Of a stretch of 64,000 nt of DNA, positions 1 through 64,000 are shown in pieces; the first letter of the stretch is position 1; every line of letters starts with the position of its first letter. The DNA is taken from the IMG/VR virus record IMGVR_UViG_3300028920_000045, positions 1-64,000 of that record. One strand, given 5' to 3'. Position numbers and translations under genes: made by a program. The notes beneath the pieces were generated by a model. That model did not search any database. It worked only from the letters and a program-made list of their open reading frames with translations, and had not been told where the DNA came from. Source of the stretch: a virus.

Positions 1-52
1 GGGACTGTGCCGAGACGATCACCGACATCGACGAGGACGACTCCGACCAGTC

Positions 53-81
53 TTGACCCGCTCCGACTTCCGAACTATCCA
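53..81 (+). promoter_or_regulatory. Putative promoter TTGACC-17-TATCCA containing the CCGAACTATCC motif
   Basis: TTGACC at 53-58, TATCCA at 76-81; motif at 70-80 recurs upstream of other genes. Confidence 0.55.
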
Positions 82-115
82 GGGACGAACGAACCCACCG
101 ACCAGGGAGACGACT

Positions 116-391
116 GTGCCGAAGAAGAAGAGACTCTCCGAGTCCGAGGAACTGGCAGCTCTGCGACGTGACGGGAACGAACTCCGACGGTCCCTCAAGA
201 TCGTCCGTCGGGAGCGGGACGCCCTCTCCGACGAGCTGTCCGATACACAGGACGCCCTCGACGAAGAGACGGCTCGACGGCTCGCCCTGGAGATCCAGGT
301 CGAGAGACTCCAGGAACTCGTCGACGACCTGTCACCGAAGACGAAGACCCAGGGACATCCGGCTCCCTGGTATCGGCGGATCTGGAACTGA
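116..391 (+). CDS. Hypothetical coiled-coil protein
   Basis: GTG start after GGGAG; heptad-like E/L/R-rich sequence. Confidence 0.7.
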   Translation: MPKKKRLSESEELAALRRDGNELRRSLKIVRRERDALSDELSDTQDALDEETARRLALEIQVERLQELVDDLSPKTKTQGHPAPWYRRIWN

Positions 392-408
392 AAAGGGAGG
401 GGTTGATC

Positions 409-999
409 ATGCCCGACGAGAAGAAGAGACCGAGGACGAACGAGGCGGAAGTCACCCTCGACCGACTCGCCGCGTTCGTGTATATCCTGGTCAGGGACTT
501 CGTCCATCCCGGAGACCTCAACCGGGTCGTCGAGGAGTTCGGTGAGAAGCTGGAGTTCCTGGCCTCCGATCCCCTCCTGGCCGTCTGGTCCTCGGACTTC
601 GCCCGACGTATCCGTTCGGCCGAGTGGAAAGCCCTGGTCCACCGAGTTCGGTTCGGAGGGGCAAGGGCTCACCTGGAGACCGACGGTGACCTCGGTCCGA
701 CCCTCCACGTCGAGGTCGACGAGTACCATCCTCAACTCAACCCGGAGGAGCTGGCCGAGGTTCGGGTCGTCGGGAAGAAGCCCGGGTTGATCGAGAGGTC
801 GAGACGCCCTCTCCGGATCATCCCGACCGACGACGGGAAGTGGCACATCTTCGTCCTCGACATCCGACGGGACGCCGATGGGAAGGTCGTCGACGAGGAG
901 TGGGTCGAGGTCGACCTGGTCGACGCCGAGTACGAGGACGGACCTCCGACCGGGAAACCACTCGACCGGGACGACGAGGAGGAGGGAGACGAGTCGTGA
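409..999 (+). CDS. Hypothetical protein with acidic C-terminus
   Basis: GGGAGG RBS; genome-typical codon usage. Confidence 0.75.
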   Translation: MPDEKKRPRTNEAEVTLDRLAAFVYILVRDFVHPGDLNRVVEEFGEKLEFLASDPLLAVWSSDFARRIRSAEWKALVHRVRFGGARAHLETDGDLGPTLHVEVDEYHPQLNPEELAEVRVVGKKPGLIERSRRPLRIIPTDDGKWHIFVLDIRRDADGKVVDEEWVEVDLVDAEYEDGPPTGKPLDRDDEEEGDES

Positions 1000-1193
1000 A
1001 CCCCTGGTCGACCTGGGTCCGGTTCCATCCGGTGACCGGCAAGATCGTCGGGGTCTGGTACCAGACCTGGGCGTGTCCCGAGCACCTTCCGGGGTACGTC
1101 CTCTTCGACGACGACGAGGTCCTCGGGGACGGAGACGACTTCCCCGTCTTCCGAGTCTTCACCCGACGACCACCGAAGGGAGAGCGGACATGA
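996..1193 (+). CDS. Hypothetical protein
   Basis: GTGA overlap with upstream stop and ATGA overlap with next gene. Confidence 0.6.
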   Translation: MNPWSTWVRFHPVTGKIVGVWYQTWACPEHLPGYVLFDDDEVLGDGDDFPVFRVFTRRPPKGERT

Positions 1194-1570
1194 GAGAGAC
1201 CGACTTCCACCTCAAGATCGGAAACGCGGAGATCACCGTCGAGGGTCGTGTCCTCCGGGTCGAGTTCTTCGACGAGGAGGACGGGTACCTCGACGGAGAG
1301 AGACTCGACACGGTCGAGATCGGAGCCGTCGCCATCCGGGACGAGGAGAGAGCTGCCGACTCGATCCGGATCGTCCGTGGTCAGGTCGACTCGGACTGGG
1401 AGATCCGACGAGTGGCCGGTCCGGTCGAGGAAGGACTCTTCGAGGACTGGGAGGTCGTGGGGGAGGTTCACTCCGGACACGGTCACGGTCCGACTCGCCT
1501 CTCTCTCCTCATGCACCGACAGGACAAGACCGTCCGGGTGACCGACGAGGGAGACCCCGACGAGGTCTAA
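1190..1570 (+). CDS. Hypothetical protein
   Basis: MRETDFHLKIG start after GGAGAG; coupled to upstream gene. Confidence 0.7.
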   Translation: MRETDFHLKIGNAEITVEGRVLRVEFFDEEDGYLDGERLDTVEIGAVAIRDEERAADSIRIVRGQVDSDWEIRRVAGPVEEGLFEDWEVVGEVHSGHGHGPTRLSLLMHRQDKTVRVTDEGDPDEV

Positions 1571-1579
1571 AGGAATGGG

Positions 1580-1617
1580 TTGACATCCCTGGTCGACCGT
1601 GGTACACGGTGAGCATG
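1580..1617 (+). promoter_or_regulatory. Sigma70-like early promoter, class 1
   Basis: TTGACA 1580-1585, 17 nt, TG-g-TACACG (1603-1608); one of four related copies. Confidence 0.75.
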
Positions 1618-1651
1618 GAAACAACCCCCACGGGAGAGAGAGGAGACAGTC

Positions 1652-2365
1652 ATGCCCAGAATTAACACGGTGAAGAAGGCCCGGAAGGACCAGGGGACTT
1701 GTCGAGGGTGCGGTCGGGAGATCAAGGCCGGGGACGGATACAAATGGATCAAGTTCCGGTACGGGGGCAAGGTGAAGAAGTGCTCGTCCTGTAACTTCCG
1801 GTCGTCCGAGCTGACCTCGTCCGACAAGCTGTCCCGTCTCTACGCCGCCCAGGAGGACGCCCACGACCGTCTCGACGGGTGGGACCGGGAGGACGTGGAC
1901 GAGATCCGGTCCCTCCTCGAAGACACGGCCCAGGAGATCCGGGAGGTCGGTGAGGAGTACCAGGAGTCGGCCGACGCCATCCGGGAGCACTTCGAGACCT
2001 CCGACACGGCCGACGAGTGCGAGGAGAAGGCCCAGGAGATCGAGGGGTGGGCCGACGAGGTCGAGGGCGCGGACGTCCCCGAGTGGGACGACGAGGAGAT
2101 CCGGGACGAGATCCTCGACGGTGTCCGGTCCGACATGATCGGTGACGGTGAGGCGGTCGACTGTCCGACCTGCCAGGACGCCCCGTCCTCCGAGTGCCAA
2201 ACCTGTCACGGTCTCGGGATCGTCAAGGGTCCGGACTTCGACGGGGACAACTTCCAGGAGTCCGTCGAGGAGAAGGTCCAGGAGGGGACCTCCGAGAAGC
2301 GGTCCGAGTGGGCCGACGAGGTCGTCTCGGTCGTCGAGTCCGTGGTCGACGAGTGTCCGGTCTAG
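1652..2365 (+). CDS. Hypothetical Zn-binding acidic helical protein
   Basis: CRGC/CSSC near N-terminus, CPTC/CQTC later; D/E-rich helical middle. Confidence 0.8.
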   Translation: MPRINTVKKARKDQGTCRGCGREIKAGDGYKWIKFRYGGKVKKCSSCNFRSSELTSSDKLSRLYAAQEDAHDRLDGWDREDVDEIRSLLEDTAQEIREVGEEYQESADAIREHFETSDTADECEEKAQEIEGWADEVEGADVPEWDDEEIRDEILDGVRSDMIGDGEAVDCPTCQDAPSSECQTCHGLGIVKGPDFDGDNFQESVEEKVQEGTSEKRSEWADEVVSVVESVVDECPV

Positions 2366-2447
2366 TCTCGACCCCTCTCCCAGACCTAGACTCCCCCCAC
2401 GTCCCGAACTATCCCCCAGACACACCCGAACCCCTGGGAGGTGACGT

Positions 2448-2663
2448 TTGTCTCTCTGGAGCCGCGTGAGGAAGTTCTGGGACCGGGTCTCGGAGACCAG
2501 GACGACCAGGACCGAGACGTACACCCTCAATCTCCTGGTCAACGGGAAGCCGGTCGACCCGGACTCCGACCAGGGCCGACGAGTCGTCGAGGAGTTCCGT
2601 GAGAAGGAGAGGCAGCTCGAAGAGGTCACGAAGAGGATCTTCCGAGGTGAGCCGTGGGAGTGA
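2448..2663 (+). CDS. Hypothetical protein
   Basis: GGAGGTGA RBS; CCGAACTATCC motif at 2404-2414. Confidence 0.65.
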   Translation: MSLWSRVRKFWDRVSETRTTRTETYTLNLLVNGKPVDPDSDQGRRVVEEFREKERQLEEVTKRIFRGEPWE

Positions 2664-3097
2664 GGACGACCATCCCTGACCCAGTCGGCAGCTCTCCGGT
2701 CCCGTCCCTGGTCGTGACCGGTGTCCTTGTCCTCGTTCTCCTCCTGGTCCTCCTCGCACCACGACTCAACCGATGGGCCGACCGTAAACTCGCCCGGTTC
2801 CGTCGAGAGGAAGAACTCCGGGGGTTGACCACGATCAAGATCGATCTCCGGTCGTCGACTCCGGTGACCGAGTGCAAGTCGTACCCCAGGATCGACTCGG
2901 CCGTTGCTACCCTCCCTCCTCCCTGGGGGAAGAGGTCCCAGGACCTCCGACCGTTCTGGGTCCGGAGGATGCCTCGGTCGTGGTACGAGTACCTCTCCCG
3001 ACGGGTCTGGTTCCGACGACTCGTCTGGAGAGTCGTGACCAGTCCGAGGAGAATCAACCGAATCATGTACGTCGATCTCGCAGAGAAGGAGGAGTGA
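2654..3097 (+). CDS. Hypothetical membrane-anchored protein
   Basis: Hydrophobic stretch LVVTGVLVLVLLLVLLAP. Confidence 0.65.
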   Translation: MGVRTTIPDPVGSSPVPSLVVTGVLVLVLLLVLLAPRLNRWADRKLARFRREEELRGLTTIKIDLRSSTPVTECKSYPRIDSAVATLPPPWGKRSQDLRPFWVRRMPRSWYEYLSRRVWFRRLVWRVVTSPRRINRIMYVDLAEKEE

Positions 3098-3098
3098 C

Positions 3099-4349
3099 GT
3101 GTCGAAGGAAGTCAAAAGGGAACGACCGACGAAGAAGAACGAGTACCCCGAGACGTGGGGCCAGAGGTCCAAGTTCGTCGACCTGGTCAGTCGGGCAGCT
3201 CTGGGGCGGGACCCGAGGACGTTGACGCCGGTTCTCGGAGCGGTCCGACTCGTCGTCGGGGAGGACAGTCGACTCCTGGCCCAGTCGACCGACCTGGAAT
3301 TGAGGGTATCGGTCCGGTCCGAGGTGGGCTGGAACGGAAAGCCCTTCGATGTCATGGTCGACCCCGTCGTCTTCGGGAAGATCGTCAAGCCGAAGAAGAA
3401 GGCGAACGACGGACCGATCAACCTCTCGGTTCTTCCGAACCCTCTCCCGTCGGCTTCACCGAGGATCAAGATCGACGTCGACGGACTCGCCTCGTCTCTC
3501 CTGACCCCCGGGTTCGTCGAGGACTTCCCCGAGGGGTACACCGAACCGACCGACGAGAGGGTCCTCTGGACCTGGCCCGGGAAGGACCTGACCACGGCCC
3601 TCCAGTACCTCAACCCGTCGATCTGCACCGACGAGACGAGGTACTCCCTCAACGGGGTCCTCTTCCGCCCGGGTGACCTGGTCTCGACCGACGGTCACCG
3701 CCTCCACAAGATCACGAACCCGTCGAGTCCGGACGGGTGCGTCGAGTTCGATCCGGTGATCGTCCCCCGGAAGGTGATCGGAATCCTCCTCAAGCTGGTC
3801 GGTGGCTCGCCGGTTCGTTTCATGACCCAGACCGAGGGGACGGAGAAGAACGTCGACAACGAAGAGGTCCCGGTCCGGAGGTTCCTCTTCCGGTCCGACG
3901 ACTGGGAGATCTGGTTCCGGCAGATCGACGGCGAGTACCCCGACACCGAGCAGGTTTATCCGAGCCGTCGGAAGATCGTCTTCGTCGTGTCGGTCGACCG
4001 TGACCAGATCATCCGATCCGTCACCCGAGCCCTCGACGTGATCGGGAGCCCCCAGTTCACCGGGGTTGCGGTTCACCTCCCTCCCCCTGGGGAGTCCACC
4101 CTCAAGATCACGGCGTCGTCTGCGACGGTCGGAGAGATCAAGACCGAGGTCGAGGGAGTCGTGGTCAAGGACCACCGGGAGGATGGCTCGACCCTCAAGG
4201 TCGTCGGAGTCAACGCGAAGTACCTCCAGGAAGCGGTCAAGGTCTTCGACTCGACCGTGACCCTCTCTTTCGTCGACGAACTCCTCCCCGTCTTCGTCGA
4301 GTCCGAGGAGGACGGGATCTCCTCCCTGGTCATGCCGATCCGTCTCTAG
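3099..4349 (+). CDS. dnaN: DNA polymerase III beta subunit-like sliding clamp
   Basis: STDLEL, DETRYSLNGVLF, VSTDGHRL, IVPRK, IDGEYPD, NAKYLQEA and C-terminal LVMPIRL motifs. Confidence 0.92.
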   Translation: MSKEVKRERPTKKNEYPETWGQRSKFVDLVSRAALGRDPRTLTPVLGAVRLVVGEDSRLLAQSTDLELRVSVRSEVGWNGKPFDVMVDPVVFGKIVKPKKKANDGPINLSVLPNPLPSASPRIKIDVDGLASSLLTPGFVEDFPEGYTEPTDERVLWTWPGKDLTTALQYLNPSICTDETRYSLNGVLFRPGDLVSTDGHRLHKITNPSSPDGCVEFDPVIVPRKVIGILLKLVGGSPVRFMTQTEGTEKNVDNEEVPVRRFLFRSDDWEIWFRQIDGEYPDTEQVYPSRRKIVFVVSVDRDQIIRSVTRALDVIGSPQFTGVAVHLPPPGESTLKITASSATVGEIKTEVEGVVVKDHREDGSTLKVVGVNAKYLQEAVKVFDSTVTLSFVDELLPVFVESEEDGISSLVMPIRL

Positions 4350-4407
4350 TCCGACTCCCCAGAAGTGGGCCTAATCTGGCCCTCTCTTCCTGGTCTAAAA
4401 GAAAAGG

Positions 4408-4446
4408 TTGACAACGGGTCCGAGACCTGGTACTCGTGGGGGCATG
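4408..4446 (+). promoter_or_regulatory. Sigma70-like early promoter, class 1
   Basis: A-rich upstream tract, TTGACA 4408-4413, 17 nt, TACTCG 4431-4436. Confidence 0.78.
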
Positions 4447-4473
4447 AGTCACCCGAACCCCAGGAGAGAGACC

Positions 4474-4836
4474 ATGAGCAAGACCACGGTCCAGACCTTC
4501 GAGATCGCCCTCTACGGAAACCGCCAGGCCGGTTTCGACTTCCTGGCCGACGAGCCGCTGGACGGCGGGGACGTCCGGTTCTTCGAGGGGTCCCAGCCGT
4601 CCCCCGAGGTTCTCCGGTTCGGGACGGCGACCGAGGCTCTCTGGTCCGGTCTCCGGACCCTCCGGGACGGCGGGGCCGAGGACGGTTCCCGGGTCGTCGT
4701 GTACCAGGACGGAGCGGCCGGTCCCCGGTCCGCGATCCTGACCCTCGGGGACTTCCCGTACTTCGGCTCGATCACCTGGGGACCCGCCCCGGTGGTCGAG
4801 ATCCAGATCGACGATCTCCTCCAGGCTTCCGAGTAG
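4474..4836 (+). CDS. Hypothetical early protein
   Basis: AGGAGAG RBS; in-frame upstream ATG at 4444. Confidence 0.75.
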   Translation: MSKTTVQTFEIALYGNRQAGFDFLADEPLDGGDVRFFEGSQPSPEVLRFGTATEALWSGLRTLRDGGAEDGSRVVVYQDGAAGPRSAILTLGDFPYFGSITWGPAPVVEIQIDDLLQASE

Positions 4837-4850
4837 GAAGGAGAGAGAAG

Positions 4851-5171
4851 ATGGACACGACCAAGATCGAAGCCGAGACCCTCGTCGCCCGGACCGAGGG
4901 TCGGAGTCTGACCGTGGACCCCGACACCTTCTTCGAGGGGACTCTTCCCCTCCTCTCGGTCCTCCACTTCTTCGACCGGGTCTTCGAGAAGGGCTGGTTC
5001 CGCCTCCCGAAGAAGAACCTCTCGACGGCCCGGTTCCTGGAGCGGTTCGGGGCGGTCAAGGTCCACCGGATCGACGGCCCCCGGTTCCCGTTCTACTTCG
5101 TCTCGATCACGGCCGAGGGGGAGGGGTACTTCCAGGCCCTCCAGACCAAGGCCGACAACCGATACCACTAG
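4851..5171 (+). CDS. Hypothetical protein, possible winged helix
   Basis: AAGGAG RBS; LERFGAV...SITAEG pattern. Confidence 0.7.
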   Translation: MDTTKIEAETLVARTEGRSLTVDPDTFFEGTLPLLSVLHFFDRVFEKGWFRLPKKNLSTARFLERFGAVKVHRIDGPRFPFYFVSITAEGEGYFQALQTKADNRYH

Positions 5172-5189
5172 AGGAGAAGGAGACAGAGA

Positions 5190-5468
5190 ATGGAAACGAA
5201 GATCAAAGCCTCCGACCTGGTCGACGGACTCTTCGACGGTGAGATCTCCGTCCTGGAGTTCCTCCACGACGCCCAGGTCTTCACCGACCACCTCTCGGTC
5301 GACGAGATCGAGACCATGTCCGACGCCGTCGACCGCCTGGTCACCGAGGACGTCGACGACTTCTGGGACCTCGACCCGGACGACCCCGGTGTCTCCGAGT
5401 ACCGGGACCTGGTCGACGGTGTGTACCTCGCCCTAGACGTCGCCGTCCGGTCCGGACTGGTCGACTAG
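5190..5468 (+). CDS. Small highly acidic hypothetical protein
   Basis: Strong RBS; D/E-rich 92 aa. Confidence 0.75.
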   Translation: METKIKASDLVDGLFDGEISVLEFLHDAQVFTDHLSVDEIETMSDAVDRLVTEDVDDFWDLDPDDPGVSEYRDLVDGVYLALDVAVRSGLVD

Positions 5469-5482
5469 GAAGGAGATCGATC

Positions 5483-5830
5483 ATGGCCGACAAACTCTTC
5501 CTCTTCCCTCACCTCCTCAACGCACTCCTCAAGGCGAATCACACTCTCCACGACCGGAAGCCGAAGGGGGCGACTGTTCTGGTCACAGAGCCGGTCTCCG
5601 GGGGTGTGAGGGTCGTCGTCGGTCCGTTCCACGGAATCGACAAGGCCCGTCGGTTCGTCCGGAAGATGCGGAACGTCCGGTGTCACTCGACGTCGAAGCC
5701 CCTGACCGTGACCGACGCCCAGGAGAAGGGTCTCGGCCCGAACCCGAAGTCGGACGTCGGTCACTGGGACTCGGGGTACTACTTCGTCGAGGTGACCCAG
5801 GTCTTCCCTAACCAGAACGAGAAAGGGTAG
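5483..5830 (+). CDS. Hypothetical protein
   Basis: AAGGAG RBS; operon context. Confidence 0.7.
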   Translation: MADKLFLFPHLLNALLKANHTLHDRKPKGATVLVTEPVSGGVRVVVGPFHGIDKARRFVRKMRNVRCHSTSKPLTVTDAQEKGLGPNPKSDVGHWDSGYYFVEVTQVFPNQNEKG

Positions 5831-5834
5831 AAAG

Positions 5835-6173
5835 ATGCGTACCGTCACGATCACCGTCCAGGAAACCGACACGGGTGTCCGTGTCACCGTTCACGACCTG
5901 GAGTCCCAGGAGCAGGACATCGACTCCGAGGTCTCGTCGGCCTTCTTCTCCGACGTCCGGGAGGCCGCGAAGTTCTGCACCCGGTTCAACACGCACCTCC
6001 GGAACGAGACCGCCTTCTCCTTCACGACCTCCGACCCCCTCAAGCACCCGGGCAAGGTCGACCTCACCGTCGAGACACAGAAGGGGGAGACCCTCCTCGA
6101 CGCCCTCCAGATCAACCCGTCCACGGGGATCGAGTTCGTCCAGGGGTACCTCTTCCCGGGGGTGAAGTCGTGA
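5835..6173 (+). CDS. Hypothetical protein
   Basis: Operon context; typical codon usage. Confidence 0.7.
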   Translation: MRTVTITVQETDTGVRVTVHDLESQEQDIDSEVSSAFFSDVREAAKFCTRFNTHLRNETAFSFTTSDPLKHPGKVDLTVETQKGETLLDALQINPSTGIEFVQGYLFPGVKS

Positions 6174-6574
6174 CCAAGTACTTCGACGACGCCGTCGGAC
6201 AGGTCACCGAATACGCGGACACGATCTCCGACGACGACACCTTCTGGAGAGGTGTGTGCGAGGTCGAGGTTGTCGTGATCGAGGAGGTCCGACTCAACAC
6301 GGGGGACCGTGAGTTCCCCGAGGACCTCCGAGAGAAGATCATGACCGCGATCTCGGTCGACCGGGCGTACGTCTCCCGGAGGGTCGTGACGGCGACCAGG
6401 ATGTCGACCCTCCTGGGGTCCCTTCACGCCCTCTTTCACGACCTGGCAGCTCGTCGGATCGAGACTCGGTTCGGTCGGTGGTCGGACGACCCGAGAGGGA
6501 ACTTGAGGTCTCGTCGGGTCCACGACCAGGACCTCGGTCGACGACTCGGTCTGGTCCACTCGGACGCCCTCTAG
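6170..6574 (+). CDS. Hypothetical protein
   Basis: GTGA overlap with upstream gene. Confidence 0.65.
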   Translation: MTKYFDDAVGQVTEYADTISDDDTFWRGVCEVEVVVIEEVRLNTGDREFPEDLREKIMTAISVDRAYVSRRVVTATRMSTLLGSLHALFHDLAARRIETRFGRWSDDPRGNLRSRRVHDQDLGRRLGLVHSDAL

Positions 6575-6629
6575 TCCTTGGCATAACATCCCGTCAATCC
6601 TATCTTTTAATACGCACTAAAATAAACGG

Positions 6630-6668
6630 TTGACAACGGGTCCGAGACCTGGTACACGTGGGAGCATG
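6630..6668 (+). promoter_or_regulatory. Sigma70-like early promoter, class 1
   Basis: AT-rich upstream tract, TTGACA 6630-6635, 17 nt, TACACG 6653-6658; nearly identical to the 4408 copy. Confidence 0.8.
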
Positions 6669-6719
6669 AGAACGAGAACCCAGACGCCGAACGCACGACC
6701 CCTGACCAGGAGGAAGAAG

Positions 6720-7724
6720 ATGGACACGAAGATCTGGACGACCGTCACCGAGGACCACGACAACGGGTACCGTGAGGTCCTCCTTGACGTGTACCTCAAC
6801 CCGCACCACGTCGACCTCTCGACGAAGAAGATGGACGACCTCTTCTTCGTCGGTCCGGTCGGTCTTCTCCCCGAGGTCCTCTCCCTGACCTTCCCCGAGG
6901 AGACCGTCGAGTCGGTTGTGGTCACCCCTCACGGGTTCGGTGAGCACCGGAACCCTCACTCGACCCCCTGCCAGGAACTCTCGGCCGTGGTCTTCATGCT
7001 CGACGAGTCCGAGAAGTTCGGTCCCGTCCAGGTCTACGGGACCCACCCCGGACAGCCGCTCCCGTCGACGCCCCCCGAGGACGGGACCCTCACCCTCGAC
7101 CTCCCCGACGACATCGACTTCGACACGGTCCAGGCTCTCGACGCCTGTCCCGGGTGCGGGTGTGTCCCCGGTGACGGTGTGACCGAGGGGTGTGACCATC
7201 CGGACGGGTGCGGGTACTACAAGCCCACGACCCCGGACCTCGGTGAGACCGACCACGACCAGAGCCTCCAGGTCTCGATCCCCGAGACCTTCGAGGAGGT
7301 CCTCGGTCTCTCCTCCGAGGACGACTGGGCGACCGATTACGGTCTCTCGATCTGGTCCGAGTCGGGTGACCCCGACGACCTGGTCCGGGTCGGTGGGACG
7401 GACCTCGACCTCTGCCGTCTCCGGGCCGACCTCCTCCGGACCGACACGGACATCGGTCGGGAGTCGGCTCGGACCATCGCCAAGGCCGTCGCCCTCCACC
7501 GTCTCCGGAACCTGGAGACGGTGATCAAGGACCAGGACCCGGTCGGTTTCGAGGTCGGGTTCCTTCTCGTCCAGGATTCGATCACCCTCGTCGAGAACGA
7601 CGACGACCTCACCGAGACGTACCTCAACGACCTCTCGCACCAGTGTTTCGACAACGGGTTCGCCGGTTACGGGAACTCGGTCGAGAAGATCATCCGACTC
7701 CTCGGTCTCCAGGGCCGGAACTAG
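6720..7724 (+). CDS. Hypothetical acidic multidomain protein with Cys-rich motif
   Basis: AGGAGG RBS; CPGCGC-x8-CDHPDGCG motif. Confidence 0.75.
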   Translation: MDTKIWTTVTEDHDNGYREVLLDVYLNPHHVDLSTKKMDDLFFVGPVGLLPEVLSLTFPEETVESVVVTPHGFGEHRNPHSTPCQELSAVVFMLDESEKFGPVQVYGTHPGQPLPSTPPEDGTLTLDLPDDIDFDTVQALDACPGCGCVPGDGVTEGCDHPDGCGYYKPTTPDLGETDHDQSLQVSIPETFEEVLGLSSEDDWATDYGLSIWSESGDPDDLVRVGGTDLDLCRLRADLLRTDTDIGRESARTIAKAVALHRLRNLETVIKDQDPVGFEVGFLLVQDSITLVENDDDLTETYLNDLSHQCFDNGFAGYGNSVEKIIRLLGLQGRN

Positions 7725-7739
7725 GAAGGGAGAAAGAGA

Positions 7740-8255
7740 ATGTCAGGATACGAAAACGCCCCCGCGACGAAGATGCTGGCGACCCACTGTGCCGCCTGCG
7801 GGAAGGAACTCGTCGACGCCCGTTCGGTCGAGGCCGGGATGGGTCCGGACTGTCGGAAGAAGTACCAGATCCCGGACACCCTCGACGACGAGACCCGGAC
7901 CGAGGCGAACCGTCTGGTCTACCAGATCGCCCTCGACCAGAAGGGTCCCCAGGTCGTCGCCAACCTCGCCCGACTCCGCGACCTCGGGTGTGACGTGATC
8001 GTCGACCGGATCGTCAAGAGGGTCCGACCCATCGAAGTCCTCGACGACGGCGAGGGTCGGTTCGCCCTCAAGACGCCGTACGACCCCGACTTCGTCGGTC
8101 ACCTCCGGACCGTCCACGGTCGTCGGTGGGACCGGGAGCGGAAGGTCTGGACCTTCCCGAACTCGCAGAAGCCCTGGGTCTGGAAGGCTCTCCAGAAGTC
8201 CTATCCGGGGACCCTCGGTCTCGGTCCCCGTGGTCCCTTCACCGTCCCCGCCTAG
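7740..8255 (+). CDS. DUF6011-like Zn finger plus HARP-like domain protein
   Basis: CAACGKELVDARSVEAGMGPDC; PYDPDFVGHLRTVHGRRWDRERKVWTFP. Confidence 0.7.
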   Translation: MSGYENAPATKMLATHCAACGKELVDARSVEAGMGPDCRKKYQIPDTLDDETRTEANRLVYQIALDQKGPQVVANLARLRDLGCDVIVDRIVKRVRPIEVLDDGEGRFALKTPYDPDFVGHLRTVHGRRWDRERKVWTFPNSQKPWVWKALQKSYPGTLGLGPRGPFTVPA

Positions 8256-8715
8256 CACCCTCTCTCAACTCACCTCTCCGGAACCGACCTCCCTCCAGGA
8301 CATCCCGGAGGGAGACCCTCCTCCCGGCGAACCCGAGGAAGTGACCACGGTCGAAGAGACCGTGCGAGAGGACCCGGACACGGCCCTCGACGAACCGACG
8401 TCCTCGGTCCGTCAACCGGTAGAGACCGACCTCGGTGTCGTGACCTTCGACGAGTTCCCAGGAGACGAGACGTGAGACCTCCTTCGACCGGAGGACGTGT
8501 CGAGGTGCGTGTCGGGCGACGTTCGTCCATCCTGGGGAGCCTGGGGCGGTGTAGAGCCACTCCACGATCCGACCCATCCCGGCATTAAACCGTCGACGGT
8601 AGACCTTGACCTGTCGGTCACAGCAGGGACACCGGACGCCCTCGGGATCGAACTTCCTCTCCTCAAGGTATTCCTTGATCTCGTCGAGGGTCCAGGCGTC
8701 GTCGGGACGGGTCAC
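8239..8715 (-). CDS. Hypothetical protein (CPCC motif, winged-helix-like)
   Basis: RCPCCD; LVSWELVE...GLYRLTDRGRRF. Confidence 0.7.
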   Translation of the reverse strand: MTRPDDAWTLDEIKEYLEERKFDPEGVRCPCCDRQVKVYRRRFNAGMGRIVEWLYTAPGSPGWTNVARHAPRHVLRSKEVSRLVSWELVEGHDTEVGLYRLTDRGRRFVEGRVRVLSHGLFDRGHFLGFAGRRVSLRDVLEGGRFRRGELREGARRGR

Positions 8716-9101
8716 CGTGGTCTCTCCCTCTTGACCTTCTTCTTCGGTCTCGACCTGGTCGGGGCCGGGGTCGGAGCCGGTCCCTCTCGACCCTCCCGAC
8801 GAGCTGCCATGATCGGCTTGACCAGACGACGGACTCTCTTCTCGACCCGAGCCCGGTCACGGTCGACCAGGACGACGAACGGGATGGTCACCTTGATCCC
8901 CTTCTCCCGGAGACGGACGTCGAGGTTCGGGAGTATCCGGACCTCGTCGACGAAGAGTCCCCCGATGTCGTGCTTGAGGGACTGGAAGTACCAGTGCTGG
9001 ACGTCGGTGTCGAAGTATCGGTACTTCGACTCCTGGACCGACCGGGCGACTCGGGCCATGACCAGGTCGACCCCGAGTCCCTTCTTTCTCTTCTTCCCCA
9101 C
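8712..9101 (-). CDS. Hypothetical basic protein
   Basis: GGAGGTGA RBS and GTG start inside the left arm of an inverted repeat. Confidence 0.7.
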   Translation of the reverse strand: MGKKRKKGLGVDLVMARVARSVQESKYRYFDTDVQHWYFQSLKHDIGGLFVDEVRILPNLDVRLREKGIKVTIPFVVLVDRDRARVEKRVRRLVKPIMAARREGREGPAPTPAPTRSRPKKKVKRERPR

Positions 9102-9319
9102 TGGTCACCTCCTGGGGGATAGTTCGGAGCTGCCAGGTTCCCCAGGTTCCCTCTCCCGTGAGAGTCTCCAGGACGGGAGAGGGGATCTCGGGGGTCTTCG
9201 GATACCCGTCGATCCCCGTTTGCGCCTCCTGGGACGGCTCTGGAGGTCCTGGACACCTTCCCGGCCGGTCGTGTACCCCAGAGACGGACCCCGAACTATC
9301 CCCAGGAGGTGACCAGTGG
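9098..9319. repeat. 29/30-bp inverted repeat carrying the RBS and start codon of two divergent genes
   Basis: 9098-9127 is the reverse complement of 9291-9319 (CCGAACTATCCCC(C)AGGAGGTGACCAGTGG) apart from one C. Confidence 0.9.
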
Positions 9320-9900
9320 ACCGACTCCCCCTCTCGTACCGGGCCAAGCTCTACCGGGACACGTTCCCCCAGTTCCCCGACTCCTGGCCCTGGGTCGAGA
9401 CCGGGAGGTGGCTCAATGCGATCTGGGTCACCGGGAACGACTATCGGGGGTCCGGGTATTATGGGTCGTATCCGAGGGGGTACCTCCCCCGGGTCTTGAG
9501 CCTGTTTCCGGACCGGGTCAGGACCCTCCACGTCTTCTCGGGGTCACTCCCTCCTCGACCTGGAGAGGTCAGGGTCGACCTCCTCCCGAACCCCGACGCC
9601 CGAGCCGACGTGAAGGCCGACGCCCGTCACCTCCCGTTCGGTGACCGGACCTTCGACCTGGTCCTGGCCGACCCACCGTACTCGTCCCTGGACGCGGAGA
9701 GGTACGGGACGACCATGCCGAGTCGTCTGGCCGTGGTCCGGGAGATCGCCCGGGTCCTGGAGCCCGGGGGATACCTGGTCTGGCTCGACCTGGTCCGTCC
9801 CATGTACCGGAAGTCCGAACTCGAAGGGGTCGGGTTGATCGGGATCGTTCGGTCGACGAATCATCGGGTCCGTCTTGCGACCATCTTCCGTCGGAGGTGA
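9316..9900 (+). CDS. Small SAM-dependent amino (N6A/N4C-type) DNA methyltransferase
   Basis: YYGSYP, LHVFSGS (motif I-like), DARHLPF, FDLVLADPPY (motif IV), ARVLEPGGYL. Confidence 0.82.
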   Translation: MDRLPLSYRAKLYRDTFPQFPDSWPWVETGRWLNAIWVTGNDYRGSGYYGSYPRGYLPRVLSLFPDRVRTLHVFSGSLPPRPGEVRVDLLPNPDARADVKADARHLPFGDRTFDLVLADPPYSSLDAERYGTTMPSRLAVVREIARVLEPGGYLVWLDLVRPMYRKSELEGVGLIGIVRSTNHRVRLATIFRRR

Positions 9901-9904
9901 CGGG

Positions 9905-10213
9905 GTGACTCTTCTGGTTCGGCAGCTCCTCGACGAACTCCACGACACGGGTCTCCCCGACCGGCTCCTGGTCGTCCGAGCCCTGGGTCCGAGGCACACC
10001 CTCTTCGAGTGGGTCCTCTGGCACCGAGGTCCTGGTCCCGCGTTCCAGTTCGTCGGTCCTCCGTCCAGGACGATCCCCCGATGGGACCCCGACCAGGGAG
10101 CCGGGGGGATCTGGGTCTTCGATCTCTGGGAGGAGGAGTACCGTGGTCCGAAGAACCCTCACCCGGAGTTCTCCTTCCTGGATCTCCTGTCCTGGGTCGA
10201 CGGTGACTTCTAA
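9905..10213 (+). CDS. Hypothetical protein
   Basis: GGAGGT RBS before GTG at 9905. Confidence 0.6.
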   Translation: MTLLVRQLLDELHDTGLPDRLLVVRALGPRHTLFEWVLWHRGPGPAFQFVGPPSRTIPRWDPDQGAGGIWVFDLWEEEYRGPKNPHPEFSFLDLLSWVDGDF

Positions 10214-10254
10214 AAGGTGTCCTTGAGTGCGTGAGACCGTCCAGGACGGACGAT

Positions 10255-10668
10255 CTAGTCTTCCCACGGCCCCCAGGTCCCCGACTCCAGGATCGCCCGA
10301 CAGAGGTCCTCTCGGTTGTACCTCTTGCATCGGGTGAAGTCGATCTGACCGACGGCGTAGAAGGGGACCGAGGGTCCGTCGTACGACATGGTCAGGTCGA
10401 TCACTCGGTCGCCCCATCGGGTCTCGACCCAGGCATGACCGTACCGACAGAACGGAGGGACTCGGAGGACGGGGTCACCGTGGACGACGACCCCGTCCTC
10501 CGGGGCGTGGGGGTGGAGGAGAAGGAACTCGGCCGCGACCTGGTAGCAGTGACCGGGTTCCTTCGTCGTGACCGATGGTCGGACATAGGGTCTCACAGGT
10601 CTCGGCCCCTCTGTCCCCAGGTCCAGAAGATCGACCACCTCCACCCGACGACGACCTGGTCGACGCAC
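10255..10668 (-). CDS. Hypothetical protein, transglutaminase/cysteine-protease-like Cys-His-Asp pattern
   Basis: GHCYQVA...VVVHG...GHAWVE...VIDLT; start uncertain. Confidence 0.6.
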   Translation of the reverse strand: MRRPGRRRVEVVDLLDLGTEGPRPVRPYVRPSVTTKEPGHCYQVAAEFLLLHPHAPEDGVVVHGDPVLRVPPFCRYGHAWVETRWGDRVIDLTMSYDGPSVPFYAVGQIDFTRCKRYNREDLCRAILESGTWGPWED

Positions 10669-10901
10669 CCTCCGAGGGGATAGACGTGACCACCCGTCCT
10701 CTGCTCAAGACAACCCATTGACCGGCACTGGGCGGCGAACCTGGGGAGGTCCGACTTCTTCACCCGGGAGAGGTCGACCTTGACCGTCCCCCACCGATCA
10801 CCGAACCCGCTCTCCTCCTGGAACGTACACCCCAGGTCGACCAGGGCTTCGACGGTGTGCTCCAGGTCCTCGACGTCCTTCCTGGTCAGTTGTCGACTCA
10901 T
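10593..10901 (-). CDS. Hypothetical protein
   Basis: MSRQLTRKD start coupled to upstream stop. Confidence 0.6.
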   Translation of the reverse strand: MSRQLTRKDVEDLEHTVEALVDLGCTFQEESGFGDRWGTVKVDLSRVKKSDLPRFAAQCRSMGCLEQRTGGHVYPLGGCVDQVVVGWRWSIFWTWGQRGRDL

Positions 10902-11071
10902 GAGGCCACCACCTTCCTCCAGGAGTCGACGAACTCGACGGCCTGGTCGGAGGTGTGACAGGTCGCGGACACGACCTCTCCCCACCTCGCGGCTTTTCCC
11001 GGGATCTCGATCCGCTCCTCGACGGTGACGGTCCAGAAGTCACCCGACGTCTCGACGTGGTACCGATACAT
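10898..11071 (-). CDS. Small hypothetical protein (57 aa, below ORF track cutoff)
   Basis: Read manually: GAGGAGG RBS, MYRYHVETSGDFWTVTVEERIEIP...RKVVAS, ATGA overlap with next gene. Confidence 0.7.
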   Translation of the reverse strand: MYRYHVETSGDFWTVTVEERIEIPGKAARWGEVVSATCHTSDQAVEFVDSWRKVVAS

Positions 11072-11107
11072 GGTCTTCCTCCTCGGCTGGTTTGTTCTCG
11101 GTCTCGG

Positions 11108-11485
11108 CTAGGCGACGAGTCGGGCCGTCTCCTCGGCCAGCTCCTCGGCTTCCAGGTCCTCCCAGGACTTGAAAACGACCTTGGCTCTCTTCGCGGGGGT
11201 GTCGAAGTCCATCCGACGCTCATTGACGTGCGACCAGATTCCCCGAGGACCCTGGACCTCGAAGATCCCGGACCGACGAGAACCCAGAGGAGCACCGTTC
11301 TCCCGGGCGATCTGGATCGCCTCTTCGATGTCGGTGTCGGCCGGGAGGTCCACGTTGATCCAGTGGGCGTTGTAGTCGTCGCCGTCCTGGGACCAGTACT
11401 CGTCGAAGGTCATGCCGAGTTTCCGGAGGGTCGAGGTGGTGACCTCACGACGGAAGAAGAACGTCCAGGTCGTGTCCGCGCTCAT
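11108..11485 (-). CDS. Hypothetical early protein
   Basis: GAGAGG RBS; first gene after class 1 promoter. Confidence 0.72.
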   Translation of the reverse strand: MSADTTWTFFFRREVTTSTLRKLGMTFDEYWSQDGDDYNAHWINVDLPADTDIEEAIQIARENGAPLGSRRSGIFEVQGPRGIWSHVNERRMDFDTPAKRAKVVFKSWEDLEAEELAEETARLVA

Positions 11486-11518
11486 TGTGGCCTCTCTCTC
11501 GCTGGGGTTCGTCGTTCT

Positions 11519-11557
11519 CATGCCCCCACGTGTACCAGGTCCCTGTACTCGTGTCAA
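11519..11557 (-). promoter_or_regulatory. Sigma70-like early promoter, class 1
   Basis: A8 tract, TTGACA (11557-11552), 17 nt, TACACG (11534-11529). Confidence 0.78.
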
Positions 11558-11742
11558 CCATTTTTTTTAGACGACTACTTCTAGCCACTGATTACTGGTA
11601 GTTACAAGACCTGCCAGAGAGCTGCCAGAAGGGGTCGGAGGACGAAAAGCGGGACCCCTGCCGGGGGTCCTCGGAGGGTCCGAGTTCGTCGATCTCGACC
11701 AGACCGAGGTCGGAGTCCGAACTATCCGACGGAGGTGGTCGA

Positions 11743-12204
<462 letters not shown>

Positions 12205-12221
12205 GAACGATCCCCACCGGA

Positions 12222-12266
12222 GTCCCCGGGGTGAGTCGAGCCCCTTCCGTCGGCCACCCCGGGGAC
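12222..12266 (+). terminator. Terminator-like hairpin
   Basis: GTCCCCGGGGTG...CACCCCGGGGAC 12-bp stem after stop codon; no clear U tract. Confidence 0.45.
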
Positions 12267-12359
12267 CCGACTCTCTCAACCGAACCCTTGACCCCGACGA
12301 GGTCGATCAGATACAACCGACATCTTGCGACTCCGATGGACGGAGCGGGGAGGTGACCG

Positions 12360-12662
12360 ATGGCAGCTCGGAAGAAGAAGACCAGGGAGAAGACGGGGAA
12401 GGGGAAGTCCCCCCGTCTCCGACGGCAGGAGGTGTCGAAGATCGGGGAGTACGTCTACCGGCAGATCGAGAGACAGGGTGTGACCGCCGCCGCGTTCGCG
12501 GAGTCGGTCGGTCAGTCACCCCAGAACCTCTCGGCCATGCTCCGGACGGCCGACCCACGTCTCTCGACCGTGACCCGGATCGCGGGGTTCTTCGACCAGA
12601 CGACCTCGAAGTTCCTGGCCGTCGTCGAGAGGTGGCACAAGGACAAGAACCGGAAACGGTGA
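12360..12662 (+). CDS. Cro/CI-type (XRE) helix-turn-helix regulator
   Basis: QGVTAAAFAESVGQSPQNLSAML...DPRLSTVTRIAGFF. Confidence 0.85.
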   Translation: MAARKKKTREKTGKGKSPRLRRQEVSKIGEYVYRQIERQGVTAAAFAESVGQSPQNLSAMLRTADPRLSTVTRIAGFFDQTTSKFLAVVERWHKDKNRKR

Positions 12663-12695
12663 CCCGACTCCCAGGACGACCCAGTCCGACAATCC

Positions 12696-12725
12696 TTGAC
12701 CGACTCTCCCTCCCTCTGCTAGGCT
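12696..12725 (+). promoter_or_regulatory. Putative promoter TTGACC-18-TAGGCT with extended -10 TG
   Basis: Same architecture as the 13899 and 63649 elements. Confidence 0.5.
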
Positions 12726-12777
12726 TCGGCCCACCGATACCAAGGGGACGATCCCCCGATTGGAAGGGAGAGAGACA

Positions 12778-13284
12778 ATGACTCTGGAGAGACTGACCCA
12801 GGAGGACCTCGCCGGTTCCGGAGCGGCCGAGGAACACACCGCCGCCCTCAAGTCGAAGGTCAACGCGGCAATCGACCAGGTCAACACGAACTCACCGGTC
12901 GTCGAGACCCTGGACGCCCGGGGTGACCAGGTCGAGATCGACGAGATCGATCTCAAGGACGCGGGGACGACGGACTATTCCGCCGATCTCGGCGGTGACG
13001 GGACGGGTGAGTTCGTCCTGGAGGACGTGATCGTCCAGTGTCTCACCGAGGACACCCTCTCCGGTGACGCCGAGATCACGGTCGGGACCACGGCCCTCGG
13101 GACCGAACTCCTGGCCGCGACCGCCCTGACCGCCCTGGACGCCGTCGGGGACACTTTCAAGATCGCAATCGTTGGTCTGCTCCCGACCGTGGCCGACAAC
13201 GCCACCCTCCACGTCGCCGTCAGCTCGGCCGACTCGGGGACGTCGGGGACGGCGAAGGTCTCCCTCTCGGGACGACGGATCTAG
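12778..13284 (+). CDS. Hypothetical protein, possible capsid decoration/spike protein
   Basis: T/A/G/D-rich beta-strand C-terminal domain (AEITVGTT...TLHVAVS). Confidence 0.6.
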   Translation: MTLERLTQEDLAGSGAAEEHTAALKSKVNAAIDQVNTNSPVVETLDARGDQVEIDEIDLKDAGTTDYSADLGGDGTGEFVLEDVIVQCLTEDTLSGDAEITVGTTALGTELLAATALTALDAVGDTFKIAIVGLLPTVADNATLHVAVSSADSGTSGTAKVSLSGRRI

Positions 13285-13823
13285 TAGAGGTGGCGGGCGG
13301 CGGTCTGGAGGAGTTCCCCCAGTTCGGGGTGTGACTGCTCGAAGGCATCCCCCAGCTCCGACAAGAACCGGGCGACGTCCTGGTCGCCCGGTTCCCCCGC
13401 ATTGAGGTTCCTCAAGCCAACCGTGATCGCGGGCTCCAGGTCCGGGAGGTCCTGGAGTTCGGTGAGCTGCCCGGAGAGGTCCTCGACCTCGGACTCCAGG
13501 CTCTCGATCTTCTTCTCGGCCGTCTCGTACTCGGGCTTGACCAGGTCGAGAACCTTCCGGACGACCGAGGAGGTTGCGGAGGTCGTTCCCGACTTCTGGA
13601 TACGGGTGAGGATCTCGTCGACGTAGACCTTGACCCTTCGGCCGATCTTCCCGGACCCGAGGTCGTCCTGGACCTCCTTCGTGATCGTCTCGAAGATGTC
13701 CTCGTCGTCTTCGCCCTGGAACTCGTCTTCGCCCTGGAACTCGTCTTCGACCAGGTCGACGACTTGGTTCCAGTCCTTGACCTCGACTTCGTCTTCGTCC
13801 TTGTCCTTCGCCTCGTCGACCAT
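13281..13823 (-). CDS. Hypothetical acidic coiled-coil protein
   Basis: GGAGGT RBS; CCGAACTATC motif at 13853-13862; EDEFQG duplication. Confidence 0.72.
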   Translation of the reverse strand: MVDEAKDKDEDEVEVKDWNQVVDLVEDEFQGEDEFQGEDDEDIFETITKEVQDDLGSGKIGRRVKVYVDEILTRIQKSGTTSATSSVVRKVLDLVKPEYETAEKKIESLESEVEDLSGQLTELQDLPDLEPAITVGLRNLNAGEPGDQDVARFLSELGDAFEQSHPELGELLQTAARHLY

Positions 13824-13898
13824 CGGTGACCTCCGTCTCTTTTCGTCTGTCAGATAGTTCGGATCTCGCCCCCCGACAGGGCGAAGTCGCGGAACCTC

Positions 13899-13928
13899 TT
13901 GCGTCTCTTCTTCTTCGGGTGCTATCCT
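13899..13928 (+). promoter_or_regulatory. Putative late-operon promoter TTGCGT-18-TATCCT
   Basis: Extended -10 TGcTATCCT; upstream of the long + strand structural operon. Confidence 0.45.
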
Positions 13929-13987
13929 GCGCCCGTGAAGACGAGGGGAGTTTCGAGTGCGTCTGTCGAGGAGAGAATCCAGGGTCC

Positions 13988-14080
13988 GTGGCGGGTCGAC
14001 CGAGTGTCACGGTATGGGGGGCTCGGAGGCTCCCCCCCCCTCTGACTTCCTGTCCGTGAGGTCGACCCGCCACACCTTTT
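13988..14080 (+). ncRNA. Structured leader or attenuator-like long hairpin
   Basis: 14-bp perfect outer stem 13988-14001/14060-14073, inner stems TCACGG/CCGTGA and G-run/C-run, followed by CCTTTT. Confidence 0.5.
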
Positions 14081-14113
14081 CAGTTCCACGTACCACGTTG
14101 AGGGAGGGCTTCG

Positions 14114-14518
14114 ATGGAAGCGATTGAAACTGCCGGGGCGGTGGCGATTGCACTGGGTCTGATCGAGGTGATCAAGCTACTCGTGAGCAAGCTCGGGAAG
14201 AACGGGAACGCCCCGTCGACTCTCTCTCCCGAGGACCGAGAACTCCTCCGAGAGATGGCGAAAGGAATCCAGGCCCTCGTCGCCGTCCATAACAAGACAG
14301 ACGAGGACGGGATCCCTCTTCACTACACCCCGAGATCTTCCATTCGTATCCAGCAGGACATCGCCAGGACACTCCAGTCCGTGTCGGGAGTACAAAAGGG
14401 GCTTGTCCGGATCGTCCAGGAACTTGCGACCAGGATCTCGGGGTGTCCCTACAACGTACCGGGCCGTGAAGCCACGTCCCCAGGAACGCCCAGTCCGTTG
14501 ACTTCTGCCTCGGAGTAG
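14114..14518 (+). CDS. Hypothetical protein with N-terminal hydrophobic helix (possible holin-like)
   Basis: AGAVAIALGLIEVIKLLV; GGGAGG RBS. Confidence 0.65.
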   Translation: MEAIETAGAVAIALGLIEVIKLLVSKLGKNGNAPSTLSPEDRELLREMAKGIQALVAVHNKTDEDGIPLHYTPRSSIRIQQDIARTLQSVSGVQKGLVRIVQELATRISGCPYNVPGREATSPGTPSPLTSASE

Positions 14519-14541
14519 AGGTCACGTCGACCGGGGGGTCA

Positions 14542-16032
14542 ATGGCGAGACGAACGACAACGGCGAAGAAGAGAAAGACAGCGACCGGAGCTGCCGAGAG
14601 TCGAGACGAACTCCTCCGGGTCGTGACCGAGTACCAGTCTCTCTCGGACGAGATCATCCGACGGGCCGTGATCGACGAGTCCCGATTCGACATCCTCGCC
14701 TCGGAAGTCCTGGGACTTGAGGTCGAGGAGGCGCACCTTGAACTCCTCGCGTTTGCTCTCCAGCACAAGAACTCCCTTCACCTGGCCTTCCGGGGGTGCG
14801 GGAAGACGACGACTCTCACCGTGGTCTATGCCATCGGTCGAATCCTCCAGGACCCCGAACTCCGAATCTTGATCGGTTCCCAGTCCCTCGGGTACGCGAA
14901 GACCATCCTAAAGGAGATCAAGGGACACCTTGAGTCAGAACGGCTAACCGAGGTCTTCGGTGATCAGAGGTCCCCGACGAAATGGGAGGAGACCGAGGCG
15001 ACCGTCCTGGGGAAGACCAAGGTCACGAAGGAGTCTTCGTTCACGGCCCTCGGGTGTGAGGGTCAGCTCACCGGTCGACACTTCGACATAATCCTCGTCG
15101 ACGACCTGGTCTCCGAGACGAACTGTCGGACCAGAGCCCAGAGGGAAAAGGTCAAGACGTTCTTTTACAAGACCCTCGACCCGTGTCTGGAGCCCGGGGG
15201 TGAGAAGAAGGTGATCGGGACGAGGTATCATCCCCTCGATCTGTACGGTCACCTCTGCGACCACGAGTACTCGTCGTCGGCCCAGATCATCCCCGCCCTC
15301 TTCGAGTACGAGGAGGTCGATCCATCGACCGGGAAGATGGTCACCCGGTACGAGTCGTCGGCTCCTGGTCGGTTCCCGGTCTCGTACCTCCTAGAGAAGC
15401 GGGACACGATCCCGACTATTGTCTGGCTCACGCAGTACCAGTGCGAGACGTCGAGGTACCACGGAAGGGTCTTCCGGCCCGAGTTCTTCGAGAGGGAGGG
15501 GTTCTACTTCTCCGGTCCTCTTCCCGAGGGTTCGTTCAAGTACCAAGCTGTCGACCCGGCCGTCACCGAGGACACGGCAAACGACTTCTTCGCCCTCATG
15601 ACCATCGCCGTCGACGGTGACGGAGACGTCTGGGTCGACTCGTACGACAACGTCCGACTTGAGTTCCCGGACCAACCGGATCACTGTATCGACAGATTCG
15701 ACGAGGAGGACCCGATTCGTCTGGGGATCGAGAGCAACGCTTACCAGAAGGCACTCGGTCAAGAGATCCTCCGACGAGCCCCTCACCTCAAGGGAAGGGT
15801 TGTCCCTCTTTTCACCGACCGGGACAAGATGACTCGGGCTCTCAAGTTGACGGCGTACTTCCAGACTGGCAGGATACACCTCCGTCGAGAGCACTCGGAC
15901 TTGGTTGAGCAGCTCCTAGAGTTCCCGGAAGGCGAGCACGATGATCTATTCGACGCCCTCGACTTGGCCGTCCAGCTAGGGACGAGGACCAGGGTCAAGA
16001 GGAAGCGGCGCAAGGAGTTCGGGGTCCTCTAG
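14542..16032 (+). CDS. terL: Terminase large subunit
   Basis: FRGCGKTT (Walker A), TGRHFDIILVDD (Walker B), IGTRYHPLDLY, AVDPA, IESNAYQ, FPEGEHDDLFDAL. Confidence 0.96.
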   Translation: MARRTTTAKKRKTATGAAESRDELLRVVTEYQSLSDEIIRRAVIDESRFDILASEVLGLEVEEAHLELLAFALQHKNSLHLAFRGCGKTTTLTVVYAIGRILQDPELRILIGSQSLGYAKTILKEIKGHLESERLTEVFGDQRSPTKWEETEATVLGKTKVTKESSFTALGCEGQLTGRHFDIILVDDLVSETNCRTRAQREKVKTFFYKTLDPCLEPGGEKKVIGTRYHPLDLYGHLCDHEYSSSAQIIPALFEYEEVDPSTGKMVTRYESSAPGRFPVSYLLEKRDTIPTIVWLTQYQCETSRYHGRVFRPEFFEREGFYFSGPLPEGSFKYQAVDPAVTEDTANDFFALMTIAVDGDGDVWVDSYDNVRLEFPDQPDHCIDRFDEEDPIRLGIESNAYQKALGQEILRRAPHLKGRVVPLFTDRDKMTRALKLTAYFQTGRIHLRREHSDLVEQLLEFPEGEHDDLFDALDLAVQLGTRTRVKRKRRKEFGVL

Positions 16033-16046
16033 GAAGAGAGGTTCTA

Positions 16047-17996
16047 ATGGCGAAGAAGAAGACCCGAGTCCGACCTAGGCTCAAGGTTCTCAAGGCCGAG
16101 TCGGTCGGTTCCTCCCTGTCCGGTCGGACGCCCTCCGAGGCGGCGGCTTCCGCAACGGTCGACATCGGTTCTCACGACGACGGCCGTCAAGTGGTCAAGG
16201 CTCTGGTCGTCGGACCCGACGCGAAGATCGACGGACCCGTGTCGAGGGCGATGGGCGACGACCCGTTCAAGTCTCTCCTCGGGTCGAAGACCATCCTCGC
16301 CCCGCCTCTCGACCCTCGTCTCCTCTCGACGATCTGGGAGCAGAATACGATCCTCGGTCCGTGTATTGCGACCATGATGGTAAACTGCGAGGCCTTCGGG
16401 TACCAGTTCGTCCCGAGGGTTCCGATCACCGAGAAGACCGACCCGAAGGTCCTCCGTCGGATGGACGAGGAGAGGATCATCCTGGACAACTTCTTCCAGA
16501 ACTCGGTGATCGAGGGCGACCTCTCCTTCACCGGTCTCCGGTTGGAAAAGAGGCGGGACCAGGAGTCCGTCGGGTGGGGGTCCTGGGAAGTGATCGAGGG
16601 TCATGACAACGGACCGATCCTCGGGTTCAATTCCCTCCCCGCTCACACCGTTCGGATGTCCCCCCTTCAGGGTGACCGAGTCGCAGTGAAGAAGAAGATC
16701 CTCGTCCGGGGTGAGGACGGGACTCTTCGGTACGTGGACCGGGTCGTCTGGAGACGGTTCCGGAAGTACGTCCAGGTCCGGGGGAGCAAGATGGTCTGGT
16801 TCCGGGAGTTCGGTGACCCCCGGGTTATGGACTATCGGGACGGGGAGTACAAGGACCCGGCCCGGGTCAAGCCGAAGTACCGGGCGACGTCCGTTCTCTT
16901 CTGGCCCCTCAACACGTCGTCGAGGACACCGTACTCCCTCCCCCGGTACGTCGGGAACCTCCTCGGACTCTACGGGTCCAGAGCTGCCGACGAGACGAAC
17001 TTCTTTACCTTCGAGAGCAACAATATCCCGTCGATGATCGTGACGGTCAGCAACGGGATGCTTTCGGACGGTTCGGTCGAGAGGCTCCAGGAGTTCGTCG
17101 AGAAGGCCGTCCAGGGGTCGAGGAACTATTCCCGCTTCCTGATCCTGGAAGCCGAACCCGTCGTCGAGGGGGTGAGGGAACCAGGGAAGGTCGGGATCAG
17201 CGTGGAGAAGATGTCGGACCAGCAGAGGACCGACGCCATGTTCGTCGATTACAAGAAGGGCGGGACCCGGGAGTGCCGAGCTGCCTACCGACTCCCCGAC
17301 ATCTTTTTCGGTGAGGCCCCGGAGGGAGGTGCGGTCGGAGCCATGACCCTCCTCCGGAAGCTGACCGACGAGCAGGTCTTCCACCCGGAGAGGATGTCCT
17401 TCGACGAGCGGATCAACCGAACGGTTCTCCCTCGTCTCGGGGTCGTGTACCTCAAGATGCAGAGCAACACTCCGGAGACCACGGACAATGCCGACCTGAT
17501 CCGTATCCTGGCGATGGCCGAGAAGTCCGGAGGAGTCACCCCCGGGATCGCCCGTGAGTTCCTCGGTCGGGTCGCCGGTCGTGATCTCGGGATGGTCGAG
17601 TCGATCCCGGCCGACGTCCCGTTCTCCCTCCAGGTCGCCTCGGCCCAGAGGAACCAGGGGGACCCGCTCTCTGCGAACTCGGTCCCAGGGACGAACGCCC
17701 TTCGTCGAATGGGGGCCATGACTCGACGAGACCTGGGGATCGAGAAGTCGGCCGAAGTCGACGAGGACACGGTCGAGGGTGAGGTCCTGATCTCCGCTCT
17801 GTCGGCTCTGGCCGAGAAGGTCGAGAACGCCCTGGTCGAGAAGAGGACAGGACCAGGAGGACACCGAGCAGACGGGACAGGACCTCACGGTCGGGGGATG
17901 GGTCCCGGTGGGGGTCGTGGAGACGGGTCCGGTCTCGACGACGACGAGAAGAAAAAACCAGTCAAGAGGCAGCGGCCGAAGAAGATCAAGACGTGA
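16047..17996 (+). CDS. Portal protein (PBSX/XkdE-like)
   Basis: Follows TerL; DQESVGWGSWEV, YSLPRY, FESNNIPSMIVTV, DAMFVDY, YRLPDIFFG, EQVFHPER. Confidence 0.92.
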   Translation: MAKKKTRVRPRLKVLKAESVGSSLSGRTPSEAAASATVDIGSHDDGRQVVKALVVGPDAKIDGPVSRAMGDDPFKSLLGSKTILAPPLDPRLLSTIWEQNTILGPCIATMMVNCEAFGYQFVPRVPITEKTDPKVLRRMDEERIILDNFFQNSVIEGDLSFTGLRLEKRRDQESVGWGSWEVIEGHDNGPILGFNSLPAHTVRMSPLQGDRVAVKKKILVRGEDGTLRYVDRVVWRRFRKYVQVRGSKMVWFREFGDPRVMDYRDGEYKDPARVKPKYRATSVLFWPLNTSSRTPYSLPRYVGNLLGLYGSRAADETNFFTFESNNIPSMIVTVSNGMLSDGSVERLQEFVEKAVQGSRNYSRFLILEAEPVVEGVREPGKVGISVEKMSDQQRTDAMFVDYKKGGTRECRAAYRLPDIFFGEAPEGGAVGAMTLLRKLTDEQVFHPERMSFDERINRTVLPRLGVVYLKMQSNTPETTDNADLIRILAMAEKSGGVTPGIAREFLGRVAGRDLGMVESIPADVPFSLQVASAQRNQGDPLSANSVPGTNALRRMGAMTRRDLGIEKSAEVDEDTVEGEVLISALSALAEKVENALVEKRTGPGGHRADGTGPHGRGMGPGGGRGDGSGLDDDEKKKPVKRQRPKKIKT

Positions 17997-19057
17997 CCCT
18001 CACTCTCCCAGACACCGGGGTCCTCTCCTTCGAGGACCTGATCGACCGGGCGACACCGGAGCAGCTCCGGGTGGTCAAGACCATCCTCGGAGAGCACCTC
18101 GCCGTGGTCGATGCGAAGAGGGCTCCGACGACGTTCCTGGGGATCGAGAAGGAACTGGAGGAGGCTCTCTCCGACAAGTGGGACAAGACGGGGAAAGCTG
18201 CCGTCGACAAGGGCGTCAAGACCCTCCGGGACTATGAGGAGGGGAAGATCACTCAAGCCCGGATGGACAAGGTCCTCGCGGACCTTGAGGCTGCGATGGG
18301 AGTCAAGTACGGGACGTCCACTCTCCCGGACTTCCGTCGGGCCGTCCTCCAGACCTGGAGACTCTCGTCGAAGGCCGAGGCCCAGAAAGCCGGGGTCCGG
18401 TGGACGACCAAGCTGGTCGACGAGACAGCGGTCAAGACCCTCTCCGAGAATCACACGTACTGGATCGGGAAGTTCTACGGGGACAGTCTCTCGGACGGGA
18501 TCAGGTTTGCGACGAGGAAGGTGATCGTCGAGGAGGGACTGGCAGGAAAGGACGCCGCCGCCCGGTTCCGACGAGTGGCCGACTCGTTCCTCAAGGGGAA
18601 GGGGTACACGAAATTCCCCGAGGCACCTCCTCCGACCTGGAACGGTACGCCCGACGACTACTTTGCCGGTCTGGGGAATCATGTCGGGACACAGGCCCGA
18701 GTCTTCGGACGGATCGAGACGTTCGGACGACTCGACCTCAAGACGTACCGGATCGTCGCCGTCCTGGACCGGAGGACGTCGAGGGTCTGTCGTCTCATGC
18801 ACGGACAGACCTTCACCGTCGAGCAGGCTCAACCGACTCTCGACGCCTGGACCAGCACCGACCCGGAGACGGTCAAGGACAAGGCAGGATGGATGCGGAT
18901 CGAAGACCTAACCGAGCTGGCCGGGTTGACGTACGACAAGGACACCGTCCTCACCTCACCGAAGATCTCGTCGTCCGGTCTGTCCGATCTCGCTTCTGCT
19001 GGTCAGGCCCTTCCCCCGTACCACTTCCGTTGCAGGACGGACGTGGTCAGCGCATAG
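17993..19057 (+). CDS. Head morphogenesis protein (Mu gpF / SPP1 gp7 family)
   Basis: AVLDRRTSRVCRLMHGQTF and C-terminal PPYHFRCRT. Confidence 0.92.
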   Translation: MTLTLPDTGVLSFEDLIDRATPEQLRVVKTILGEHLAVVDAKRAPTTFLGIEKELEEALSDKWDKTGKAAVDKGVKTLRDYEEGKITQARMDKVLADLEAAMGVKYGTSTLPDFRRAVLQTWRLSSKAEAQKAGVRWTTKLVDETAVKTLSENHTYWIGKFYGDSLSDGIRFATRKVIVEEGLAGKDAAARFRRVADSFLKGKGYTKFPEAPPPTWNGTPDDYFAGLGNHVGTQARVFGRIETFGRLDLKTYRIVAVLDRRTSRVCRLMHGQTFTVEQAQPTLDAWTSTDPETVKDKAGWMRIEDLTELAGLTYDKDTVLTSPKISSSGLSDLASAGQALPPYHFRCRTDVVSA

Positions 19058-19067
19058 GAGACGGGGA

Positions 19068-19751
19068 ATGAAGATCAAGGACATTTCGCCCGAGTCCCTG
19101 GAGGGAGTCCCCGACGAGGAACTCCTCTCTCTTCACCTCCGGACGCATCAGCTCTACGGTGCGAACTTCGGTCCGGACGCACCTCCGGACCGGGGGTACC
19201 GGGACGACGAGGGCAACACGGCCGTCGACGGTCTCCTCGTCGGGAACGAGATTGCCCGGAAGATCTGGAAGGACGATCTCGACGAGGTCACCTTCGAGAA
19301 GAAACCGGGGAACGTGGCCCGAGGTCTCTTCCTCGTCTCGCTAAAGTTCACGTACGGGATCATCCGTCTCGGTCTGCCGAAGGAGGGGACCCTCAAGTAT
19401 CCGGTCGAGTACTTCCGACCGTTCAAGGTCCCCCTCCCGTACAAGGCAGCGTCGACGGGTGGGTTCCTGGCCCAGAAGGTCGAGGTCACCTCGGACGAGG
19501 GTCCGCTCTCCCTGGAGACCCTGGTCAACGCTCACCTCTTCATTCTCGACGAGATGGACAAGAGGAACCTCAAGCACCGATGGGCGTCCGAACTCGACGA
19601 CGAGGGGGTCCCCACCGTCGAGAAGGAGGCCGGTCTCTTCGGTCGGGAGGATGCCTACTCCTCGGCCGGTCTGGAGTACTGGGAGGACGACGTCGTCGAC
19701 GACGACGGTGGAGAGGAGGGGGACGGTGTATCGACTTCGCAAGAGGGTTGA
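19068..19751 (+). CDS. Hypothetical head-module protein
   Basis: His motifs LLSLHLRTHQLY and NAHLFILDEMDKRNLKH flanking a beta-rich insert. Confidence 0.75.
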   Translation: MKIKDISPESLEGVPDEELLSLHLRTHQLYGANFGPDAPPDRGYRDDEGNTAVDGLLVGNEIARKIWKDDLDEVTFEKKPGNVARGLFLVSLKFTYGIIRLGLPKEGTLKYPVEYFRPFKVPLPYKAASTGGFLAQKVEVTSDEGPLSLETLVNAHLFILDEMDKRNLKHRWASELDDEGVPTVEKEAGLFGREDAYSSAGLEYWEDDVVDDDGGEEGDGVSTSQEG

Positions 19752-20094
19752 GATCGACTCGTCCCACTACCTCCCCGCTCACCCCGGGAAGTGCCGTCGT
19801 CTTCACGGACACCGATGGGTCTTCGAGGTCGAGGTCACGGCCGAGGACGTCGACGAGACGACCGGGATGGTCGTCGACTTCGGTGACCTGGCCGCACCGA
19901 TCAAGGCCCTCGACCATCGGGTGATCAACGAACTCGATCCGTTCACCCGAATCCCTCCGACGGCCGAGAACCTGGCGAAGTGGGCCGTCGAGGAGGTCTG
20001 GGGTCTGGCACCGACCGCCCTGTCGGTCACGGTCACCGTCTGGGAGACGCCGAGTTCGTCGGTCTCCTGGACGAAGAGGAGAGACGACCGGTGA
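19726..20094 (+). CDS. queD: 6-carboxy-5,6,7,8-tetrahydropterin synthase
   Basis: SHYL, GKCRRLHGHRW, GMVVDFGDL, LDHRVIN, PTAENLA, VWETPSS. Confidence 0.96.
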   Translation: MYRLRKRVEIDSSHYLPAHPGKCRRLHGHRWVFEVEVTAEDVDETTGMVVDFGDLAAPIKALDHRVINELDPFTRIPPTAENLAKWAVEEVWGLAPTALSVTVTVWETPSSSVSWTKRRDDR

Positions 20095-20690
20095 CGTACT
20101 CGGTCTCGGAGGTCTTCTATTCCCTCCAGGGAGAGGGAGTCCGAGCGGGAACCGCCGCCGTCTTCGTCCGGTTCGCCGGGTGTAACCTTCGCTGCACCCG
20201 TGAGGTCGACGGTTTCGATTGTGACACCGTCCACGACCAGAGCTGCCGACTCACGGTCCAGGCCCTCGTCGAGAAGGTCAAGGTCGTCGACCGTGGTCCG
20301 TGTCGGTGGGTCGTCTTCACCGGAGGAGAACCGGGGCTCCAGGTCGACGACGAACTCGTCCGAGCCCTCAAGTCCGAGGGGTACCGCCTCGCCATCGAAA
20401 CGAACGGGACGGTCGACCTCCCGTCCGGTCTCGACTGGGTCACGGTCTCACCGAAGCCGTCGGCTCCTCGACTCGTCGTCCGTCGGGCGAACGAAGTGAG
20501 GTTCGTCCTGGACGAGAGTCGGGTCCCTCACTGTGTCGACGAGATCGACGCCGATCACTACACGGTCTCCCCGGTCTTCGACGGGGACCAGTTCGATCCG
20601 GCAGCTCTGGTCTGGTGCGTTCGGTACTGCCTCCACGACCCACGGTTCCGACTGTCGGTCCAGCAGCACAAGTTTTGGGGTATCCAGTGA
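20091..20690 (+). CDS. queE: 7-carboxy-7-deazaguanine synthase (radical SAM)
   Basis: [21 protein letters not shown]...CDT, FTGGEP, IETNGT, VTVSPK, LSVQQHK. Confidence 0.96.
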
Positions 20691-21256
20691 AAGAAGAAGA
20701 CAGGAAGGAAGCCGAGGGTCTCGTCCGACGGATGATCGAACTCCTGGGGGACGACCCGGACCGACAGGGTCTCAAGGACACCCCGAGTCGAGTGGTCCGT
20801 TCCTGGGAGACCCTCTTCGGGGGGTACGACCAGGACCCGAAGACTCACGTCCGGACCTTCGACACCTCGTACGATCAAGTCGTGGTCGTGAAGGGGATCG
20901 ACTTCTTCTCGACGTGCGAGCACCACCTCTTGCCGTTCCACGGACACGTCGGGGTTGCGTACATCCCGAAGCCGAACGGTCGTGTCCTCGGTCTCTCGAA
21001 GGTGGTCCGGATCGTCGAGGTCTTCGCCCGTCGTCTCCAGATCCAGGAGCAAATGACCCAGCAGATCGCGGAGTCGATACAAGACGCGGTTGACCCTCTC
21101 GGTGTCGCCGTGGTCGTCGAAGGTCTGCACCTCTGTATGATGGCCCGGGGAGTGAAACAGGCCCACGCCTCCGCGACGACGTCGTGTCTCCTCGGACGTT
21201 TCCGGGAGAGTACTTCGGCCAGGGCCGAGGTCCTCTCTCTCCTCAAGGGAGGGTGA
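20687..21256 (+). CDS. folE: GTP cyclohydrolase I
   Basis: [46 protein letters not shown]. Confidence 0.97.
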
Positions 21257-21260
21257 GAGA

Positions 21261-21920
21261 ATGAAGACGGTTGCGATTCTGTCCGGTGGTCTCGACTCGA
21301 CGGTCATGGTCTGGAAACTGATCGCGGACCGGCACAAGGTCAAGGCCCTCGGTTTCAATTACGGTCAACGACACGTCCGGGAACTCCTCCACGCCCGGGA
21401 GGTGGCAGCTCGTCTCGGGATCGAGTTCCGGGATGTCGACCTCACGTCGATCACCCCCCTCCTCGCCGGGAGCGCCCTCACGTCTCCCGAGGTCCCGGTC
21501 CCGGACGACGAGTACAAGGTCGAGACCCTCAAGGTCCTGGTCGTCCCGAATCGAAACATGATCATGCTCGCCGTCGCAACGGGGTGGGCGACGTCCCTCA
21601 AGTACGACTCGGTCTCGTACGCCGCCCACGCCGGGGACCATGAGGTCTATCCCGATTGTCGACCCGAGTTCACCGAGGCACTCGGGGAGGCGATCCGTCT
21701 CTCGGCCATGAGGGAGGTCAACCTCCTCCGTCCGTTCGTCGAGATGTCGAAGGCCGAGATCGTCCGACTGGGTCACGAACTCGGAGTCCCCTTCGAGCTG
21801 ACCTGGTCCTGCTACAAAGGAGACCAGGTCCACTGCGGGACCTGTCCGACGTGCGTGGAGAGGAAGCGGGCGTTCCGTGACGCCCAGGTCCCCGACCCGA
21901 CGGAGTACCTCGACGGATGA
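21261..21920 (+). CDS. queC: 7-cyano-7-deazaguanine (preQ0) synthase
   Basis: SGGLDST, YGQRH, VPNRNMIML, YPDCRPEF, TWSCY, CGTCPTCVERK. Confidence 0.97.
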   Translation: MKTVAILSGGLDSTVMVWKLIADRHKVKALGFNYGQRHVRELLHAREVAARLGIEFRDVDLTSITPLLAGSALTSPEVPVPDDEYKVETLKVLVVPNRNMIMLAVATGWATSLKYDSVSYAAHAGDHEVYPDCRPEFTEALGEAIRLSAMREVNLLRPFVEMSKAEIVRLGHELGVPFELTWSCYKGDQVHCGTCPTCVERKRAFRDAQVPDPTEYLDG

Positions 21921-22420
21921 TCCTCGTTCTCGGATACCTCTTGGCGGCGGTGCTCGCAAACCTCACCGTCGCCCACTTCGGACCGTCGTCGGTCTACGTC
22001 GTGGCCTTCGTCGCCATCGGTTTCGATCTCACCTGTCGGGACCTTCTCCACGAACGCTGGCAGGGACGGTCGTTCCTCCCGAAGATGTCGGCGTTGATCC
22101 TGGTCGGGTCGGTGATCTCATTCGTCCTCAACCGGGACGCCCTCCAGGTCGGACTCGCCTCGTTCTTCGCGTTCCTTCTGGCCGGGACTTCCGACTCGGT
22201 CGTGTACCATCGGCTCCGGTTCCGGTCTCGCTTTGTCCGGGTCAACGGATCGAACGTCGTGTCGTCCGGGGTTGACTCGCTGGTATTCCCGACGCTAGCC
22301 TTCTGGGGATTCGACCCGACCGTGACTCTGGGTCAGTTCTTCGGGAAGGTCCTCGGAGGTCTTGTCTGGGCCTGGATTCTGGGCAAGACGATCTGGAGAC
22401 CCCGAAGGGAGGACGACTAG
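21917..22420 (+). CDS. yhhQ: VUT/YhhQ-family preQ0/preQ1 transporter-like membrane protein
   Basis: Multi-TM; LTCRDLLHERW, RVNGSNVVSSGVDSLVFPTLAF, GQFFGKVLGG; adjacent to que genes. Confidence 0.85.
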   Translation: MILVLGYLLAAVLANLTVAHFGPSSVYVVAFVAIGFDLTCRDLLHERWQGRSFLPKMSALILVGSVISFVLNRDALQVGLASFFAFLLAGTSDSVVYHRLRFRSRFVRVNGSNVVSSGVDSLVFPTLAFWGFDPTVTLGQFFGKVLGGLVWAWILGKTIWRPRREDD

Positions 22421-22421
22421 G

Positions 22422-25400
22422 ATGGCCCTCTCGCACAAGGACTTCTTTTATTACGTCGAAATGAATCCGGCACACTGGAGGAGGTTCGCCCATATCCTCC
22501 AGGGCGAGGACGTCCTGATCTCCTTCATTCACCTCACGAAGAAGAAGGACCCCCGTCGGACCTTCACCGAGGAACTCAAGAAACACTCGGGGCGGGTCAT
22601 GATCGACTCGGGTGGGTTCTCCAATTTCACCCGACCCGGGACGGTCCGCTTCGACGAGTGGGCCGAGTACGTCAAGGACGCGAAGTCGTGGTGCGACGAG
22701 TACGTGACCTTCGACGACCTCGGGTCCAGGTCTCGGACCCTCAAGTTCTTCGCCAAGGCTCGGAAGCTCGGTCTCGACCCCCTCTTCGTCGACCACCTCT
22801 GGATGCGAACCCAGAGGACCGAGGTCGACGCGATCTGGAAGTCGGCCGACAAGCTCTGTCTCTCCGGGTTCGCCCGGACCCTCCCGACGCAGAAGCCGTT
22901 TCCCGGTGACCCGAAAGCCCGGGTACACGAGGCCTTCGAGAAGGGGCGAGAGCACAAGACCTCGACTCACCTCCTCGCCGTGTCCTCTCTCCGTCGGTTC
23001 CTGCCCTACCTGGATCGAGTTCACTCCGTCGACTCGGCGGGGTGGGCCAAGGGAGCGGCGTTCGGGGCCGTCCTGATCTTCGACCCCGAGGACCTCGGGG
23101 GAGGTCTCGTCGTCCCCCGGGTCCGGGCCTACCGGTACCCCGGAGGAACGTCGGAGACGAACGCCGTCCTCTCGGCTGACCAGAAGAGAGAGTCCTGGGA
23201 CTATCCTCTCCGGAAGTTCAAGGTCCCGACCCACTGGGCTTTGCCCCAGAGGGCGAAGGCCGTCTCTCTCTGGAACCTCAAGCGGTACATCAAAGCCGTT
23301 AAGAAGGTGGACCCCGACGACCTCCGGAAGAGGATCGCCCAGAGAGCCGAGGAGAAGAAGGTCTCGAAGTCGACGACGTACTTCTTCCTCGACGGGGACG
23401 ACTTCGACTTCGACGGGATGGAACCGGTCGAGAAGAAGAAGGCCGAAGCCGAGATCGACCGAGACGAGATCAAGGGTTATCTTGATCAGGCCGGGGACTT
23501 CGTCGTCGTTCCCGAGTTCGTCTCCCTGGTCGGGTCGATGGTCACGGGTGATCCCGAGACTCCTCCCCAGGATGTCGACCTCCTCGTCCGTGGTCTACAA
23601 CCCGACCCGAAGATCGAACTCAAGCTCGACCGGATCTTCCCCCCGGAGGTTCGTGAGCACGTCTCGATCATCTTCGATCCCCAGGGACCGAACTGGGACT
23701 CCCTCCCGTTGTACGACCTGGTCTGTCGTCGACGGACGGACGACCAGGTCAAGGCCGTCGACGAGCCGGGGTACAAGCCCTTCCCGTCTCGACATCCGGT
23801 CACGAAGGCCACGGTCAGGGTCGGTCGTCCGTTCACCCCCCTCAAGGCTCGGGGTGGATACCACCTCGGGGAGTTCTTCGACCTCGGTCCTCTCTGGGAC
23901 CTCTGGGTCGACCCGAACCTCAAGTCGGGGAAGTCCATCGCCGTCGAGCCGAAGTACGACGGGATCAGGTTCACGGTCCACAAGGACGGAGACAAGGTCT
24001 GGGTCTTCACCGAAGACGAGAAGAGAGACCGGGCCGAGATCCTGGTCGACGTCGTCGAGGAGGTCAAGGGACTCAAGCCCGACCGACTGATCCTCGACGG
24101 TGAGCTGGTGAAGTGGGAAAAGGGTCAACCTCTCGCCCGTCACGACATGATGGACCTCGTCGTCGGCAAGGACCCGATCAAGGGCGAGGACCTCCGACTC
24201 AACGTCTTCGACGTCGTCTGGGCCGACGACGAGTCACTCGTCGACTCGACCTGGGAGGACCGACAGAAGGCCCTGCGAACGGTCCTCCCGGAAGACGGGA
24301 AGCACCTCCGACGAGTCCGTCCTCGGGTCGTCTCGAATCGACGGGAGTTCACCGCCGCCCTCAAGTGGGCTCGGAACTTCGTCGGTTCCGAAGGGGCGAT
24401 GCTCAAGTTGACCGACTCCCCGTACGACCTCGACGGTCGCACCGGAGCCTGGGCCAAGCTCAAGGACGTATTCGAGATCAAGTGCGTCGTGATCGGTGTC
24501 CGCAAGAAGATGCCGACCGACCAGGAGGACCCGAAGTTCCGGTCGTCCCCCGGCCGGTGGACCTTCGAGGGGATCAAGGACCCGTCTGCCTACACGTACC
24601 GGTGCGCCGTCCGTGGTCGAGGAGGACAGCTCGTTCCCATCGAAGGGGAGAGGACGTACACCGACTCGGACCTCAAGGTCCGGTACGTCAAGGCCGGGGA
24701 CAAGGACCCGGTCACCGGACAGGTCGCCTCGACCTCGGGGTGGAAGGGTGTCGACGACCCGGCACTCTGGAAGATGGGTCGAGGGTTCAAGAGTCGAGGT
24801 GCGGGCGACCTGGAGTACGGGATCACGTACAACACGGGGACCGAGGCCGAGATCGGTGACGTGATCACGGTCTCCCCTGTCCTGGTCCGTGACTGGGTCG
24901 GTGAGGACGGTCGACGACACTACTCCTGGACGTTCCCTATCGTTCGGGAGGCAGACCCGACCCGGGAGAAGCCCGACACCGTCGAGGACCTCCGACGGAT
25001 CGCGGAGTCCTCGTCCGACCGTTCCCCCGAGAAGGAACCGAAGCCCGAAGAGGTCCAGGCGGCAGCTCTCTCGCCGTCGACCCTCCGACTCTCCTACCTC
25101 CAGAAACAGAAGAGGACGGACCTCGACCCGGACGAGACGAGCCGTGAAGAGTCGAGGGAACTCACCGAGGCTCTCACGGGTGATCCCTACCAGGTCGAGC
25201 AGAAGGGAGCGAAGTCGTACCCGTTCGTCTTCCAGTACCATTATCGAGGGTTCTGGTCGGACGAGGAGAGGGACCAGCTCCGGAAGGCACTGGTCCGGGC
25301 CAGAGCTGCCAGAGACCGAGGTGAGAAGGACGAGGCTAGGACTCTCCTCAAGGGACTCTGGCAGGAGTTCTCTCCGCTCCGTCTCAAGGCACCGGTTGAG

Positions 25401-26546
25401 GAGATCCGAGAAGCGGCGAACCGGGCCGACGACGCAGGGGAGGGGAACGTCTCCCCGACCGTCCGTCGGTTCCTCGACGACAAGGTCCCCGACCTCGACG
25501 AACTCGACGACGTCGAGAAGAAGATCGTCAACCTCGGGAACGTCCACGGCGATCTGCGAATGAAGTCTCCCGAGGGGAACTGGCTCGTCGGGTGGACACT
25601 CGATACCCCGAAGACGGCGGTCCAGACTCTCGGCGGGGAGGCCACTCCTCTCCTCCGGTCGATGGTCACCGACAACGAACCAGGGGACAACGTCGTCTCT
25701 CAACGGAAGCTCGTCCAGCCGGTGTCGTGGCTCAAGGTGGTCACGAAGGACAAGCCGGTTAAGAAGATCGGTCCGGGCGACGTCGGGTCGACCAGGGGGA
25801 CCTCGGCCGAGTACCATTACGTCGACTCCGGTGAGGTTGTCTTCGGAGCACAGAAGACGGACTTTCACGAGTACTTCTTCTTCCCGAAGTCGGGGAAGTG
25901 GGGAGGTCGGTGGGGCGTCCAGTTGATCGAGGGTCGCCCCGATTACGAACGAGTCCCCGGCGAGTTCTGGATCACGAACCGACCGGCCAAGACCCAGACG
26001 CCCTATATCCAGACCCACGACCGGAAGGTCGAGGAGGAGAAGGCGAAGAAGGACAAGGTCGACCTCGTCTGGAACGAGGACACGATCAAGGCCCTCCGGA
26101 GGAAGAAGTACCCCGACCTGGCCGACGTGAAGAAGTCGACCGGCACGGACGCGGACACCGACGAACGGCAGCGGGTGTCGATCTCGATCCCGATTGTCAA
26201 GGTGGCGAAGGAGGAGCGGTACATCATGGGGATCGTCATGATCCCCGAAGTCGCTGACGCCCACGGTGAGGTTACCTCTGCGGAGGAGATCAGACAGGCC
26301 GCTCACAAATTCCTTGCGCGGGGTCCGAAGATCGGCTATCAACATAGCGAGACCCCCGGAGGCTTGACCCTGCTGGAGAGTTACATTGCGCCGGTCGACT
26401 TCGCACTCGGTACCAGGAAGATCGTCAAGGGGACGTGGCTCATGGCCGTCCGGGTCGACAACGACAAGATCTGGAAGGAAGTCAAGGACGGGACGATCAC
26501 CGGTTTCAGTATCGAGGGGTACGCCCGCAAAGTGCCGGTGACCTGA
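22422..26546 (+). CDS. Multidomain protein: TGT/DpdA-like transglycosylase + nucleotidyltransferase-like + ATP-dependent DNA ligase + LigD phosphoesterase-like + XkdF-type prohead protease
   Basis: LISF/MIDSGGFS/HLLAV/SVDSAGW; VGS...DVDLLVR; EPKYDG/ILDGE/VFDVV/EGAMLK/WAKLK; FVFQYH...HGDLR...LVGWT; GIVMIPEVADAHGE/YQH/LESY/GTWLM/GFSIEG. Confidence 0.88.
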   Translation: MALSHKDFFYYVEMNPAHWRRFAHILQGEDVLISFIHLTKKKDPRRTFTEELKKHSGRVMIDSGGFSNFTRPGTVRFDEWAEYVKDAKSWCDEYVTFDDLGSRSRTLKFFAKARKLGLDPLFVDHLWMRTQRTEVDAIWKSADKLCLSGFARTLPTQKPFPGDPKARVHEAFEKGREHKTSTHLLAVSSLRRFLPYLDRVHSVDSAGWAKGAAFGAVLIFDPEDLGGGLVVPRVRAYRYPGGTSETNAVLSADQKRESWDYPLRKFKVPTHWALPQRAKAVSLWNLKRYIKAVKKVDPDDLRKRIAQRAEEKKVSKSTTYFFLDGDDFDFDGMEPVEKKKAEAEIDRDEIKGYLDQAGDFVVVPEFVSLVGSMVTGDPETPPQDVDLLVRGLQPDPKIELKLDRIFPPEVREHVSIIFDPQGPNWDSLPLYDLVCRRRTDDQVKAVDEPGYKPFPSRHPVTKATVRVGRPFTPLKARGGYHLGEFFDLGPLWDLWVDPNLKSGKSIAVEPKYDGIRFTVHKDGDKVWVFTEDEKRDRAEILVDVVEEVKGLKPDRLILDGELVKWEKGQPLARHDMMDLVVGKDPIKGEDLRLNVFDVVWADDESLVDSTWEDRQKALRTVLPEDGKHLRRVRPRVVSNRREFTAALKWARNFVGSEGAMLKLTDSPYDLDGRTGAWAKLKDVFEIKCVVIGVRKKMPTDQEDPKFRSSPGRWTFEGIKDPSAYTYRCAVRGRGGQLVPIEGERTYTDSDLKVRYVKAGDKDPVTGQVASTSGWKGVDDPALWKMGRGFKSRGAGDLEYGITYNTGTEAEIGDVITVSPVLVRDWVGEDGRRHYSWTFPIVREADPTREKPDTVEDLRRIAESSSDRSPEKEPKPEEVQAAALSPSTLRLSYLQKQKRTDLDPDETSREESRELTEALTGDPYQVEQKGAKSYPFVFQYHYRGFWSDEERDQLRKALVRARAARDRGEKDEARTLLKGLWQEFSPLRLKAPVEEIREAANRADDAGEGNVSPTVRRFLDDKVPDLDELDDVEKKIVNLGNVHGDLRMKSPEGNWLVGWTLDTPKTAVQTLGGEATPLLRSMVTDNEPGDNVVSQRKLVQPVSWLKVVTKDKPVKKIGPGDVGSTRGTSAEYHYVDSGEVVFGAQKTDFHEYFFFPKSGKWGGRWGVQLIEGRPDYERVPGEFWITNRPAKTQTPYIQTHDRKVEEEKAKKDKVDLVWNEDTIKALRRKKYPDLADVKKSTGTDADTDERQRVSISIPIVKVAKEERYIMGIVMIPEVADAHGEVTSAEEIRQAAHKFLARGPKIGYQHSETPGGLTLLESYIAPVDFALGTRKIVKGTWLMAVRVDNDKIWKEVKDGTITGFSIEGYARKVPVT

Positions 26547-26568
26547 TCTGGGGCAAAGGGATTCGAGC

Positions 26569-27597
26569 ATGTCGAGCACACCCGAGACGACGACAACCGA
26601 GAAGAAGGCCGAACGTCGTCTCGTCGATCTCCAGGTTTCAAACGTCGACCTCGTCGACGACGCCGCGAACGAAACGACGTTCTCTGTCGTGAAACGGAAG
26701 GAGGGCCGAGGGATGGCCGCAAAGAAGTCGAAGGTCCAGAAGTCGGAGGAAGAGACGGTCGCCACCGAGGTCGCCGGGGACGAGTCCACGTCGGGGGGCG
26801 AGACCACCGAGGAGTCGACCGAGGAGACCACCGAGGAGTCGACCGAGGAGTCGGCCGAGGACGGCGGCTCCGAGACCGTCGGGAACGACGGCGGTGACCC
26901 CCAGGCCGCGATCCTCAACGGCGTGTCGAAGACCGCCGAGGCCGTGACCCAGCTCGGGGAGCGGCTCGACCAGTTCCTCAAGGCCATGTCCGGGAAGAAG
27001 GACAAGACGAAGAAGGAGGACGAGGAGGACGACTCCGAGGGCGTCGAGAAGCAGACCGGCGGGGACATGGTCAAGATGATCAAGGACCACCTCGCCGCCG
27101 CCCTCAAGGTCACGGACCTCCCGGCCGACGCGAAGACCGAGATCGACGCGGCCATCGCCGTCCTCGGGAAGATGGGGACGTACCCCGACGCGAAGTCGAA
27201 GGACGGCGAGGAGGTCACCAAGGCCGGTCGGGTCTTCTCCGCGAAGAACCTCAAGACCATGAAGACGGCCTTCGAGGCCCTCGACTCCCTGATCAAGATG
27301 GTCGAGTCCGAGGCCGAGGACACGACCAAGGGGAAGACGAAGAAGACCGAGGACGAGGACGGCGACGAGAAGGTGACCAAGGCCGTCGACGGTGCCGACC
27401 AGGTGACCAAGGCCGTCAAGGGTCTCACCGCCGTCGTCGAGAAGGTGACCAAGCGGCTCGACGACGTCGAGGGGCTCGTCGGCGTCTCGAAGTCCCTGGG
27501 CGACGACGAGGACGGCGACGACAACTCGACCGTCCAGGAGTCCGGGACCTGGGACTCGCTGGGGCTGATCCCCGACGAGTTCACCGGCCAGAAGTAG
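26569..27597 (+). CDS. Scaffold-like protein (XkdF N- and C-terminal parts without protease core)
   Basis: RRLVDLQVSNVDLVDDAAN...F, TKAGRVFSAKNL, acidic coiled coil; directly before capsid gene. Confidence 0.82.
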   Translation: MSSTPETTTTEKKAERRLVDLQVSNVDLVDDAANETTFSVVKRKEGRGMAAKKSKVQKSEEETVATEVAGDESTSGGETTEESTEETTEESTEESAEDGGSETVGNDGGDPQAAILNGVSKTAEAVTQLGERLDQFLKAMSGKKDKTKKEDEEDDSEGVEKQTGGDMVKMIKDHLAAALKVTDLPADAKTEIDAAIAVLGKMGTYPDAKSKDGEEVTKAGRVFSAKNLKTMKTAFEALDSLIKMVESEAEDTTKGKTKKTEDEDGDEKVTKAVDGADQVTKAVKGLTAVVEKVTKRLDDVEGLVGVSKSLGDDEDGDDNSTVQESGTWDSLGLIPDEFTGQK

Positions 27598-27684
27598 ATC
27601 GCCCCGGGGTTGAACCCGGGATCGTGAACACGGGGCTCCGGTGGGGATACCGTGGCCCGAAAGAGAAAGGACAGGAGGCCCACA

Positions 27685-28899
27685 ATGGCAGTCGGAAACC
27701 CCGAGGTGCTCCGTAAGGCCGTGATCACGACCGACGCGATCACGACCGCAGGCAAGCTCAACCCCGAGCAGGCCGACAAGTTCATCGACTACGTCTTCGA
27801 CGTGACCAAGCTCAAGGGGAACGCCCGGACGATCAAGTTCCGGTCGGAGCAGTACTACATCGACAAGATCGGTGTCGGGGCGCGGGTCGCGGTGCCGAAG
27901 GTCGAGGCCAAGGACCCCGGGGTCCGTCGGGGCGTGTCGACGTCCCGGGTCACCCTGCACCCGCAGGAGATCATGTGCCCCTTCGAGATCTCGTACCAGA
28001 TGCTCGAACAGAACCTCGAAGGGGAGGCCCTGGCCGAGAAGCTGATCCGTCTCTTCTCGATCCAGTTCGGGAACGACATGGAGGAGCTGTGCATCCAGGG
28101 TGACCAGCTCGGTCGCGCGGTCCTCCAGTCCGAGTACATCGACGGCGGCGACCCGACCCGGTACGTCCGGGACAACTATCTCAAGCTCCAGGACGGCTGG
28201 CTCACCCTGGCGCGGGCGGGTCACGGGGTCGATGCGGACCAGGCCAACGTGTCGAACCGGATCTTCTCCCGGCTCCTCAACGCCCTCCCCGAGAAGTTCA
28301 AGCGGAACCGTGGTCAGCTCCGGTTCTTCTGCTCGACCGACCTGGAGCAGAACTACCGCGAGAAGGTCTCGGCCCGCGCGACCGGCAAGGGCGACCAGGC
28401 CCTCATGTCCGAGGTCCCGCTGACCCCGTACGGGATTCCGCTGATCGGCGTCCCGCTCCTGCCGATGGGTCCCCGGATCGTCGAGCACGTCGTCCTGACC
28501 GGCACCACGGCGGTCCCCCTGCTCTACAAGGGGATCACCTCGGTCGTCGTGCTCCCGTCCGACCTGGACCAGACCCCGACCACGCCGTACGTCGAGGGCT
28601 CGGGCAACGACTACAACCTCACGACCGCCGCCGACGGGACCGTGTCCATCGCCCGCGACGGTGCGTCGACCATCCCCTCCGGGGCGACGGTCAAGGTGAC
28701 GTACTCGGCCCTGGCCCAGATCATCCTCACGCACGAGAGCAACATGATCGTGGGGCTGAACAAGGACACCGTCCGTCTGGAACGGGACCGCGACATCTTC
28801 GCGGGCGTCCTCCAGTTCGCCCTCACCGCCGACCTCGCCGTCGAGTACGAGGAGGCCGACGCCATCGCCTTCGCCTACAACGTCGGGACCGACGTCTAG
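27685..28899 (+). CDS. Major capsid protein (XkdG/HK97-fold type)
   Basis: GKLNPEQADKFID, IDKIGVGARV, LEQNLEGE, FGNDMEELCIQGD, DGWL, ALPEKF; highly expressed codon style. Confidence 0.93.
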   Translation: MAVGNPEVLRKAVITTDAITTAGKLNPEQADKFIDYVFDVTKLKGNARTIKFRSEQYYIDKIGVGARVAVPKVEAKDPGVRRGVSTSRVTLHPQEIMCPFEISYQMLEQNLEGEALAEKLIRLFSIQFGNDMEELCIQGDQLGRAVLQSEYIDGGDPTRYVRDNYLKLQDGWLTLARAGHGVDADQANVSNRIFSRLLNALPEKFKRNRGQLRFFCSTDLEQNYREKVSARATGKGDQALMSEVPLTPYGIPLIGVPLLPMGPRIVEHVVLTGTTAVPLLYKGITSVVVLPSDLDQTPTTPYVEGSGNDYNLTTAADGTVSIARDGASTIPSGATVKVTYSALAQIILTHESNMIVGLNKDTVRLERDRDIFAGVLQFALTADLAVEYEEADAIAFAYNVGTDV

Positions 28900-28938
28900 G
28901 TCGAGGAGACGTCGTCGACCGAGTGACCCAGTTCCATC

Positions 28939-28971
28939 CGAGGGGGCGGGGGTGTGACTCCCGCCCCCTCG
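28939..28971 (+). terminator. Hairpin downstream of capsid gene
   Basis: CGAGGGGGCGGGGG-tgtga-CTCCCGCCCCCTCG stem; weak U tract. Confidence 0.6.
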
Positions 28972-29006
28972 ACTTCTGTCCATAGCCCGAGAGGAGGAGG
29001 AACCTC

Positions 29007-29621
29007 ATGGCAACCGCGAGGAAGTCAGGGTCGAAGAAGAAGACCGCTGCGAAGACTCGCCCGTCGAAGAAGAAGACGTCGAAGAAGAAGACGTCGAAGA
29101 AGGTCTCCGTCGGGTCGAAGGTCAAGACCGACTTGCCGCCCCCGACACCGGCCGAGGGCGACGAGGGGAACGACCAGTCCGACCCCGTCGAGAAGAAGAA
29201 GGGCGAGCCCGACTCGACCGGGAAGCCCTGGTGCTTCGGCCAGACCGACCAGCTCGACGAGGGTGAGGTCTGTACGGAGTGCGACCACCTCGACGACTGT
29301 GCGGCCGAGGTCGCCCTCACGAACGTCCCCCTCGACGAGCCCGACGACGACGACGAGACCGAGGGGACGTCGGAGCCGGTGGAGTCCGAGGAGAAGAAGC
29401 CGATCCGTCGGTCCCGTCCGAAGAAGACGGTCCTCGACGCCCCCGCCCCCGGGAACGGTGCTCGGGTCGTTCTGATCCAGGGCCGGTCGGACACCCCGGC
29501 CGGGGTCGGGGTCAGGTTCCAGGCCGGGGTACCGGTCCTGCTCAACGACCCGGCGAAGATCGACATCCTCCGGGGCAACCCCCGGTACTCGGTCGTCGAG
29601 GCCACGCCGACGAAGAAGTGA
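29007..29621 (+). CDS. Hypothetical protein with Lys-rich N-tail and Cys4 knuckle
   Basis: SKKKT repeats; WCFG...CTECDHLDDC. Confidence 0.75.
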   Translation: MATARKSGSKKKTAAKTRPSKKKTSKKKTSKKVSVGSKVKTDLPPPTPAEGDEGNDQSDPVEKKKGEPDSTGKPWCFGQTDQLDEGEVCTECDHLDDCAAEVALTNVPLDEPDDDDETEGTSEPVESEEKKPIRRSRPKKTVLDAPAPGNGARVVLIQGRSDTPAGVGVRFQAGVPVLLNDPAKIDILRGNPRYSVVEATPTKK

Positions 29622-29632
29622 GGAGGTCCCCG

Positions 29633-30232
29633 ATGTCCACCGAGTACACACACGGTCTCTCCCTCAAGTCCTTCGGCTCGTCCGTCGAGGTCCAGCTCCC
29701 CGACCGGAAGGTCCTGGTCAACGGCCGTCGACGTGTCCTGATCACGTCGGCCGAGAAGGACTGGGTCGAGGAGTCCGACGACTCGTCCCTCTTCCGTGTC
29801 CGTGAGCTGCCGAAGCCCAGGGCTCCCCGGAAGAAGAAGCCGGTCGAGCCGAAGACGGCCGAGCCGAAGAAGAGGAACTTCGTCGAGACCCCCTCCCGCG
29901 AGGAGATCGAGAAGGCCGACGAGGAGACCCGGAAGGCCCAGGAGGAGGAGAAGGCCGACGCCGAGGAGTCCCGGAAGAAGTCGAAGGACGAACGAGACGC
30001 CCGGAGACGGGCGAAGTCCACCGACGGGGACTCCGACACCCCCGAGGGGGAGAACGTCGACCAGGACGGACCTCCGGACCAGGACGACCCCCTCTCGGTC
30101 GAGGTCGGGGCGATGTCGGCCACGGTCGACCCGGGACCCGACGGGCAGCTCGGGACCGACGACGACGAGACCACGATCACCCCGAAGAAGAAGACCCGGA
30201 AGAAGAAGTCGAAGTCGAAGACCGAGGGGTGA
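29633..30232 (+). CDS. Hypothetical charged low-complexity protein
   Basis: GAGGAGG RBS; MSTEYTHG start. Confidence 0.72.
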   Translation: MSTEYTHGLSLKSFGSSVEVQLPDRKVLVNGRRRVLITSAEKDWVEESDDSSLFRVRELPKPRAPRKKKPVEPKTAEPKKRNFVETPSREEIEKADEETRKAQEEEKADAEESRKKSKDERDARRRAKSTDGDSDTPEGENVDQDGPPDQDDPLSVEVGAMSATVDPGPDGQLGTDDDETTITPKKKTRKKKSKSKTEG

Positions 30233-30259
30233 CCGACCCCTCGTCCGTCGGGGGGTCCT

Positions 30260-30655
30260 GTGCTCAAGATCAACCGCCGAGACGGTAGGACCCTCACCTT
30301 CGACCTCCTCACCGTCGAGGGTCTCGACGACTGGGTCAAGGCCCAGGGCGACCCGAAGTTCCAGTCCCAGATCTCCGGAGCCGGTATCCTCCACGACGGA
30401 GTGCTCCACGTCCTGACCATCCCCCAGGGGTTCCGGACGTTGTCCTTCGAGGCAGAGGTCCTCTACCGGAAGAACGGAGACGGGACCAAGGTTGCGGGGG
30501 AACGACTCACCTGCTACGCTGACCACGTCCGACTCACGGTGACCGTTCACCACGGGTCTCGTCCGAAGGTGGCGAAGTACTCCACCGCCCGGGTCGGACG
30601 AATGAGGTACAACCCGGCCCTCCACGGGCCGGTCAGGAAGGAGAGAGACTCATGA
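30260..30655 (+). CDS. Hypothetical protein
   Basis: Operon context; typical codon usage. Confidence 0.7.
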   Translation: MLKINRRDGRTLTFDLLTVEGLDDWVKAQGDPKFQSQISGAGILHDGVLHVLTIPQGFRTLSFEAEVLYRKNGDGTKVAGERLTCYADHVRLTVTVHHGSRPKVAKYSTARVGRMRYNPALHGPVRKERDS

Positions 30656-31110
30656 GTCAGACCCCACACAAGGACGACCCCCGAGCCCTCCAGACCGACG
30701 ACGAGGGGCTCCCGATCCCCGCCTACAAGCTCACGGTCAGAGACGCAGAGCTGACCGGTGTCCTGGTCACGGTCGGGGCGACGGTCGAGGTTGAGGACCT
30801 GGAACTCCGAGGTCGGGTCGTTCGTCTCCAGGTGAAGAAGACGGCGGGCTCGGCCAGTAACTACTCGGTCCAGGTCCTCACCCGAGATCCGGACTCGACC
30901 CCGGCCCCTCACGACTTCGACGACGTGTACCCGACGACGTCTCACGCCGTCGCCAGCGATCCGGTCGACGAGAACGTCGACAAGGTGTACGAGAACCGAG
31001 ACGGAGACGGTGGTCCGAGGAAGCGGTCCCTCTACGTCAAGATCATTCCGGACGACTCGGCCACGCCTAACGACTTCGACATCCGGCTCTCGGTCGAGCA
31101 GATGGTGTGA
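30652..31110 (+). CDS. Hypothetical virion-associated protein
   Basis: ATGA coupling; beta-rich. Confidence 0.7.
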   Translation: MSQTPHKDDPRALQTDDEGLPIPAYKLTVRDAELTGVLVTVGATVEVEDLELRGRVVRLQVKKTAGSASNYSVQVLTRDPDSTPAPHDFDDVYPTTSHAVASDPVDENVDKVYENRDGDGGPRKRSLYVKIIPDDSATPNDFDIRLSVEQMV

Positions 31111-31117
31111 GGTCCTC

Positions 31118-31621
31118 TTGCGACCGAGGCAAATCACGGATGGTCTACGTCACGACTCTCTGGACGTAGGACCTCACGACCACCACGGCCGTCCTGCCTC
31201 GGTCGACTTCTCGGACACCTCCACCTCTCTCCCTCCCGGAACTGACTTCGACCTGGACGTCACTCTCCCGGCAGGAGACTACACCTTCGCCAAGGTGATC
31301 CTCCTCGGTCCGACGGTCAGTGACGGAGGTGGTCTCTGGAAGGAGTCGGCTGTCGTACTCGTGACCAGGTCTGCGTCGGAGGCCATGTCCGAGAGTATCC
31401 GGTACGCCTCTTTCAAAAAGACGTACGTCGCCCGGTACTCGAAGAACGTGGGGGACTCGTACCTCTCGCACAAGGTCTTCGACTCGAATACTTCCCACTC
31501 GGCTCGATACATCGCACTCAAGGACGCGGTCCTCACCGGATCGGTCCTCCGTCTGACCTTTCACAACTTCTTCGGCGGGAGTGCCTTCCTCTCCGTCAAG
31601 GGACAGGTCCTTGCGTGGTGA
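31118..31621 (+). CDS. Hypothetical protein, paralog 1 of 3
   Basis: TTG start; RP...HDSLDVGPHDHH and YLSHKVFDS...YIALKDA. Confidence 0.72.
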   Translation: MRPRQITDGLRHDSLDVGPHDHHGRPASVDFSDTSTSLPPGTDFDLDVTLPAGDYTFAKVILLGPTVSDGGGLWKESAVVLVTRSASEAMSESIRYASFKKTYVARYSKNVGDSYLSHKVFDSNTSHSARYIALKDAVLTGSVLRLTFHNFFGGSAFLSVKGQVLAW

Positions 31622-31624
31622 ACC

Positions 31625-32116
31625 ATGAGACCGGCTGACCGACAGATCCAGGACGGGCACGACGACCTCCTCGGGGTGACGTCGGAGCAGCACCATCCGA
31701 TCCCCCAGACGATCAAGGTCCAGATCAATAGCGCGTCGATCTCCGGTCTCTCGTCGTACGAGCACCGGGTCTCGATAGGACCTGGTCACAAGACGTTCTT
31801 GGCGAACCTCCGAGGGAATGAGGTTATCCAGATCACCGGTCACGCCGGGGCTCTGGTCCTTGCCTCGGATTCGTCCGGTCAGTGCTCCGGGATCAGTGCC
31901 AAGCCGTACGGGGCTGGAGGATACTACACGTCGTATATGGGCGGGTACTCCCGACTCCACGGTGACTCGTACCTCACTCCGGACCTCTTCGGATCAAGTG
32001 TCCGGTTGAGGGACGCTTACATCGACACCGCGACCGACGAGGCGGTCCTTGAGTTCTACAACGTCAATGCGGCTTCTCGTTCCGTGGTCTGCTACGGGAC
32101 GATCATGGTCAAGTAA
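31625..32116 (+). CDS. Hypothetical protein, paralog 2 of 3
   Basis: MRP...HDDLLGVTSEQHH; YSRLHGDSYLT...LRDAYI. Confidence 0.75.
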   Translation: MRPADRQIQDGHDDLLGVTSEQHHPIPQTIKVQINSASISGLSSYEHRVSIGPGHKTFLANLRGNEVIQITGHAGALVLASDSSGQCSGISAKPYGAGGYYTSYMGGYSRLHGDSYLTPDLFGSSVRLRDAYIDTATDEAVLEFYNVNAASRSVVCYGTIMVK

Positions 32117-32117
32117 G

Positions 32118-32642
32118 ATGCGACCCGAAGACATCCTCCAGCACCCCACCTTGCACTCGGCTCTCACGGGGGTCCTACCCGATCAGCACCACAAGAAACC
32201 CACTCGGGTCGTCGTGTCGAATACCAGTCTCGTCGTCCCCCCTCTTCCGGGTGGTCCGAGTAACTGGGACATCCCTGTCGACTTCGACGCCGTTGCCGTC
32301 ACTCTCAACCTCCGGTCCGTCCGAACCGTGGCCGAGGGTGGAGGCAAAGCCGGGGTGATCGGGATTGCGACCAGGTCCATCCTTGAGGCGACCTGTGCGA
32401 GCCTCGGGGGATACACCTCGATCTCGATCTCGGGGCAGAATAGCTGGTACTCGAAACCGGGAGGGAGTCTCCTCCTGTCGCACAAGGTCTTCGACAGCGC
32501 GGGAGGGTACATCGCTCTCACCGAGGCGTACTTGACCTTGACCGGTCCGACGACGAGAGTCCTCCGAACGACCTGGACGAACTTCGGGTCCAGCAACAAG
32601 ACTCTTTCGGTGTCCGGAGTCCTGGGGGTGGTCAGTGAGTGA
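32118..32642 (+). CDS. Hypothetical protein, paralog 3 of 3
   Basis: MRP...HSALTGVLPDQHH; LSHKVFDS...YIALTEAYLT. Confidence 0.75.
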   Translation: MRPEDILQHPTLHSALTGVLPDQHHKKPTRVVVSNTSLVVPPLPGGPSNWDIPVDFDAVAVTLNLRSVRTVAEGGGKAGVIGIATRSILEATCASLGGYTSISISGQNSWYSKPGGSLLLSHKVFDSAGGYIALTEAYLTLTGPTTRVLRTTWTNFGSSNKTLSVSGVLGVVSE

Positions 32643-33879
32643 TCGACTTCGAGTCCTCATGGTCTGTCAGGAGGACCCCGCTTTCATCCTGGGAGGGATG
32701 GGGCGTCACGTCGGAGAACTCGGCCGGAGTCTGGCCGAGAGGGACGACGTCGAGGTCGAGCTGCTGACCAGCGGTCGGGGAGAAGGGTCGGAGGAGTGGC
32801 ACGGGTTCGTCCGTCACCTCTCCGACAAGCTGGTCTGTCGGAAGCCACAGAGCCCGAACTTGAACGCCCTTCGTCTGGCCGACTTCCAGCTCGCCAAGAC
32901 CCTCGCTAGACTACTCGCCCAGGGGAAGAGGTGGGACCTCGTCCATATCCACGAATGGAACTCGGTCGAGGTCGGACGAATGGTTCGGGACGCCCTCGGT
33001 GTCCCGATGGTCGGAACCCTCCACCTCTGCCTCACTCGTCTCTCGCAGATCGAGACGTGTCCGACCGATCACGTCGACGAGGACGAGTTCAAGACGGAGG
33101 AGTGGGCGTACATGCTCCAGCAGGAGGCACACCTCGCCGTCGACTCCGACCGGTTTATTGTCTGCTCCAGGGCGTACGAGGAGATCGCCCGAGAGTGCTT
33201 CCTCACCGAGAGACGAATCGAGGTGATCCCGAACGGGATCGACCTCAAGGTCTGGAATCCAGACGCCGGGGTCGGTGTCCGGGCGAGGGCGACTCATAAC
33301 CTCCCTCCGAAGAAGATCGCCCTCTTCGTCGGGAGGATTGCCGACATGAAAGGGATCAGGGTTCTCCTCGACGCCGTCGAGCAGGCCGACGACGAATGGA
33401 TCTTCGTCGTGGTCGGTGAGGTGAACGCGGACACGAAGGAAGCGGCCGACCAGTGGGAAGTGACCAAGAGGATCAAGTCCATCGAAGAGGCCCATCCTCA
33501 ACGTCTCCGCTGGCTCAAGTTCCAACACGGCCAGAACCTCCGGGACCTCTACTCCTGTGCCGATGTCGTGATCATGCCGTCGGTACATGAGCCCTTCGGG
33601 ATCGTAGCTCTGGAGGCGATGGCGATGGGTACACCCTTGATCTCCACCGAGGTCGACGGACTCGGGGAGGTCGTGCTCGACCAGGATGGGAACGAGTACT
33701 CGTTTATCTGTGACCCGAACCGACCCGACCAGATCCTCGAAGGACTGGAGAGGTGCAAGGACCCGAACGTCCGCGAGGAACTCCGTCGTCTGGGACTCCG
33801 TCGAGCTGCCGACTTCGACTGGGACGAGGTTGCGGAGCGGACGGTCCGGGTGTACAAAGAGGCAACGGGAGGTCAGTAA
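32635..33879 (+). CDS. GT-B glycosyltransferase, family 4
   Basis: GGMGRHV, HIHEW, VIPNGID, LFVGRIADMKG, MPSVHEPFGIVALEAMAMGTPLI. Confidence 0.95.
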   Translation: MSDRLRVLMVCQEDPAFILGGMGRHVGELGRSLAERDDVEVELLTSGRGEGSEEWHGFVRHLSDKLVCRKPQSPNLNALRLADFQLAKTLARLLAQGKRWDLVHIHEWNSVEVGRMVRDALGVPMVGTLHLCLTRLSQIETCPTDHVDEDEFKTEEWAYMLQQEAHLAVDSDRFIVCSRAYEEIARECFLTERRIEVIPNGIDLKVWNPDAGVGVRARATHNLPPKKIALFVGRIADMKGIRVLLDAVEQADDEWIFVVVGEVNADTKEAADQWEVTKRIKSIEEAHPQRLRWLKFQHGQNLRDLYSCADVVIMPSVHEPFGIVALEAMAMGTPLISTEVDGLGEVVLDQDGNEYSFICDPNRPDQILEGLERCKDPNVREELRRLGLRRAADFDWDEVAERTVRVYKEATGGQ

Positions 33880-34379
33880 TGCTGGCAACGATCAGTCACC
33901 CCGATCCGACGGTCCCTCTCGACAAGGCCCGGATCGCCTCGTACAAGCCCGAACTCAACGCAGGACAGGGACGACTCTGGCTCGAAGTCTGGGTCGTCCT
34001 GGGGAAGCTCCTGGACCCCGAGGACGAGGACTCCTTCGTCGAATACCCGGTCCCGTCAACCGGAGCCGCCGCCCTCGAATTCAAGATCGAGGACGGGGTC
34101 CATCCGTTGCGACCGGGAACGGGTCTCGGGAAGTGTGACCAGTGCGGGGAGTGGCACCCGAGGATGTCCGGTCCCTGCGGTCTTCCAGGTTGTGAGGGGA
34201 CCGTGATCATGTACGACGGTTTCTCTCGCATCCGGACACCTCCGGAGGAGATCGACGGGGACTGTTGCTTTCTGATCCATTCCGCGAAGATGCTGGAGTT
34301 CCTGGTCAACGAAGAGGTCCCGGACCCGGATACCTGGGAGATGGTCAAGGTCCTCGACGCGACCCTCAACGGAGGCTGA
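33879..34379 (+). CDS. Hypothetical protein with Cys motifs
   Basis: TAATG coupling; CDQC...CGLPGC. Confidence 0.7.
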   Translation: MLATISHPDPTVPLDKARIASYKPELNAGQGRLWLEVWVVLGKLLDPEDEDSFVEYPVPSTGAAALEFKIEDGVHPLRPGTGLGKCDQCGEWHPRMSGPCGLPGCEGTVIMYDGFSRIRTPPEEIDGDCCFLIHSAKMLEFLVNEEVPDPDTWEMVKVLDATLNGG

Positions 34380-34381
34380 TC

Positions 34382-37177
34382 ATGTCGACCGTCCGAATCC
34401 AGACGGGGGCGACCGAGAGGATCGAGTACCTCGTCCGCGACGGGAGTCTGTCTCCCCTCACCGGGAAGTCTGACATCCTGGTCTCGATCCGTCGGATCTC
34501 GGATGGTCAGTACCTCGACTTCGACGACGACACGTTCAAGTCTTCGGGGTGGACGACCAGGCAGACGGCGATGTCGGAGGTGAGCGCGACGTACTCCCCG
34601 GGGACGTACTCGTACGACTTCGACACCTCGTCGATCACGAACCCGACGACCGACGACACGTACGTCGCCCGGGTCGAGCAGAGCCCCGGGACCGACGCGG
34701 CGAACCTCCCGGCCGAGGGAGAGATCAAGGTCGGGGAGTGGGTCGACGACATCGACGCTCCGATCTCTGGCCGGGCCGCTCCCGGTGACGCGATGGACCT
34801 GGTCACCGACGCCGTCGACTCCGACGCCGTTGCGACCTCGGGAGCGAACGAGATCCGAGACTCGATCCTCTCCGACTCGACTCCCTTTGCCGGTGCCGAC
34901 ATCGACGTGGCGATCTCGTCGAGGTCCTCTCATACTGCCAACGACGTACGAGATTCGATCCTCTCCGACTCCACTCCATTCCAGGGGGCGAGGATCGACG
35001 CGGCGATCTCGTCGAGGTCTTCCCATACCGCTAACGACGTACGGGATGCCATTCTCTCCGACTCGACTCCCTTTGCCGGTGCCGACATCGACGCGGCGAT
35101 CTCCAGTCGGTCGAGTCACACCCCGGCCGATGTCGATACCGAACTCTCGGGAACCCACGGGGCCGGATCATGGGAGGACGACTCCCCCACTCCCGGCGAC
35201 GTGGCCGACGCCGTCTGGGACGAGGCTCTCTCCGGACACACCGGACCGGGTACGGCAGGGGAAGCCCAGAGTCACCTCGACGCGGACGTCTCCTCCCGGG
35301 CGACCCAGGCCGACATCTTGTCGGATGCGACTCCCTTCCCCGGTGGGAACGTCGACGCCCAGATCTCGACCAGGTCGAGCCACACTCCCGGGGACGTGGA
35401 CACGGTCCTCTCGGGGACTCACGGTTCCGGCTCCTGGGAGGACGACTCTCCGACTCCGGGTGACGTGGCCGACGCTGTCTGGGACGAGGACCTCACCGGT
35501 CACACCGATCCGAACTCGGCCGGTGAGTCCCTGGGTCGAGTCGACGTTGACGTCTCGTCGAGGTCGAGTCACACCCCGGCCGATGTCGACACCGAACTCT
35601 CGGGGAGTCACGGTTCGGGATCGTGGGAATCCCCTTCGGTCGGTGACATCGCAGACGGAGTCTGGGACGAAGACGTCACGGCTCACACAGGTCCGAACTC
35701 GACCGGCGAGGCCCAGAACAGACTCGACGCGGACGTGTCGTCGAGGGCGGCTCCTACCGACATCCTCTCCGACTCGACTCCCTTCCAGGGTGCGAGGATC
35801 GACGCGGCGATCTCCAGCCGGTCGGACCATACCCCGGCCGACGTGGACACGGTCCTCTCTGCCTCTCACGGGGCGGGTTCCTGGGAGGACGACTCCCCGA
35901 CTCCGGGTGACGTCGCAGACGCGGTCTGGGACGAGGACCTCTCCGGTCACTCGACTCCGGGGTCGGCGGGTGAGCACCAGTTGAGACTCAATGCGACCGT
36001 CGACAGTCGGGCGACCCAGGCCGACATCTTGTCGGATGCGACCCCCTTCCAGGGGGCTCGGGTCGACGCGGCGATCTCGTCGAGGTCCTCTCACACCCCG
36101 GCAGACGTGGACACGGTCCTCTCGGGTTCTCACGGCTCGGGGTCCTGGGAGGACGACTCCCCTGCCCCGGGTACCATCGCGGGGGCCGTCTGGGACGAGG
36201 ACGTCACGACTCACACCGCTCCGAACTCGGCCGGTGAGGCACAGAACCGTCTCGACGCGGACGTCTCCTCCCGGTCGAGTCACACCCCGGCAGACGTGGA
36301 CACCGAACTCTCGGGGAGTCACGGGTCCGGGTCCTGGGAGGTCGACTCCGGGATCATCGCAGACGCGGTCTGGGACGAGGCCCTCTCCGGTCACTCCGCT
36401 CCGGGCTCGACCGGTGAAGCCCAGTCCCACCTCGACGCGGACGTGTCGTCGAGAGCGGTCCAGGGCGATGCGATGGACCTGGTCAACGACGCGGTTGACT
36501 CGGCCAGCCTCGCAACCTCCGGGGTGAACGAGATCCGAGACTCGATCCTCTCCGACTCGACTCCGTTCCCCGGTGGGAACGTCGACGCCCAGATCTCGTC
36601 GAGGTCCTCTCACACCCCGGCCGATGTCGACACCGAACTCTCGGGGAGTCACGGGGCGACCTCCTGGGAGACGGGACCGTCGGTCGGTGACATCGCAGAC
36701 GGAGTCTGGGACGAGGCTCTCTCCGGTCACTCCACCCCGGGGTCGACGGGAGAAGCCCAGGGCCACCTCGACGTCGACGTGTCGACCAGGTCGGACCATA
36801 CCCCGGCCGATGTCGATACCGAACTCACGGCAGCTCACGGGTCGGGTGCCTGGAATACGGGAGACCCGTCGGCCATCGCAGACGCGGTCTGGGACGAGGA
36901 CCTCTCCGGTCACACCGGACCGGGGTCGGCGGGTGAGTCGATGGGACGTCTCGACGTCGACGTGTCGACCAGGTCCTCGCACACCCCGGCCGACGTGGAT
37001 ACGGAACTCACAGCTCAACACGGGTCGGGGTCGTGGGAGGCCGCGTCCGTTGACCCGTCGGCAATCGCAGACGCCGTCTGGGACGAACTCGCAGAGGACC
37101 ACGTCTCGTCGGGGTCGATGGGCGAGCTACAGAACCGAGTCGACGACGGGTCCCCGTTCTCGTCCGGTCACCTCTAA
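34382..37177 (+). CDS. Large Ser/Asp/Thr/His-rich repeat protein, probable virion fibre or decoration
   Basis: N-terminal beta domain followed by about nine (D/G)(A/G)VWDE units, about nine SHTPADVDT...HGSGSW units and about seven ILSD(S/A)TPF units. Confidence 0.82.
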   Translation: MSTVRIQTGATERIEYLVRDGSLSPLTGKSDILVSIRRISDGQYLDFDDDTFKSSGWTTRQTAMSEVSATYSPGTYSYDFDTSSITNPTTDDTYVARVEQSPGTDAANLPAEGEIKVGEWVDDIDAPISGRAAPGDAMDLVTDAVDSDAVATSGANEIRDSILSDSTPFAGADIDVAISSRSSHTANDVRDSILSDSTPFQGARIDAAISSRSSHTANDVRDAILSDSTPFAGADIDAAISSRSSHTPADVDTELSGTHGAGSWEDDSPTPGDVADAVWDEALSGHTGPGTAGEAQSHLDADVSSRATQADILSDATPFPGGNVDAQISTRSSHTPGDVDTVLSGTHGSGSWEDDSPTPGDVADAVWDEDLTGHTDPNSAGESLGRVDVDVSSRSSHTPADVDTELSGSHGSGSWESPSVGDIADGVWDEDVTAHTGPNSTGEAQNRLDADVSSRAAPTDILSDSTPFQGARIDAAISSRSDHTPADVDTVLSASHGAGSWEDDSPTPGDVADAVWDEDLSGHSTPGSAGEHQLRLNATVDSRATQADILSDATPFQGARVDAAISSRSSHTPADVDTVLSGSHGSGSWEDDSPAPGTIAGAVWDEDVTTHTAPNSAGEAQNRLDADVSSRSSHTPADVDTELSGSHGSGSWEVDSGIIADAVWDEALSGHSAPGSTGEAQSHLDADVSSRAVQGDAMDLVNDAVDSASLATSGVNEIRDSILSDSTPFPGGNVDAQISSRSSHTPADVDTELSGSHGATSWETGPSVGDIADGVWDEALSGHSTPGSTGEAQGHLDVDVSTRSDHTPADVDTELTAAHGSGAWNTGDPSAIADAVWDEDLSGHTGPGSAGESMGRLDVDVSTRSSHTPADVDTELTAQHGSGSWEAASVDPSAIADAVWDELAEDHVSSGSMGELQNRVDDGSPFSSGHL
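34780..37140 (+). repeat. Degenerate coding tandem repeats within 34382..37177
   Basis: Recurring GTCTGGGACGA, CACACCCCGGC and TCCGACTCGACTCC blocks, all in frame. Confidence 0.9.
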
Positions 37178-37192
37178 AGGGAGGGTTTGACA

Positions 37193-38335
37193 ATGCCGAG
37201 TCTCGCCAGAGGTCAGGAGAACACTCCCGAGATCCTTAACTGGTTCGTCCGACAGAATGGGGTCTTGATCGACCAGTACGAGATCGGGTTCCAGATCTGG
37301 GACCTGTCCGGTGGTGCGCCCGGGACTCTCGTCTATCCGAATCCCGCCGACCCGTCCGAGTGGGAAGACGTCACCTCCGGGACCGGTCACTTCGGGACCG
37401 GGTCGTACTATGCCTATAACAACGACGACTCGGTCGGGTGGACACCCGACCTCGGTGAGCCCCTCGGTGAGCACTGGGTCAAGTGGAGGTGGAAGCCGAC
37501 GGCGTCCTCCCAGTACCGGGAGGACCAGGAGGCTTTCACCGTCCTGGTCGAGTCGGGTGGGTCGACGACGAACGAGTACGTCACCGTCCAGCAGGTACGA
37601 GACGCTGGTCTCCCTCTCGAAGCCGACGGAGGTCCGTCCGATGCTCGGGTCCTCTACCTAATCCAGTTGTACTCGAATCTGATCGACAAGGTGACTCGGT
37701 GCTTCTTTAACTCTCGGAGTCTGACCCTCTACCTCGACGGTCTCGGACACGAGTCCCTCTTCCTCCCCTTCCCGGTGATCTCGGTCTCGACCCTGGAGAT
37801 CAACCTCGTACAAGGGTCGGGCGACCCGATGTCGGACGACGACTTCCGGGTCTACAACCGGGACCTCCGGACCGACAAGATGGTCCCGAGGGTGACCCTG
37901 GTCCGAGAGCGGCAAAACATCTTCTCCGGTGTGTCGTCGGGACTCTTCGAGGTGGGTCACCAGAACCAGAAGATCTCGGGTCTCTTCGGCTGGCTCGAAG
38001 ACGGTGGAGTCCCGGTTCCGATCCAGGAGGCGGTGATCCGTCTCGTCGTGAAGAACGCGGGCAACGTGGCGACCGGTGCCGGTGGGGGAGCCGTCGGAGG
38101 ATGGGGCGGTCGAGGGTCCGCGACCGTTCCGTTCGGTGTGACCCAGGAGAAGGCCGACAAGCACTCGATCTCGTACACTGACCTCGTCGGTCCTCTGGTC
38201 AAGGCGGCAGACGCGACCGCCCTCCAGTTGATCAACGACCCGGTTGCCTACTCCCTGATCATGCAGTACCGGATCAAGACCCCGGCCGTCGGATGGTCCA
38301 GTCGGAACCGTGAACGTGCTATGATGTCTTCCTAG
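37193..38335 (+). CDS. Head-tail adaptor with extra N-terminal domain
   Basis: YVTVQQVR...LIDKVTRCFF...LDGLG...PVISVS...VPVPIQEAVIRL; position. Confidence 0.75.
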   Translation: MPSLARGQENTPEILNWFVRQNGVLIDQYEIGFQIWDLSGGAPGTLVYPNPADPSEWEDVTSGTGHFGTGSYYAYNNDDSVGWTPDLGEPLGEHWVKWRWKPTASSQYREDQEAFTVLVESGGSTTNEYVTVQQVRDAGLPLEADGGPSDARVLYLIQLYSNLIDKVTRCFFNSRSLTLYLDGLGHESLFLPFPVISVSTLEINLVQGSGDPMSDDDFRVYNRDLRTDKMVPRVTLVRERQNIFSGVSSGLFEVGHQNQKISGLFGWLEDGGVPVPIQEAVIRLVVKNAGNVATGAGGGAVGGWGGRGSATVPFGVTQEKADKHSISYTDLVGPLVKAADATALQLINDPVAYSLIMQYRIKTPAVGWSSRNRERAMMSS

Positions 38336-38346
38336 AGAGGTGACCA

Positions 38347-38757
38347 GTGGTCGCACCGAACCTAATCCACCCCGTTCCCATCGTTGTCGAGCAGATCGAC
38401 AAGGACGAGATCGAGTGGGACGAAGACGCCCAGGAGCCGGTCGGTGCCGAGGAGTACACGTCCGAGGTCACCCTCCAGGCACAGGTACACTGGCGGTCCA
38501 TCGACGACCCCGACTGGACCTGGTCCGGGAGAGACGACTCGACGAAGGGATACGTCCTCTTCCTCTGGGCCGACCTCCGGGCGAGGTCGATCACAATCGC
38601 CGTCGGTGATCACATTCGGAAGATCGGGGACCGAGACGTCGACCTCTACGTCGAGTCCTTCGAGGACGCTGCCCATTATCCCGACCTCGGTGGGGCCGGG
38701 TTCCTCCTGGCCTTCTTCGCAGACCGGACCCCGGTCTCCCATGTCGGAGATCATTAG
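38347..38757 (+). CDS. Putative head closure (stopper) protein
   Basis: Size and position after adaptor; beta-rich. Confidence 0.6.
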   Translation: MVAPNLIHPVPIVVEQIDKDEIEWDEDAQEPVGAEEYTSEVTLQAQVHWRSIDDPDWTWSGRDDSTKGYVLFLWADLRARSITIAVGDHIRKIGDRDVDLYVESFEDAAHYPDLGGAGFLLAFFADRTPVSHVGDH

Positions 38758-39479
38758 TGGCGAAGAGAGACCCGAAGTCCGGACGGTTCGTCGGTGGAGG
38801 GAAGGGGAAGTCCCGTCCCCCGAAGACGGGGAGTCGTCCGTCTGGTCTGGCCGCAGGAGCGAAGAGAACGGGAGCCGGAATCGGACCAGGGTCGACGGGC
38901 CTGGTCCTCTCCGGTGACTGGGACATCATGACCAAGACCCTCGACACTTTCGAGGGGACTCTCGCCCGAGAGATCGAGAGGGCGACCGAGATCTCCGCGA
39001 TCAAGGTTCGGGACGAGATCCGGACTCGGATCGACGACCGGAAGTACGAGCCGAACGCCCCTCGGACTCTGATCCTCAAGAACGACCCGGAGGGTCTCCC
39101 CCTGGCAGGGAAGACCCAGTCGGGAGCGGCACTCCTCAAGTCCCTGGCATACGTTCTCCTCCCTCCCTTCGCCGCGATCATCGGAGTCAACCGGTTCGCC
39201 CGATGGAAGGGTCGGGTCAACGTGGCACAGATCGTCCACGACGGGATCACGATCAAGGTCACCCCGAAGATGCGCCAGTACTTCAAATTCCTGGCGTTCA
39301 AGTACTCCGACCTCGGGTTCAAACCACTCCACCCCCGGACGACTCGGATCGTGATCCCGCCTCGTCCGTTTATCGGTGACGTAATGGACGACAAGGGTGT
39401 CCAGGCCGAGGTGAGGAAGAGGTGGGAAGAGGCCGTCGACAATGCCTTCGGTAAGGCCCACGCAAGAGGGATGGTATGA
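38757..39479 (+). CDS. Neck / virion morphogenesis protein
   Basis: EPNAPRT..., IVHDG, IVIPPRPFI motifs; position. Confidence 0.7.
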   Translation: MAKRDPKSGRFVGGGKGKSRPPKTGSRPSGLAAGAKRTGAGIGPGSTGLVLSGDWDIMTKTLDTFEGTLAREIERATEISAIKVRDEIRTRIDDRKYEPNAPRTLILKNDPEGLPLAGKTQSGAALLKSLAYVLLPPFAAIIGVNRFARWKGRVNVAQIVHDGITIKVTPKMRQYFKFLAFKYSDLGFKPLHPRTTRIVIPPRPFIGDVMDDKGVQAEVRKRWEEAVDNAFGKAHARGMV

Positions 39480-40735
39480 GAGACCAGACCTTGATCAAAC
39501 GATTCGAGTACAACGAGGGGACGAGGTCCGACCTGGTCTTCTCCGACACGGCCGAGATCTATCTGGAGTCTCGTCTCTTCCAGGGGCCGGGAGTCAAGCT
39601 CCGTCCGGACTCCTCGACGGGGGAGTACCCGACCACGGGAGAACAGTGGGTCCGACATCGGGTGACCGAACCCTTGGCCCTCCTGGGGTGGCAGGGCTTC
39701 GACTATGAAGCCGACCTTCCGGATGGGACCTCCCTGGGGTTCCGTCTCTCCGACGGAGTCGACGACTGGTACTGGGACGGAGCTGCCTGGTCGACCCCGG
39801 GAGCGGGTGACTGGAGCACGGTGCAGGAAATCAACGACAACGTCTCGACCTTCCCGTCGATGCTCGCAACGGCCGACCGGAAGAAACTCCAGGTCGTGAC
39901 AAGACTGGTCTCGACCGATAGTTCCTTGACACCGCGACTCCGGACAATTAAGCTGCTGTATCGAGCACGGATCAACTTCTCGGAGGACGTGATCTTGCGG
40001 TCCCTGATTCCAGCACTCAAGTCCGGGGTCACGACGTTCAAGGACTTCGCCAAGAAGCTCCCTGCGACGACGTCGGTCCTGGAAGTGGGTCCGGGTCAGG
40101 CTCACTCGGTCGCACCGTACGAGGTCGCGGACGTGGTCGGGGTCTGGAATCACACCGACGACCCGGATCACCTCGTCGACCTCTTCGACTCCTTCGACGA
40201 GGGAGCACAGGAGATCGCCCTCACCACCTCCGTCGACCAGGGCAAGAAGATCTGGATCTCGTTCCTCGCACCGACCGACGTGTCCATCGCAAAGCACCCC
40301 GATTATTATGAGGTTGCGACGATCCCTGCCTTGGTCGTCGAGAGACTCCGACCGGTCGGGAAGCTCCACGGCACTCCCGGTCGACGAGACGCCGTGATCA
40401 ATCGAGACCAGAAGACGGCGACCGTCGTGGCCGAGGTCGACGAGACCTCGTACGACGTGGACATCCTCGCCGTCGTGGACCGAGTCGCAGACAGGTTCCG
40501 ACTCGGTGACCGACTCCGACAGTGGGTCGACGAGAACCCCCTCCTCCACCTGGTAGGGCTCGACGACCTTCTCCCGATTCGCCTCATGAGAGATCCGGAC
40601 TGGACGGGTCAACCCGAAGGTTCCGGCCGACTCATGGGGTCCCTGACCGTACGTCTTGATCGCGTTGCCTACCCGCCACCGTCCAGGGAAAGGAACGTGA
40701 TCACAAACTGGCAACCGGAGCTGACCGGCCCCTAG
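39476..40735 (+). CDS. Putative tail completion/terminator protein with extra N-terminal domain
   Basis: Directly before sheath; PALVVE motif. Confidence 0.55.
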   Translation: MRDQTLIKRFEYNEGTRSDLVFSDTAEIYLESRLFQGPGVKLRPDSSTGEYPTTGEQWVRHRVTEPLALLGWQGFDYEADLPDGTSLGFRLSDGVDDWYWDGAAWSTPGAGDWSTVQEINDNVSTFPSMLATADRKKLQVVTRLVSTDSSLTPRLRTIKLLYRARINFSEDVILRSLIPALKSGVTTFKDFAKKLPATTSVLEVGPGQAHSVAPYEVADVVGVWNHTDDPDHLVDLFDSFDEGAQEIALTTSVDQGKKIWISFLAPTDVSIAKHPDYYEVATIPALVVERLRPVGKLHGTPGRRDAVINRDQKTATVVAEVDETSYDVDILAVVDRVADRFRLGDRLRQWVDENPLLHLVGLDDLLPIRLMRDPDWTGQPEGSGRLMGSLTVRLDRVAYPPPSRERNVITNWQPELTGP

Positions 40736-40782
40736 TCAACCCAGGGGTCCGCGACAGTCCGGGCGAAGAGAGGAAAAGAAAG

Positions 40783-43170
40783 ATGGCGCAACGTCGTTTT
40801 GGCCCGACCCTCGGCCCGGGGACCGTCGTGATCGAATCCGAGGGGCAGAAGCAGATCTCCCCCTCCCAGCTCGGGACGACCTGTCACGTCGGGGTCTACC
40901 AGAAGGGGAAGGTCGGAGAGGTGATCGAGTGTCTCCGTCGAGGGGACTTCGATACCAAGTGCGGAGGCCGTATCCCGGACTCGACGGCTCCGGACGCGGG
41001 GCAGGACTTCTTCTCCCTGGCAGGGGGAGCCGGGGAACTCGACGTGATCCGGGTGACCGACGGCGACGAACTGTCGGCCGAACGGACCTTCTACACCCGA
41101 CACGACGACGCGGACCCCGGGGCGGGGTCCTTCCTCAACGGTGCCGTCCCGTCCCTCAAGGTGACCGCCCACTCCCCCGGCCGGTGGGCCGGGACCGACT
41201 TCCTGTACGACCAGGAGGTCGCGGACACGGACGTCACGGCGACCACGGTGGACCTCGGTCTCCCGGCCGGGACCCTCGGGGTCGACCAGCTCAAGGGCGC
41301 GGTCATGACCGTCGAGGACATCGCCGGGAAGTCCTACGTCTGCACGGGGAACGACGACGCGGGCCTCTGCTCCTTCGAGAGCCACAACGACATCGCCTCC
41401 GACTGGCCGTCGGGGTCCCCGTCGGTGGTCTTCCTCTGGCTCAACGGGTCCGCGAAGAACGTGTCCGTCGTCTTCGGGAACGGGGTCGAGAACCCGACGA
41501 CCGAGTTCTCGATGGTCGTGTACGAGGACGGCGACGAGGTCCGGACGTACGAGAACCTCTCGATGGACCCGACCTCGGGTCGGTACGTGGAGAACGTGGT
41601 CAACAACGACGGGCTCAACTTCTGGGTCGAGGTCGAGGTCCAGTGGACCGGAGGCGTGACCGCCCTCGCCCGTCCGACGAATTGCTGGAGGGGTGAGTCG
41701 ACCGCCCTCACCGACCCGTCGGACTCCGACCCCGACCTCCTCACGGCCGAGGTGACCGCCGTCTCGTACGACGCGGGCAACACGGGAGACGGGACCGGTT
41801 CGGTCACCTCCTTCACCGACGAGTACCTGGAGGACGAACTCGTCTTCGAGTGTACGACCCTCGGTGGAGACGCCGTCGGCAAGTTCAAGGTCACTTCTTC
41901 GATCTATGGGACGAGCGCAGACGACATCGTGACCTCGGGGACGGAGTACGTGACCGGGACCCGAGGGGTCGGCGTGACCCTGGTCGGTGGTCTGACCGAC
42001 TGGGCCGTGGGCGACAAAGTCACGGTCAAGGTCTACCGGCTCGCCACCGACGACGAGCTGGTCGGCGGGTACCTGTATCCGGACGTCGACGGGAACCCGA
42101 ACGACTCCTTCCGGATCATCGGGAACTCGGGCAACACGATCCGGGTCGCCGTCGGGTCCGACCTCGGGTCGGTCGCCACGGTCGGGGACACCTTCTCCGT
42201 CGAGGCTCCCCAGCGACTCCAGGGAGGGGCCGACGGGATCGGTGGTCTCAAGAGCAACCTCACCCCCTTCGTCGTGGCCTTCGACACGGCGACCTCCCCG
42301 ATCAACGACCTCCGGGGGAAGGGGAAGGGTCTGGTCAAGATCGCAACCCCCGGTCTCTCGAAGTGGGCCGAGGACAACGCAATCGGCTCCCTGGGGGTCC
42401 TGGTCCACAAGGCCGGTCTCTCCTACGCGGAGTCCCGGGCCTACCAGTACCGGGTCGAGGTCCCGCCCGCGACGACCGGCGAGACCGCCGCCGACACGTA
42501 CGTCAACTCGACCGTCGGGAAAAACGACTTCGGTGTCGTCTCCTTCCCGTCGTACTGCTACGTCCTCGACCCGGACTCGACGGACGGAGCCCTCAAGGTC
42601 CTCCCCATGACCGGCATGATCCACGGTCGGGAGGCCGGGGTCGCCCGCAACTACAACGGGTATCACAAGGCGGCGGCGGGTATCGAGGTCACCCTCCCCC
42701 GGGTCCTCAAGCTGACCACGGGCAACACGGTGCTTAACGAGGAGTACCTCAACCCGCGCGGTCTCAACGTGATCAAGAAGGTCGCGGGGAACTTCGTCCT
42801 CTGGGGCGACCGGACCATCGCCTCCGACCCGACCTGGAAGTGGAAGCACCAGAGGGAGCAGATGTCCCATTACATCCTCTCCCTCCTGGAGTCCTTCGAC
42901 TGGATCATCTGGGCGCTCAACGACGAGACGACCTGGCAGCTCGCGTACGCCGCACTCTATTCCTTCTTCCTCCCGGAGTGGAACAAGAGGGCTCTGCGTG
43001 GTGACAACTTCGAGGACGCCTGCTCGATCAAGGTCGACAAGGACATCAACACGGATGCGTCGATGGCCCAGGGCGACCTCAACGCGCAGGTCTCCCTCCG
43101 TCTCGCGGACGTCGTCGAGCGCATGATCATCACGCTCGGGAAGAAGGGGATCTTCGAGGAGGCCGCGTAG
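40783..43170 (+). CDS. Contractile tail sheath protein
   Basis: PGTVVIE N-terminus; LQGGADG, YHKAAAG, LNPRGLNVI, LWGDRT, ALRG, VERMIITL. Confidence 0.95.
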   Translation: MAQRRFGPTLGPGTVVIESEGQKQISPSQLGTTCHVGVYQKGKVGEVIECLRRGDFDTKCGGRIPDSTAPDAGQDFFSLAGGAGELDVIRVTDGDELSAERTFYTRHDDADPGAGSFLNGAVPSLKVTAHSPGRWAGTDFLYDQEVADTDVTATTVDLGLPAGTLGVDQLKGAVMTVEDIAGKSYVCTGNDDAGLCSFESHNDIASDWPSGSPSVVFLWLNGSAKNVSVVFGNGVENPTTEFSMVVYEDGDEVRTYENLSMDPTSGRYVENVVNNDGLNFWVEVEVQWTGGVTALARPTNCWRGESTALTDPSDSDPDLLTAEVTAVSYDAGNTGDGTGSVTSFTDEYLEDELVFECTTLGGDAVGKFKVTSSIYGTSADDIVTSGTEYVTGTRGVGVTLVGGLTDWAVGDKVTVKVYRLATDDELVGGYLYPDVDGNPNDSFRIIGNSGNTIRVAVGSDLGSVATVGDTFSVEAPQRLQGGADGIGGLKSNLTPFVVAFDTATSPINDLRGKGKGLVKIATPGLSKWAEDNAIGSLGVLVHKAGLSYAESRAYQYRVEVPPATTGETAADTYVNSTVGKNDFGVVSFPSYCYVLDPDSTDGALKVLPMTGMIHGREAGVARNYNGYHKAAAGIEVTLPRVLKLTTGNTVLNEEYLNPRGLNVIKKVAGNFVLWGDRTIASDPTWKWKHQREQMSHYILSLLESFDWIIWALNDETTWQLAYAALYSFFLPEWNKRALRGDNFEDACSIKVDKDINTDASMAQGDLNAQVSLRLADVVERMIITLGKKGIFEEAA

Positions 43171-43241
43171 ACGGTCGACTCGTTCTCGGATCGTAACCAG
43201 GACCCGAGGAGAAGAGGGTCCGAAGGAGAAGGAGAAGGAAG

Positions 43242-43550
43242 ATGGCGAGCGGTGGCAATCGACTCATGACCGGTGCGTTCTACGGGACGGGTGCGGAGCT
43301 GACCGTCGAGGTCGGGTTCAAGCCGAAGTACGTCCGCCTCCTCAACGTGAGCGGCAACGCCCAGGCCGAGCACGTCAAGGACATGGCCGACGCCTCGGCG
43401 CAGAAGGTCGTCGACTCCGGTGCCGGTGCGACCGACATCTCGACGATCACGTCGGGCGGGATCACCCTGGAGGACTCCGGGTTCAAGCTCGGGGCCGACA
43501 CCGACCTCAACGTCGCCGGTGAGCTGGTGCGTTGGCTGGCGTGGGACTAG
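43242..43550 (+). CDS. Hypothetical small virion protein
   Basis: GAFYGTG...VGFKPKYVRL; strong RBS; between sheath and tube. Confidence 0.72.
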   Translation: MASGGNRLMTGAFYGTGAELTVEVGFKPKYVRLLNVSGNAQAEHVKDMADASAQKVVDSGAGATDISTITSGGITLEDSGFKLGADTDLNVAGELVRWLAWD

Positions 43551-43600
43551 ACCAGGTCAGTCGACCCGGTTCCTAGACCACCCGAGGAAGGAGACAGAGG

Positions 43601-44050
43601 ATGATCGGCAAGGCTTCCCTGGCACCGGATCACATTCCGGTCTCGAAGTACGACCTCCTCGTCGTCGGCATCCCGATCCCCCTGCCCTTCACGGCGATCA
43701 GTGGGATCGAGGAGGAGATCGAGAACGTGGAACTCCCGGATCGGACCACCGCCACGGGTGGTCGGTCCCGGCCCGTGGAGTTCACGGTCACCCTCCCGAT
43801 GCACGAAGACGCGGCTTACCTGGCGATGGAAGAGTGGTATCTGGAGGGCAAGGACCGGGTCGCCCCGACGTACAAGCGTCCCGCGACCCTCCTGGTCCAC
43901 CACCTCTCGAATCCCGTCCCCAGGTCGTTCCTCCTGATCGGCTGCTGGTGCTCCCGTCGTGGTCTGCCCGAACTCGCGGCCGACAACGATGGCGAGATGG
44001 CGACGGTGGAGTACACGATCCGGGCCGACTCGATCAGCCCGGGGACCTAG
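43601..44050 (+). CDS. Tail tube protein (T4 gp19-like)
   Basis: 149 aa; FTAISGI, MEEWY, FLLIGCW...PEL...EMATVEYTI. Confidence 0.82.
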   Translation: MIGKASLAPDHIPVSKYDLLVVGIPIPLPFTAISGIEEEIENVELPDRTTATGGRSRPVEFTVTLPMHEDAAYLAMEEWYLEGKDRVAPTYKRPATLLVHHLSNPVPRSFLLIGCWCSRRGLPELAADNDGEMATVEYTIRADSISPGT

Positions 44051-44134
44051 TCCTCGACGTCGTCGACGTGGTCGACGGTGACGGTCAACCCTACAACCGC
44101 CGCCTCGTGAGGGTGGCCGACTTGGGGGTACCAA

Positions 44135-44938
44135 GTGGAAACGAAGACGCTCAAGGACCAGGGGTACAACCTCCCCCTCGGTCTTCTCAAGGACGGTTCT
44201 CTCCGCAAGCCCTTCACGTTCAAGCCGTACACGATGGCCGAGGACAAGGCCATCGCCCGACGGATCGACTCGTTCGGTGACGGAGCACCGGAGTCGGTCA
44301 AGGTCTCCTTCGTCCTGTCCCAGCTCCTGATCAACCTCGGGGGCGAGGACGTCTCCGAACTGGAGCAGGGGAAGAGGGACCTCAAGGTCTTCGGACTCGG
44401 GTTCGGGGACATCATGTACGCTTACCTCATGGCCCGGGTCGAGAGTCTCGGTCCGGAGGTGAGGTTCCCCTCGGTCTGTCCGTGGTGCGAGCAGGCCTTC
44501 ACCTTTGACGGTGACCTCCTCTCGGTCGAGGTCCTCACGACGGAAGACCCGACGGAGCTGACCAAGGTCGTCGACCTGTCGGTCCCGTGGAAGGTCCGAG
44601 GGATCAGTGCGACGAGGGTTCTCCTCCGTCCGACGCCCTGGGGGATCTGTCACGGGAAGTCGGTCACCCCGGCCGAGTTCCAGGCGCAAATGTACCAGGG
44701 GGCGATCATCGGGGTCGACGACAAGGACCCCGGGTCCGAAGATCCGATCACCGAGATCGCCATGTCGCCCCTCGACATCGACACCCTCCCGAAGAGACTG
44801 GTCAACGAACTCGACGGGGCGGTCAACGATCTCAACGGTGGTCCTCGACTCCGACTCACGACGAAGTGTCCTCACGACGGATGCGGTCGTCCCGTGACTC
44901 GTCCTCTGCCCTGGGGGTTTGACTCTTTTTTCGGATGA
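44135..44938 (+). CDS. Tail assembly chaperone
   Basis: Between tube and tape measure; CPWC and CPHDGC; ends WGFDSFFG at a slippery heptamer. Confidence 0.78.
   Translation: METKTLKDQGYNLPLGLLKDGSLRKPFTFKPYTMAEDKAIARRIDSFGDGAPESVKVSFVLSQLLINLGGEDVSELEQGKRDLKVFGLGFGDIMYAYLMARVESLGPEVRFPSVCPWCEQAFTFDGDLLSVEVLTTEDPTELTKVVDLSVPWKVRGISATRVLLRPTPWGICHGKSVTPAEFQAQMYQGAIIGVDDKDPGSEDPITEIAMSPLDIDTLPKRLVNELDGAVNDLNGGPRLRLTTKCPHDGCGRPVTRPLPWGFDSFFG
44926..44932 (+). other. Putative -1 programmed ribosomal frameshift site T TTT TTC
   Basis: X XXY YYZ heptamer in frame; -1 frame reads into ORF 44935..45141. Confidence 0.75.
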
Positions 44939-45141
44939 TGCGTCCGGGCCTCGGTCTGGACCTGGGGGAGCTGTGCGAGCTGACGTTCAAACTCGCTTTC
45001 CACTCCCAGGGCGGGATCGGTGCCTCGTACGTCGACACCCTTCCGGTGCGGGAGGTCCTCCTCTACCTCAAGAGCCTGGTCCGACAGCAGGAGAGGGAGG
45101 AGAAGTACCTCCGGACGATCATGAGGCGACGAGAGGTGTGA
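44935..45141 (+). CDS. Tail assembly chaperone extension (gpT-like)
   Basis: -1 frame relative to 44135 ORF; directly before tape measure. Confidence 0.7.
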   Translation: MMRPGLGLDLGELCELTFKLAFHSQGGIGASYVDTLPVREVLLYLKSLVRQQEREEKYLRTIMRRREV

Positions 45142-45142
45142 C

Positions 45143-47668
45143 GTGGCGACAGAGCTAGGACTCTTCGCAAAGCTCAACTTCCAGGGCGACCAGGCCGTCC
45201 AGGGAATGAAGAGGTCGTCGTCTGCCTTCGCTGGTCTCCGGAAGTCGGCCAAGGGAGCCCAGACCGCCGCCCAGGGTCTCCGTCAATCCTTGACCCCCGT
45301 TGCTATCGGTTCTGCCGCCGTCGCCGGGGCGACGGCCCTGGCCGTCCGAGGTGCGGTCGAGTTCCAGACCGGACTCGCCAAGGTCAACACTCTCCTCGGT
45401 CCTGCCGGTGACGGACTGGAAGATTACGGGATCGGGTTGATCCAGCTCGGGGCCGACTTTGGGAAGACGACCTCGGACGTGTCCGAGGGTCTCTTCCAGG
45501 CGATCTCGGCCGGTGTCGAGACGACGAAGGTTATGGACTTTATGTCCGTGGCCCAGAAAGCCGCCGCCGCAGGTTTCACCGAGACTCGGACCGCCGTCGA
45601 CGGTCTGACCAATATCATGAATGCGTACGGGAAGACCTCGGACGAGGCCCTCTCGATCTCGGACTCGATCTTTATCGCTAACAAACTGGGCAAGACCACC
45701 TTTGAGGAGATCGCCCGGACCATCGGTCGGGTTGCGTCCCAGGCATCGGCGTCGAATATCAGTCTCAACGAACTCCTCTCCGTCGTCGTCTCGGTCACGA
45801 AGGGAGGCATCCGGACATCGGAGGTCATGTCCGGACTCAAGGCCGCTCTCGCCAACGTCGGGAAGCCGACCAAGGACGCGAAGGACGAAGCGGCCCGACT
45901 CGGGATCAAGTTCAATACCGCCGCTCTCCAGGCCAAGGGGTTCGCCGGGTTCCTCGCGGACGTCCAGAGGGCGACCGGTGGGGACATTAAGTCTCTGCAA
46001 AAACTCTTCGGGTCCGTCGAGGCCGTCAACGTGGTCACTCGGCTCACGTCAAAGGCCGGGTTTAACGATCTCAAGGTCTCTCTCGCCGCGATGGAATCCG
46101 GAGCGGGGACGACCGAGGAGGCCTTCCAGAAGGTCGCCCAGACGACCGGGTTCCAGCTCCAGAGGATGTCGTCGGCACTCAAGTCGACCGGAGCGGCGTT
46201 CGGTGCCTTCGCCCTCCCCCTCCTGACCGGTCCGTTCTCTCGGGTCTCGGACCACCTCAAGGACGCGGCCGTCGCCTTTCAGATCTATTCGACCGACGTG
46301 GACAAGAGAACCCCGAAGATGCGAGAGCAGCTCGAAGGGATGTCGACCTCGGTCAAGGAATTCGCAGAGGGTATCCGCGAGGGTGTCTCCTCGGTCAAGG
46401 CCGGGTTCGCCACGGTCCGAGGTGTACTCGGTGACGTGGCCGGTGTCTTCGGATTCGAGGGGTCGTCGAGAGAGATGGGGAAACTCGTCGTCCAGGTCGC
46501 GGCAATCGCACCCGCGATTCTCGCCGCTGTCGGAGCCCTCAAGGTCCTCGGGATGGGTTTCGGTGTCGTGGCGGGTCTGGCGAAGACGGCCGTCGGAACG
46601 ACCCAGATGCTCGCCCCCGCCGCCCGACTCGGAGGTCGAGGTCTTCGAGGTCTCGGTCGACTCCTCGGTCGAGGTGCGAGTCGACTCTTCGGTGGTCGGG
46701 TGATCGGTGGTATCGGAGAGGCCGCGACCGCCGCCGCTTCCACGGTCACTCGACAGGGTACTCCGGTCTGGGTCACGAACGTCTCGGAGTTCGGGTCCGT
46801 GGTCGGAGGTGGAGTCGGAGACGCCCTCCTCGGGAAGACCGGAGCCACGGGTCTCGGTGCGGCCAGTGCGAAAGCTGCCGCCGCAGGAGGTCTCGGTTTC
46901 GGGAGCAAGCTGGCGATGGCGGCTGGACCTCTCGCCCTCCTCACAACCGGACTCGTTCTCTTCGGGAAGGCCGTCGGGGACTCGATCAACCTGATCGGTG
47001 ATTATGAGGGACTCGCGGCGAGGTCTCCTCTCCGGAAGATGATCGCGGACGAACGGAAAGCGGCCAAGGAACGAGCCGACCAGCAGAAGGCCGAGAAACA
47101 GAAGGAGGCCCGACTCAACCGAGAACTCTTCGGGGGGCAGACGACCCTGGAGACCCTCAAGGTCGGACAGACTCTCGGAGGTCGATTCGAGGAGACGGCA
47201 CGTCAACAGCTCCGGTCACAGGCCGAGAAGCTGGCCGCGACGGGAGACGTCTCCAATACGGCGAAGGTCCTCCGGGCGATGGACCTCCCGTTCATCATGA
47301 AAGAGACAGCGGCCGGTCTCCCCGAGATCAGTCTCGCAAAAAAGGAGATGGCTCAACTCGACCAGCTCCGGAACCGGATCGAGAGAGGGAAGACCCTGAC
47401 CGATACCCAGGAGGATCAGCTCGTCCGACTGGGGCAGATGGAAAAGTACCTCTCCGACATCTCCCGAATCCTCGGGGTGACCGTGGCCGGTCAGCGATTC
47501 GAGGCGAGCCTCCAGGTCAACCTCGACGGTCGTGAGATCGCCCAGGCCCTCGTCGAGAGGAACCTCACCGACCTCAAGGGTCGAGGTGAGTCTCCGTCCC
47601 CCGAGGACGAGAGGTTGATCCAGTTCACCGGGAACCCCGAACTCCGGAAGGCCAAGCCGAAGCCGTAG
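45143..47668 (+). CDS. Tape measure protein (TP901 family)
   Basis: FQTGLAKVNTL, GLFQAISAG, LGKTTFEEIA, LFGSVEA; A/G-rich helical. Confidence 0.94.
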   Translation: MATELGLFAKLNFQGDQAVQGMKRSSSAFAGLRKSAKGAQTAAQGLRQSLTPVAIGSAAVAGATALAVRGAVEFQTGLAKVNTLLGPAGDGLEDYGIGLIQLGADFGKTTSDVSEGLFQAISAGVETTKVMDFMSVAQKAAAAGFTETRTAVDGLTNIMNAYGKTSDEALSISDSIFIANKLGKTTFEEIARTIGRVASQASASNISLNELLSVVVSVTKGGIRTSEVMSGLKAALANVGKPTKDAKDEAARLGIKFNTAALQAKGFAGFLADVQRATGGDIKSLQKLFGSVEAVNVVTRLTSKAGFNDLKVSLAAMESGAGTTEEAFQKVAQTTGFQLQRMSSALKSTGAAFGAFALPLLTGPFSRVSDHLKDAAVAFQIYSTDVDKRTPKMREQLEGMSTSVKEFAEGIREGVSSVKAGFATVRGVLGDVAGVFGFEGSSREMGKLVVQVAAIAPAILAAVGALKVLGMGFGVVAGLAKTAVGTTQMLAPAARLGGRGLRGLGRLLGRGASRLFGGRVIGGIGEAATAAASTVTRQGTPVWVTNVSEFGSVVGGGVGDALLGKTGATGLGAASAKAAAAGGLGFGSKLAMAAGPLALLTTGLVLFGKAVGDSINLIGDYEGLAARSPLRKMIADERKAAKERADQQKAEKQKEARLNRELFGGQTTLETLKVGQTLGGRFEETARQQLRSQAEKLAATGDVSNTAKVLRAMDLPFIMKETAAGLPEISLAKKEMAQLDQLRNRIERGKTLTDTQEDQLVRLGQMEKYLSDISRILGVTVAGQRFEASLQVNLDGREIAQALVERNLTDLKGRGESPSPEDERLIQFTGNPELRKAKPKP

Positions 47669-47680
47669 AGGAGACGACGT

Positions 47681-48505
47681 ATGTTCTTCGGTATCACCTG
47701 GCGGCTCTGGAACTCGGACACTTGGGACGTCCTTGAGTCCGGGTACGAGATCGGTGGGGAGATCTCCGAGTCCTTCGGACCCACGTACATCGAGCATCAG
47801 GGCGTGGGGATGGACGCCCCGATCCAGCAGTGGGTCAGTGGGAAACAGAAGACGATCAACCTCGACCTCTTCTTCTTCGCGGAGTTCTTCACCGAGGATA
47901 TTATCGACCTCGTCGAGAAGCTCAAGTCGTGGACCGAGAGGGACAAGTTCCTCAAGCCCCCTCGTCCTCCTCGTCTCCTCTTCGATTACGGTGAGGCCTT
48001 CCTGGTCCCCTGCAAGCTAGACGCCGTCGGAGGTCTCCGGTGGGAAGGTGGACTTCGGTACGACGGGACCCCGAGGATTGCCAGGGTCCCGGTCGTCCTC
48101 CGTCGGTGGGTCGACGACATACAGTACGAGACCACCGACCCGACACGTCCCCCGTCCTCGACGGTGTACCATGAGGTCGCCCAGGGCGAGACCTTCGAGC
48201 ACGTCGCCGCGAGACGGTACGGCTCCGAGAACGCCCTCCTCGGGGTCCTGCTCCGACAGGACAACCCGGACAAGGTCGACCTCCGAATCGGTGACGTGAT
48301 CGAGATCCCCGACCTCGACAAGATCTCCCCTCGGTTGATCCAGGGGTCCTCTCCGATCTTCTCGGGAACCGAGGACGCCGAGGAAGCCCTGTCCGAGTAC
48401 TGGGACCTTCGGTCCGGTGCGTCGTCGACCAGTCTCCCAGTCCTCGATCCTCCGACCGACCTGGGAGAGATCGAGTTCTCGGCTCTCTTCACCGTGACGG
48501 AGTGA
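47681..48505 (+). CDS. Tube-initiator / baseplate protein with LysM-like domain
   Basis: QWVSG...PPRLLFDYG...DGTPRIARV then HEVAQGETFEHVAARRYG...LRIGDVIEIP. Confidence 0.82.
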   Translation: MFFGITWRLWNSDTWDVLESGYEIGGEISESFGPTYIEHQGVGMDAPIQQWVSGKQKTINLDLFFFAEFFTEDIIDLVEKLKSWTERDKFLKPPRPPRLLFDYGEAFLVPCKLDAVGGLRWEGGLRYDGTPRIARVPVVLRRWVDDIQYETTDPTRPPSSTVYHEVAQGETFEHVAARRYGSENALLGVLLRQDNPDKVDLRIGDVIEIPDLDKISPRLIQGSSPIFSGTEDAEEALSEYWDLRSGASSTSLPVLDPPTDLGEIEFSALFTVTE

Positions 48506-48509
48506 GACC

Positions 48510-49007
48510 ATGCCGACGTTTGCGACCGTCGTACTCGAAGTCCTGGACGGGTCGACCTGGAGGTCGGCCGTTCCCCAGGACATCGACTTCGGTGAGGTCG
48601 ACGCGGGAACGACCTCGTCCGTCCTCGACCTCCGAGTCCGGAACTGGAGCGACGACGACAGGACCGGGGTCGGGTTCTACCTGGCACCCGAGACCGCCCC
48701 GCTCATGATCGAGGACCGAGTGGTCCTCCTCGACTGGGGTGACGTGAACCAAGGTCTCCAGATCCAGCAGAAGACCGGACCCGGTCCGGGAGACTGGGGG
48801 TCGTGGTCCTCGTTCAAGACCGGGGTCGGAGACTCCGAGGAGGACCTGGTCCTCTTGTCGAAGGACGGAGTCGACCCCGCCCAGTCCGAAGACGGAGACC
48901 TCCCCGCCATCCTCTCCGGTCAGTTCCGGATCAGGATCGACGTCCCCTCGTTCGCACCGTCCAGGTCGAGACGGTACAAGCCGAGACTCAAGGTGAAGTA
49001 CGCATGA
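48510..49007 (+). CDS. Hypothetical baseplate-region protein
   Basis: Operon context; IDFGEVDAG beta-sandwich-like. Confidence 0.68.
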   Translation: MPTFATVVLEVLDGSTWRSAVPQDIDFGEVDAGTTSSVLDLRVRNWSDDDRTGVGFYLAPETAPLMIEDRVVLLDWGDVNQGLQIQQKTGPGPGDWGSWSSFKTGVGDSEEDLVLLSKDGVDPAQSEDGDLPAILSGQFRIRIDVPSFAPSRSRRYKPRLKVKYA

Positions 49008-50227
49008 CCTCCTGGGACGTCCAGCTTCCTCCGTCCTTCTCTCTCGACGTGAACGGGACGAGAATCCAGGACGACGTCGGACGGATGGTCAAGTCCATCC
49101 GATACACCGACGCAACCGACGGAGCCGACGTCCTGGAACTCACCCTCGACGATCCGACCCTTTGGCTGGTCGACTCGAAGATCTTTGCCGAGGGGAACGT
49201 CGTCGATCTCTTCCTGGGGTACGGACACGTCAACCGGTTCGTCGGTCGGGTCCTGATCTGGGAACCGCCCAGGGCGTCGGCTCCGAGGAACGGTCGACCG
49301 TCGACGACAGTGATCGGACACAGCGCGACCCGCTGGCTAATGGAGTCCTCGAAGAAGAAGAAGGGGCGTCGTATCGGCTCGGCCGAGACGAGGACGTCGG
49401 CCGCGAATCGAGAAGCGGACCAGGAGACCGTCGGGATCATCGCCTGGGACTATGGGTTCAAAGCCCAAGCCGACCGGACACAGCAGAAGAGAAAGGCGAT
49501 CAAGAGGAAGGGCAAGTCGGACTGGCAGCTCCTCAAGGACATGGCTCGACTCAACGGGTTCCGAGTCTGGTGCGAGTGGATTCCGGAGAACCTCGCCGGT
49601 CAGTGGAACCTCTGTTTCCTCAAGCCGGGGAACCAGCCCCGTCGACCCCGGGATCTTCGACCTGGTCAGTACGAGTTTTTCTGGGGAGTCGACGAGACGA
49701 CCCAGAACAACCGACTCCTCGACTGGTCCGCGTCGTTCTCGACCCAGGCCGGGGCGTCCGAGGTCGAGGTTCTCCGGTACGACCGGAAGACGTACTCCTA
49801 TGCCCGGTATATCGCCCGTCTTGAGCAGAAGGGTCGGTCGCACCTCTTCTACGGTCCGAAGGGGAACGAACTCTCGAAGGAGGAGATCACCACGGGATCA
49901 AGGGTTCTCTTTACAGCCTTCGGTCGGCAGCTCCACGTAATCCGAGACCGACCCTTTGCGAACGACGCGGAGGCCCTGGAGTACGCCCGGTCCTGGCTCG
50001 GCAGGAACTCCCTCTCCTTCATTCACCTCCAGGGAACGGTACCCGGCCTTCCGGATCTCCGGAAGTACACGAAACAGAAGATCACGGGAGTCCCGGCGAG
50101 ACTCGCGGGGGAGTACGAGTTCTTCGACATCGTACACGAACTCAACGAAGGGTCCGGGTATACGTGTCGATTCTCCGCGAGACGAGCCGAGGACATCGGA
50201 CTCGATATGTCCGCGTTTAGGGTGTAG
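49004..50227 (+). CDS. Baseplate hub / phage late control D-like protein
   Basis: GADVLELTLDD, DLFLGY, SDWQLLKDMARLNGF, GTVPGLPDLR, LAGEY...HEL...GYTCRF. Confidence 0.85.
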   Translation: MTSWDVQLPPSFSLDVNGTRIQDDVGRMVKSIRYTDATDGADVLELTLDDPTLWLVDSKIFAEGNVVDLFLGYGHVNRFVGRVLIWEPPRASAPRNGRPSTTVIGHSATRWLMESSKKKKGRRIGSAETRTSAANREADQETVGIIAWDYGFKAQADRTQQKRKAIKRKGKSDWQLLKDMARLNGFRVWCEWIPENLAGQWNLCFLKPGNQPRRPRDLRPGQYEFFWGVDETTQNNRLLDWSASFSTQAGASEVEVLRYDRKTYSYARYIARLEQKGRSHLFYGPKGNELSKEEITTGSRVLFTAFGRQLHVIRDRPFANDAEALEYARSWLGRNSLSFIHLQGTVPGLPDLRKYTKQKITGVPARLAGEYEFFDIVHELNEGSGYTCRFSARRAEDIGLDMSAFRV

Positions 50228-50229
50228 CT

Positions 50230-51369
50230 ATGCCGGTCGAGCAGTGGAAGGCAACGGTCACGGCGAACGACGACCCCCAGAAGAGGGGTCGGATTCGGGT
50301 GACGTGTCCTGCTCTCCTGGACGCGGACGACGACGAAGCCGCTGTCCGAGAGGGAGAGCACCCGGAACCTCCGGAGCTGCCCGACTGGATCGATCCCTCG
50401 TTCTTCTTCGCGGCTAACTACACAGGACGGACGAGCGCCGAGGGACAGTTCACCGAGACGAACCAGCCTGCCGGGTTCTTCTTCGTCCCTCGCATCGGTG
50501 ACCAGGTCGTGATCGAAATTGACACCGACGCCGACGACCTGGAACTCGAAGAGAGAATGACCTGGAGGTTCGCCCTCTACCCGACGACCGACGACGTCCC
50601 GTCTATTTTTCAAGGGGTCTTCTCCGACGAGATCGACGAGAGAACACAGGACCTCTTGTATACCCGGATCTGGGGGTTCTTCTCGTACGAAGGTCACGGC
50701 CTGCTCATGCTCGACGTCCCAGCTAATCAGGGCGGGACTCTCTTCCTGGTCCAGAACGCACAGACGACGTCTCCTGGTCTTTCCCCCGAGCGGTTCCTGG
50801 TTATGGGGGAGATGGACGGATTCGACGACCCGGTCTTCGCAGTGATCGACAGGAACCAGAACGAGATCTCAATCGAGGAGAGCGGCAGGATCATCCTCAA
50901 CTCGGCAATCTACGGGGGGACTCTCTACTTCGACGACAAGATCGTCGGACTATATTCCGAATATGGGTCCGGACATGAGCTAGAGATGGTCACCGATCCC
51001 GGTGCCGGTGAGGATTATATTCGGATGCTCCACCGGAACGGAGGGGTTGAGTTCTACCTGGACGAAGACCGGATCTTTATGGAGGACTCTCTCGGTGAAG
51101 TGGTCGAGCTAAACACCTCCGGAGGTCCGTCGCAGATCTATATCGGGTCCAGTGCGACCGAGCCTCTCGTCCTGGGGACTCAACTCCAGACGATCCTCAA
51201 TTCGATCATGACCTTTCTCTTGACCCACGTACACGAAGGACCAGGACACGCCCCGCCCGATGGGTTCACCGGAGGACTCGGAACGGTGTCCGCTTCGGGA
51301 TGGGCGACCTTGACCGCTCTGATCGCCGGGACCACTTGGCTCTCGGACTTGGCAAAGACGAAGAAGTGA
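50230..51369 (+). CDS. Baseplate spike (gp5/gpV OB-fold)
   Basis: VTANDDPQKRGRIRVTCP, GFFFVPRIGDQVVI, EPLVLG, THVH. Confidence 0.88.
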   Translation: MPVEQWKATVTANDDPQKRGRIRVTCPALLDADDDEAAVREGEHPEPPELPDWIDPSFFFAANYTGRTSAEGQFTETNQPAGFFFVPRIGDQVVIEIDTDADDLELEERMTWRFALYPTTDDVPSIFQGVFSDEIDERTQDLLYTRIWGFFSYEGHGLLMLDVPANQGGTLFLVQNAQTTSPGLSPERFLVMGEMDGFDDPVFAVIDRNQNEISIEESGRIILNSAIYGGTLYFDDKIVGLYSEYGSGHELEMVTDPGAGEDYIRMLHRNGGVEFYLDEDRIFMEDSLGEVVELNTSGGPSQIYIGSSATEPLVLGTQLQTILNSIMTFLLTHVHEGPGHAPPDGFTGGLGTVSASGWATLTALIAGTTWLSDLAKTKK

Positions 51370-51420
51370 TCGTATCATGCAGACCTGGTTAGACCCCAGG
51401 TCAGGAAGAGGAGGAAGAAG

Positions 51421-51873
51421 ATGTCCGACGAGACGAAGACCGAGACCGCCCCGACCTTCCAGGACGTTGCGAAGGCCGCGCCCGACTTCGACGAGGATTC
51501 CCTCGACTCGTACTGCGAGCGGGTCCGCGCGACCTTCTCCCAGTTCAAGGACGGGCTCCGGGAGAAGAACGAGGAGGTCACGCCTCTCGGGAAGCTCCCG
51601 AAGCCCCCGAAGTACTCCGGCAACGACATCCCCCGGGTCTCGACCTGGAGACTCTGGCTCAAGCGGGTGTACGCCTCATTCGTGATCGTCGAGAACGATT
51701 ACGAGGGCAAGAAGTACAAGATGCCCATGAGCGACGACGGGAAGGAGATCACCTTCGACCCGAGCAAGGTGGTCGAGGTCAAGGAAGGCTGGATCGCCAA
51801 GCACAAGGGCTTCGGGATCGAGTTCTACAAGCCGACCTGGTCCCCCCTCGTCCTCGGGACCGTGGACAAGTAG
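51421..51873 (+). CDS. Hypothetical protein
   Basis: Strong RBS; typical codon usage. Confidence 0.75.
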   Translation: MSDETKTETAPTFQDVAKAAPDFDEDSLDSYCERVRATFSQFKDGLREKNEEVTPLGKLPKPPKYSGNDIPRVSTWRLWLKRVYASFVIVENDYEGKKYKMPMSDDGKEITFDPSKVVEVKEGWIAKHKGFGIEFYKPTWSPLVLGTVDK

Positions 51874-51882
51874 GGGGTCGAC

Positions 51883-52470
51883 GTGACCCAGGAGAAGAAG
51901 AGAGGTCGACTCGGACAGGTCGCCTCGGTGATTGCGTCGGTCGCCGCTCTGGTCGTCGCACTCACGACGGCCTGGACCTCGGTCGCCCCCACCGTGGTCG
52001 AGGACCAGGAGAAGAAGGTCCAGGCCCAGGGGGAGAAGGTCGATCAGTTCTATGCCCTCTTCCGGACCGTGGTCGAGGAGCAGAGGGCGACCATTCGTCT
52101 CCTCCTGGACGAACTCCGGGCAGCTCGTCGGGGGGAGACACCCGTCGAGGTCTCGGCCGGGGTGGGGATGGTCACGACCGGAGGTGGTCGTCGAGTTCGG
52201 GCCGCTCCCCGGGTTCGGTCCGGGTCGCCCCCCAGGGTGACCTCGACTCCGTCTTCTCCCCCTCCGGACCCCGAGATCGAAGAGGTCGGGGAGAGCGAGA
52301 CAGCCCAGGAGGGGCGATCTCCGGACTGGACCCCTCTCCCTCCGTCCCTGGAGCAGTACGTCCAGGAGAGACGACCTCCGGGCGTCCTGGCCCCCGTTCC
52401 GGGTCCTTCCCCAGACGCGGGAGCCGTCGAGACCGAGGTCGAGGCCCCTCCGAGGGTCGAGGAGGAGTAG
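51883..52470 (+). CDS. Hypothetical membrane-anchored protein with Pro-rich tail
   Basis: VASVIASVAALVVALTTAW then coiled coil. Confidence 0.65.
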   Translation: MTQEKKRGRLGQVASVIASVAALVVALTTAWTSVAPTVVEDQEKKVQAQGEKVDQFYALFRTVVEEQRATIRLLLDELRAARRGETPVEVSAGVGMVTTGGGRRVRAAPRVRSGSPPRVTSTPSSPPPDPEIEEVGESETAQEGRSPDWTPLPPSLEQYVQERRPPGVLAPVPGPSPDAGAVETEVEAPPRVEEE

Positions 52471-52471
52471 G

Positions 52472-52864
52472 ATGGCCGAGCCCCAGGGAGTGAGTCTCCC
52501 GGCTCGACTCACCGGAGAAGGTGGGTTCGTCTGGGTCACCGGAGAGGACTTCGTCCGGGAGATCGTGGTCCGGGCCGTGAGCCCGAATTACTCGGACAAC
52601 CCCTTCGAGTCGATCCCGATGGACGAGGACGCAGTATTCAAGATGGACGACCCCTCGACCAGAGTCCGGGTCCTCGACGCACTCCGTCGGGGGTTTGCCT
52701 ACCTGGAACGGATCGGACTGGCCCGAGCCACCGGGACCCGTCCCTTCGTCTTCCGTGAGACCGGAGTCGAGGGAGAGGCCGAGGTCCAGGTCTCGTACAC
52801 GAACCTCAAGACCCAGGACCCCGGAGTCCTCACTCGTCGACTCCGGTTCTCCTCGACGACGTAG
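52472..52864 (+). CDS. Baseplate wedge / sheath initiator (gp25-like)
   Basis: Size and position before baseplate J; GVSLP...VQVSYTNLKT. Confidence 0.68.
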   Translation: MAEPQGVSLPARLTGEGGFVWVTGEDFVREIVVRAVSPNYSDNPFESIPMDEDAVFKMDDPSTRVRVLDALRRGFAYLERIGLARATGTRPFVFRETGVEGEAEVQVSYTNLKTQDPGVLTRRLRFSSTT

Positions 52865-52873
52865 GGTGAGATC

Positions 52874-55048
52874 ATGGCGACGGTAACCGTTCCCTCGTTT
52901 CGATTCGCGGTCTTCTTCTACGCGGAGATCCTCTCCGAACTCCGGGCGTACCTCCGGATCAACGTCCCGGAGCTGTCAACCGAGAACGATTACGAACTCG
53001 CCGTCCAGATGCTCAAGTCCTTCGCCCTGGTCGGACACCTCAACTCGGTCCATACCGACGCAGCGGCGAACGAGGCCGTCTTCGGGACGGCGAAACTCCT
53101 GGAGTCCGTCCGACAGCACCTCAAGTTGATCGGGGTTGAGCCCGACACGGCGACCCCCGCCGTCTCGTACATCTTCGCCCGATTGACCAAGGTCTTCGAC
53201 GCGACGACCGAGGTGGTCCCTCCCTACTCCCAATTTGCGACCGCACCGACCGCCGACTCCGTCGGGGTCGTCTTCGAGTACAACGACGACGAGGCCCTCT
53301 CGGTTTCCAGGACCGACGAACTCTCGGCCGTCTTCTCGGACAACGGGGGAACCTTCACCGACTACACAACCGAGGCGGTCTCGGGTGCGTCGTGGTCTCC
53401 CTGGCCGACGGTCGAGGCTCAAGACGCGGTGTACTTCGGTCACGACTCGATCATCTTCTCCGGGTTCGTGGCCGACGTCGACACGGCCGGGGCGGATTAC
53501 GACGGGGTCTGGGAGTTCTATGCCGGGTCCCTGGGGTATCCCTACAGCAACCCCTCGGACGTAACGGACCTCGGGTCGACTCTCCGCTTCGACCTCGACG
53601 GAACCCTCGGGTCCTCGAAAGCAACCGGATCTTTGATCCGAGTCCAGTACAACCCGACGGGTGCGTACGAGGATGTCGAGTCACAGTGGGACGGGGTCCA
53701 TAACTATATCGAGACGTCGACCCTCCTGGGTCAGTCGTCGCCGTCAACCGAAGAGTCCGACTACACGGTCGGGAGCGAGTGGCTCCGGGTCTTCCAGGTT
53801 TCCGACGAGTCCTCTGGGTTCAAGTCGGACGGAGAGGGGTCGGTCTTCTTCGTCCCGGGAAGCTACGTCCTCCCGTACATTCAGCCCGGGACGGTCAACG
53901 GTGTCGAGGCGTACTGGTTCCGATACCGGGTGACCGAGGTCGGTGGCGCTCCGACCGGACCAGACCTCCAGGAGATCGCCCTCTCCGGGCAGTACCAGAT
54001 CATCCGATTCGAGGTGACGCAGGGGCAACGGATCGTCCAGGAACCTCTCGCCGCCGGGACGGGGACGGCGAGTCAACAGTACACCCTCGCCCGGACGTCG
54101 TACATCGGGGGGACTCTCCTGATCACCGTCGACCCGGGGACCGGAGCCCAGGACTGGGAAGAGGTCGACAACTTCCTCAACTCCACCTCGACCGACCGAC
54201 ACTTCACCGTCGAGGTCGGTCAAGACGACATCGTTCTTGTCACCTTCGGGAACGGAGACAACGGGGCAATCCCTCCCGTCGGTTCCGTGATCAATGCCTA
54301 TTATCGGATCGGTGCCGACGTCGACGGGAACGTGGCGGCGGGGAGTATCACGATCAACCGATCCGGTGTCCCCTACCTCGGAGACATCGCCTCCGGTCCT
54401 GGGGTCGGATGGAAACCTGCCCGGGGGTCGGACGCCGAGGACCTGGAGAAGCTCAAGATCGAGGGACCGGCCGAGATCCGGACTCTGGGGAAGGCCGTCA
54501 CCGTCGACGACTTCTCCGTCGTCTCCCTCGACTACCAGAACTCCCTCGGTGCGAAACCGATCTCCCGAGCGTACGCCATCTTCGAGGAACTCGGACCGAA
54601 GACCGTGGGTCTTCACCTCGTCGCCTCGGGTGGGAACTTCCTCACGGCCGACGTCCTGGAGGACGTGGAGAAGTGGTACAACGGGGACGACGATCTCGAT
54701 TACGACACCCGGGTCCTCATGGGGTACCAGGTCGGAGCCCAGAACTATCGACGGAAGACGATCACCGTCGAGGCCACGGTCAAGGCCCGGGGTGTGACCC
54801 AGGGTCAGATCAAGGCAGCTCTCCAGACATTCCTCAACCCACTGGCGACCCACGACGACGGGGTCACCTGGAGATGGGACTTCGGAGAGAAGGTCCCCAC
54901 GTCGAAGATCATCGGAGCAATCGACGGAGTCGCACCGGACAAGATCGAGGAAGTGACCTTGACCGTCCCTGCCTCCGACGTGTATCTGGACCCGGACGAG
55001 CTGCCGTGGGTCACGAACGCGGACCTCACGATCACGGTCGTCGAGTAG
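52874..55048 (+). CDS. Baseplate J-like wedge protein
   Basis: VRQHLKLIG, WEEVDNFLNS...DRHF, FGNGDNGAIPP, YRIGADVDGNV, KAVTVDDF. Confidence 0.9.
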   Translation: MATVTVPSFRFAVFFYAEILSELRAYLRINVPELSTENDYELAVQMLKSFALVGHLNSVHTDAAANEAVFGTAKLLESVRQHLKLIGVEPDTATPAVSYIFARLTKVFDATTEVVPPYSQFATAPTADSVGVVFEYNDDEALSVSRTDELSAVFSDNGGTFTDYTTEAVSGASWSPWPTVEAQDAVYFGHDSIIFSGFVADVDTAGADYDGVWEFYAGSLGYPYSNPSDVTDLGSTLRFDLDGTLGSSKATGSLIRVQYNPTGAYEDVESQWDGVHNYIETSTLLGQSSPSTEESDYTVGSEWLRVFQVSDESSGFKSDGEGSVFFVPGSYVLPYIQPGTVNGVEAYWFRYRVTEVGGAPTGPDLQEIALSGQYQIIRFEVTQGQRIVQEPLAAGTGTASQQYTLARTSYIGGTLLITVDPGTGAQDWEEVDNFLNSTSTDRHFTVEVGQDDIVLVTFGNGDNGAIPPVGSVINAYYRIGADVDGNVAAGSITINRSGVPYLGDIASGPGVGWKPARGSDAEDLEKLKIEGPAEIRTLGKAVTVDDFSVVSLDYQNSLGAKPISRAYAIFEELGPKTVGLHLVASGGNFLTADVLEDVEKWYNGDDDLDYDTRVLMGYQVGAQNYRRKTITVEATVKARGVTQGQIKAALQTFLNPLATHDDGVTWRWDFGEKVPTSKIIGAIDGVAPDKIEEVTLTVPASDVYLDPDELPWVTNADLTITVVE

Positions 55049-55058
55049 GAGCGGCCCG

Positions 55059-56552
55059 ATGGCGAACGAAGAGTCCTTCGAGAGAGACGCCTATCGGTTC
55101 CTGCCCTTCTTCACCCGGAGGGAGGACCAGGACAAGGGGGGCTCTCTCCTCCGTCGGATCTTCGGGGCGGTCAATTCCGTCTGGGACCAGGTCGCGGACA
55201 AGATCGAAGAGATCAGAACTCTCCCGGACCCGACACAGGCTCCGGTCGAGACCCTCAAGCACCGGATGTCCCTGGTCGGCTTCGGTGGACCATTCTCGCA
55301 CGTCTGGTCGGCTCTCGGTGAAGAGGACCTCCGTCGTCTCCTCTTCGCGGCTGTCCCTCTCTGGAGGGCGTCGGGAACCGTGGCCGCAATCAAGATCGCC
55401 GCCCGTCTCCTGACCGGCAAACCGATCCTTGTACGAGACTCGCACTCGTTCCTCCCGGTTTTCACGCAGAGTCCGGGGATCACCTTCGGGGTCAAGTATC
55501 GACCGAGGTACGACGAGGGTGAGTCGTTCTGGCTCGTCGGTCCGTCGACGTCGTCCCCCCACGACATCGACTCGATTGATCTTCACCTGATCGACGAGGG
55601 TCTCAACCGGACTCTCCTCACCGACCTCCTCGGGGCGATTCGGTCTGGCGGTGAGAAGATCGTGATCGTGTACGCCGACTTTGTCGAGGACTGGGAAGGG
55701 ACGGAGCTACGACCGTGGTGGGGGTACTCGTCTGGGGATGTCACGGTCGAGGACCGGTCCCTCCTCCTGGGACCGGGGGACGGTGGCGATCCGGACATGG
55801 TCGCCCTCACCGAGATCTCAACTCTGCCCTTTGGGGACTTCTACTTCTCGACCTCGTTTCTGGTCGAGAACCCGTCGGCGGTTGAGGACAGTTCGTTCAC
55901 GGTCTTTTTCCGGGTCGACCTCGACGTCTTCGGTCCTGACCCGACGGGGTACGCTCTCTTTACTCTCTGCGGGTCCGGACCGTCGGCCGTCAATCGGTTC
56001 TGGCGGTTGATCCGTTTCGAGAACGGACAACCCCCCGCCCTTCTCGCCACTGGTACTCTCGACTGGCTTGGCCCGAATCAGGAGTACCACCTCGGGATTA
56101 CTTGCCGAGAAGAAGGGGTCGGAACCAGGATTCGGATCACCATTGACGGAGTCGTGATCGACGAGGTCGACGACGCGTACTCTGGTCGTCCCCTGGAGGG
56201 GAGCTTCGTCCTAATGAATATCGAAGCCGACGCCTCCCAGACCGTTCGGGTCGGGACGACCGAAGTCCTCCGGTACCCGGGAGACGTCGGACTCGTCGGA
56301 CCGGTCCTCCAGGTCCACCCGACGAGGTACTCCCTGACCAGCGGACAGTCGGTCACCCTCCGAGCCCGGGGCGGGTCCGGGTCCTACGGATGGGACTTCG
56401 ACGAGAACAACTCCGGGGGGACCGTGACGCCCCTCGACGAAGACGAGGCCGAGTACACGGCCGGGACCGTGGTCTCCACCGTGGTCGACCTGGTCAGACT
56501 CGAAGACAACTTCGGCAACACGACGGTCGCAGAGATCACCGTCGAGCCGTAG
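55059..56552 (+). CDS. Tail/baseplate protein I-like with C-terminal beta-sandwich domains
   Basis: YRFLPFFTRRED, DPTQAP, RRLLFAAVPLWRASGT; lectin-like and Ig-like C-terminal part. Confidence 0.8.
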   Translation: MANEESFERDAYRFLPFFTRREDQDKGGSLLRRIFGAVNSVWDQVADKIEEIRTLPDPTQAPVETLKHRMSLVGFGGPFSHVWSALGEEDLRRLLFAAVPLWRASGTVAAIKIAARLLTGKPILVRDSHSFLPVFTQSPGITFGVKYRPRYDEGESFWLVGPSTSSPHDIDSIDLHLIDEGLNRTLLTDLLGAIRSGGEKIVIVYADFVEDWEGTELRPWWGYSSGDVTVEDRSLLLGPGDGGDPDMVALTEISTLPFGDFYFSTSFLVENPSAVEDSSFTVFFRVDLDVFGPDPTGYALFTLCGSGPSAVNRFWRLIRFENGQPPALLATGTLDWLGPNQEYHLGITCREEGVGTRIRITIDGVVIDEVDDAYSGRPLEGSFVLMNIEADASQTVRVGTTEVLRYPGDVGLVGPVLQVHPTRYSLTSGQSVTLRARGGSGSYGWDFDENNSGGTVTPLDEDEAEYTAGTVVSTVVDLVRLEDNFGNTTVAEITVEP

Positions 56553-56564
56553 AGGAGAGGGAAG

Positions 56565-59500
56565 ATGTCGACCGGTGACAAGCGGATCAATATGTATCCG
56601 AAGAAGGTGGCACCCGAGGACCAGATCCGAGAGGGTTGGCTTGAGTACACCCTGTCGTTGATCTCGGACAACCTCAAGGCCCTGTACCCTTCGTCCGGGT
56701 TCTTCTCGGCTCCGACGGTGGCGGCTGGTTCCGTCGAGGACACCTTCGAGATCTCGTCGTTCACCGGTCTGTACGCAGGAGACGTCGGCCGGTATTTCGA
56801 CTATGCCGGTGGAGACGAGATCCCCTTCGAGAACGCCAACACGGTCGAATACTGGGCGGCAGTACACCTCGCCCTGGTCCCGGTCCTCGACGCGACCGGA
56901 TTGGAGGGGAGTCCCGACTTCGCCACCTTCCGGTATTCCCAGCTCGAAGAGATGGTCGGGTACTTCGTCGAGCCCGACTCGGTCGTGGATACCGGGAGCG
57001 GCGTCAAGTTCTACCTCAACGACGTCCTCACCGGGAACGTCGGTTCGGGTGCCTTCGACCAGTCCGGTCGAGAAGTGTACGTCATGCTCTGGCCCGACCC
57101 GGAGAGTCTCGACCCGGCCGAGGCTTTCCAGCTCAAGACCGTCGCATGGGACACGTCGGACAACACGGTCACGACGACGAACTATCTGGGCGCGACCGGG
57201 ATCAAGGCCGCGTCCTTCTATCGGGTCTTCGTCCCGGTGTGTACGGTGTCGAAGTCGTCCCCGTCGAATCCCGCCCTCTGGACGGTCAAGATCACCGGCA
57301 ACGGCCCGACGGCCTTCCCGTCGGCCTTCGACTACTCGGGGCAGAATATCCTCGGGTTCTCCCCGGCGACGATCACCGCCGCTTTCCAGAGGGAGCACGT
57401 CCTCTCCGGGAGTGCCGACGACGGGCGGCACAAGGACGTCACCTTCGGGACCATGAGGAACCGGACCACGGCCGAGGGCGGGTCGGCAGGAAACAAGTTC
57501 TATCTTCGGTCCGTGAACTCGGGAGACGACGCAAACGAACTCTTCCGGGTCCTCAATAACGCGGGCTCGACCGTGGTCAAGATCAAGGGATCGGGTGAGA
57601 CGACCATCGAAGAGGACTTCTACCTCAACGGGGACTTCGTCCAGTTCCTCGGGAACGGAGAGAACCATTCGATCTCGGGGATCGGATCGCAACGAATCCA
57701 GCCCATGCCGTTCCTCGACTTCCGGTCCTACAGCGAGTCCCCAGACGGAAACGCGAAGGGTGTGAGCCTCGTCGTCTCGGGGTCGACGTACTCGACTCCT
57801 CGACTCATGCTCCACCTCGTTCCGTACCATCAGGGGTCGGACTTCCCGTCGGACATGGTCTGCACGGTCCACGACACGGGACTCGTCGACGTGTCCGGAG
57901 CCGCTGACTTCACGGCCGACCCGGTTCTCCCTCTCCTCTCGACCGACTCCTTCGTCGTGAGGATCGACGGGACCACGAACCGGGACGGAATTTACTCGGC
58001 CGAAGTCATTGACGCGGATACCCTCGACGTACACGAACTCGACGAGTCCTCGGTTTCCTGGTCGGGGGGTGACCAGGCAGGAACGATCACCCTCTACACG
58101 ATCAAGACGACCATCGCCTCGTACGAGACGGGGGGAGGTGGTCTCGACGTCGGGTTCCGGACGTCGTCGTACGACCCGGGCTCCGTCGGTCTCGGTTACA
58201 TGGCCGTAGACAACCCCGCCCCGGTCGGTGGGAATGAGGTCTTCGGGTACGGGTTCGCCCACGTCGACGTGGCGAGAGACGAGATCGTTTTCGCCACCGA
58301 GAGCGGGGGAGCCGCCCGAGGGTGGGCCTTCGGTGGACGGGATAACAGTCCGGTTGACCCCGCCGACACGACGGGACCGAAGGAGAGGTACATCGGTCTC
58401 GACGCCCTGGGGTACTCGGCCGAGGTCGACGACGTCCTCCTCATGACCGGAGAGGAGAACGGCGACGGTCGAGTGTACATCGGTCGCCCGGAGGAGGACT
58501 CCGCGAACTGGCCCTTCCTCCAGTTGACCGAACCGTTCCTCGTCCTCGACGTCGACAGCGGGTCGATCCTCTGGACCGACCTCCGACCGTGGGCGACCGG
58601 TCAGGACCTCGGGACGTCGTCGTACCGATGGGACGTCTTCGTCGAGGACTTCGACATCAATGGGGACGTGACCGGAGACCTGGTCCCCGTGGCTTCGTAC
58701 CAAAACCTCGGGGATGCGTCTCACGTCTGGAACCTGTATTGCGCCAACCTCTTCGGTGACGCGGGAGCGGTCACGGTCGGAGCCCACTTCGAGCCTCTCG
58801 CGTCGAGTACCTACAACCTCGGTCACAGCTCTCGTCCGTGGGCGTACGTCTACGGATGGCGGTACAACATGAGCGGAGACGTCGCCTCCCCGAATCAGGG
58901 AGGATGGACGTCTCACAACTTCCCGAACCTCGACGACACGTACGACCTCGGACGACCGGTCGGGACGGGAGCCGGTACCCGGTGGCGAGACCTTCACTGT
59001 ATGACCGGCACGTTCTACGAAACGCCCGGGACCCTCGCCATCGACTGTCGAGGTGACGCCGACATCGACGGAGACCTGGACGTCGGCGGTGACACGGTCC
59101 TCAAGGGAGACGTGACCCTCGGGTTCGCAATCGGGGACGACGTCGAGGTCCATGCAGGAGAACTCAAGCCCCTGTCTTCCGAGTCCCGGTGGCTCGGCCG
59201 AGCCCACACTAACAACGGGGGGATCACCCTCGCCCTCTGGGACATCCTCGCCTCTCGGTCGTGGTGGGTCGCAGAGAGGATGCACGTCGGGTCCGATTAC
59301 GACCGATTCGGTCCGTGGACTCCGGGCGATGATCCGGACGGCGGGATCGACGTCGAGTACCTGGTCAACCCGGCCGAGGGAAACGCACCGGGCGGGGCGT
59401 GGGGGTTCTCCTCGGTTCCGGACTGGACCCTCGGGGCCAGTGAGACCGACGAGGTCCTCTTCTTCCCGATGGGCGATCTCCCTCACGGGGCGATCCTCCG

Positions 59501-59849
59501 CTCCTTCGAGGGACGGTCCTACACGGACGGGACCCTCTCGAAATTCGACGTCGAGTTCGGGTACTGGTCGGGGGACCAGAGCAACGGATGGGCCTGGACC
59601 TCGGTCCAGACTCTCGACGTCGCCGCCATCGGTACCGGTAACCAGAACTGGTCGACCGGGTCCACCGAACCGAACGACCCGATTGACCTGTCGCAGACAC
59701 CGAGACGTCAGTACGGATTCCGGGTGATCGCTACGACCGGCGTGGGACAGTCCGCGAAGATCCTGTCCCTGGCACTCGACCTCAAGGTCGACCAGGCCGA
59801 TCCGTTCCCGGGGTTCGCTGACTACTCGACGGGTGCGAACCCGAGTTAA
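56565..59849 (+). CDS. Tail fibre / receptor-binding protein
   Basis: 1094 aa G/S/T/D-rich; repeated P-x(4-6)-(D/N)LG-x4-W units; last gene of tail module. Confidence 0.82.
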   Translation: MSTGDKRINMYPKKVAPEDQIREGWLEYTLSLISDNLKALYPSSGFFSAPTVAAGSVEDTFEISSFTGLYAGDVGRYFDYAGGDEIPFENANTVEYWAAVHLALVPVLDATGLEGSPDFATFRYSQLEEMVGYFVEPDSVVDTGSGVKFYLNDVLTGNVGSGAFDQSGREVYVMLWPDPESLDPAEAFQLKTVAWDTSDNTVTTTNYLGATGIKAASFYRVFVPVCTVSKSSPSNPALWTVKITGNGPTAFPSAFDYSGQNILGFSPATITAAFQREHVLSGSADDGRHKDVTFGTMRNRTTAEGGSAGNKFYLRSVNSGDDANELFRVLNNAGSTVVKIKGSGETTIEEDFYLNGDFVQFLGNGENHSISGIGSQRIQPMPFLDFRSYSESPDGNAKGVSLVVSGSTYSTPRLMLHLVPYHQGSDFPSDMVCTVHDTGLVDVSGAADFTADPVLPLLSTDSFVVRIDGTTNRDGIYSAEVIDADTLDVHELDESSVSWSGGDQAGTITLYTIKTTIASYETGGGGLDVGFRTSSYDPGSVGLGYMAVDNPAPVGGNEVFGYGFAHVDVARDEIVFATESGGAARGWAFGGRDNSPVDPADTTGPKERYIGLDALGYSAEVDDVLLMTGEENGDGRVYIGRPEEDSANWPFLQLTEPFLVLDVDSGSILWTDLRPWATGQDLGTSSYRWDVFVEDFDINGDVTGDLVPVASYQNLGDASHVWNLYCANLFGDAGAVTVGAHFEPLASSTYNLGHSSRPWAYVYGWRYNMSGDVASPNQGGWTSHNFPNLDDTYDLGRPVGTGAGTRWRDLHCMTGTFYETPGTLAIDCRGDADIDGDLDVGGDTVLKGDVTLGFAIGDDVEVHAGELKPLSSESRWLGRAHTNNGGITLALWDILASRSWWVAERMHVGSDYDRFGPWTPGDDPDGGIDVEYLVNPAEGNAPGGAWGFSSVPDWTLGASETDEVLFFPMGDLPHGAILRSFEGRSYTDGTLSKFDVEFGYWSGDQSNGWAWTSVQTLDVAAIGTGNQNWSTGSTEPNDPIDLSQTPRRQYGFRVIATTGVGQSAKILSLALDLKVDQADPFPGFADYSTGANPS

Positions 59850-59912
59850 TCGTTGACCCGGTACTAACCGTCGACAGGGGGTCGACGCGATAGGCCGAGG
59901 AGGAGAGAGAAG

Positions 59913-60581
59913 ATGTCCCAGAGCAAGTCGAAGAAGAAGAAGCGGATCGCCAAGGTCGTCGGGAAGCCCCAGAGACCGGACCCGGCAGCTCCCGTCCCGA
60001 CTCGGAGCCTCCCTCCGGGGGCGGTCCCGGTCCAGGTCCCGGCCCAGACCATGACCACCTCGGGGGACAAGGACCTCGACGGTCGGGCCGACCGTCTCCT
60101 CCGGTCCGACCCCGAGAAGATCGAGGACCCGACCCTCCGTCTCCTGATCAAGACCTGGAGACCGAAGGCACTGACCCACGCCGGTCACACCGGTCGGCTC
60201 GAAAACCTCAAGGCCCAGATCCGGGGAGCCGAGGACGAGATCCAGAAGGCCCGGGGCGGGATCTCCTCGGTCGAGGAGATGATCTTCGAGCGGCTCCGCG
60301 AGATGGACCAGGAGGAGGCCGAGGGCCAGGAGGAGACCGACGACCAGGTCGAGGAGGGGTCCCAGGACTCCCAGGACGGGCCAGGAGACGAGAACTCCCC
60401 CGAGGACGGACAGGAGGACCCCCAGGAGGAGAACGAGGCCCAGGAGGGCGAGGAGACGGCCGAGTCCACCCCGGACCCGGCCGAGACCAAGGGGGAACCC
60501 GAGACGGAGACCGAGACCGAGGACGGTGAGGTTCCGGCCGAGGAGACCGTCGACAAGACCGGGGAGGCCGAGACCGGCTGA
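59913..60581 (+). CDS. Hypothetical protein (basic N-tail, coiled coil, acidic C-tail)
   Basis: GAGGAGG RBS. Confidence 0.72.
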   Translation: MSQSKSKKKKRIAKVVGKPQRPDPAAPVPTRSLPPGAVPVQVPAQTMTTSGDKDLDGRADRLLRSDPEKIEDPTLRLLIKTWRPKALTHAGHTGRLENLKAQIRGAEDEIQKARGGISSVEEMIFERLREMDQEEAEGQEETDDQVEEGSQDSQDGPGDENSPEDGQEDPQEENEAQEGEETAESTPDPAETKGEPETETETEDGEVPAEETVDKTGEAETG

Positions 60582-60601
60582 CCCGGTTCCGGAGGAACGA
60601 A

Positions 60602-60961
60602 ATGGAAGACGTGATCGCCAAGGCACTCGGACACCTCCTCTCCTGGGAGGTACTCTCGCTGGCAGGAGGGGTGTACTTCCTCCTCGTCGTGGTGAAGATC
60701 CTGATCGGGCAGGAGGTCAAGGACAAGCCCTTGATCAACCGCCTCCTCTTCGTCGCCCCGTTCCTGGTCTGCGTCGGGGTGGCCTTCGTCCCGGGTATGT
60801 TCTCCGAGGTCTCGACCTGGGGTGGAGCCCTTCGCATGGGTCTCTGGACCGGTGGGGTGTCGATCTTCTATCACGTCTTCCTCAAGTTCCTCCTCGGGGA
60901 CAAGATCCGGAAGGCCATGTCGGACCGGGTCTCGTCCCTGATCGGGAAGGGCTCGTCGTGA
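60602..60961 (+). CDS. Putative holin (three TM segments)
   Basis: 119 aa, three hydrophobic helices, basic C-terminus. Confidence 0.6.
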   Translation: MEDVIAKALGHLLSWEVLSLAGGVYFLLVVVKILIGQEVKDKPLINRLLFVAPFLVCVGVAFVPGMFSEVSTWGGALRMGLWTGGVSIFYHVFLKFLLGDKIRKAMSDRVSSLIGKGSS

Positions 60962-61353
60962 CCATCCTCAAGGAACGAGTCAAGACCCTCTGGCTTCGAG
61001 TTCGTCGGGGAGGGTGGAAGGTCTGGCTCGTCGTCGTCCTGGTCGTGGTCGGTGTCCTCGCGGTCCTCAAGTTCGTCCTCTCCGGTGGGGGTCTCTTCAC
61101 GACGAAGGGCAAGGCCGGGGAGAGGGTCCGCGAGGAAGTGAAGAAGACGGCCGGGATGATCGAGGGTGCCATCGCCGGGACCCGGGAGAGGATCAAGACA
61201 CGAACCAAGGTGATCGAGGAGAGGGAGACCGAGATCGAGGAGATCAAGACCCTCGACTCCGAGGTCGAGAAACTCCGACGTCTGGCCGAACTCTCGAATC
61301 GGACCGTCCCTCGACGTGGCCGGGACCAGGGGCGACGAAGGGGGTCACCGTGA
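60958..61353 (+). CDS. Putative inner spanin-like protein
   Basis: N-terminal TM (VWLVVVLVVVGVLAVLKFVL) plus coiled coil; coupled to holin-like gene. Confidence 0.5.
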   Translation: MTILKERVKTLWLRVRRGGWKVWLVVVLVVVGVLAVLKFVLSGGGLFTTKGKAGERVREEVKKTAGMIEGAIAGTRERIKTRTKVIEERETEIEEIKTLDSEVEKLRRLAELSNRTVPRRGRDQGRRRGSP

Positions 61354-61871
61354 ACCCAGACACCCGCCGAGGTCCGTTCGGCCGTCCTGGGGGACCTCAC
61401 GTCCTCCTGGTCGTGGTCCTGGTCGGTCTCATGTCCTCGATCCCGGGTCGGGCCTGGGCCGAGGGGATCAAGCTCCTTCCTGGTCTCCGAGTCGACTGGA
61501 CGACCCTCCCCGAGTTCCAGCCCGCTCCAGACCCAGACCCGATCCCGGCCGACGACCCCGGAGCGGTCCTCGTCGAGAAGGGACAGGAGGCTCCGTTCTC
61601 CGGTCTCCTGATCTCGGCCGACCGGATGATCTGGTACGAGGCCGTCGTCGTCCAGAGGGACAAGCTCAAGGTCCAGGTCGAAGAGACCGTCGACCTGGCC
61701 CAGACGATCCAGACCACGGCCCTCGAAGGGATGGAACGAGCCGCGAAAGCCGCCGAGCCCAAGTGGTACGAGTCACCCGAGGTCAACCGGTGGGGAGGGT
61801 TCCTCCTGGGTCTGGTCCTGGTCTCGGGTGTCGTCGGTGTCGCCGTCGGAGTCTCCCAGGCCGTCGACTAA
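61350..61871 (+). CDS. Membrane protein, possible lysis accessory
   Basis: Signal-like N-terminus (AWA), EKGQEAPFSGLLI, coiled coil, C-terminal TM. Confidence 0.55.
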   Translation: MNPDTRRGPFGRPGGPHVLLVVVLVGLMSSIPGRAWAEGIKLLPGLRVDWTTLPEFQPAPDPDPIPADDPGAVLVEKGQEAPFSGLLISADRMIWYEAVVVQRDKLKVQVEETVDLAQTIQTTALEGMERAAKAAEPKWYESPEVNRWGGFLLGLVLVSGVVGVAVGVSQAVD

Positions 61872-61968
61872 CGTGTCCCCTCCCCGCGCCTAGTCCGTCC
61901 AGCTCTCGAAGTATCCTTCGACTCTATACCCGGAGCCCTCACACCCTCCGGGGTCGAGGTTGTCGACT

Positions 61969-62202
61969 GTGAAGAAGAACCCCCTCCGAGAGAAGTTCCG
62001 ACCAGGGGTCCGAGACCCCGATGTCGTCTGTCGAGGGAGGGAGATCCTGACCGGGTTCTGTGTCCGTCACCGATGGCGGGTCAACCGGGACGGGCTTCCC
62101 TGCGACGAGGCGAACCAGAGGAACGTGACCCGGTGCGGGGAGTGTGTCCACTATCGGAGCCCGAAGGACGAGGTCGAAGATGATCCGCTTCCGCGTCGGT
62201 GA
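61969..62202 (+). CDS. Small Cys-rich hypothetical protein
   Basis: GAGGT RBS; five Cys including CGEC. Confidence 0.55.
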   Translation: MKKNPLREKFRPGVRDPDVVCRGREILTGFCVRHRWRVNRDGLPCDEANQRNVTRCGECVHYRSPKDEVEDDPLPRR

Positions 62203-63652
62203 CGCCCGCACTGTGATCGAGGGAGTCGAGAAGTCGCTTCTCCGGGACCTCGACGAGATAACCTCGTACAAGATCGATGGAGCCCACTTCTCTCCGTCGT
62301 TCCGTCAACGACGGTGGGACGGGAAGACTCACCTCTTGAGGTACTCCCGTCGATTCGGACTCCGGTTGTACACGGGTCTCGTCCCGATAGCTGCTAGGTA
62401 CCTCCGGAACCTCGGACACCGGGTCGAGGTGATCGACGAGAGACGACCTCTCAACCGAACCGTTGACACTCCCCTCCCGTGGCTCGACGACGAGTTCGTC
62501 CTCCGTCCCTACCAGGAGGATTCGGTTGAGGCCATCCTCTCGAAGAACCCCGACCTCCCCGGCCGAGGGATGGTCTCGTCGGCCGTCCGGTCTGGCAAGA
62601 CCGTTATGGCCGGGGGGTTAATCCATCGGACCCAGGCGAGGGCTCTCTTCCTCGTACATCAGGAGAGGCAGTTCGATCAGACCTGGAGGTTGTACTCTCA
62701 CCTCTTCGGCCGTGACCGTGTCGGGATGGTCGGGTCGGGGTACTGGGAACCGAACGACGTGACCGTCGGGATGGTCCAGGCCCTCCACCCGAAGAGGAAG
62801 ACGGCCGAGGTCAAGAGACTCCTCCAGTCCGTCGACGTCCTCGTCGTCGACGAGTGTCACCACCTCAAGCAAGCCCAGACCTGGAAGGACCTGGTCCTCA
62901 AGTGTGACGCCCGGATCAAGGTCGGGATCTCGGCCACGATTTACCTCTCCAGGAAGAAGGAGTCCGAGAAGGCAACGGTCTGGCTCCAGGCCCTCACCGG
63001 TCCCCTCCTCTACACGATCTCGACGAAGAGGTTGATCAAGATGGGCGTCCTCGTCCCGGCGACGATCCGACTGGTCAAGGTCCAGGGACCAGACGTCGTC
63101 GACGTGGACTGGGACCAGGCCCAGAAGAAGGGGATCGTCCAGCACGATCAGAGAAACCGGATCATCGCCCGTATCGCCCAGAGGAGGGTGAGGAAGGGAC
63201 GGAAGGTCCTGGTTATAGCCCGACGTCGTGAGCACATCGACCGACTGATCTCCGAGTTCCAGGAGCACGACCTCGGTGACCTGGTCGTGAGGATCGACGG
63301 ACGGACTCCGAAGGGGACCAGGACGAAGAGGGTCTCCCAGTTCGTCGACGGATCAAAGCCTCTCTTGATCGGGTCCGTCTTCCAGGAGGCGGTCGACATC
63401 CCCCAGATCGAGGACGTGATCGTCGCGGACGGTGGGAAGGACAGGAAGGCCACGATCCAGAAACTCCGGAACCTCACCCCTCACAAGGGGAAGACTGATC
63501 GGGTCTACGTGTACGACATGATCGACTTGCACAACCCGACCTTGGCAGCTCACAGTCGGGCTCGGATCAGTGCCTATCGGTCCGAGGACTGTTTCGACTT
63601 CGAGGTGATCGACTGGTCGAAGAGAAAGACCAGGAAGAAGGGACGACGTTGA
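62180..63652 (+). CDS. SF2 DExH-box helicase (UvsW/ResIII-like)
   Basis: LRPYQ, RSGKT, VVDECHH, GISAT, EAVDIP, TIQKLRNL, VYDMID. Confidence 0.93.
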   Translation: MIRFRVGDARTVIEGVEKSLLRDLDEITSYKIDGAHFSPSFRQRRWDGKTHLLRYSRRFGLRLYTGLVPIAARYLRNLGHRVEVIDERRPLNRTVDTPLPWLDDEFVLRPYQEDSVEAILSKNPDLPGRGMVSSAVRSGKTVMAGGLIHRTQARALFLVHQERQFDQTWRLYSHLFGRDRVGMVGSGYWEPNDVTVGMVQALHPKRKTAEVKRLLQSVDVLVVDECHHLKQAQTWKDLVLKCDARIKVGISATIYLSRKKESEKATVWLQALTGPLLYTISTKRLIKMGVLVPATIRLVKVQGPDVVDVDWDQAQKKGIVQHDQRNRIIARIAQRRVRKGRKVLVIARRREHIDRLISEFQEHDLGDLVVRIDGRTPKGTRTKRVSQFVDGSKPLLIGSVFQEAVDIPQIEDVIVADGGKDRKATIQKLRNLTPHKGKTDRVYVYDMIDLHNPTLAAHSRARISAYRSEDCFDFEVIDWSKRKTRKKGRR

Positions 63653-63678
63653 CAGAGTAAGGTGTGACGTGCTAACGG
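63649..63678 (+). promoter_or_regulatory. Putative promoter TTGACA-18-TAACGG with extended -10 TG
   Basis: Overlaps helicase stop codon; precedes structured non-coding region. Confidence 0.5.
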
Positions 63679-63679
63679 T

Positions 63680-63960
63680 GGACACACTCCGGACCCGATC
63701 CCTAGCTGCACGGTCGAGACCGGGGTGTCCGATCCGAGGAGAACGTGAGTAAGTCTTCTTCGCGTCGACAGACCCGGAAACGGGTCCCGGCCTCTCGTCC
63801 CCTGAAACGGGGTCGCGGTTCTCCCGAGAGGTCGGGGTCAGTGCAGCCCGGAGACGTCGCGCTCCCCGATAGGAGCGGGGGAACCGAGTCCTCGTCCGTC
63901 GGTTCCCCCGCTCCCCTCCCCACAAGTCTCCGACGGACGTCCATCGGACTTCTCCTCGGG
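63680..63960 (+). ncRNA. Candidate structured non-coding RNA or long 5' leader
   Basis: Several perfect stems, GAAA-containing loops and long-range pairings; no credible ORF. Confidence 0.55.
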
Positions 63961-64000
63961 GACCTCTCCACTATGACCGACGACCCCGTCGGTCTCCTCC

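Follow-up and report, generated by a model that had tools for sequence, protein, structure and literature searches.

Genomic setting and distribution of the octamer

The window analyzed here, a stretch of 64,000 nt, belongs to the 107,749-bp record of an uncultured sediment phage. It encodes a DpdA-like DNA-guanine transglycosylase domain, directly preceded by a preQ0 supply operon, and an exact search finds in it 34 copies of the octamer GGCAGCTC, 19 on the plus strand and 15 on the minus strand, where the word appears as GAGCTGCC. The complete record holds 51 copies (28 plus, 23 minus). All positions listed in a first-pass annotation were recovered, and no further copies turned up in the window. 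The sites of the window are given in Table 1, together with their state in G001, a syntenic relative with 68% capsid identity, and in L058, a strain that is 97.5% identical.

Table 1. Octamer copies and modification-related genes in the window (ORFs are given by their coordinates)
Feature	Position	Strand	Location and encoded residues	State in relatives
Octamer	154..161	+	ORF 116-391, Ala-Ala (GCA GCT)	
Octamer	1350..1357	-	Antisense to ORF 1190-1570, there GCT GCC, Ala-Ala	
Octamer	2611..2618	+	ORF 2466-2663, Gln-Leu (CAG CTC)	
Octamer	2687..2694	+	Intergenic	
Octamer	3194..3201	+	DnaN-like clamp gene 3099-4349, Ala-Ala	
Octamer	6445..6452	+	ORF 6170-6574, Ala-Ala	Same in a strain contig ~4% diverged nearby
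Octamer	8801..8808	-	Sense strand of minus-strand ORF 8712-9101, Ala-Ala	
Octamer	9127..9134	-	Intergenic; adjoins ATAGTTCGG element	
Octamer	9921..9928	+	ORF 9905-10213, Gln-Leu	
Octamer	11619..11626	-	Intergenic	
Octamer	12362..12369	+	Spans start of ORF 12360-12662 (ATG GCA GCT)	
Octamer	13464..13471	-	Sense strand of minus-strand ORF 13281-13823, Gln-Leu	
Octamer	14588..14595	-	Terminase gene, antisense, Ala-Ala	
Octamer	16981..16988	-	Portal gene, Ala-Ala	G001 Ala-Thr
Octamer	17278..17285	-	Portal gene, Ala-Ala	G001 Gln-Ser
Octamer	20240..20247	-	QueE, Ser-Cys	Retained in L058
Octamer	20600..20607	+	QueE, Ala-Ala	Retained in L058
Octamer	21404..21411	+	QueC, Ala-Ala	Retained in L058
Octamer	25061..25068	+	Polyprotein, Ala-Ala	G001 Ala-Ala as GCG GCG; retained in L058
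Octamer	25303..25310	-	Polyprotein, Ala-Ala	G001 Glu-Leu; retained in L058
Octamer	29804..29811	-	ORF 29618-30232, Glu-Leu-Pro	Retained in L058
Octamer	30144..30151	+	ORF 29618-30232, Gln-Leu	Retained in L058
Octamer	33803..33810	-	ORF 32659-33879, Ala-Ala	G001 same residues, other codons; retained in L058
Octamer	36829..36836	+	ORF 34382-37177, Ala-Ala	G001 Ala-Thr; retained in L058
Octamer	39780..39787	-	ORF 39476-40735, Ala-Ala	G001 Gly-Thr
Octamer	42935..42942	+	ORF 40783-43170, Trp-Gln-Leu	One of two sites common to G001
Octamer	49524..49531	+	ORF 49004-50227, Gln-Leu	G001 Glu-Phe
Octamer	49926..49933	+	ORF 49004-50227, Gln-Leu	G001 Gln-Val
Octamer	50374..50381	-	ORF 50230-51369, Glu-Leu-Pro	G001 same residues, other codons
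Octamer	52119..52126	+	ORF 51883-52470, Ala-Ala	
Octamer	54814..54821	+	ORF 52874-55048, Ala-Ala	G001 same residues, other codons
Octamer	54998..55005	-	ORF 52874-55048, Glu-Leu-Pro	Site common to G001
Octamer	59984..59991	+	ORF 59913-60581, Ala-Ala	
Octamer	63544..63551	+	UvsW-like helicase gene, Ala-Ala	G001 same residues, other codons
preQ0 supply operon	19708..22420	+	QueD, QueE, FolE, QueC, YhhQ-like transporter (Pfam matches)	
DpdA-like domain, candidate reader	22422..23417	+	Residues 1-332 of the capsid polyprotein (1374 aa)	

According to gene calls made for this analysis with a codon-usage heuristic, rather than a standard gene finder, 45 of the genome copies lie inside genes, in several reading frames, and six are intergenic, as the annotation had described. 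Thirty of the 51 encode Ala-Ala, nine Gln-Leu, three Glu-Leu-Pro and three Ser-Cys. The Ala codons involved are rare, as first reported (GCA and GCT each have a share of ~10% among Ala codons). The proteome has 19 GCA-GCT pairs, every one of them in the full G-GCA-GCT-C context. The word is exact to its eight bases: flanking bases are uninformative, one-mismatch variants are rare, and GCAGCT uses one of its 16 possible flank contexts in 51 of 66 hexamers. It contains two GpC steps in a genome that avoids them, and accounts for 51 of the 80 GCWGC and 51 of the 197 AGCT sites of the genome.

Genome-wide, neither strand bias (28/23) nor polarity was seen, strand runs being random; whichever start point the genome was rotated to, among them the ends suggested by the terminal repeats of G001, no polarity emerged. 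Similarly, the orientation of copies does not change on passing the putative origin near 64 kb, and the 51 copies do not cluster at promoters or at an origin. The spacing of all sites is somewhat evener than random (CV 0.78, P=0.05).

Excess over null models

The annotation's base-composition estimate of about 5 copies in the window is right (4.4 computed), although this figure is overgenerous because the window is GpC-poor, as had been noticed, with GpC odds of only 0.39 (0.37 in the entire genome). Dinucleotide shuffles of the window give 0.84 +/- 0.93 copies (maximum 3), and Markov models of orders 1-3 predict 0.9-1.7 copies against 34 observed in the window and 1.4-2.0 against 51 in the genome. 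GGCAGCTC is the highest-scoring 8-mer in both, in an excess of about 25x over what any fair null model allows for the genome.

It is very improbable that this excess is a by-product of composition, codon choice, avoidance of the palindromes GAGCTC and CAGCTG, or biased mutation or repair, for instance very-short-patch repair. In favor of such a by-product, CAGCTC lies one step from each of these two forbidden palindromes and shows mild enrichment (1.5-2.5x) throughout the virus family, and Markov orders 5-6 predict 25 and 32 copies, seemingly accounting for the octamer. However, this high-order fit is circular, because most GCAGCT hexamers are the octamer itself. In a recoding null, proteins, codon usage and total GpC were kept constant and the 37 of 64 hexamer palindromes absent from the virus were forbidden. 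It yields 9.1 +/- 1.8 copies, six of them the fixed intergenic ones, against 51 observed; for coding copies alone, about 3 are predicted against 45. Therefore, the excess does not vanish under GAGCTC/CAGCTG avoidance, the outcome that the annotation had named as refuting a signal, and a composition artefact is rejected as the source of the octamer. In addition, relatives with the same palindrome avoidance show no octamer excess, and a repair drive would need depleted deamination neighbours, whereas GGTAGCTC, GGCAGTTC, GGCAGCTT, AGCAGCTC, GACAGCTC and GGCAACTC are not depleted.

Comparison with related viruses

In G001, the octamer is not in excess, GpC is not depleted and palindromes have not been purged. 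Among the 26 sites alignable to it, two are shared, seven differ by synonymous recoding and about 16 by changes that affect amino acids, the latter being hard to reconcile with a by-product. In strain L058, 9 of 9 octamer sites are retained and a tenth was gained via a synonymous GCC>GCA change. The excess is private to one virus lineage, its sites having arisen by both synonymous and amino-acid changes. Because the excess goes beyond the null models, GGCAGCTC is very probably a selected DNA signal, as the annotation had proposed, and its exactness, its restriction to one lineage and its partial construction through amino-acid changes agree with this.

A DpdA-like transglycosylase as candidate reader

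A sequence-specific protein would read GGCAGCTC as duplex DNA, and the lack of strand bias and polarity is consistent with such an enzyme. The annotation had suggested a methyltransferase or a transglycosylase. The first has no support: the sole candidate, a class I SAM methyltransferase of a generic kind, has a 65% identical counterpart in the motif-free G001. The second finds indirect support. The DpdA-like domain matches phrog_887 (E=3e-12), its family profile matches the DNA-guanine transglycosylase structure PDB 7UI4 (E=2.9e-8), and the best 50 Foldseek matches of its AF2 model (pLDDT 78.5) are all TGTs (probability 1.00). A DSGGF motif is present; the Zn CxCxxC motif was searched for in the domain and is absent. 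The G001 polyprotein aligns from residue 333 onward only, thus lacking the domain, and tblastn found no match to the preQ0 operon in G001. The nearest donors of QueC are Acidobacteriota. Nevertheless, five other relatives (L084, L026, L028, L030 and G005) possess a TGT domain of 31-45% identity, preQ0 genes or both, and none has octamer excess or GpC depletion; therefore, the enzyme family alone does not produce the pattern.

Our best guess, a tentative one, is that the octamer may be read by this DpdA-like enzyme. The virus encodes the TGT/DpdA-family domain and a complete preQ0 pathway; the enzyme would recognise the octamer and swap the guanine(s) of its central AGCT for a 7-deazaguanine, each target G being followed by C as with Salmonella DpdA in CAGCTG. 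Every modified copy might then bring a benefit of its own, either by shielding the DNA from a host defence that degrades it or by marking it as "self". For this reason, copies could have built up to a density of about one per 2 kb, in fairly even distribution, and would not have been kept rare as ordinary restriction targets are. Viruses normally keep modification or restriction targets scarce, and we know of no precedent for their enrichment.

The closest known system is Dpd of Salmonella Montevideo, in which DpdA/B exchanges the central G of CAG/CTG, requires C after the target G and has the partial motif CxGCxG (Gedara et al., 2023, PMC10164549). CAGCTG is the only mapped long DpdA site (PMC10164549); the octamer includes its CAGCT core and matches it at five of six bases, which could be coincidence, since about 1 in 100 random octamers would do so. 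Both systems would share the enzyme superfamily (the viral family profile matching the DpdA structure), a target G followed by C within an AGCT preceded by C, preQ0 dependence, and sparse sites, spaced in the range of one per kb as opposed to bulk replacement, the modification in the virus being our proposal. In contrast, the Salmonella site is centred on a palindrome with 0 copies in the virus genome, the viral octamer is asymmetric with eight specified bases, and the viral domain differs in its missing Zn motif.

Phages, too, encode DpdA together with a preQ0 pathway, which serves to counter restriction in Pseudomonas phage iggy (PMC10484667) and Escherichia phage CAjan (PMC7544227). The iggy enzyme reads GA, and that of CAjan both GA and GGC (PMC10484667); these motifs recall the octamer, which begins with GGC on one strand and GA on the other. 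However, these motifs span 2-3 bases and cover 16-25% of all G, and no long-word enrichment has been reported for these phages. If the viral enzyme were GA-type, the octamer would not be its specific target.

Other possible readers

Relative to G001, the lineage has about 50 further private genes without assigned function, each of which could encode the reader instead. It is possible, with much the same reserve as for the transglycosylase, that the octamer is the site of another viral or host protein involved in genome protection, compaction or packaging. On the viral side this could be one of the ~50 private small proteins, some with weak regulator-like matches; on the host side, the octamer could, for example, imitate a "self" mark that the host uses. 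An exact, orientation-neutral, dispersed and lineage-private word would suit such a protein, many private ORFs have no family match, and ORFs 8239-8715 and 105891-106694 weakly match transcription-regulator or DNA-binding families, although no specific candidate stands out. Sites of dimeric DNA-binding proteins are usually longer, degenerate or palindromic, rather than exact asymmetric 8-mers, and the lack of clustering at promoters or an origin, with 45 of 51 copies within genes, also speaks against this reading.

The annotation further considered a Chi-like site, which we regard as rather unlikely. Such a site would be the regulatory sequence of the host RecBCD/AddAB, accumulated so that viral DNA cut by the many restriction enzymes of the host escapes exonuclease and can be repaired. 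Chi-enriched phages, namely LLS with its lambdoid relatives and Pseudomonas MD8, likewise carry an exact octamer, tens-fold over-represented and placed inside genes via selection on DNA, with 23 copies in LLS and 32 in MD8 (PMC12315714; Bobay et al., 2013, PMC3784561). The absent palindromes show that the virus is under extreme restriction pressure, and it has a repair kit of the LigD-like type. If breaks can fall at any point of the genome, both orientations would be favored, and the plus-strand copies are evenly spaced. Nevertheless, the sites of known Chi-rich phages are host Chi, strongly oriented (20:3 or 32:0) and clustered at one end, in genomes without recombination genes (PMC12315714), whereas the octamer shows neither polarity nor clustering and this virus has its own RecA, SbcC/Rad50, FEN-type nuclease and UvsW. 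Moreover, the octamer is neither G-rich nor GCTGG-like, and no excess occurs in any of 402 sampled bacterial genomes (151 Acidobacteriota and 251 Pseudomonadota), whose densities reach at most ~213 per Mb compared with 473 per Mb in the virus.

The same absence of enrichment in these 402 genomes separates the octamer from the iterated genomic words of cells, such as the DNA uptake sequences of Neisseria and Haemophilus and the cyanobacterial HIP1 (GCGATCGC). These are also exact, short, dispersed and orientation-neutral words in coding sequence, at ~1 per kb, but they belong to host chromosomes, and the phages of these hosts share them only in a secondary way, while the octamer is confined to one virus lineage.

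Finally, the octamer might be a template recognition word of the virus primase, marking lagging-strand primer starts, which is quite unlikely. The virus encodes a DnaG-type primase, a DnaB-like helicase and Pol III alpha and beta, and the spacing of plus-strand copies is even (CV 0.64, P=0.008; largest gap 9.2 kb vs 15 kb expected), but that of minus-strand copies is not (P=0.23). DnaG/Toprim primases recognise sites of 3-5 bases, not eight, and orientation does not switch near the putative origin. Furthermore, the orthologous primase of G001 is 46% identical, yet that genome has no octamer excess.

Excess of the octamer over compositional and recoding expectations

An exact search of the window recovers GGCAGCTC 19 times on the (+) strand and 15 times on the (-) strand, and all coordinates coincide with those of the 34 copies listed in the first-pass annotation. 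The complete virus record (107,749 bp, rated 95% complete, the window being its first 64 kb) comes from a tailed phage, in which genes for the terminase, portal, tape measure and UvsW were recognised, and contains 51 copies, 28 (+) and 23 (-). The earlier estimate from composition, about five copies, agrees with the 4.4 per window computed here, and the GpC scarcity remarked upon at that stage is confirmed by odds of 0.39 in the window. Because of this scarcity, the expectations from dinucleotide shuffles of the window (mean 0.84 octamers, maximum 3) and from Markov chains of orders 1-3 (0.9-1.7 per window) fall below 4.4. In the window and genome alike, GGCAGCTC deviates more than any other 8-mer. 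Under Markov chains of orders 5 and 6, 25 and 32 octamers are forecast, a fit that we rejected as an explanation of the count because it is circular: most of the shorter words in the genome are the octamer itself (51 of 66 GCAGCT, 51 of 57 GGCAGCT and 51 of 55 GCAGCTC). The backward-read word CTCGACGG was uninformative as a control, since it lacks GpC and is a frequent word at this base composition. When the octamer was looked up in the literature, primers were the sole returns.

The flanks of the octamer carry almost no information content and its one-mismatch variants occur at or near expected numbers, showing that the unit is the exact 8-mer. Its occurrence in varied frames and between genes is borne out by four coding contexts, Ala-Ala (30 copies, 19 as G-GCA-GCT-C and 11 as GA-GCT-GCC), Gln-Leu (9 copies), Glu-Leu-Pro (3 copies) and Ser-Cys (3 copies), together with six intergenic copies. 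GCA and GCT are indeed rare, each providing about 10% of Ala codons; GCA-GCT pairs are found 19 times among 186 Ala-Ala dipeptides, with about 1.8 expected in any context, and all 19 lie inside a full octamer.

Genes were called by a codon-usage heuristic (132 genes, 125 of them on the + strand) and recoded under several nulls. Synonymous-codon shuffling gives 13.2 +/- 2.2 octamers, a null that also preserves every dinucleotide 8.5 +/- 1.7, and context-preserving shuffles range from 8.5 to 14.5. In a Markov-chain recoding null, in which proteins, codon usage and total GpC are fixed and the 37 absent palindromes (including GAGCTC and CAGCTG) are never created, 9.1 +/- 1.8 octamers are obtained versus 51 observed. 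All these figures include the six immovable intergenic copies, which leaves about three coding copies expected versus 45 observed. Therefore, the excess persists under a null with GAGCTC/CAGCTG avoidance, where the first-pass annotation had allowed that it might vanish, and this result makes an artefact of composition, codon usage or restriction-site avoidance very improbable. A repair drive is likewise opposed by the deamination neighbours of the octamer, which are not depleted.

Relatives and strains

A DNA search of the phage collection gave no relative, the terminase shares only 27% identity with known phages and a portal search found one distant locus, whereas the capsid protein led to a family of uncultured viruses. 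The closest complete relative, G001 (107,406 bp, with terminal repeats), has a capsid protein 68% identical to that of the virus, and 81 of the 132 virus genes are common to both, in the same order. G001 has no octamer excess (17 copies versus 10-15 expected), its GpC odds are 1.10 and nine palindromes are absent, showing that both the excess and the recoding are private to the virus lineage. Among the 26 sites alignable to G001, two are common, seven encode the same residues by other codons and about 16 involve amino-acid differences; the octamer was thus installed through silent and protein-changing substitutions. The avoidance of CAGCTG/GAGCTC and a mild surplus of CAGCTC are family-wide, but the octamer surplus is not. 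The excess is genuine and extreme, and the octamer is a DNA word under selection, private to the lineage; the selected signal proposed from the sequence at first reading has withstood both the recoding nulls and the comparison with relatives.

Within the lineage, the strain contig L058 (97.5% identical across 21 kb) keeps nine of nine octamers, with 0 differences in 72 motif columns versus 1.8 expected, a deficit not significant alone. The octamer at position 6445 is unchanged in a strain contig that is about 4% diverged nearby. L058 also has a tenth octamer, created in an Ala-Ala pair by a silent GCC>GCA change, which may illustrate that sites are still being gained.

Other enriched words have different explanations. 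Those of the relatives L029 and L030 were rejected as dispersed words, being collagen-like Gly-X-X repeats of one gene; such repeat genes adjoin the capsid gene in these distant relatives. GGTCAGCTC is mildly enriched in the virus and in two comparison contigs (L084 and L022), and corresponds to preferred Glu-Leu-Thr coding on the opposite strand; since it is also present in G001, it has no link to DpdA. G001 (L052-L057) has its own top word, AAGGCCAAG, with 22 copies versus 1.5 expected, possibly reflecting Lys-Ala-Lys coding.

Purge of GpC and palindromes

Genome-wide, the GpC odds are 0.37, falling to 0.21 and 0.29 at synonymously free codon positions, and 37 of the 64 hexamer palindromes do not occur. 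CTCGAG is missing altogether even with 1,733 occurrences of TCGA; CCGCGG, GCCGGC, GCGCGC, GGCGCC and GGGCCC have 0 each versus about 112 expected each, and GCGC is at 0.06 of its expected frequency. Despite this scarcity, the octamer has two GpC, and it contributes 51 of 80 GCWGC, 51 of 197 AGCT and 51 of 118 CAGCTC sites.

This palindrome and GpC recoding, perhaps no less interesting than the octamer, is wholly absent from G001, a genome of equal size and G+C. CTNAG has 0 copies in the virus genome and three in G001, and its avoidance is common to both and older than the lineage-specific purge. The syntenic pair formed by the recoded virus and the non-recoded G001 represents a clean natural experiment on the extent to which restriction pressure can rewrite a viral genome, and its value holds even if the octamer has another reader than the one preferred below.

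Distribution of the octamer and the host

The 51 octamers have no strand bias (28/23), their strand order is random (runs z=-0.07) and polarity is absent under every rotation of the map (best Fisher P=0.16). Their positions are compatible with a uniform spread, slightly evener than random (CV 0.78, P=0.05); the spacing CV is 0.64 for the (+) octamers (P=0.008) and 0.81 for the (-) octamers (P=0.23, not significant). The even spacing on the (+) strand would fit a primase recognition signal, a role that we consider decidedly improbable, as the viral primase is of the DnaG/Toprim type, which reads 3-5 bases, and its ortholog is present in G001 without octamer excess.

The Chi-like site suggested in the first-pass annotation, which would be a RecBCD/AddAB regulatory sequence, has a precedent in Chi-rich phages, which reach similar excesses (PMC12315714). 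These phages have strongly oriented sites, clustered at one end, and no recombination genes (PMC12315714), in contrast to the present virus, where the octamers are non-polar and RecA, SbcC/Rad50, FEN and UvsW are encoded by the virus itself. An octamer excess was observed in 0 of 402 sampled bacterial genomes, which need not include the host and comprise 251 Pseudomonadota and 151 Acidobacteriota (two unpublished genomes, G034 and G059, are counted among the latter, with no conclusion depending on them). A Chi-like role is therefore unlikely.

The nearest QueC relatives belong to Acidobacteriota (53-57% identity), which gives a weak hint of the host from sequence kinship. A protein atlas search with the clamp returned no host, no tRNA genes were found in the window, and the runs that contain the virus are sediment metagenomes. 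Three Acidobacteriota with few octamers, G016, G105 and G141 (L111-L114, L117), were rejected as compositional matches to the virus, as their GpC odds are 0.78 and they merely avoid GCWGC, which explains their very low octamer counts. In these genomes, GCWGC is avoided about 8-fold (9 versus 75 expected) and CTAG about 60-fold, likely the footprint of their own restriction systems and unrelated to the virus.

The DpdA-like domain and the proposed reading of the octamer

According to Pfam, the five genes of the preQ0 operon encode QueD, QueE, FolE, QueC and a YhhQ-like transporter. This operon lies directly upstream of the DpdA-like domain, which makes up residues 1-332 of the capsid polyprotein (1374 aa). 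Both are missing from G001, whose polyprotein begins at the equivalent of residue 333, indicating that the domain is a lineage-specific N-terminal addition. Pfam does not recognize it; however, it matches phrog_887, a phage queuine tRNA-ribosyltransferase family (E=3e-12), and its family profile matches the Salmonella DNA-guanine transglycosylase (PDB 7UI4, E=2.9e-8). It has a predicted TGT barrel fold, a DSGGF motif and invariant D62, D98 and D204. An exhaustive homologue search returned 172 clusters, the nearest homologues (P0002-P0010, 44-47% identical) being N-terminal parts of 560-1780-aa proteins, and no stand-alone homologues were found at near length. Profile matches and the modelled fold thus support its assignment to the TGT/DpdA family. 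The polyprotein also contains a C-terminal XkdF-type prohead protease and, inside, an ATP-dependent ligase domain.

In Salmonella, DpdA/B swaps the central G of CAG-CTG and needs the target G to be followed by C, with CxGCxG as a partial site motif (Gedara et al., 2023; PMC10164549). The octamer includes CAGCT, a resemblance only to CAG-CTG and CxGCxG, and because this core resembles the mapped Salmonella site, our preferred mechanism, held tentatively and from sequence resemblance, is that the octamer might be read by the DpdA-like transglycosylase of the virus. This enzyme had already been proposed as a candidate; the domain itself, the preQ0 operon and the CAGCT core speak for it, whereas the distribution among relatives points both ways, as G001 has neither enzyme nor excess, but five relatives with a TGT domain and/or preQ0 genes (L084, L026, L028, L030 and G005) have no excess. 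The proposal also differs from the characterised phage DpdAs, which target GA or GGC (PMC10484667). Another protein is an equally probable reader, and about 50 further lineage-private genes without family matches could encode it.

If the transglycosylase does read the octamer, the virus would possess a DpdA with a long asymmetric recognition sequence, GGCAGCTC, and would have multiplied this target rather than avoided it. The resulting 50-100 or so site-specific 7-deazaguanines would serve as positive marks of 'self' or as a shield, and a host defence would spare the DNA that bears them, much as Dnd, Ssp or Dpd systems do. DpdA needs GpC at its target, and the purge of this dinucleotide throughout the genome would then limit off-target exchange. 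We regard this full scenario, an enriched viral DpdA target whose marks shield DNA from a mark-sparing defence, as speculative and rather doubtful. If true, the enrichment of a modification target would be demonstrated in a virus for the first time, and no phage DpdA would previously have been given a long recognition sequence. Reading by the transglycosylase would also make the DpdA recognition code directly testable on a defined 8-bp substrate, and would reveal a counter-defence strategy that runs contrary to the avoidance of sites. Selected short words such as Chi, uptake sequences and HIP1 have each revealed their own reading machine. The present one is private to a single uncultured phage lineage. 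It has cost two copies of the otherwise purged GpC and, in part, protein sequence, and it accompanies a 7-deazaguanine system that is a new acquisition.

Other elements of the genome

Locations of the features discussed in the text (window positions unless otherwise stated; contig positions as handle:coordinates)
Feature	Location	Strand
preQ0 operon	19708..22420	+
DpdA-like domain	22422-23417	+
Capsid polyprotein	22422-26546	
Tenth octamer of strain contig L058	34774-34781	
Copies of CCGAACTATCC	70-78, 2404-2412, 9119-9127, 9291-9299, 11717-11725, 13854-13862; beyond the window 92267, 99363	
Acidic GAC/GAG stretch	12147-12200	
Sigma-70 region 2 protein	L010:9734-10459	
Rrf2-type regulator	L011:10685-11443	
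WGR-domain protein	L010:8546-9409	
AAA_5 ATPase and CobT/VWA protein	L010:5021-8448	
Collagen-like repeat genes of distant relatives	L029:9900-13186, L030:12100-17000	

The replication half encodes a sigma-70 region 2 protein, an Rrf2-type regulator and a WGR-domain protein, as well as an AAA_5 ATPase adjoining a CobT/VWA protein. In read mapping, a short acidic low-complexity GAC/GAG stretch draws in hundreds of unrelated metagenome contigs, so that the depth there rises spuriously and many of the joints are false. Finally, there are nine copies of CCGAACTATCC (ATAGTTCGG on the opposite strand), eight of them intergenic, and the element precedes a GGAGG ribosome-binding site by 4-6 bases; its probable role is that of a promoter -10 region or an operator of early genes, and one of its copies adjoins an octamer.

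Follow-up and report, generated by a model that had tools for sequence, protein, structure and literature searches.

A candidate polyvalent protein of an uncultured sediment phage joins DpdA-like, DNA ligase and LigD phosphoesterase-like domains to a putative XkdF-type head-maturation protease

The genome of an uncultured sediment phage (108 kb), of which a window of 64,000 nucleotides was analysed (positions 1 to 64,000 of IMG/VR record IMGVR_UViG_3300028920_000045), carries one gene whose 150-kDa product combines a DpdA-like transglycosylase domain, a nucleotidyltransferase-like block, an ATP-dependent DNA ligase core, a LigD phosphoesterase fold and a C-terminal XkdF-type protease domain (Table 1). 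On balance, the product is probably a capsid-loaded polyvalent protein anchored by the head-maturation protease, i.e. a known general design with undescribed cargo and anchor. The single uninterrupted frame reported in the initial annotation was confirmed: the ATG at 22422 is preceded by a GGGAGG ribosome-binding site and by the stop codon of the upstream gene, and the frame closes at TGA 26544-26546. All motifs quoted there were likewise present in the translation (LISF, MIDSGGFS, SVDSAGW, GS..DVD, KYDG at 23952, ILDGE, EGAMLK, WAKLK, FVFQYH..HGDLR..GWT, YQH and GFSIEG). Four of the five domains it had named, TGT/DpdA, ligase, LigD phosphoesterase and XkdF, were supported by profile or fold, whereas the pol-beta nucleotidyltransferase is plausible and was recognised by its motifs only. 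An independent contig from a second sediment metagenome of another study spanned positions 22300-26700 with 84 substitutions and no gaps, and third codon positions held 36 of the 40 substitutions listed. Judged by these sequences, the gene is under purifying selection. Although the gene is known from metagenome assemblies only, the artefact suggested earlier, a mis-assembly or lost stop codon fusing separate genes, is hardly credible, because the whole gene recurs in the independent contig without indels and with changes mostly at synonymous positions, because the fusion recurs in dozens of metagenomic proteins of independent origin, and because relatives at 32-66% identity retain fusions.

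Table 1. Features of the polyprotein gene and of its neighbours in the window
Feature	Residues	Position	Strand	Basis
Large terminase		14542-16032	+	
Portal		16047-17996	+	
MuF-like minor head protein		17993-19057	+	
preQ0 supply genes, directly upstream		19735-22420	+	QueD, QueE, FolE, QueC, YhhQ/Vut_1-type
QueD		~19735-20094	+	
QueE		within 19980-20690	+	
FolE		~20690-21256	+	
QueC		21261-21920	+	
YhhQ/Vut_1-type precursor transporter		21917-22420	+	
Whole polyvalent gene (P0002)	1374 aa	22422-26546	+	Uninterrupted frame, ribosome-binding site before ATG
DpdA-like DNA-guanine transglycosylase domain	~1-320	22422-23381	+	PHROG 887, 7UI4, AF2/Foldseek, invariant Asp
Minimal pol-beta-type nucleotidyltransferase-like domain	~345-450	23454-23771	+	G371-S372...D384-V-D386...D419
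ATP-dependent DNA ligase adenylation domain	~470-700	23829-24521	+	PF01068, NCBIfam, PDB ligases
Post-ligase-core region, expected ligase OB position	~701-865	24522-25016	+	Conserved with P0003
LigD 3'-phosphoesterase-fold domain	~932-1190	25215-25991	+	AF2, Foldseek, VIA-align, alignment
Helical insert of ~90 residues in the phosphoesterase	~946-1035	25257-25526	+	
XkdF-type head-maturation protease domain	1258-1370	26193-26531	+	PF14550
Scaffold-like protein	342 aa	26569-27597	+	C-terminal half of PHROG 3017
Major capsid/virion structural protein		27652-28899	+	PHROG 1623, E 2e-69

The C-terminal domain matched PF14550 with E 2e-29 (102 bits vs a cut-off of 24), and D1279, H1308 and S1363 were invariant in all 57 XkdF relatives. 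XkdF, which is still termed a 'putative' protease, was the only match in the genome among the five head-protease families searched. The polyprotein gene follows the portal/MuF genes and precedes the scaffold/capsid genes, with the preQ0 genes immediately 5' of it. The scaffold-like protein, whose N-terminal tag corresponds to residues 12-32 (..RRLVDLQVSNVDLVDDAAN..), also matched the XkdF-scaffold protein of Bacillus phage BMBtp14 over the scaffold portion of the latter. Canonical XkdF-scaffold proteins (PHROG 3017, gp58 of vB_BtS_BMBtp14) share with this locus the protease domain, its placement ahead of the capsid gene, the N-terminal tag motif and the scaffold C-terminus. In contrast to them, the locus encodes tag and scaffold as a second, downstream protein and has 1250 residues of enzymes in front of the protease; the BMBtp14 protein has the tag motif in cis, whereas here, and likewise in L003 and L004, the tag stands at the start of the following gene.

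A complex model of XkdF with scaffold residues 1-80 scored 0.74, compared with 0.00 for the best of three controls; 58 of 80 solved complexes, as against 2 of 110 mismatched pairs, attain the mark that it passed. The runs had at least 77% of contacts in common, and the pLDDT of the partner was at least 46; the partner's own fold is uncertain. In the modelled interface scaffold residues 12-32 lie against the strand bearing S1363. Docking of the scaffold tag on the protease domain is thus the modelled route into the procapsid, but the pass may reflect no more than the within-chain arrangement found in canonical XkdF proteins. The motif V-[S/T/K]-K-[S/A] was found in three of the four interdomain linkers and was enriched in the scaffold; V-x-K sites are few, and two of them are absent from the closest relative, P0004.

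At the other end of the chain, the N-terminal domain matched PHROG 887 (E 5e-11), and a profile built from 92 homologues reached the DNA-guanine transglycosylase structure 7UI4 (E 2.4e-8), with which the DSGG and SVDS motifs align. The AF2 model (pLDDT 85, pTM 0.84) has the predicted TIM-barrel TGT fold, and all 50 Foldseek PDB matches listed were TGTs (probability 1.00, TM about 0.5). D62, D98 and D204 are the sole invariant columns across the 92 homologues, and the three active-site Asp are kept by comparison with bDpdA, in which D95, D130 and D256 serve as general acid/base, in base recognition and as nucleophile (PMC10164549). The Pfam TGT family PF01702 had no match anywhere in the genome, no Pfam family matched any of the 92 members of the clade, and tblastn found no match to the clade in 50,697 phage records; a standalone homologue links it to 251 phage records whose annotation reads DpdA or queuine tRNA-ribosyltransferase. 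The QueD, QueE, FolE, QueC and YhhQ genes directly upstream form the context of a predicted guanine/preQ0 exchange in DNA. The TGT fold, the three invariant Asp and the adjacent FolE/QueD/QueE/QueC genes are shared with phage DpdA1-4 and bDpdA (PMC6884629, PMC10516641, PMC10164549). Described DpdAs are free-standing proteins, whereas the present clade is mostly fused to a head protease, and a text search of the two phage DpdA papers did not find the word 'protease'.

The following block contains a G[SG]-x9-12-DhD motif and a downstream conserved Asp. LVGS-x11-DVDLLV and D419 are kept in about 22 relatives and fit the pattern hG[GS]-x9-13-Dh[DE]h plus third carboxylate. The block had no Pfam match and a weak Atlas (language model) lead to NTP_transf_2 (scores 0.82-0.85), and a pol-beta nucleotidyltransferase identity is plausible. 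The ligase core is firmer: PF01068 matched residues 503-681 with E 5e-26 (92 bits vs a cut-off of 26.2), NCBIfam ligase families matched as well, and PDB ligases were found at E 3e-20. Motif I is represented by K511 in KYDG, with EGAMLK and WAKLK also present. No family or PDB sequence match extended past residue 696-698, into the expected OB-fold/motif VI region, and residues ~701-865 gave no match to any family of their own.

The phosphoesterase region escaped sequence searches: the Pfam family LigD_N (PF13298) did not match the genome at a threshold as loose as E 10, and PDB sequence profiles did not match the region. Its AF2 model (pLDDT 92.5) forms the predicted eight-stranded phosphoesterase barrel. 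The top six Foldseek matches were phosphoesterase structures, and the best five VIA-align entries were LigD phosphoesterases (Z 9.6-12.8; next unrelated match 5.2), among them 3P43 (Z 12.8, rmsd 2.3 A, 123/124 residues), 3P4H (Z 12.4) and 3N9B (Z 11.2). H940, H1042, D1044 and R1046 were invariant in 22 relatives and match the pattern of CkoPE, where H9, H15 and D17 bind Mn and R19 binds phosphate (PMC3082917); the metal triad and the Arg are kept. A candidate region for the equivalents of CkoPE H51 and Y55, the second phosphate-binding His and a Tyr, contains the invariant K1096, W1103 and E1150 and a mostly conserved His at 1149. As in LigD of bacterial non-homologous end joining, a 3'-phosphoesterase fold with the metal-binding H..H-x-D-x-R pattern and an ATP-dependent ligase occur in one polypeptide. 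The order is, however, reversed, the ligase preceding the phosphoesterase, and neither Ku nor the primase-polymerase domain of LigD systems is present. Unlike that of LigD, the phosphoesterase also has a helical insert, fails Pfam LigD_N and stays beside XkdF even in relatives that have no ligase; most phosphoesterase relatives have VxQxHxRGxSxHxDLR without the insert.

The fusion is recurrent. Among the nearest 56 DpdA-like clusters, 46 have XkdF at the C-terminal end, while the modules between DpdA and XkdF vary (ligase, phosphoesterase, NTase-like, Dam methylase or a second TGT) and close relatives exchange modules around a fixed NTase-phosphoesterase-XkdF frame. In other XkdF fusions the cargo includes InPase, NUDIX and methylases, and UDG and Dam are also among the cargoes. 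Several unrelated enzymatic domains, the portal-terminase head context and the shuffling of modules among relatives are what characterises the phage polyvalent proteins of Iyer, Burroughs, Anand, de Souza and Aravind (2017, PMC5512222), which are predicted to be packaged and delivered with DNA, and in which a head-assembly (assemblin-like) peptidase, where present, is always the C-terminal domain. InPase, NUDIX and methylases, found as cargo in relatives of the polyprotein, are typical domains of that group. The anchor differs, since XkdF (PF14550) is called unrelated to SH/assemblin peptidases by those authors; DpdA/TGT, DNA ligase and LigD phosphoesterase are not among the domains found in the text of their paper, which reports pol-beta nucleotidyltransferases only in proteins of conjugative elements. 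The earlier statement that the architecture was undescribed therefore holds in part: polyvalent head-peptidase proteins were already described, and 'DNA methyltransferase/prohead protease' annotations occur in deposited phages (Rhizobium phage RHph_TM16 and Lactococcus phages), whereas the literature searched contained no description of DpdA, DNA ligase or LigD phosphoesterase cargo, nor of XkdF anchoring them.

The view of the protease as a cargo carrier has indirect support, because XkdF is always the last domain and the sole head protease detected, and because the scaffold/capsid genes are directly adjacent and the scaffold tag was modelled on the protease domain. We infer capsid loading, cleavage, ejection and all of the enzyme activities as follows. 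The gene would be read together with the head genes, and the C-terminal XkdF domain would bind the N-terminal tag strand of the separate scaffold protein, so that the entire chain would enter the procapsid with scaffold and capsid protein. The Ser/His/Asp protease would cut the scaffold, and probably the linkers of its own chain too, releasing the DpdA-type transglycosylase, the NTase-like domain, the ligase and the LigD-type 3'-phosphoesterase as internal head proteins. The freed enzymes would remain with the DNA and act during packaging or, as we deem likelier, accompany it out of the capsid to heal and ligate breaks in the 7-deazaguanine-modified genome as it enters the cell. Copies that proheads had not captured would insert preQ0 from the neighbouring genes into replicated DNA. 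Phage P1 DarB and the T4 internal proteins and Alt are loaded via partner proteins or a short capsid-targeting sequence, unlike the covalent fusion to a protease proposed here. The proposed logic is otherwise theirs, as these DNA- or host-acting enzymes are head-borne and released with the genome (PMC5512222). Against capsid loading, a DpdA inside the capsid would have no obvious use where free preQ0 is lacking, and the DNA that enters the cell should carry the modification already. About a hundred 150-kDa chains would also crowd the procapsid, which would require the degradation or expulsion of most copies.

A possible though lesser explanation is a cytoplasmic polyprotein, in which the fusion would provide only late, co-ordinated synthesis of modification and nick-sealing enzymes with head proteins. 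The enzymes would act on replicated concatemers before packaging, DpdA inserting preQ0 while phosphoesterase and ligase repair nicks that stem from abortive base exchange or from nucleases and would otherwise stall the terminase, and heads would receive the protease part only, or no cargo. The polyprotein does hold the sole ATP-dependent ligase of the genome and the one TGT-like match that was found, preQ0 and ATP are cytoplasmic substrates, the co-transcribed genes upstream encode the preQ0 pathway and a YhhQ-type importer, and the phage DpdAs studied so far act post-replication in the cytoplasm (PMC10516641). A covalent fusion is, however, unnecessary for co-expression, and such a role leaves unexplained the XkdF-last order, the common anchor for cargoes as unrelated as Dam, UDG, InPase and NUDIX, and the modelled docking of the scaffold tag.

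It is quite unlikely that modification is coupled to packaging, with DpdA and its repair partners working within the prohead or at its mouth, 7-deazaguanine being placed only on DNA that is being encapsidated and the enzymes being destroyed by the protease and not injected. The DpdA-like clade is almost always joined to a head protease, the same anchor is found with methylases, enzymes that likewise work by base flipping in duplex DNA, and the modification genes lie inside the head module; yet base exchange is slow relative to DNA translocation, and no precedent was found in the literature searched. That the whole DpdA-type clade works inside the assembling capsid, its base-exchange enzyme and nick-repair kit being tethered to the head protease, with hypermodification only at encapsidation or with enzymes carried into the next cell, is a doubtful extension.

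Current descriptions attribute 7-deazaguanine modification in phages to a free cytoplasmic DpdA acting after replication. The present data reveal a large uncatalogued DpdA-like clade physically joined to a capsid-maturation protease, often together with a ligase and a 3'-end-cleaning enzyme, and broaden the concept of polyvalent proteins to include enzymes of DNA repair and hypermodification, with concrete proteins for assay. If the clade acts inside the capsid, DNA hypermodification would be virion-associated and not purely cytoplasmic and post-replicative. If the chain of the sediment phage is loaded into heads, the XkdF domain and scaffold tag would form a natural modular cargo-loading handle, usable for packing proteins into phage capsids, and virions would be equipped with a DNA modification and repair kit of their own, which, if true, would add a new layer of anti-restriction and genome-integrity defence.

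The polyprotein is encoded on the + strand by one open frame of 1374 codons at 22422-26546 of the window, with a GGGAGG ribosome-binding site and the preceding gene's stop codon ahead of its ATG. A contig of a separate study spanned 22300-26700 unbroken, with 84 substitutions and no insertions or deletions, and 36 of the 40 listed substitutions affected third codon positions of the polyprotein frame, which indicates that the chain is coding throughout and evolves under purifying selection. The fusion was also retained on independent contigs, in relatives with 32-66% identity. The single uninterrupted ORF of about 1374 aa reported in the initial annotation was thus borne out by frame, ribosome-binding site and independent contig. 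Mis-assembly or a missing stop codon, which the annotation had named as a possible refutation, was set aside, as the independent contig is free of indels and relatives keep the fusion. No RNA data set was listed as containing the polyprotein stretch, and runs X3 and X4 contained nothing but short pieces. The source record in IMG/VR comprises 107,749 bp, with a completeness rating of 95%, and the window covers its first 64 kb. This DNA was found in metagenomes of marine sediment, and sheath, tape-measure and baseplate genes indicate a contractile tail. Three large + strand ORFs of the tail region, at 34265-37177 (970 aa), 55059-56552 (497 aa) and 56565-59849 (1094 aa), had no PHROG match.

Positions of the polyprotein domains, the preQ0 genes and the N-terminal tag motif
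Feature	Position	Strand	Basis or remark
Domain 1, DpdA-like transglycosylase	residues 1-320	+	PHROG 887, profile, fold, Asp columns
Domain 2, NTase-like	residues 345-450	+	motif
Domain 3, ATP-dependent DNA ligase adenylation domain	residues 470-700	+	PF01068
Domain 4, LigD phosphoesterase fold	residues 932-1190	+	alignment, AF2 model, structure matches
Domain 5, XkdF protease	residues 1258-1370	+	PF14550
QueD, QueE, FolE, QueC, YhhQ/Vut_1-type precursor transporter	window 19735-22420		directly upstream of polyprotein
N-terminal tag motif	window 26602-26694 (scaffold residues 12-42); L003 12912; L004 11415; L011 1543		

Five motif blocks had been proposed for the chain; the TGT/DpdA, ligase, phosphoesterase (PE) and XkdF blocks stood, while the pol-beta block was graded as probable only. 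The observation as a whole was confirmed. No Pfam model covers the DpdA-like domain, and the Pfam TGT model found nothing across the genome. PHROG 887 (queuine tRNA-ribosyltransferase) matched the domain with an E value of 5e-11, and an exhaustive HMMER search returned 173 relatives. In an alignment of 92 of these, D62, D98 and D204 were the sole invariant columns. Three invariant, catalytic Asp residues typify TGT and bacterial DpdA (PMC10164549), and D62, D98 and D204 correspond to these three residues. The 92-relative profile matched 7UI4, a solved DNA-guanine transglycosylase (E 2.4e-8), and a Foldseek search with the AF2 model of the domain (pLDDT 85) yielded tRNA-guanine transglycosylases exclusively among the 50 matches listed. 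A stand-alone homologue linked the domain to 251 deposited phages with a gene annotated as DpdA or queuine tRNA-ribosyltransferase; tblastn of the domain itself against 50,697 phage records gave zero matches. The preQ0 supply set (QueD, QueE, FolE and QueC) is complete and, together with the membrane transporter, sits within the head-morphogenesis module, with the MuF-like gene on one side and the protease gene on the other, an odd location for metabolic genes.

The second domain is probably a pol-beta-type nucleotidyltransferase (NTase), as it carries LVGS-x11-DVDLLV plus a conserved Asp further on, i.e. the signature of these enzymes, and both elements are kept in about 22 relatives; the one further support was a weak language-model lead. 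A search with this part matched nothing except a gene of the archaeal virus ANMV-1 (KP703175.1, 3200-5800) called 'ATP-dependent DNA ligase'. This gene aligns in two pieces between polyprotein residues 366 and 1196, covering 39% of the query; it thus seems to have the NTase-like, ligase and PE-like modules in common with the polyprotein but to lack XkdF. The ligase domain itself scored 92 bits, with K511 as the motif I lysine. Residues 701-865 occupy the place expected of an OB domain and had no family match, and no other ATP-dependent ligase was found in the genome.

For the PE domain, Pfam LigD_N found nothing in the genome, and PDB sequence-profile searches with the region and with a mixed alignment returned noise only. 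An alignment of 22 relatives showed a canonical-looking VxQxHxRGxSxHxDLR...GWTL pattern, which a helical insert of some 90 residues interrupts in the polyprotein and its closest kin. The AF2 model (pLDDT 92.5) matched LigD 3'-phosphoesterases over near-whole chains with Z scores of 12.8, 12.4 and 11.2, the next unrelated match scoring 5.2. H940, H1042 and D1044, the putative Mn ligands, and R1046 are invariant; solved PE enzymes have a second phosphate-binding His (PMC3082917). One protein was recovered when short, stand-alone relatives of this region were sought.

The XkdF domain matched its Pfam family with an E value of 2e-29, and D1279, H1308 and S1363 were conserved in all 57 of 57 relatives. 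It is the sole head protease detected in the genome, from which the S78, ClpP, S49 and S77 families are all missing. Terminase, portal and MuF-like genes come first in the head module, followed by an unknown gene, the preQ0 genes and the polyprotein gene, and then by the genes for the scaffold-like protein (26569-27597) and the capsid protein. A single in-frame internal ATG with a strong Shine-Dalgarno-like sequence was observed at window position 26226 (codon 1269). Production of a free protease from this start was rejected, since it would remove the first strand of the domain and the Met is not conserved; the Shine-Dalgarno-like sequence probably arises only because Lys-Glu-Glu codons are conserved there.

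Bacillus phage BMBtp14 has a canonical XkdF-scaffold protein, which opens with a tag (ISYVDKAANKKQFFLTK), followed by the protease and then by the scaffold part. In the window, the tag (VDLVDDAANETTFSVVK) and the scaffold part belong to the downstream protein, and likewise in the related IMG/VR records L003 and L004. The motif h-V-D-x-[AG]-A-N/V ... F/V-x-h-h-K is N-terminal in the scaffold-like proteins and opens the XkdF protease in the canonical Bacillus phage protein, which suggests a common tag for docking or cleavage. When the XkdF domain was modelled in complex with scaffold residues 1-80, the score was 0.74 and that of the best control 0.00; among reference sets, 58 of 80 solved complexes attained this mark, as did 2 of 110 mismatched pairs. 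The runs had at least 77% of contacts in common, with a partner pLDDT of at least 46, and in the modelled interface the C-terminal strand bearing S1363 pairs with scaffold residues 12-32. The model indicates a possible binding mode for the split version of tag and protease; its pass may also be a mere echo of the intrachain contact in canonical proteins.

Three of the four interdomain linkers contain V-[S/T/K]-K-[S/A] (residues 314, 460 and 1236), and five [VIL]-x-K-[ASG] sites were observed in the scaffold against 1.6 expected. The form V-[S/T/K/Q]-K-[S/A] is common to polyprotein linkers and scaffold (scaffold residues 56, 216, 269, 279 and 306). These V-x-K sites are possible protease sites, a weak case because two of them are absent from the closest relative. 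Within 26541-26571, the polyprotein ends in ACC TGA T and the scaffold frame is open from 26542, so that a +1 shift at this stop could in principle join the two proteins. The identical frame relation was found in L003; a stimulatory element was not seen at the stop.

A survey of XkdF-fusion cargo, as proposed in the initial annotation, took in the 56 clusters that lie nearest the DpdA-like domain, at E values up to 1e-10, and found XkdF terminal in 46, with several module types. Variable middle modules of these chains were NTase-like, ligase, PE, Dam methylase and a second TGT, and further XkdF fusions carried UDG, SAM methylase, InPase, AAA and NUDIX domains. The related polyprotein P0004, from a syntenic 113-kb phage, has the same chain minus the ligase, and P0003 has an unknown N-terminus in place of TGT and an added Dam methylase. 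Gene neighbourhoods of relatives were read in L003 and L004. In L004, NTase-ligase is one gene and Dam-PE-XkdF another, with a pectate-lyase-like gene between them inside the head module (4045-11347). L003 is a syntenic relative of 113 kb whose MuF-like head protein (3158-6859) is a polyvalent protein of 1233 aa with a HipA/PI3K-like kinase region, compared with 354 aa in the window. Among deposited phages, methyltransferase-XkdF fusions are annotated, and no DpdA-XkdF fusion was found with the queries tried.

Polyvalent phage proteins were described by Iyer et al. 2017 (PMC5512222); those that include an assemblin-like head-assembly peptidase invariably have it at the C-terminus, where it probably serves to process the chain while the head is assembled. 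The architecture, of which the initial annotation knew no description, is familiar in its C-terminal peptidase; TGT/DpdA, DNA ligase and LigD-PE, however, are not mentioned in that text as polyvalent-protein domains, and pol-beta NTases are reported there for conjugative elements only. XkdF is regarded by the same group as unrelated to SH/assemblin peptidases. The polyprotein is a variation on a known design. The word 'protease' is absent from the phage DpdA papers PMC6884629 and PMC10516641, and literature searches found no paper on a head protease fused with DpdA, ligase or PE. The initial interpretation of the protease as a cargo carrier was partly supported. The main rival, a purely cytoplasmic, co-expressed polyprotein, is rather unlikely, and a variant with packaging-coupled DNA modification is less likely still. 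By a modest preference, the most likely reading is that the polyprotein is a capsid-loaded polyvalent protein.
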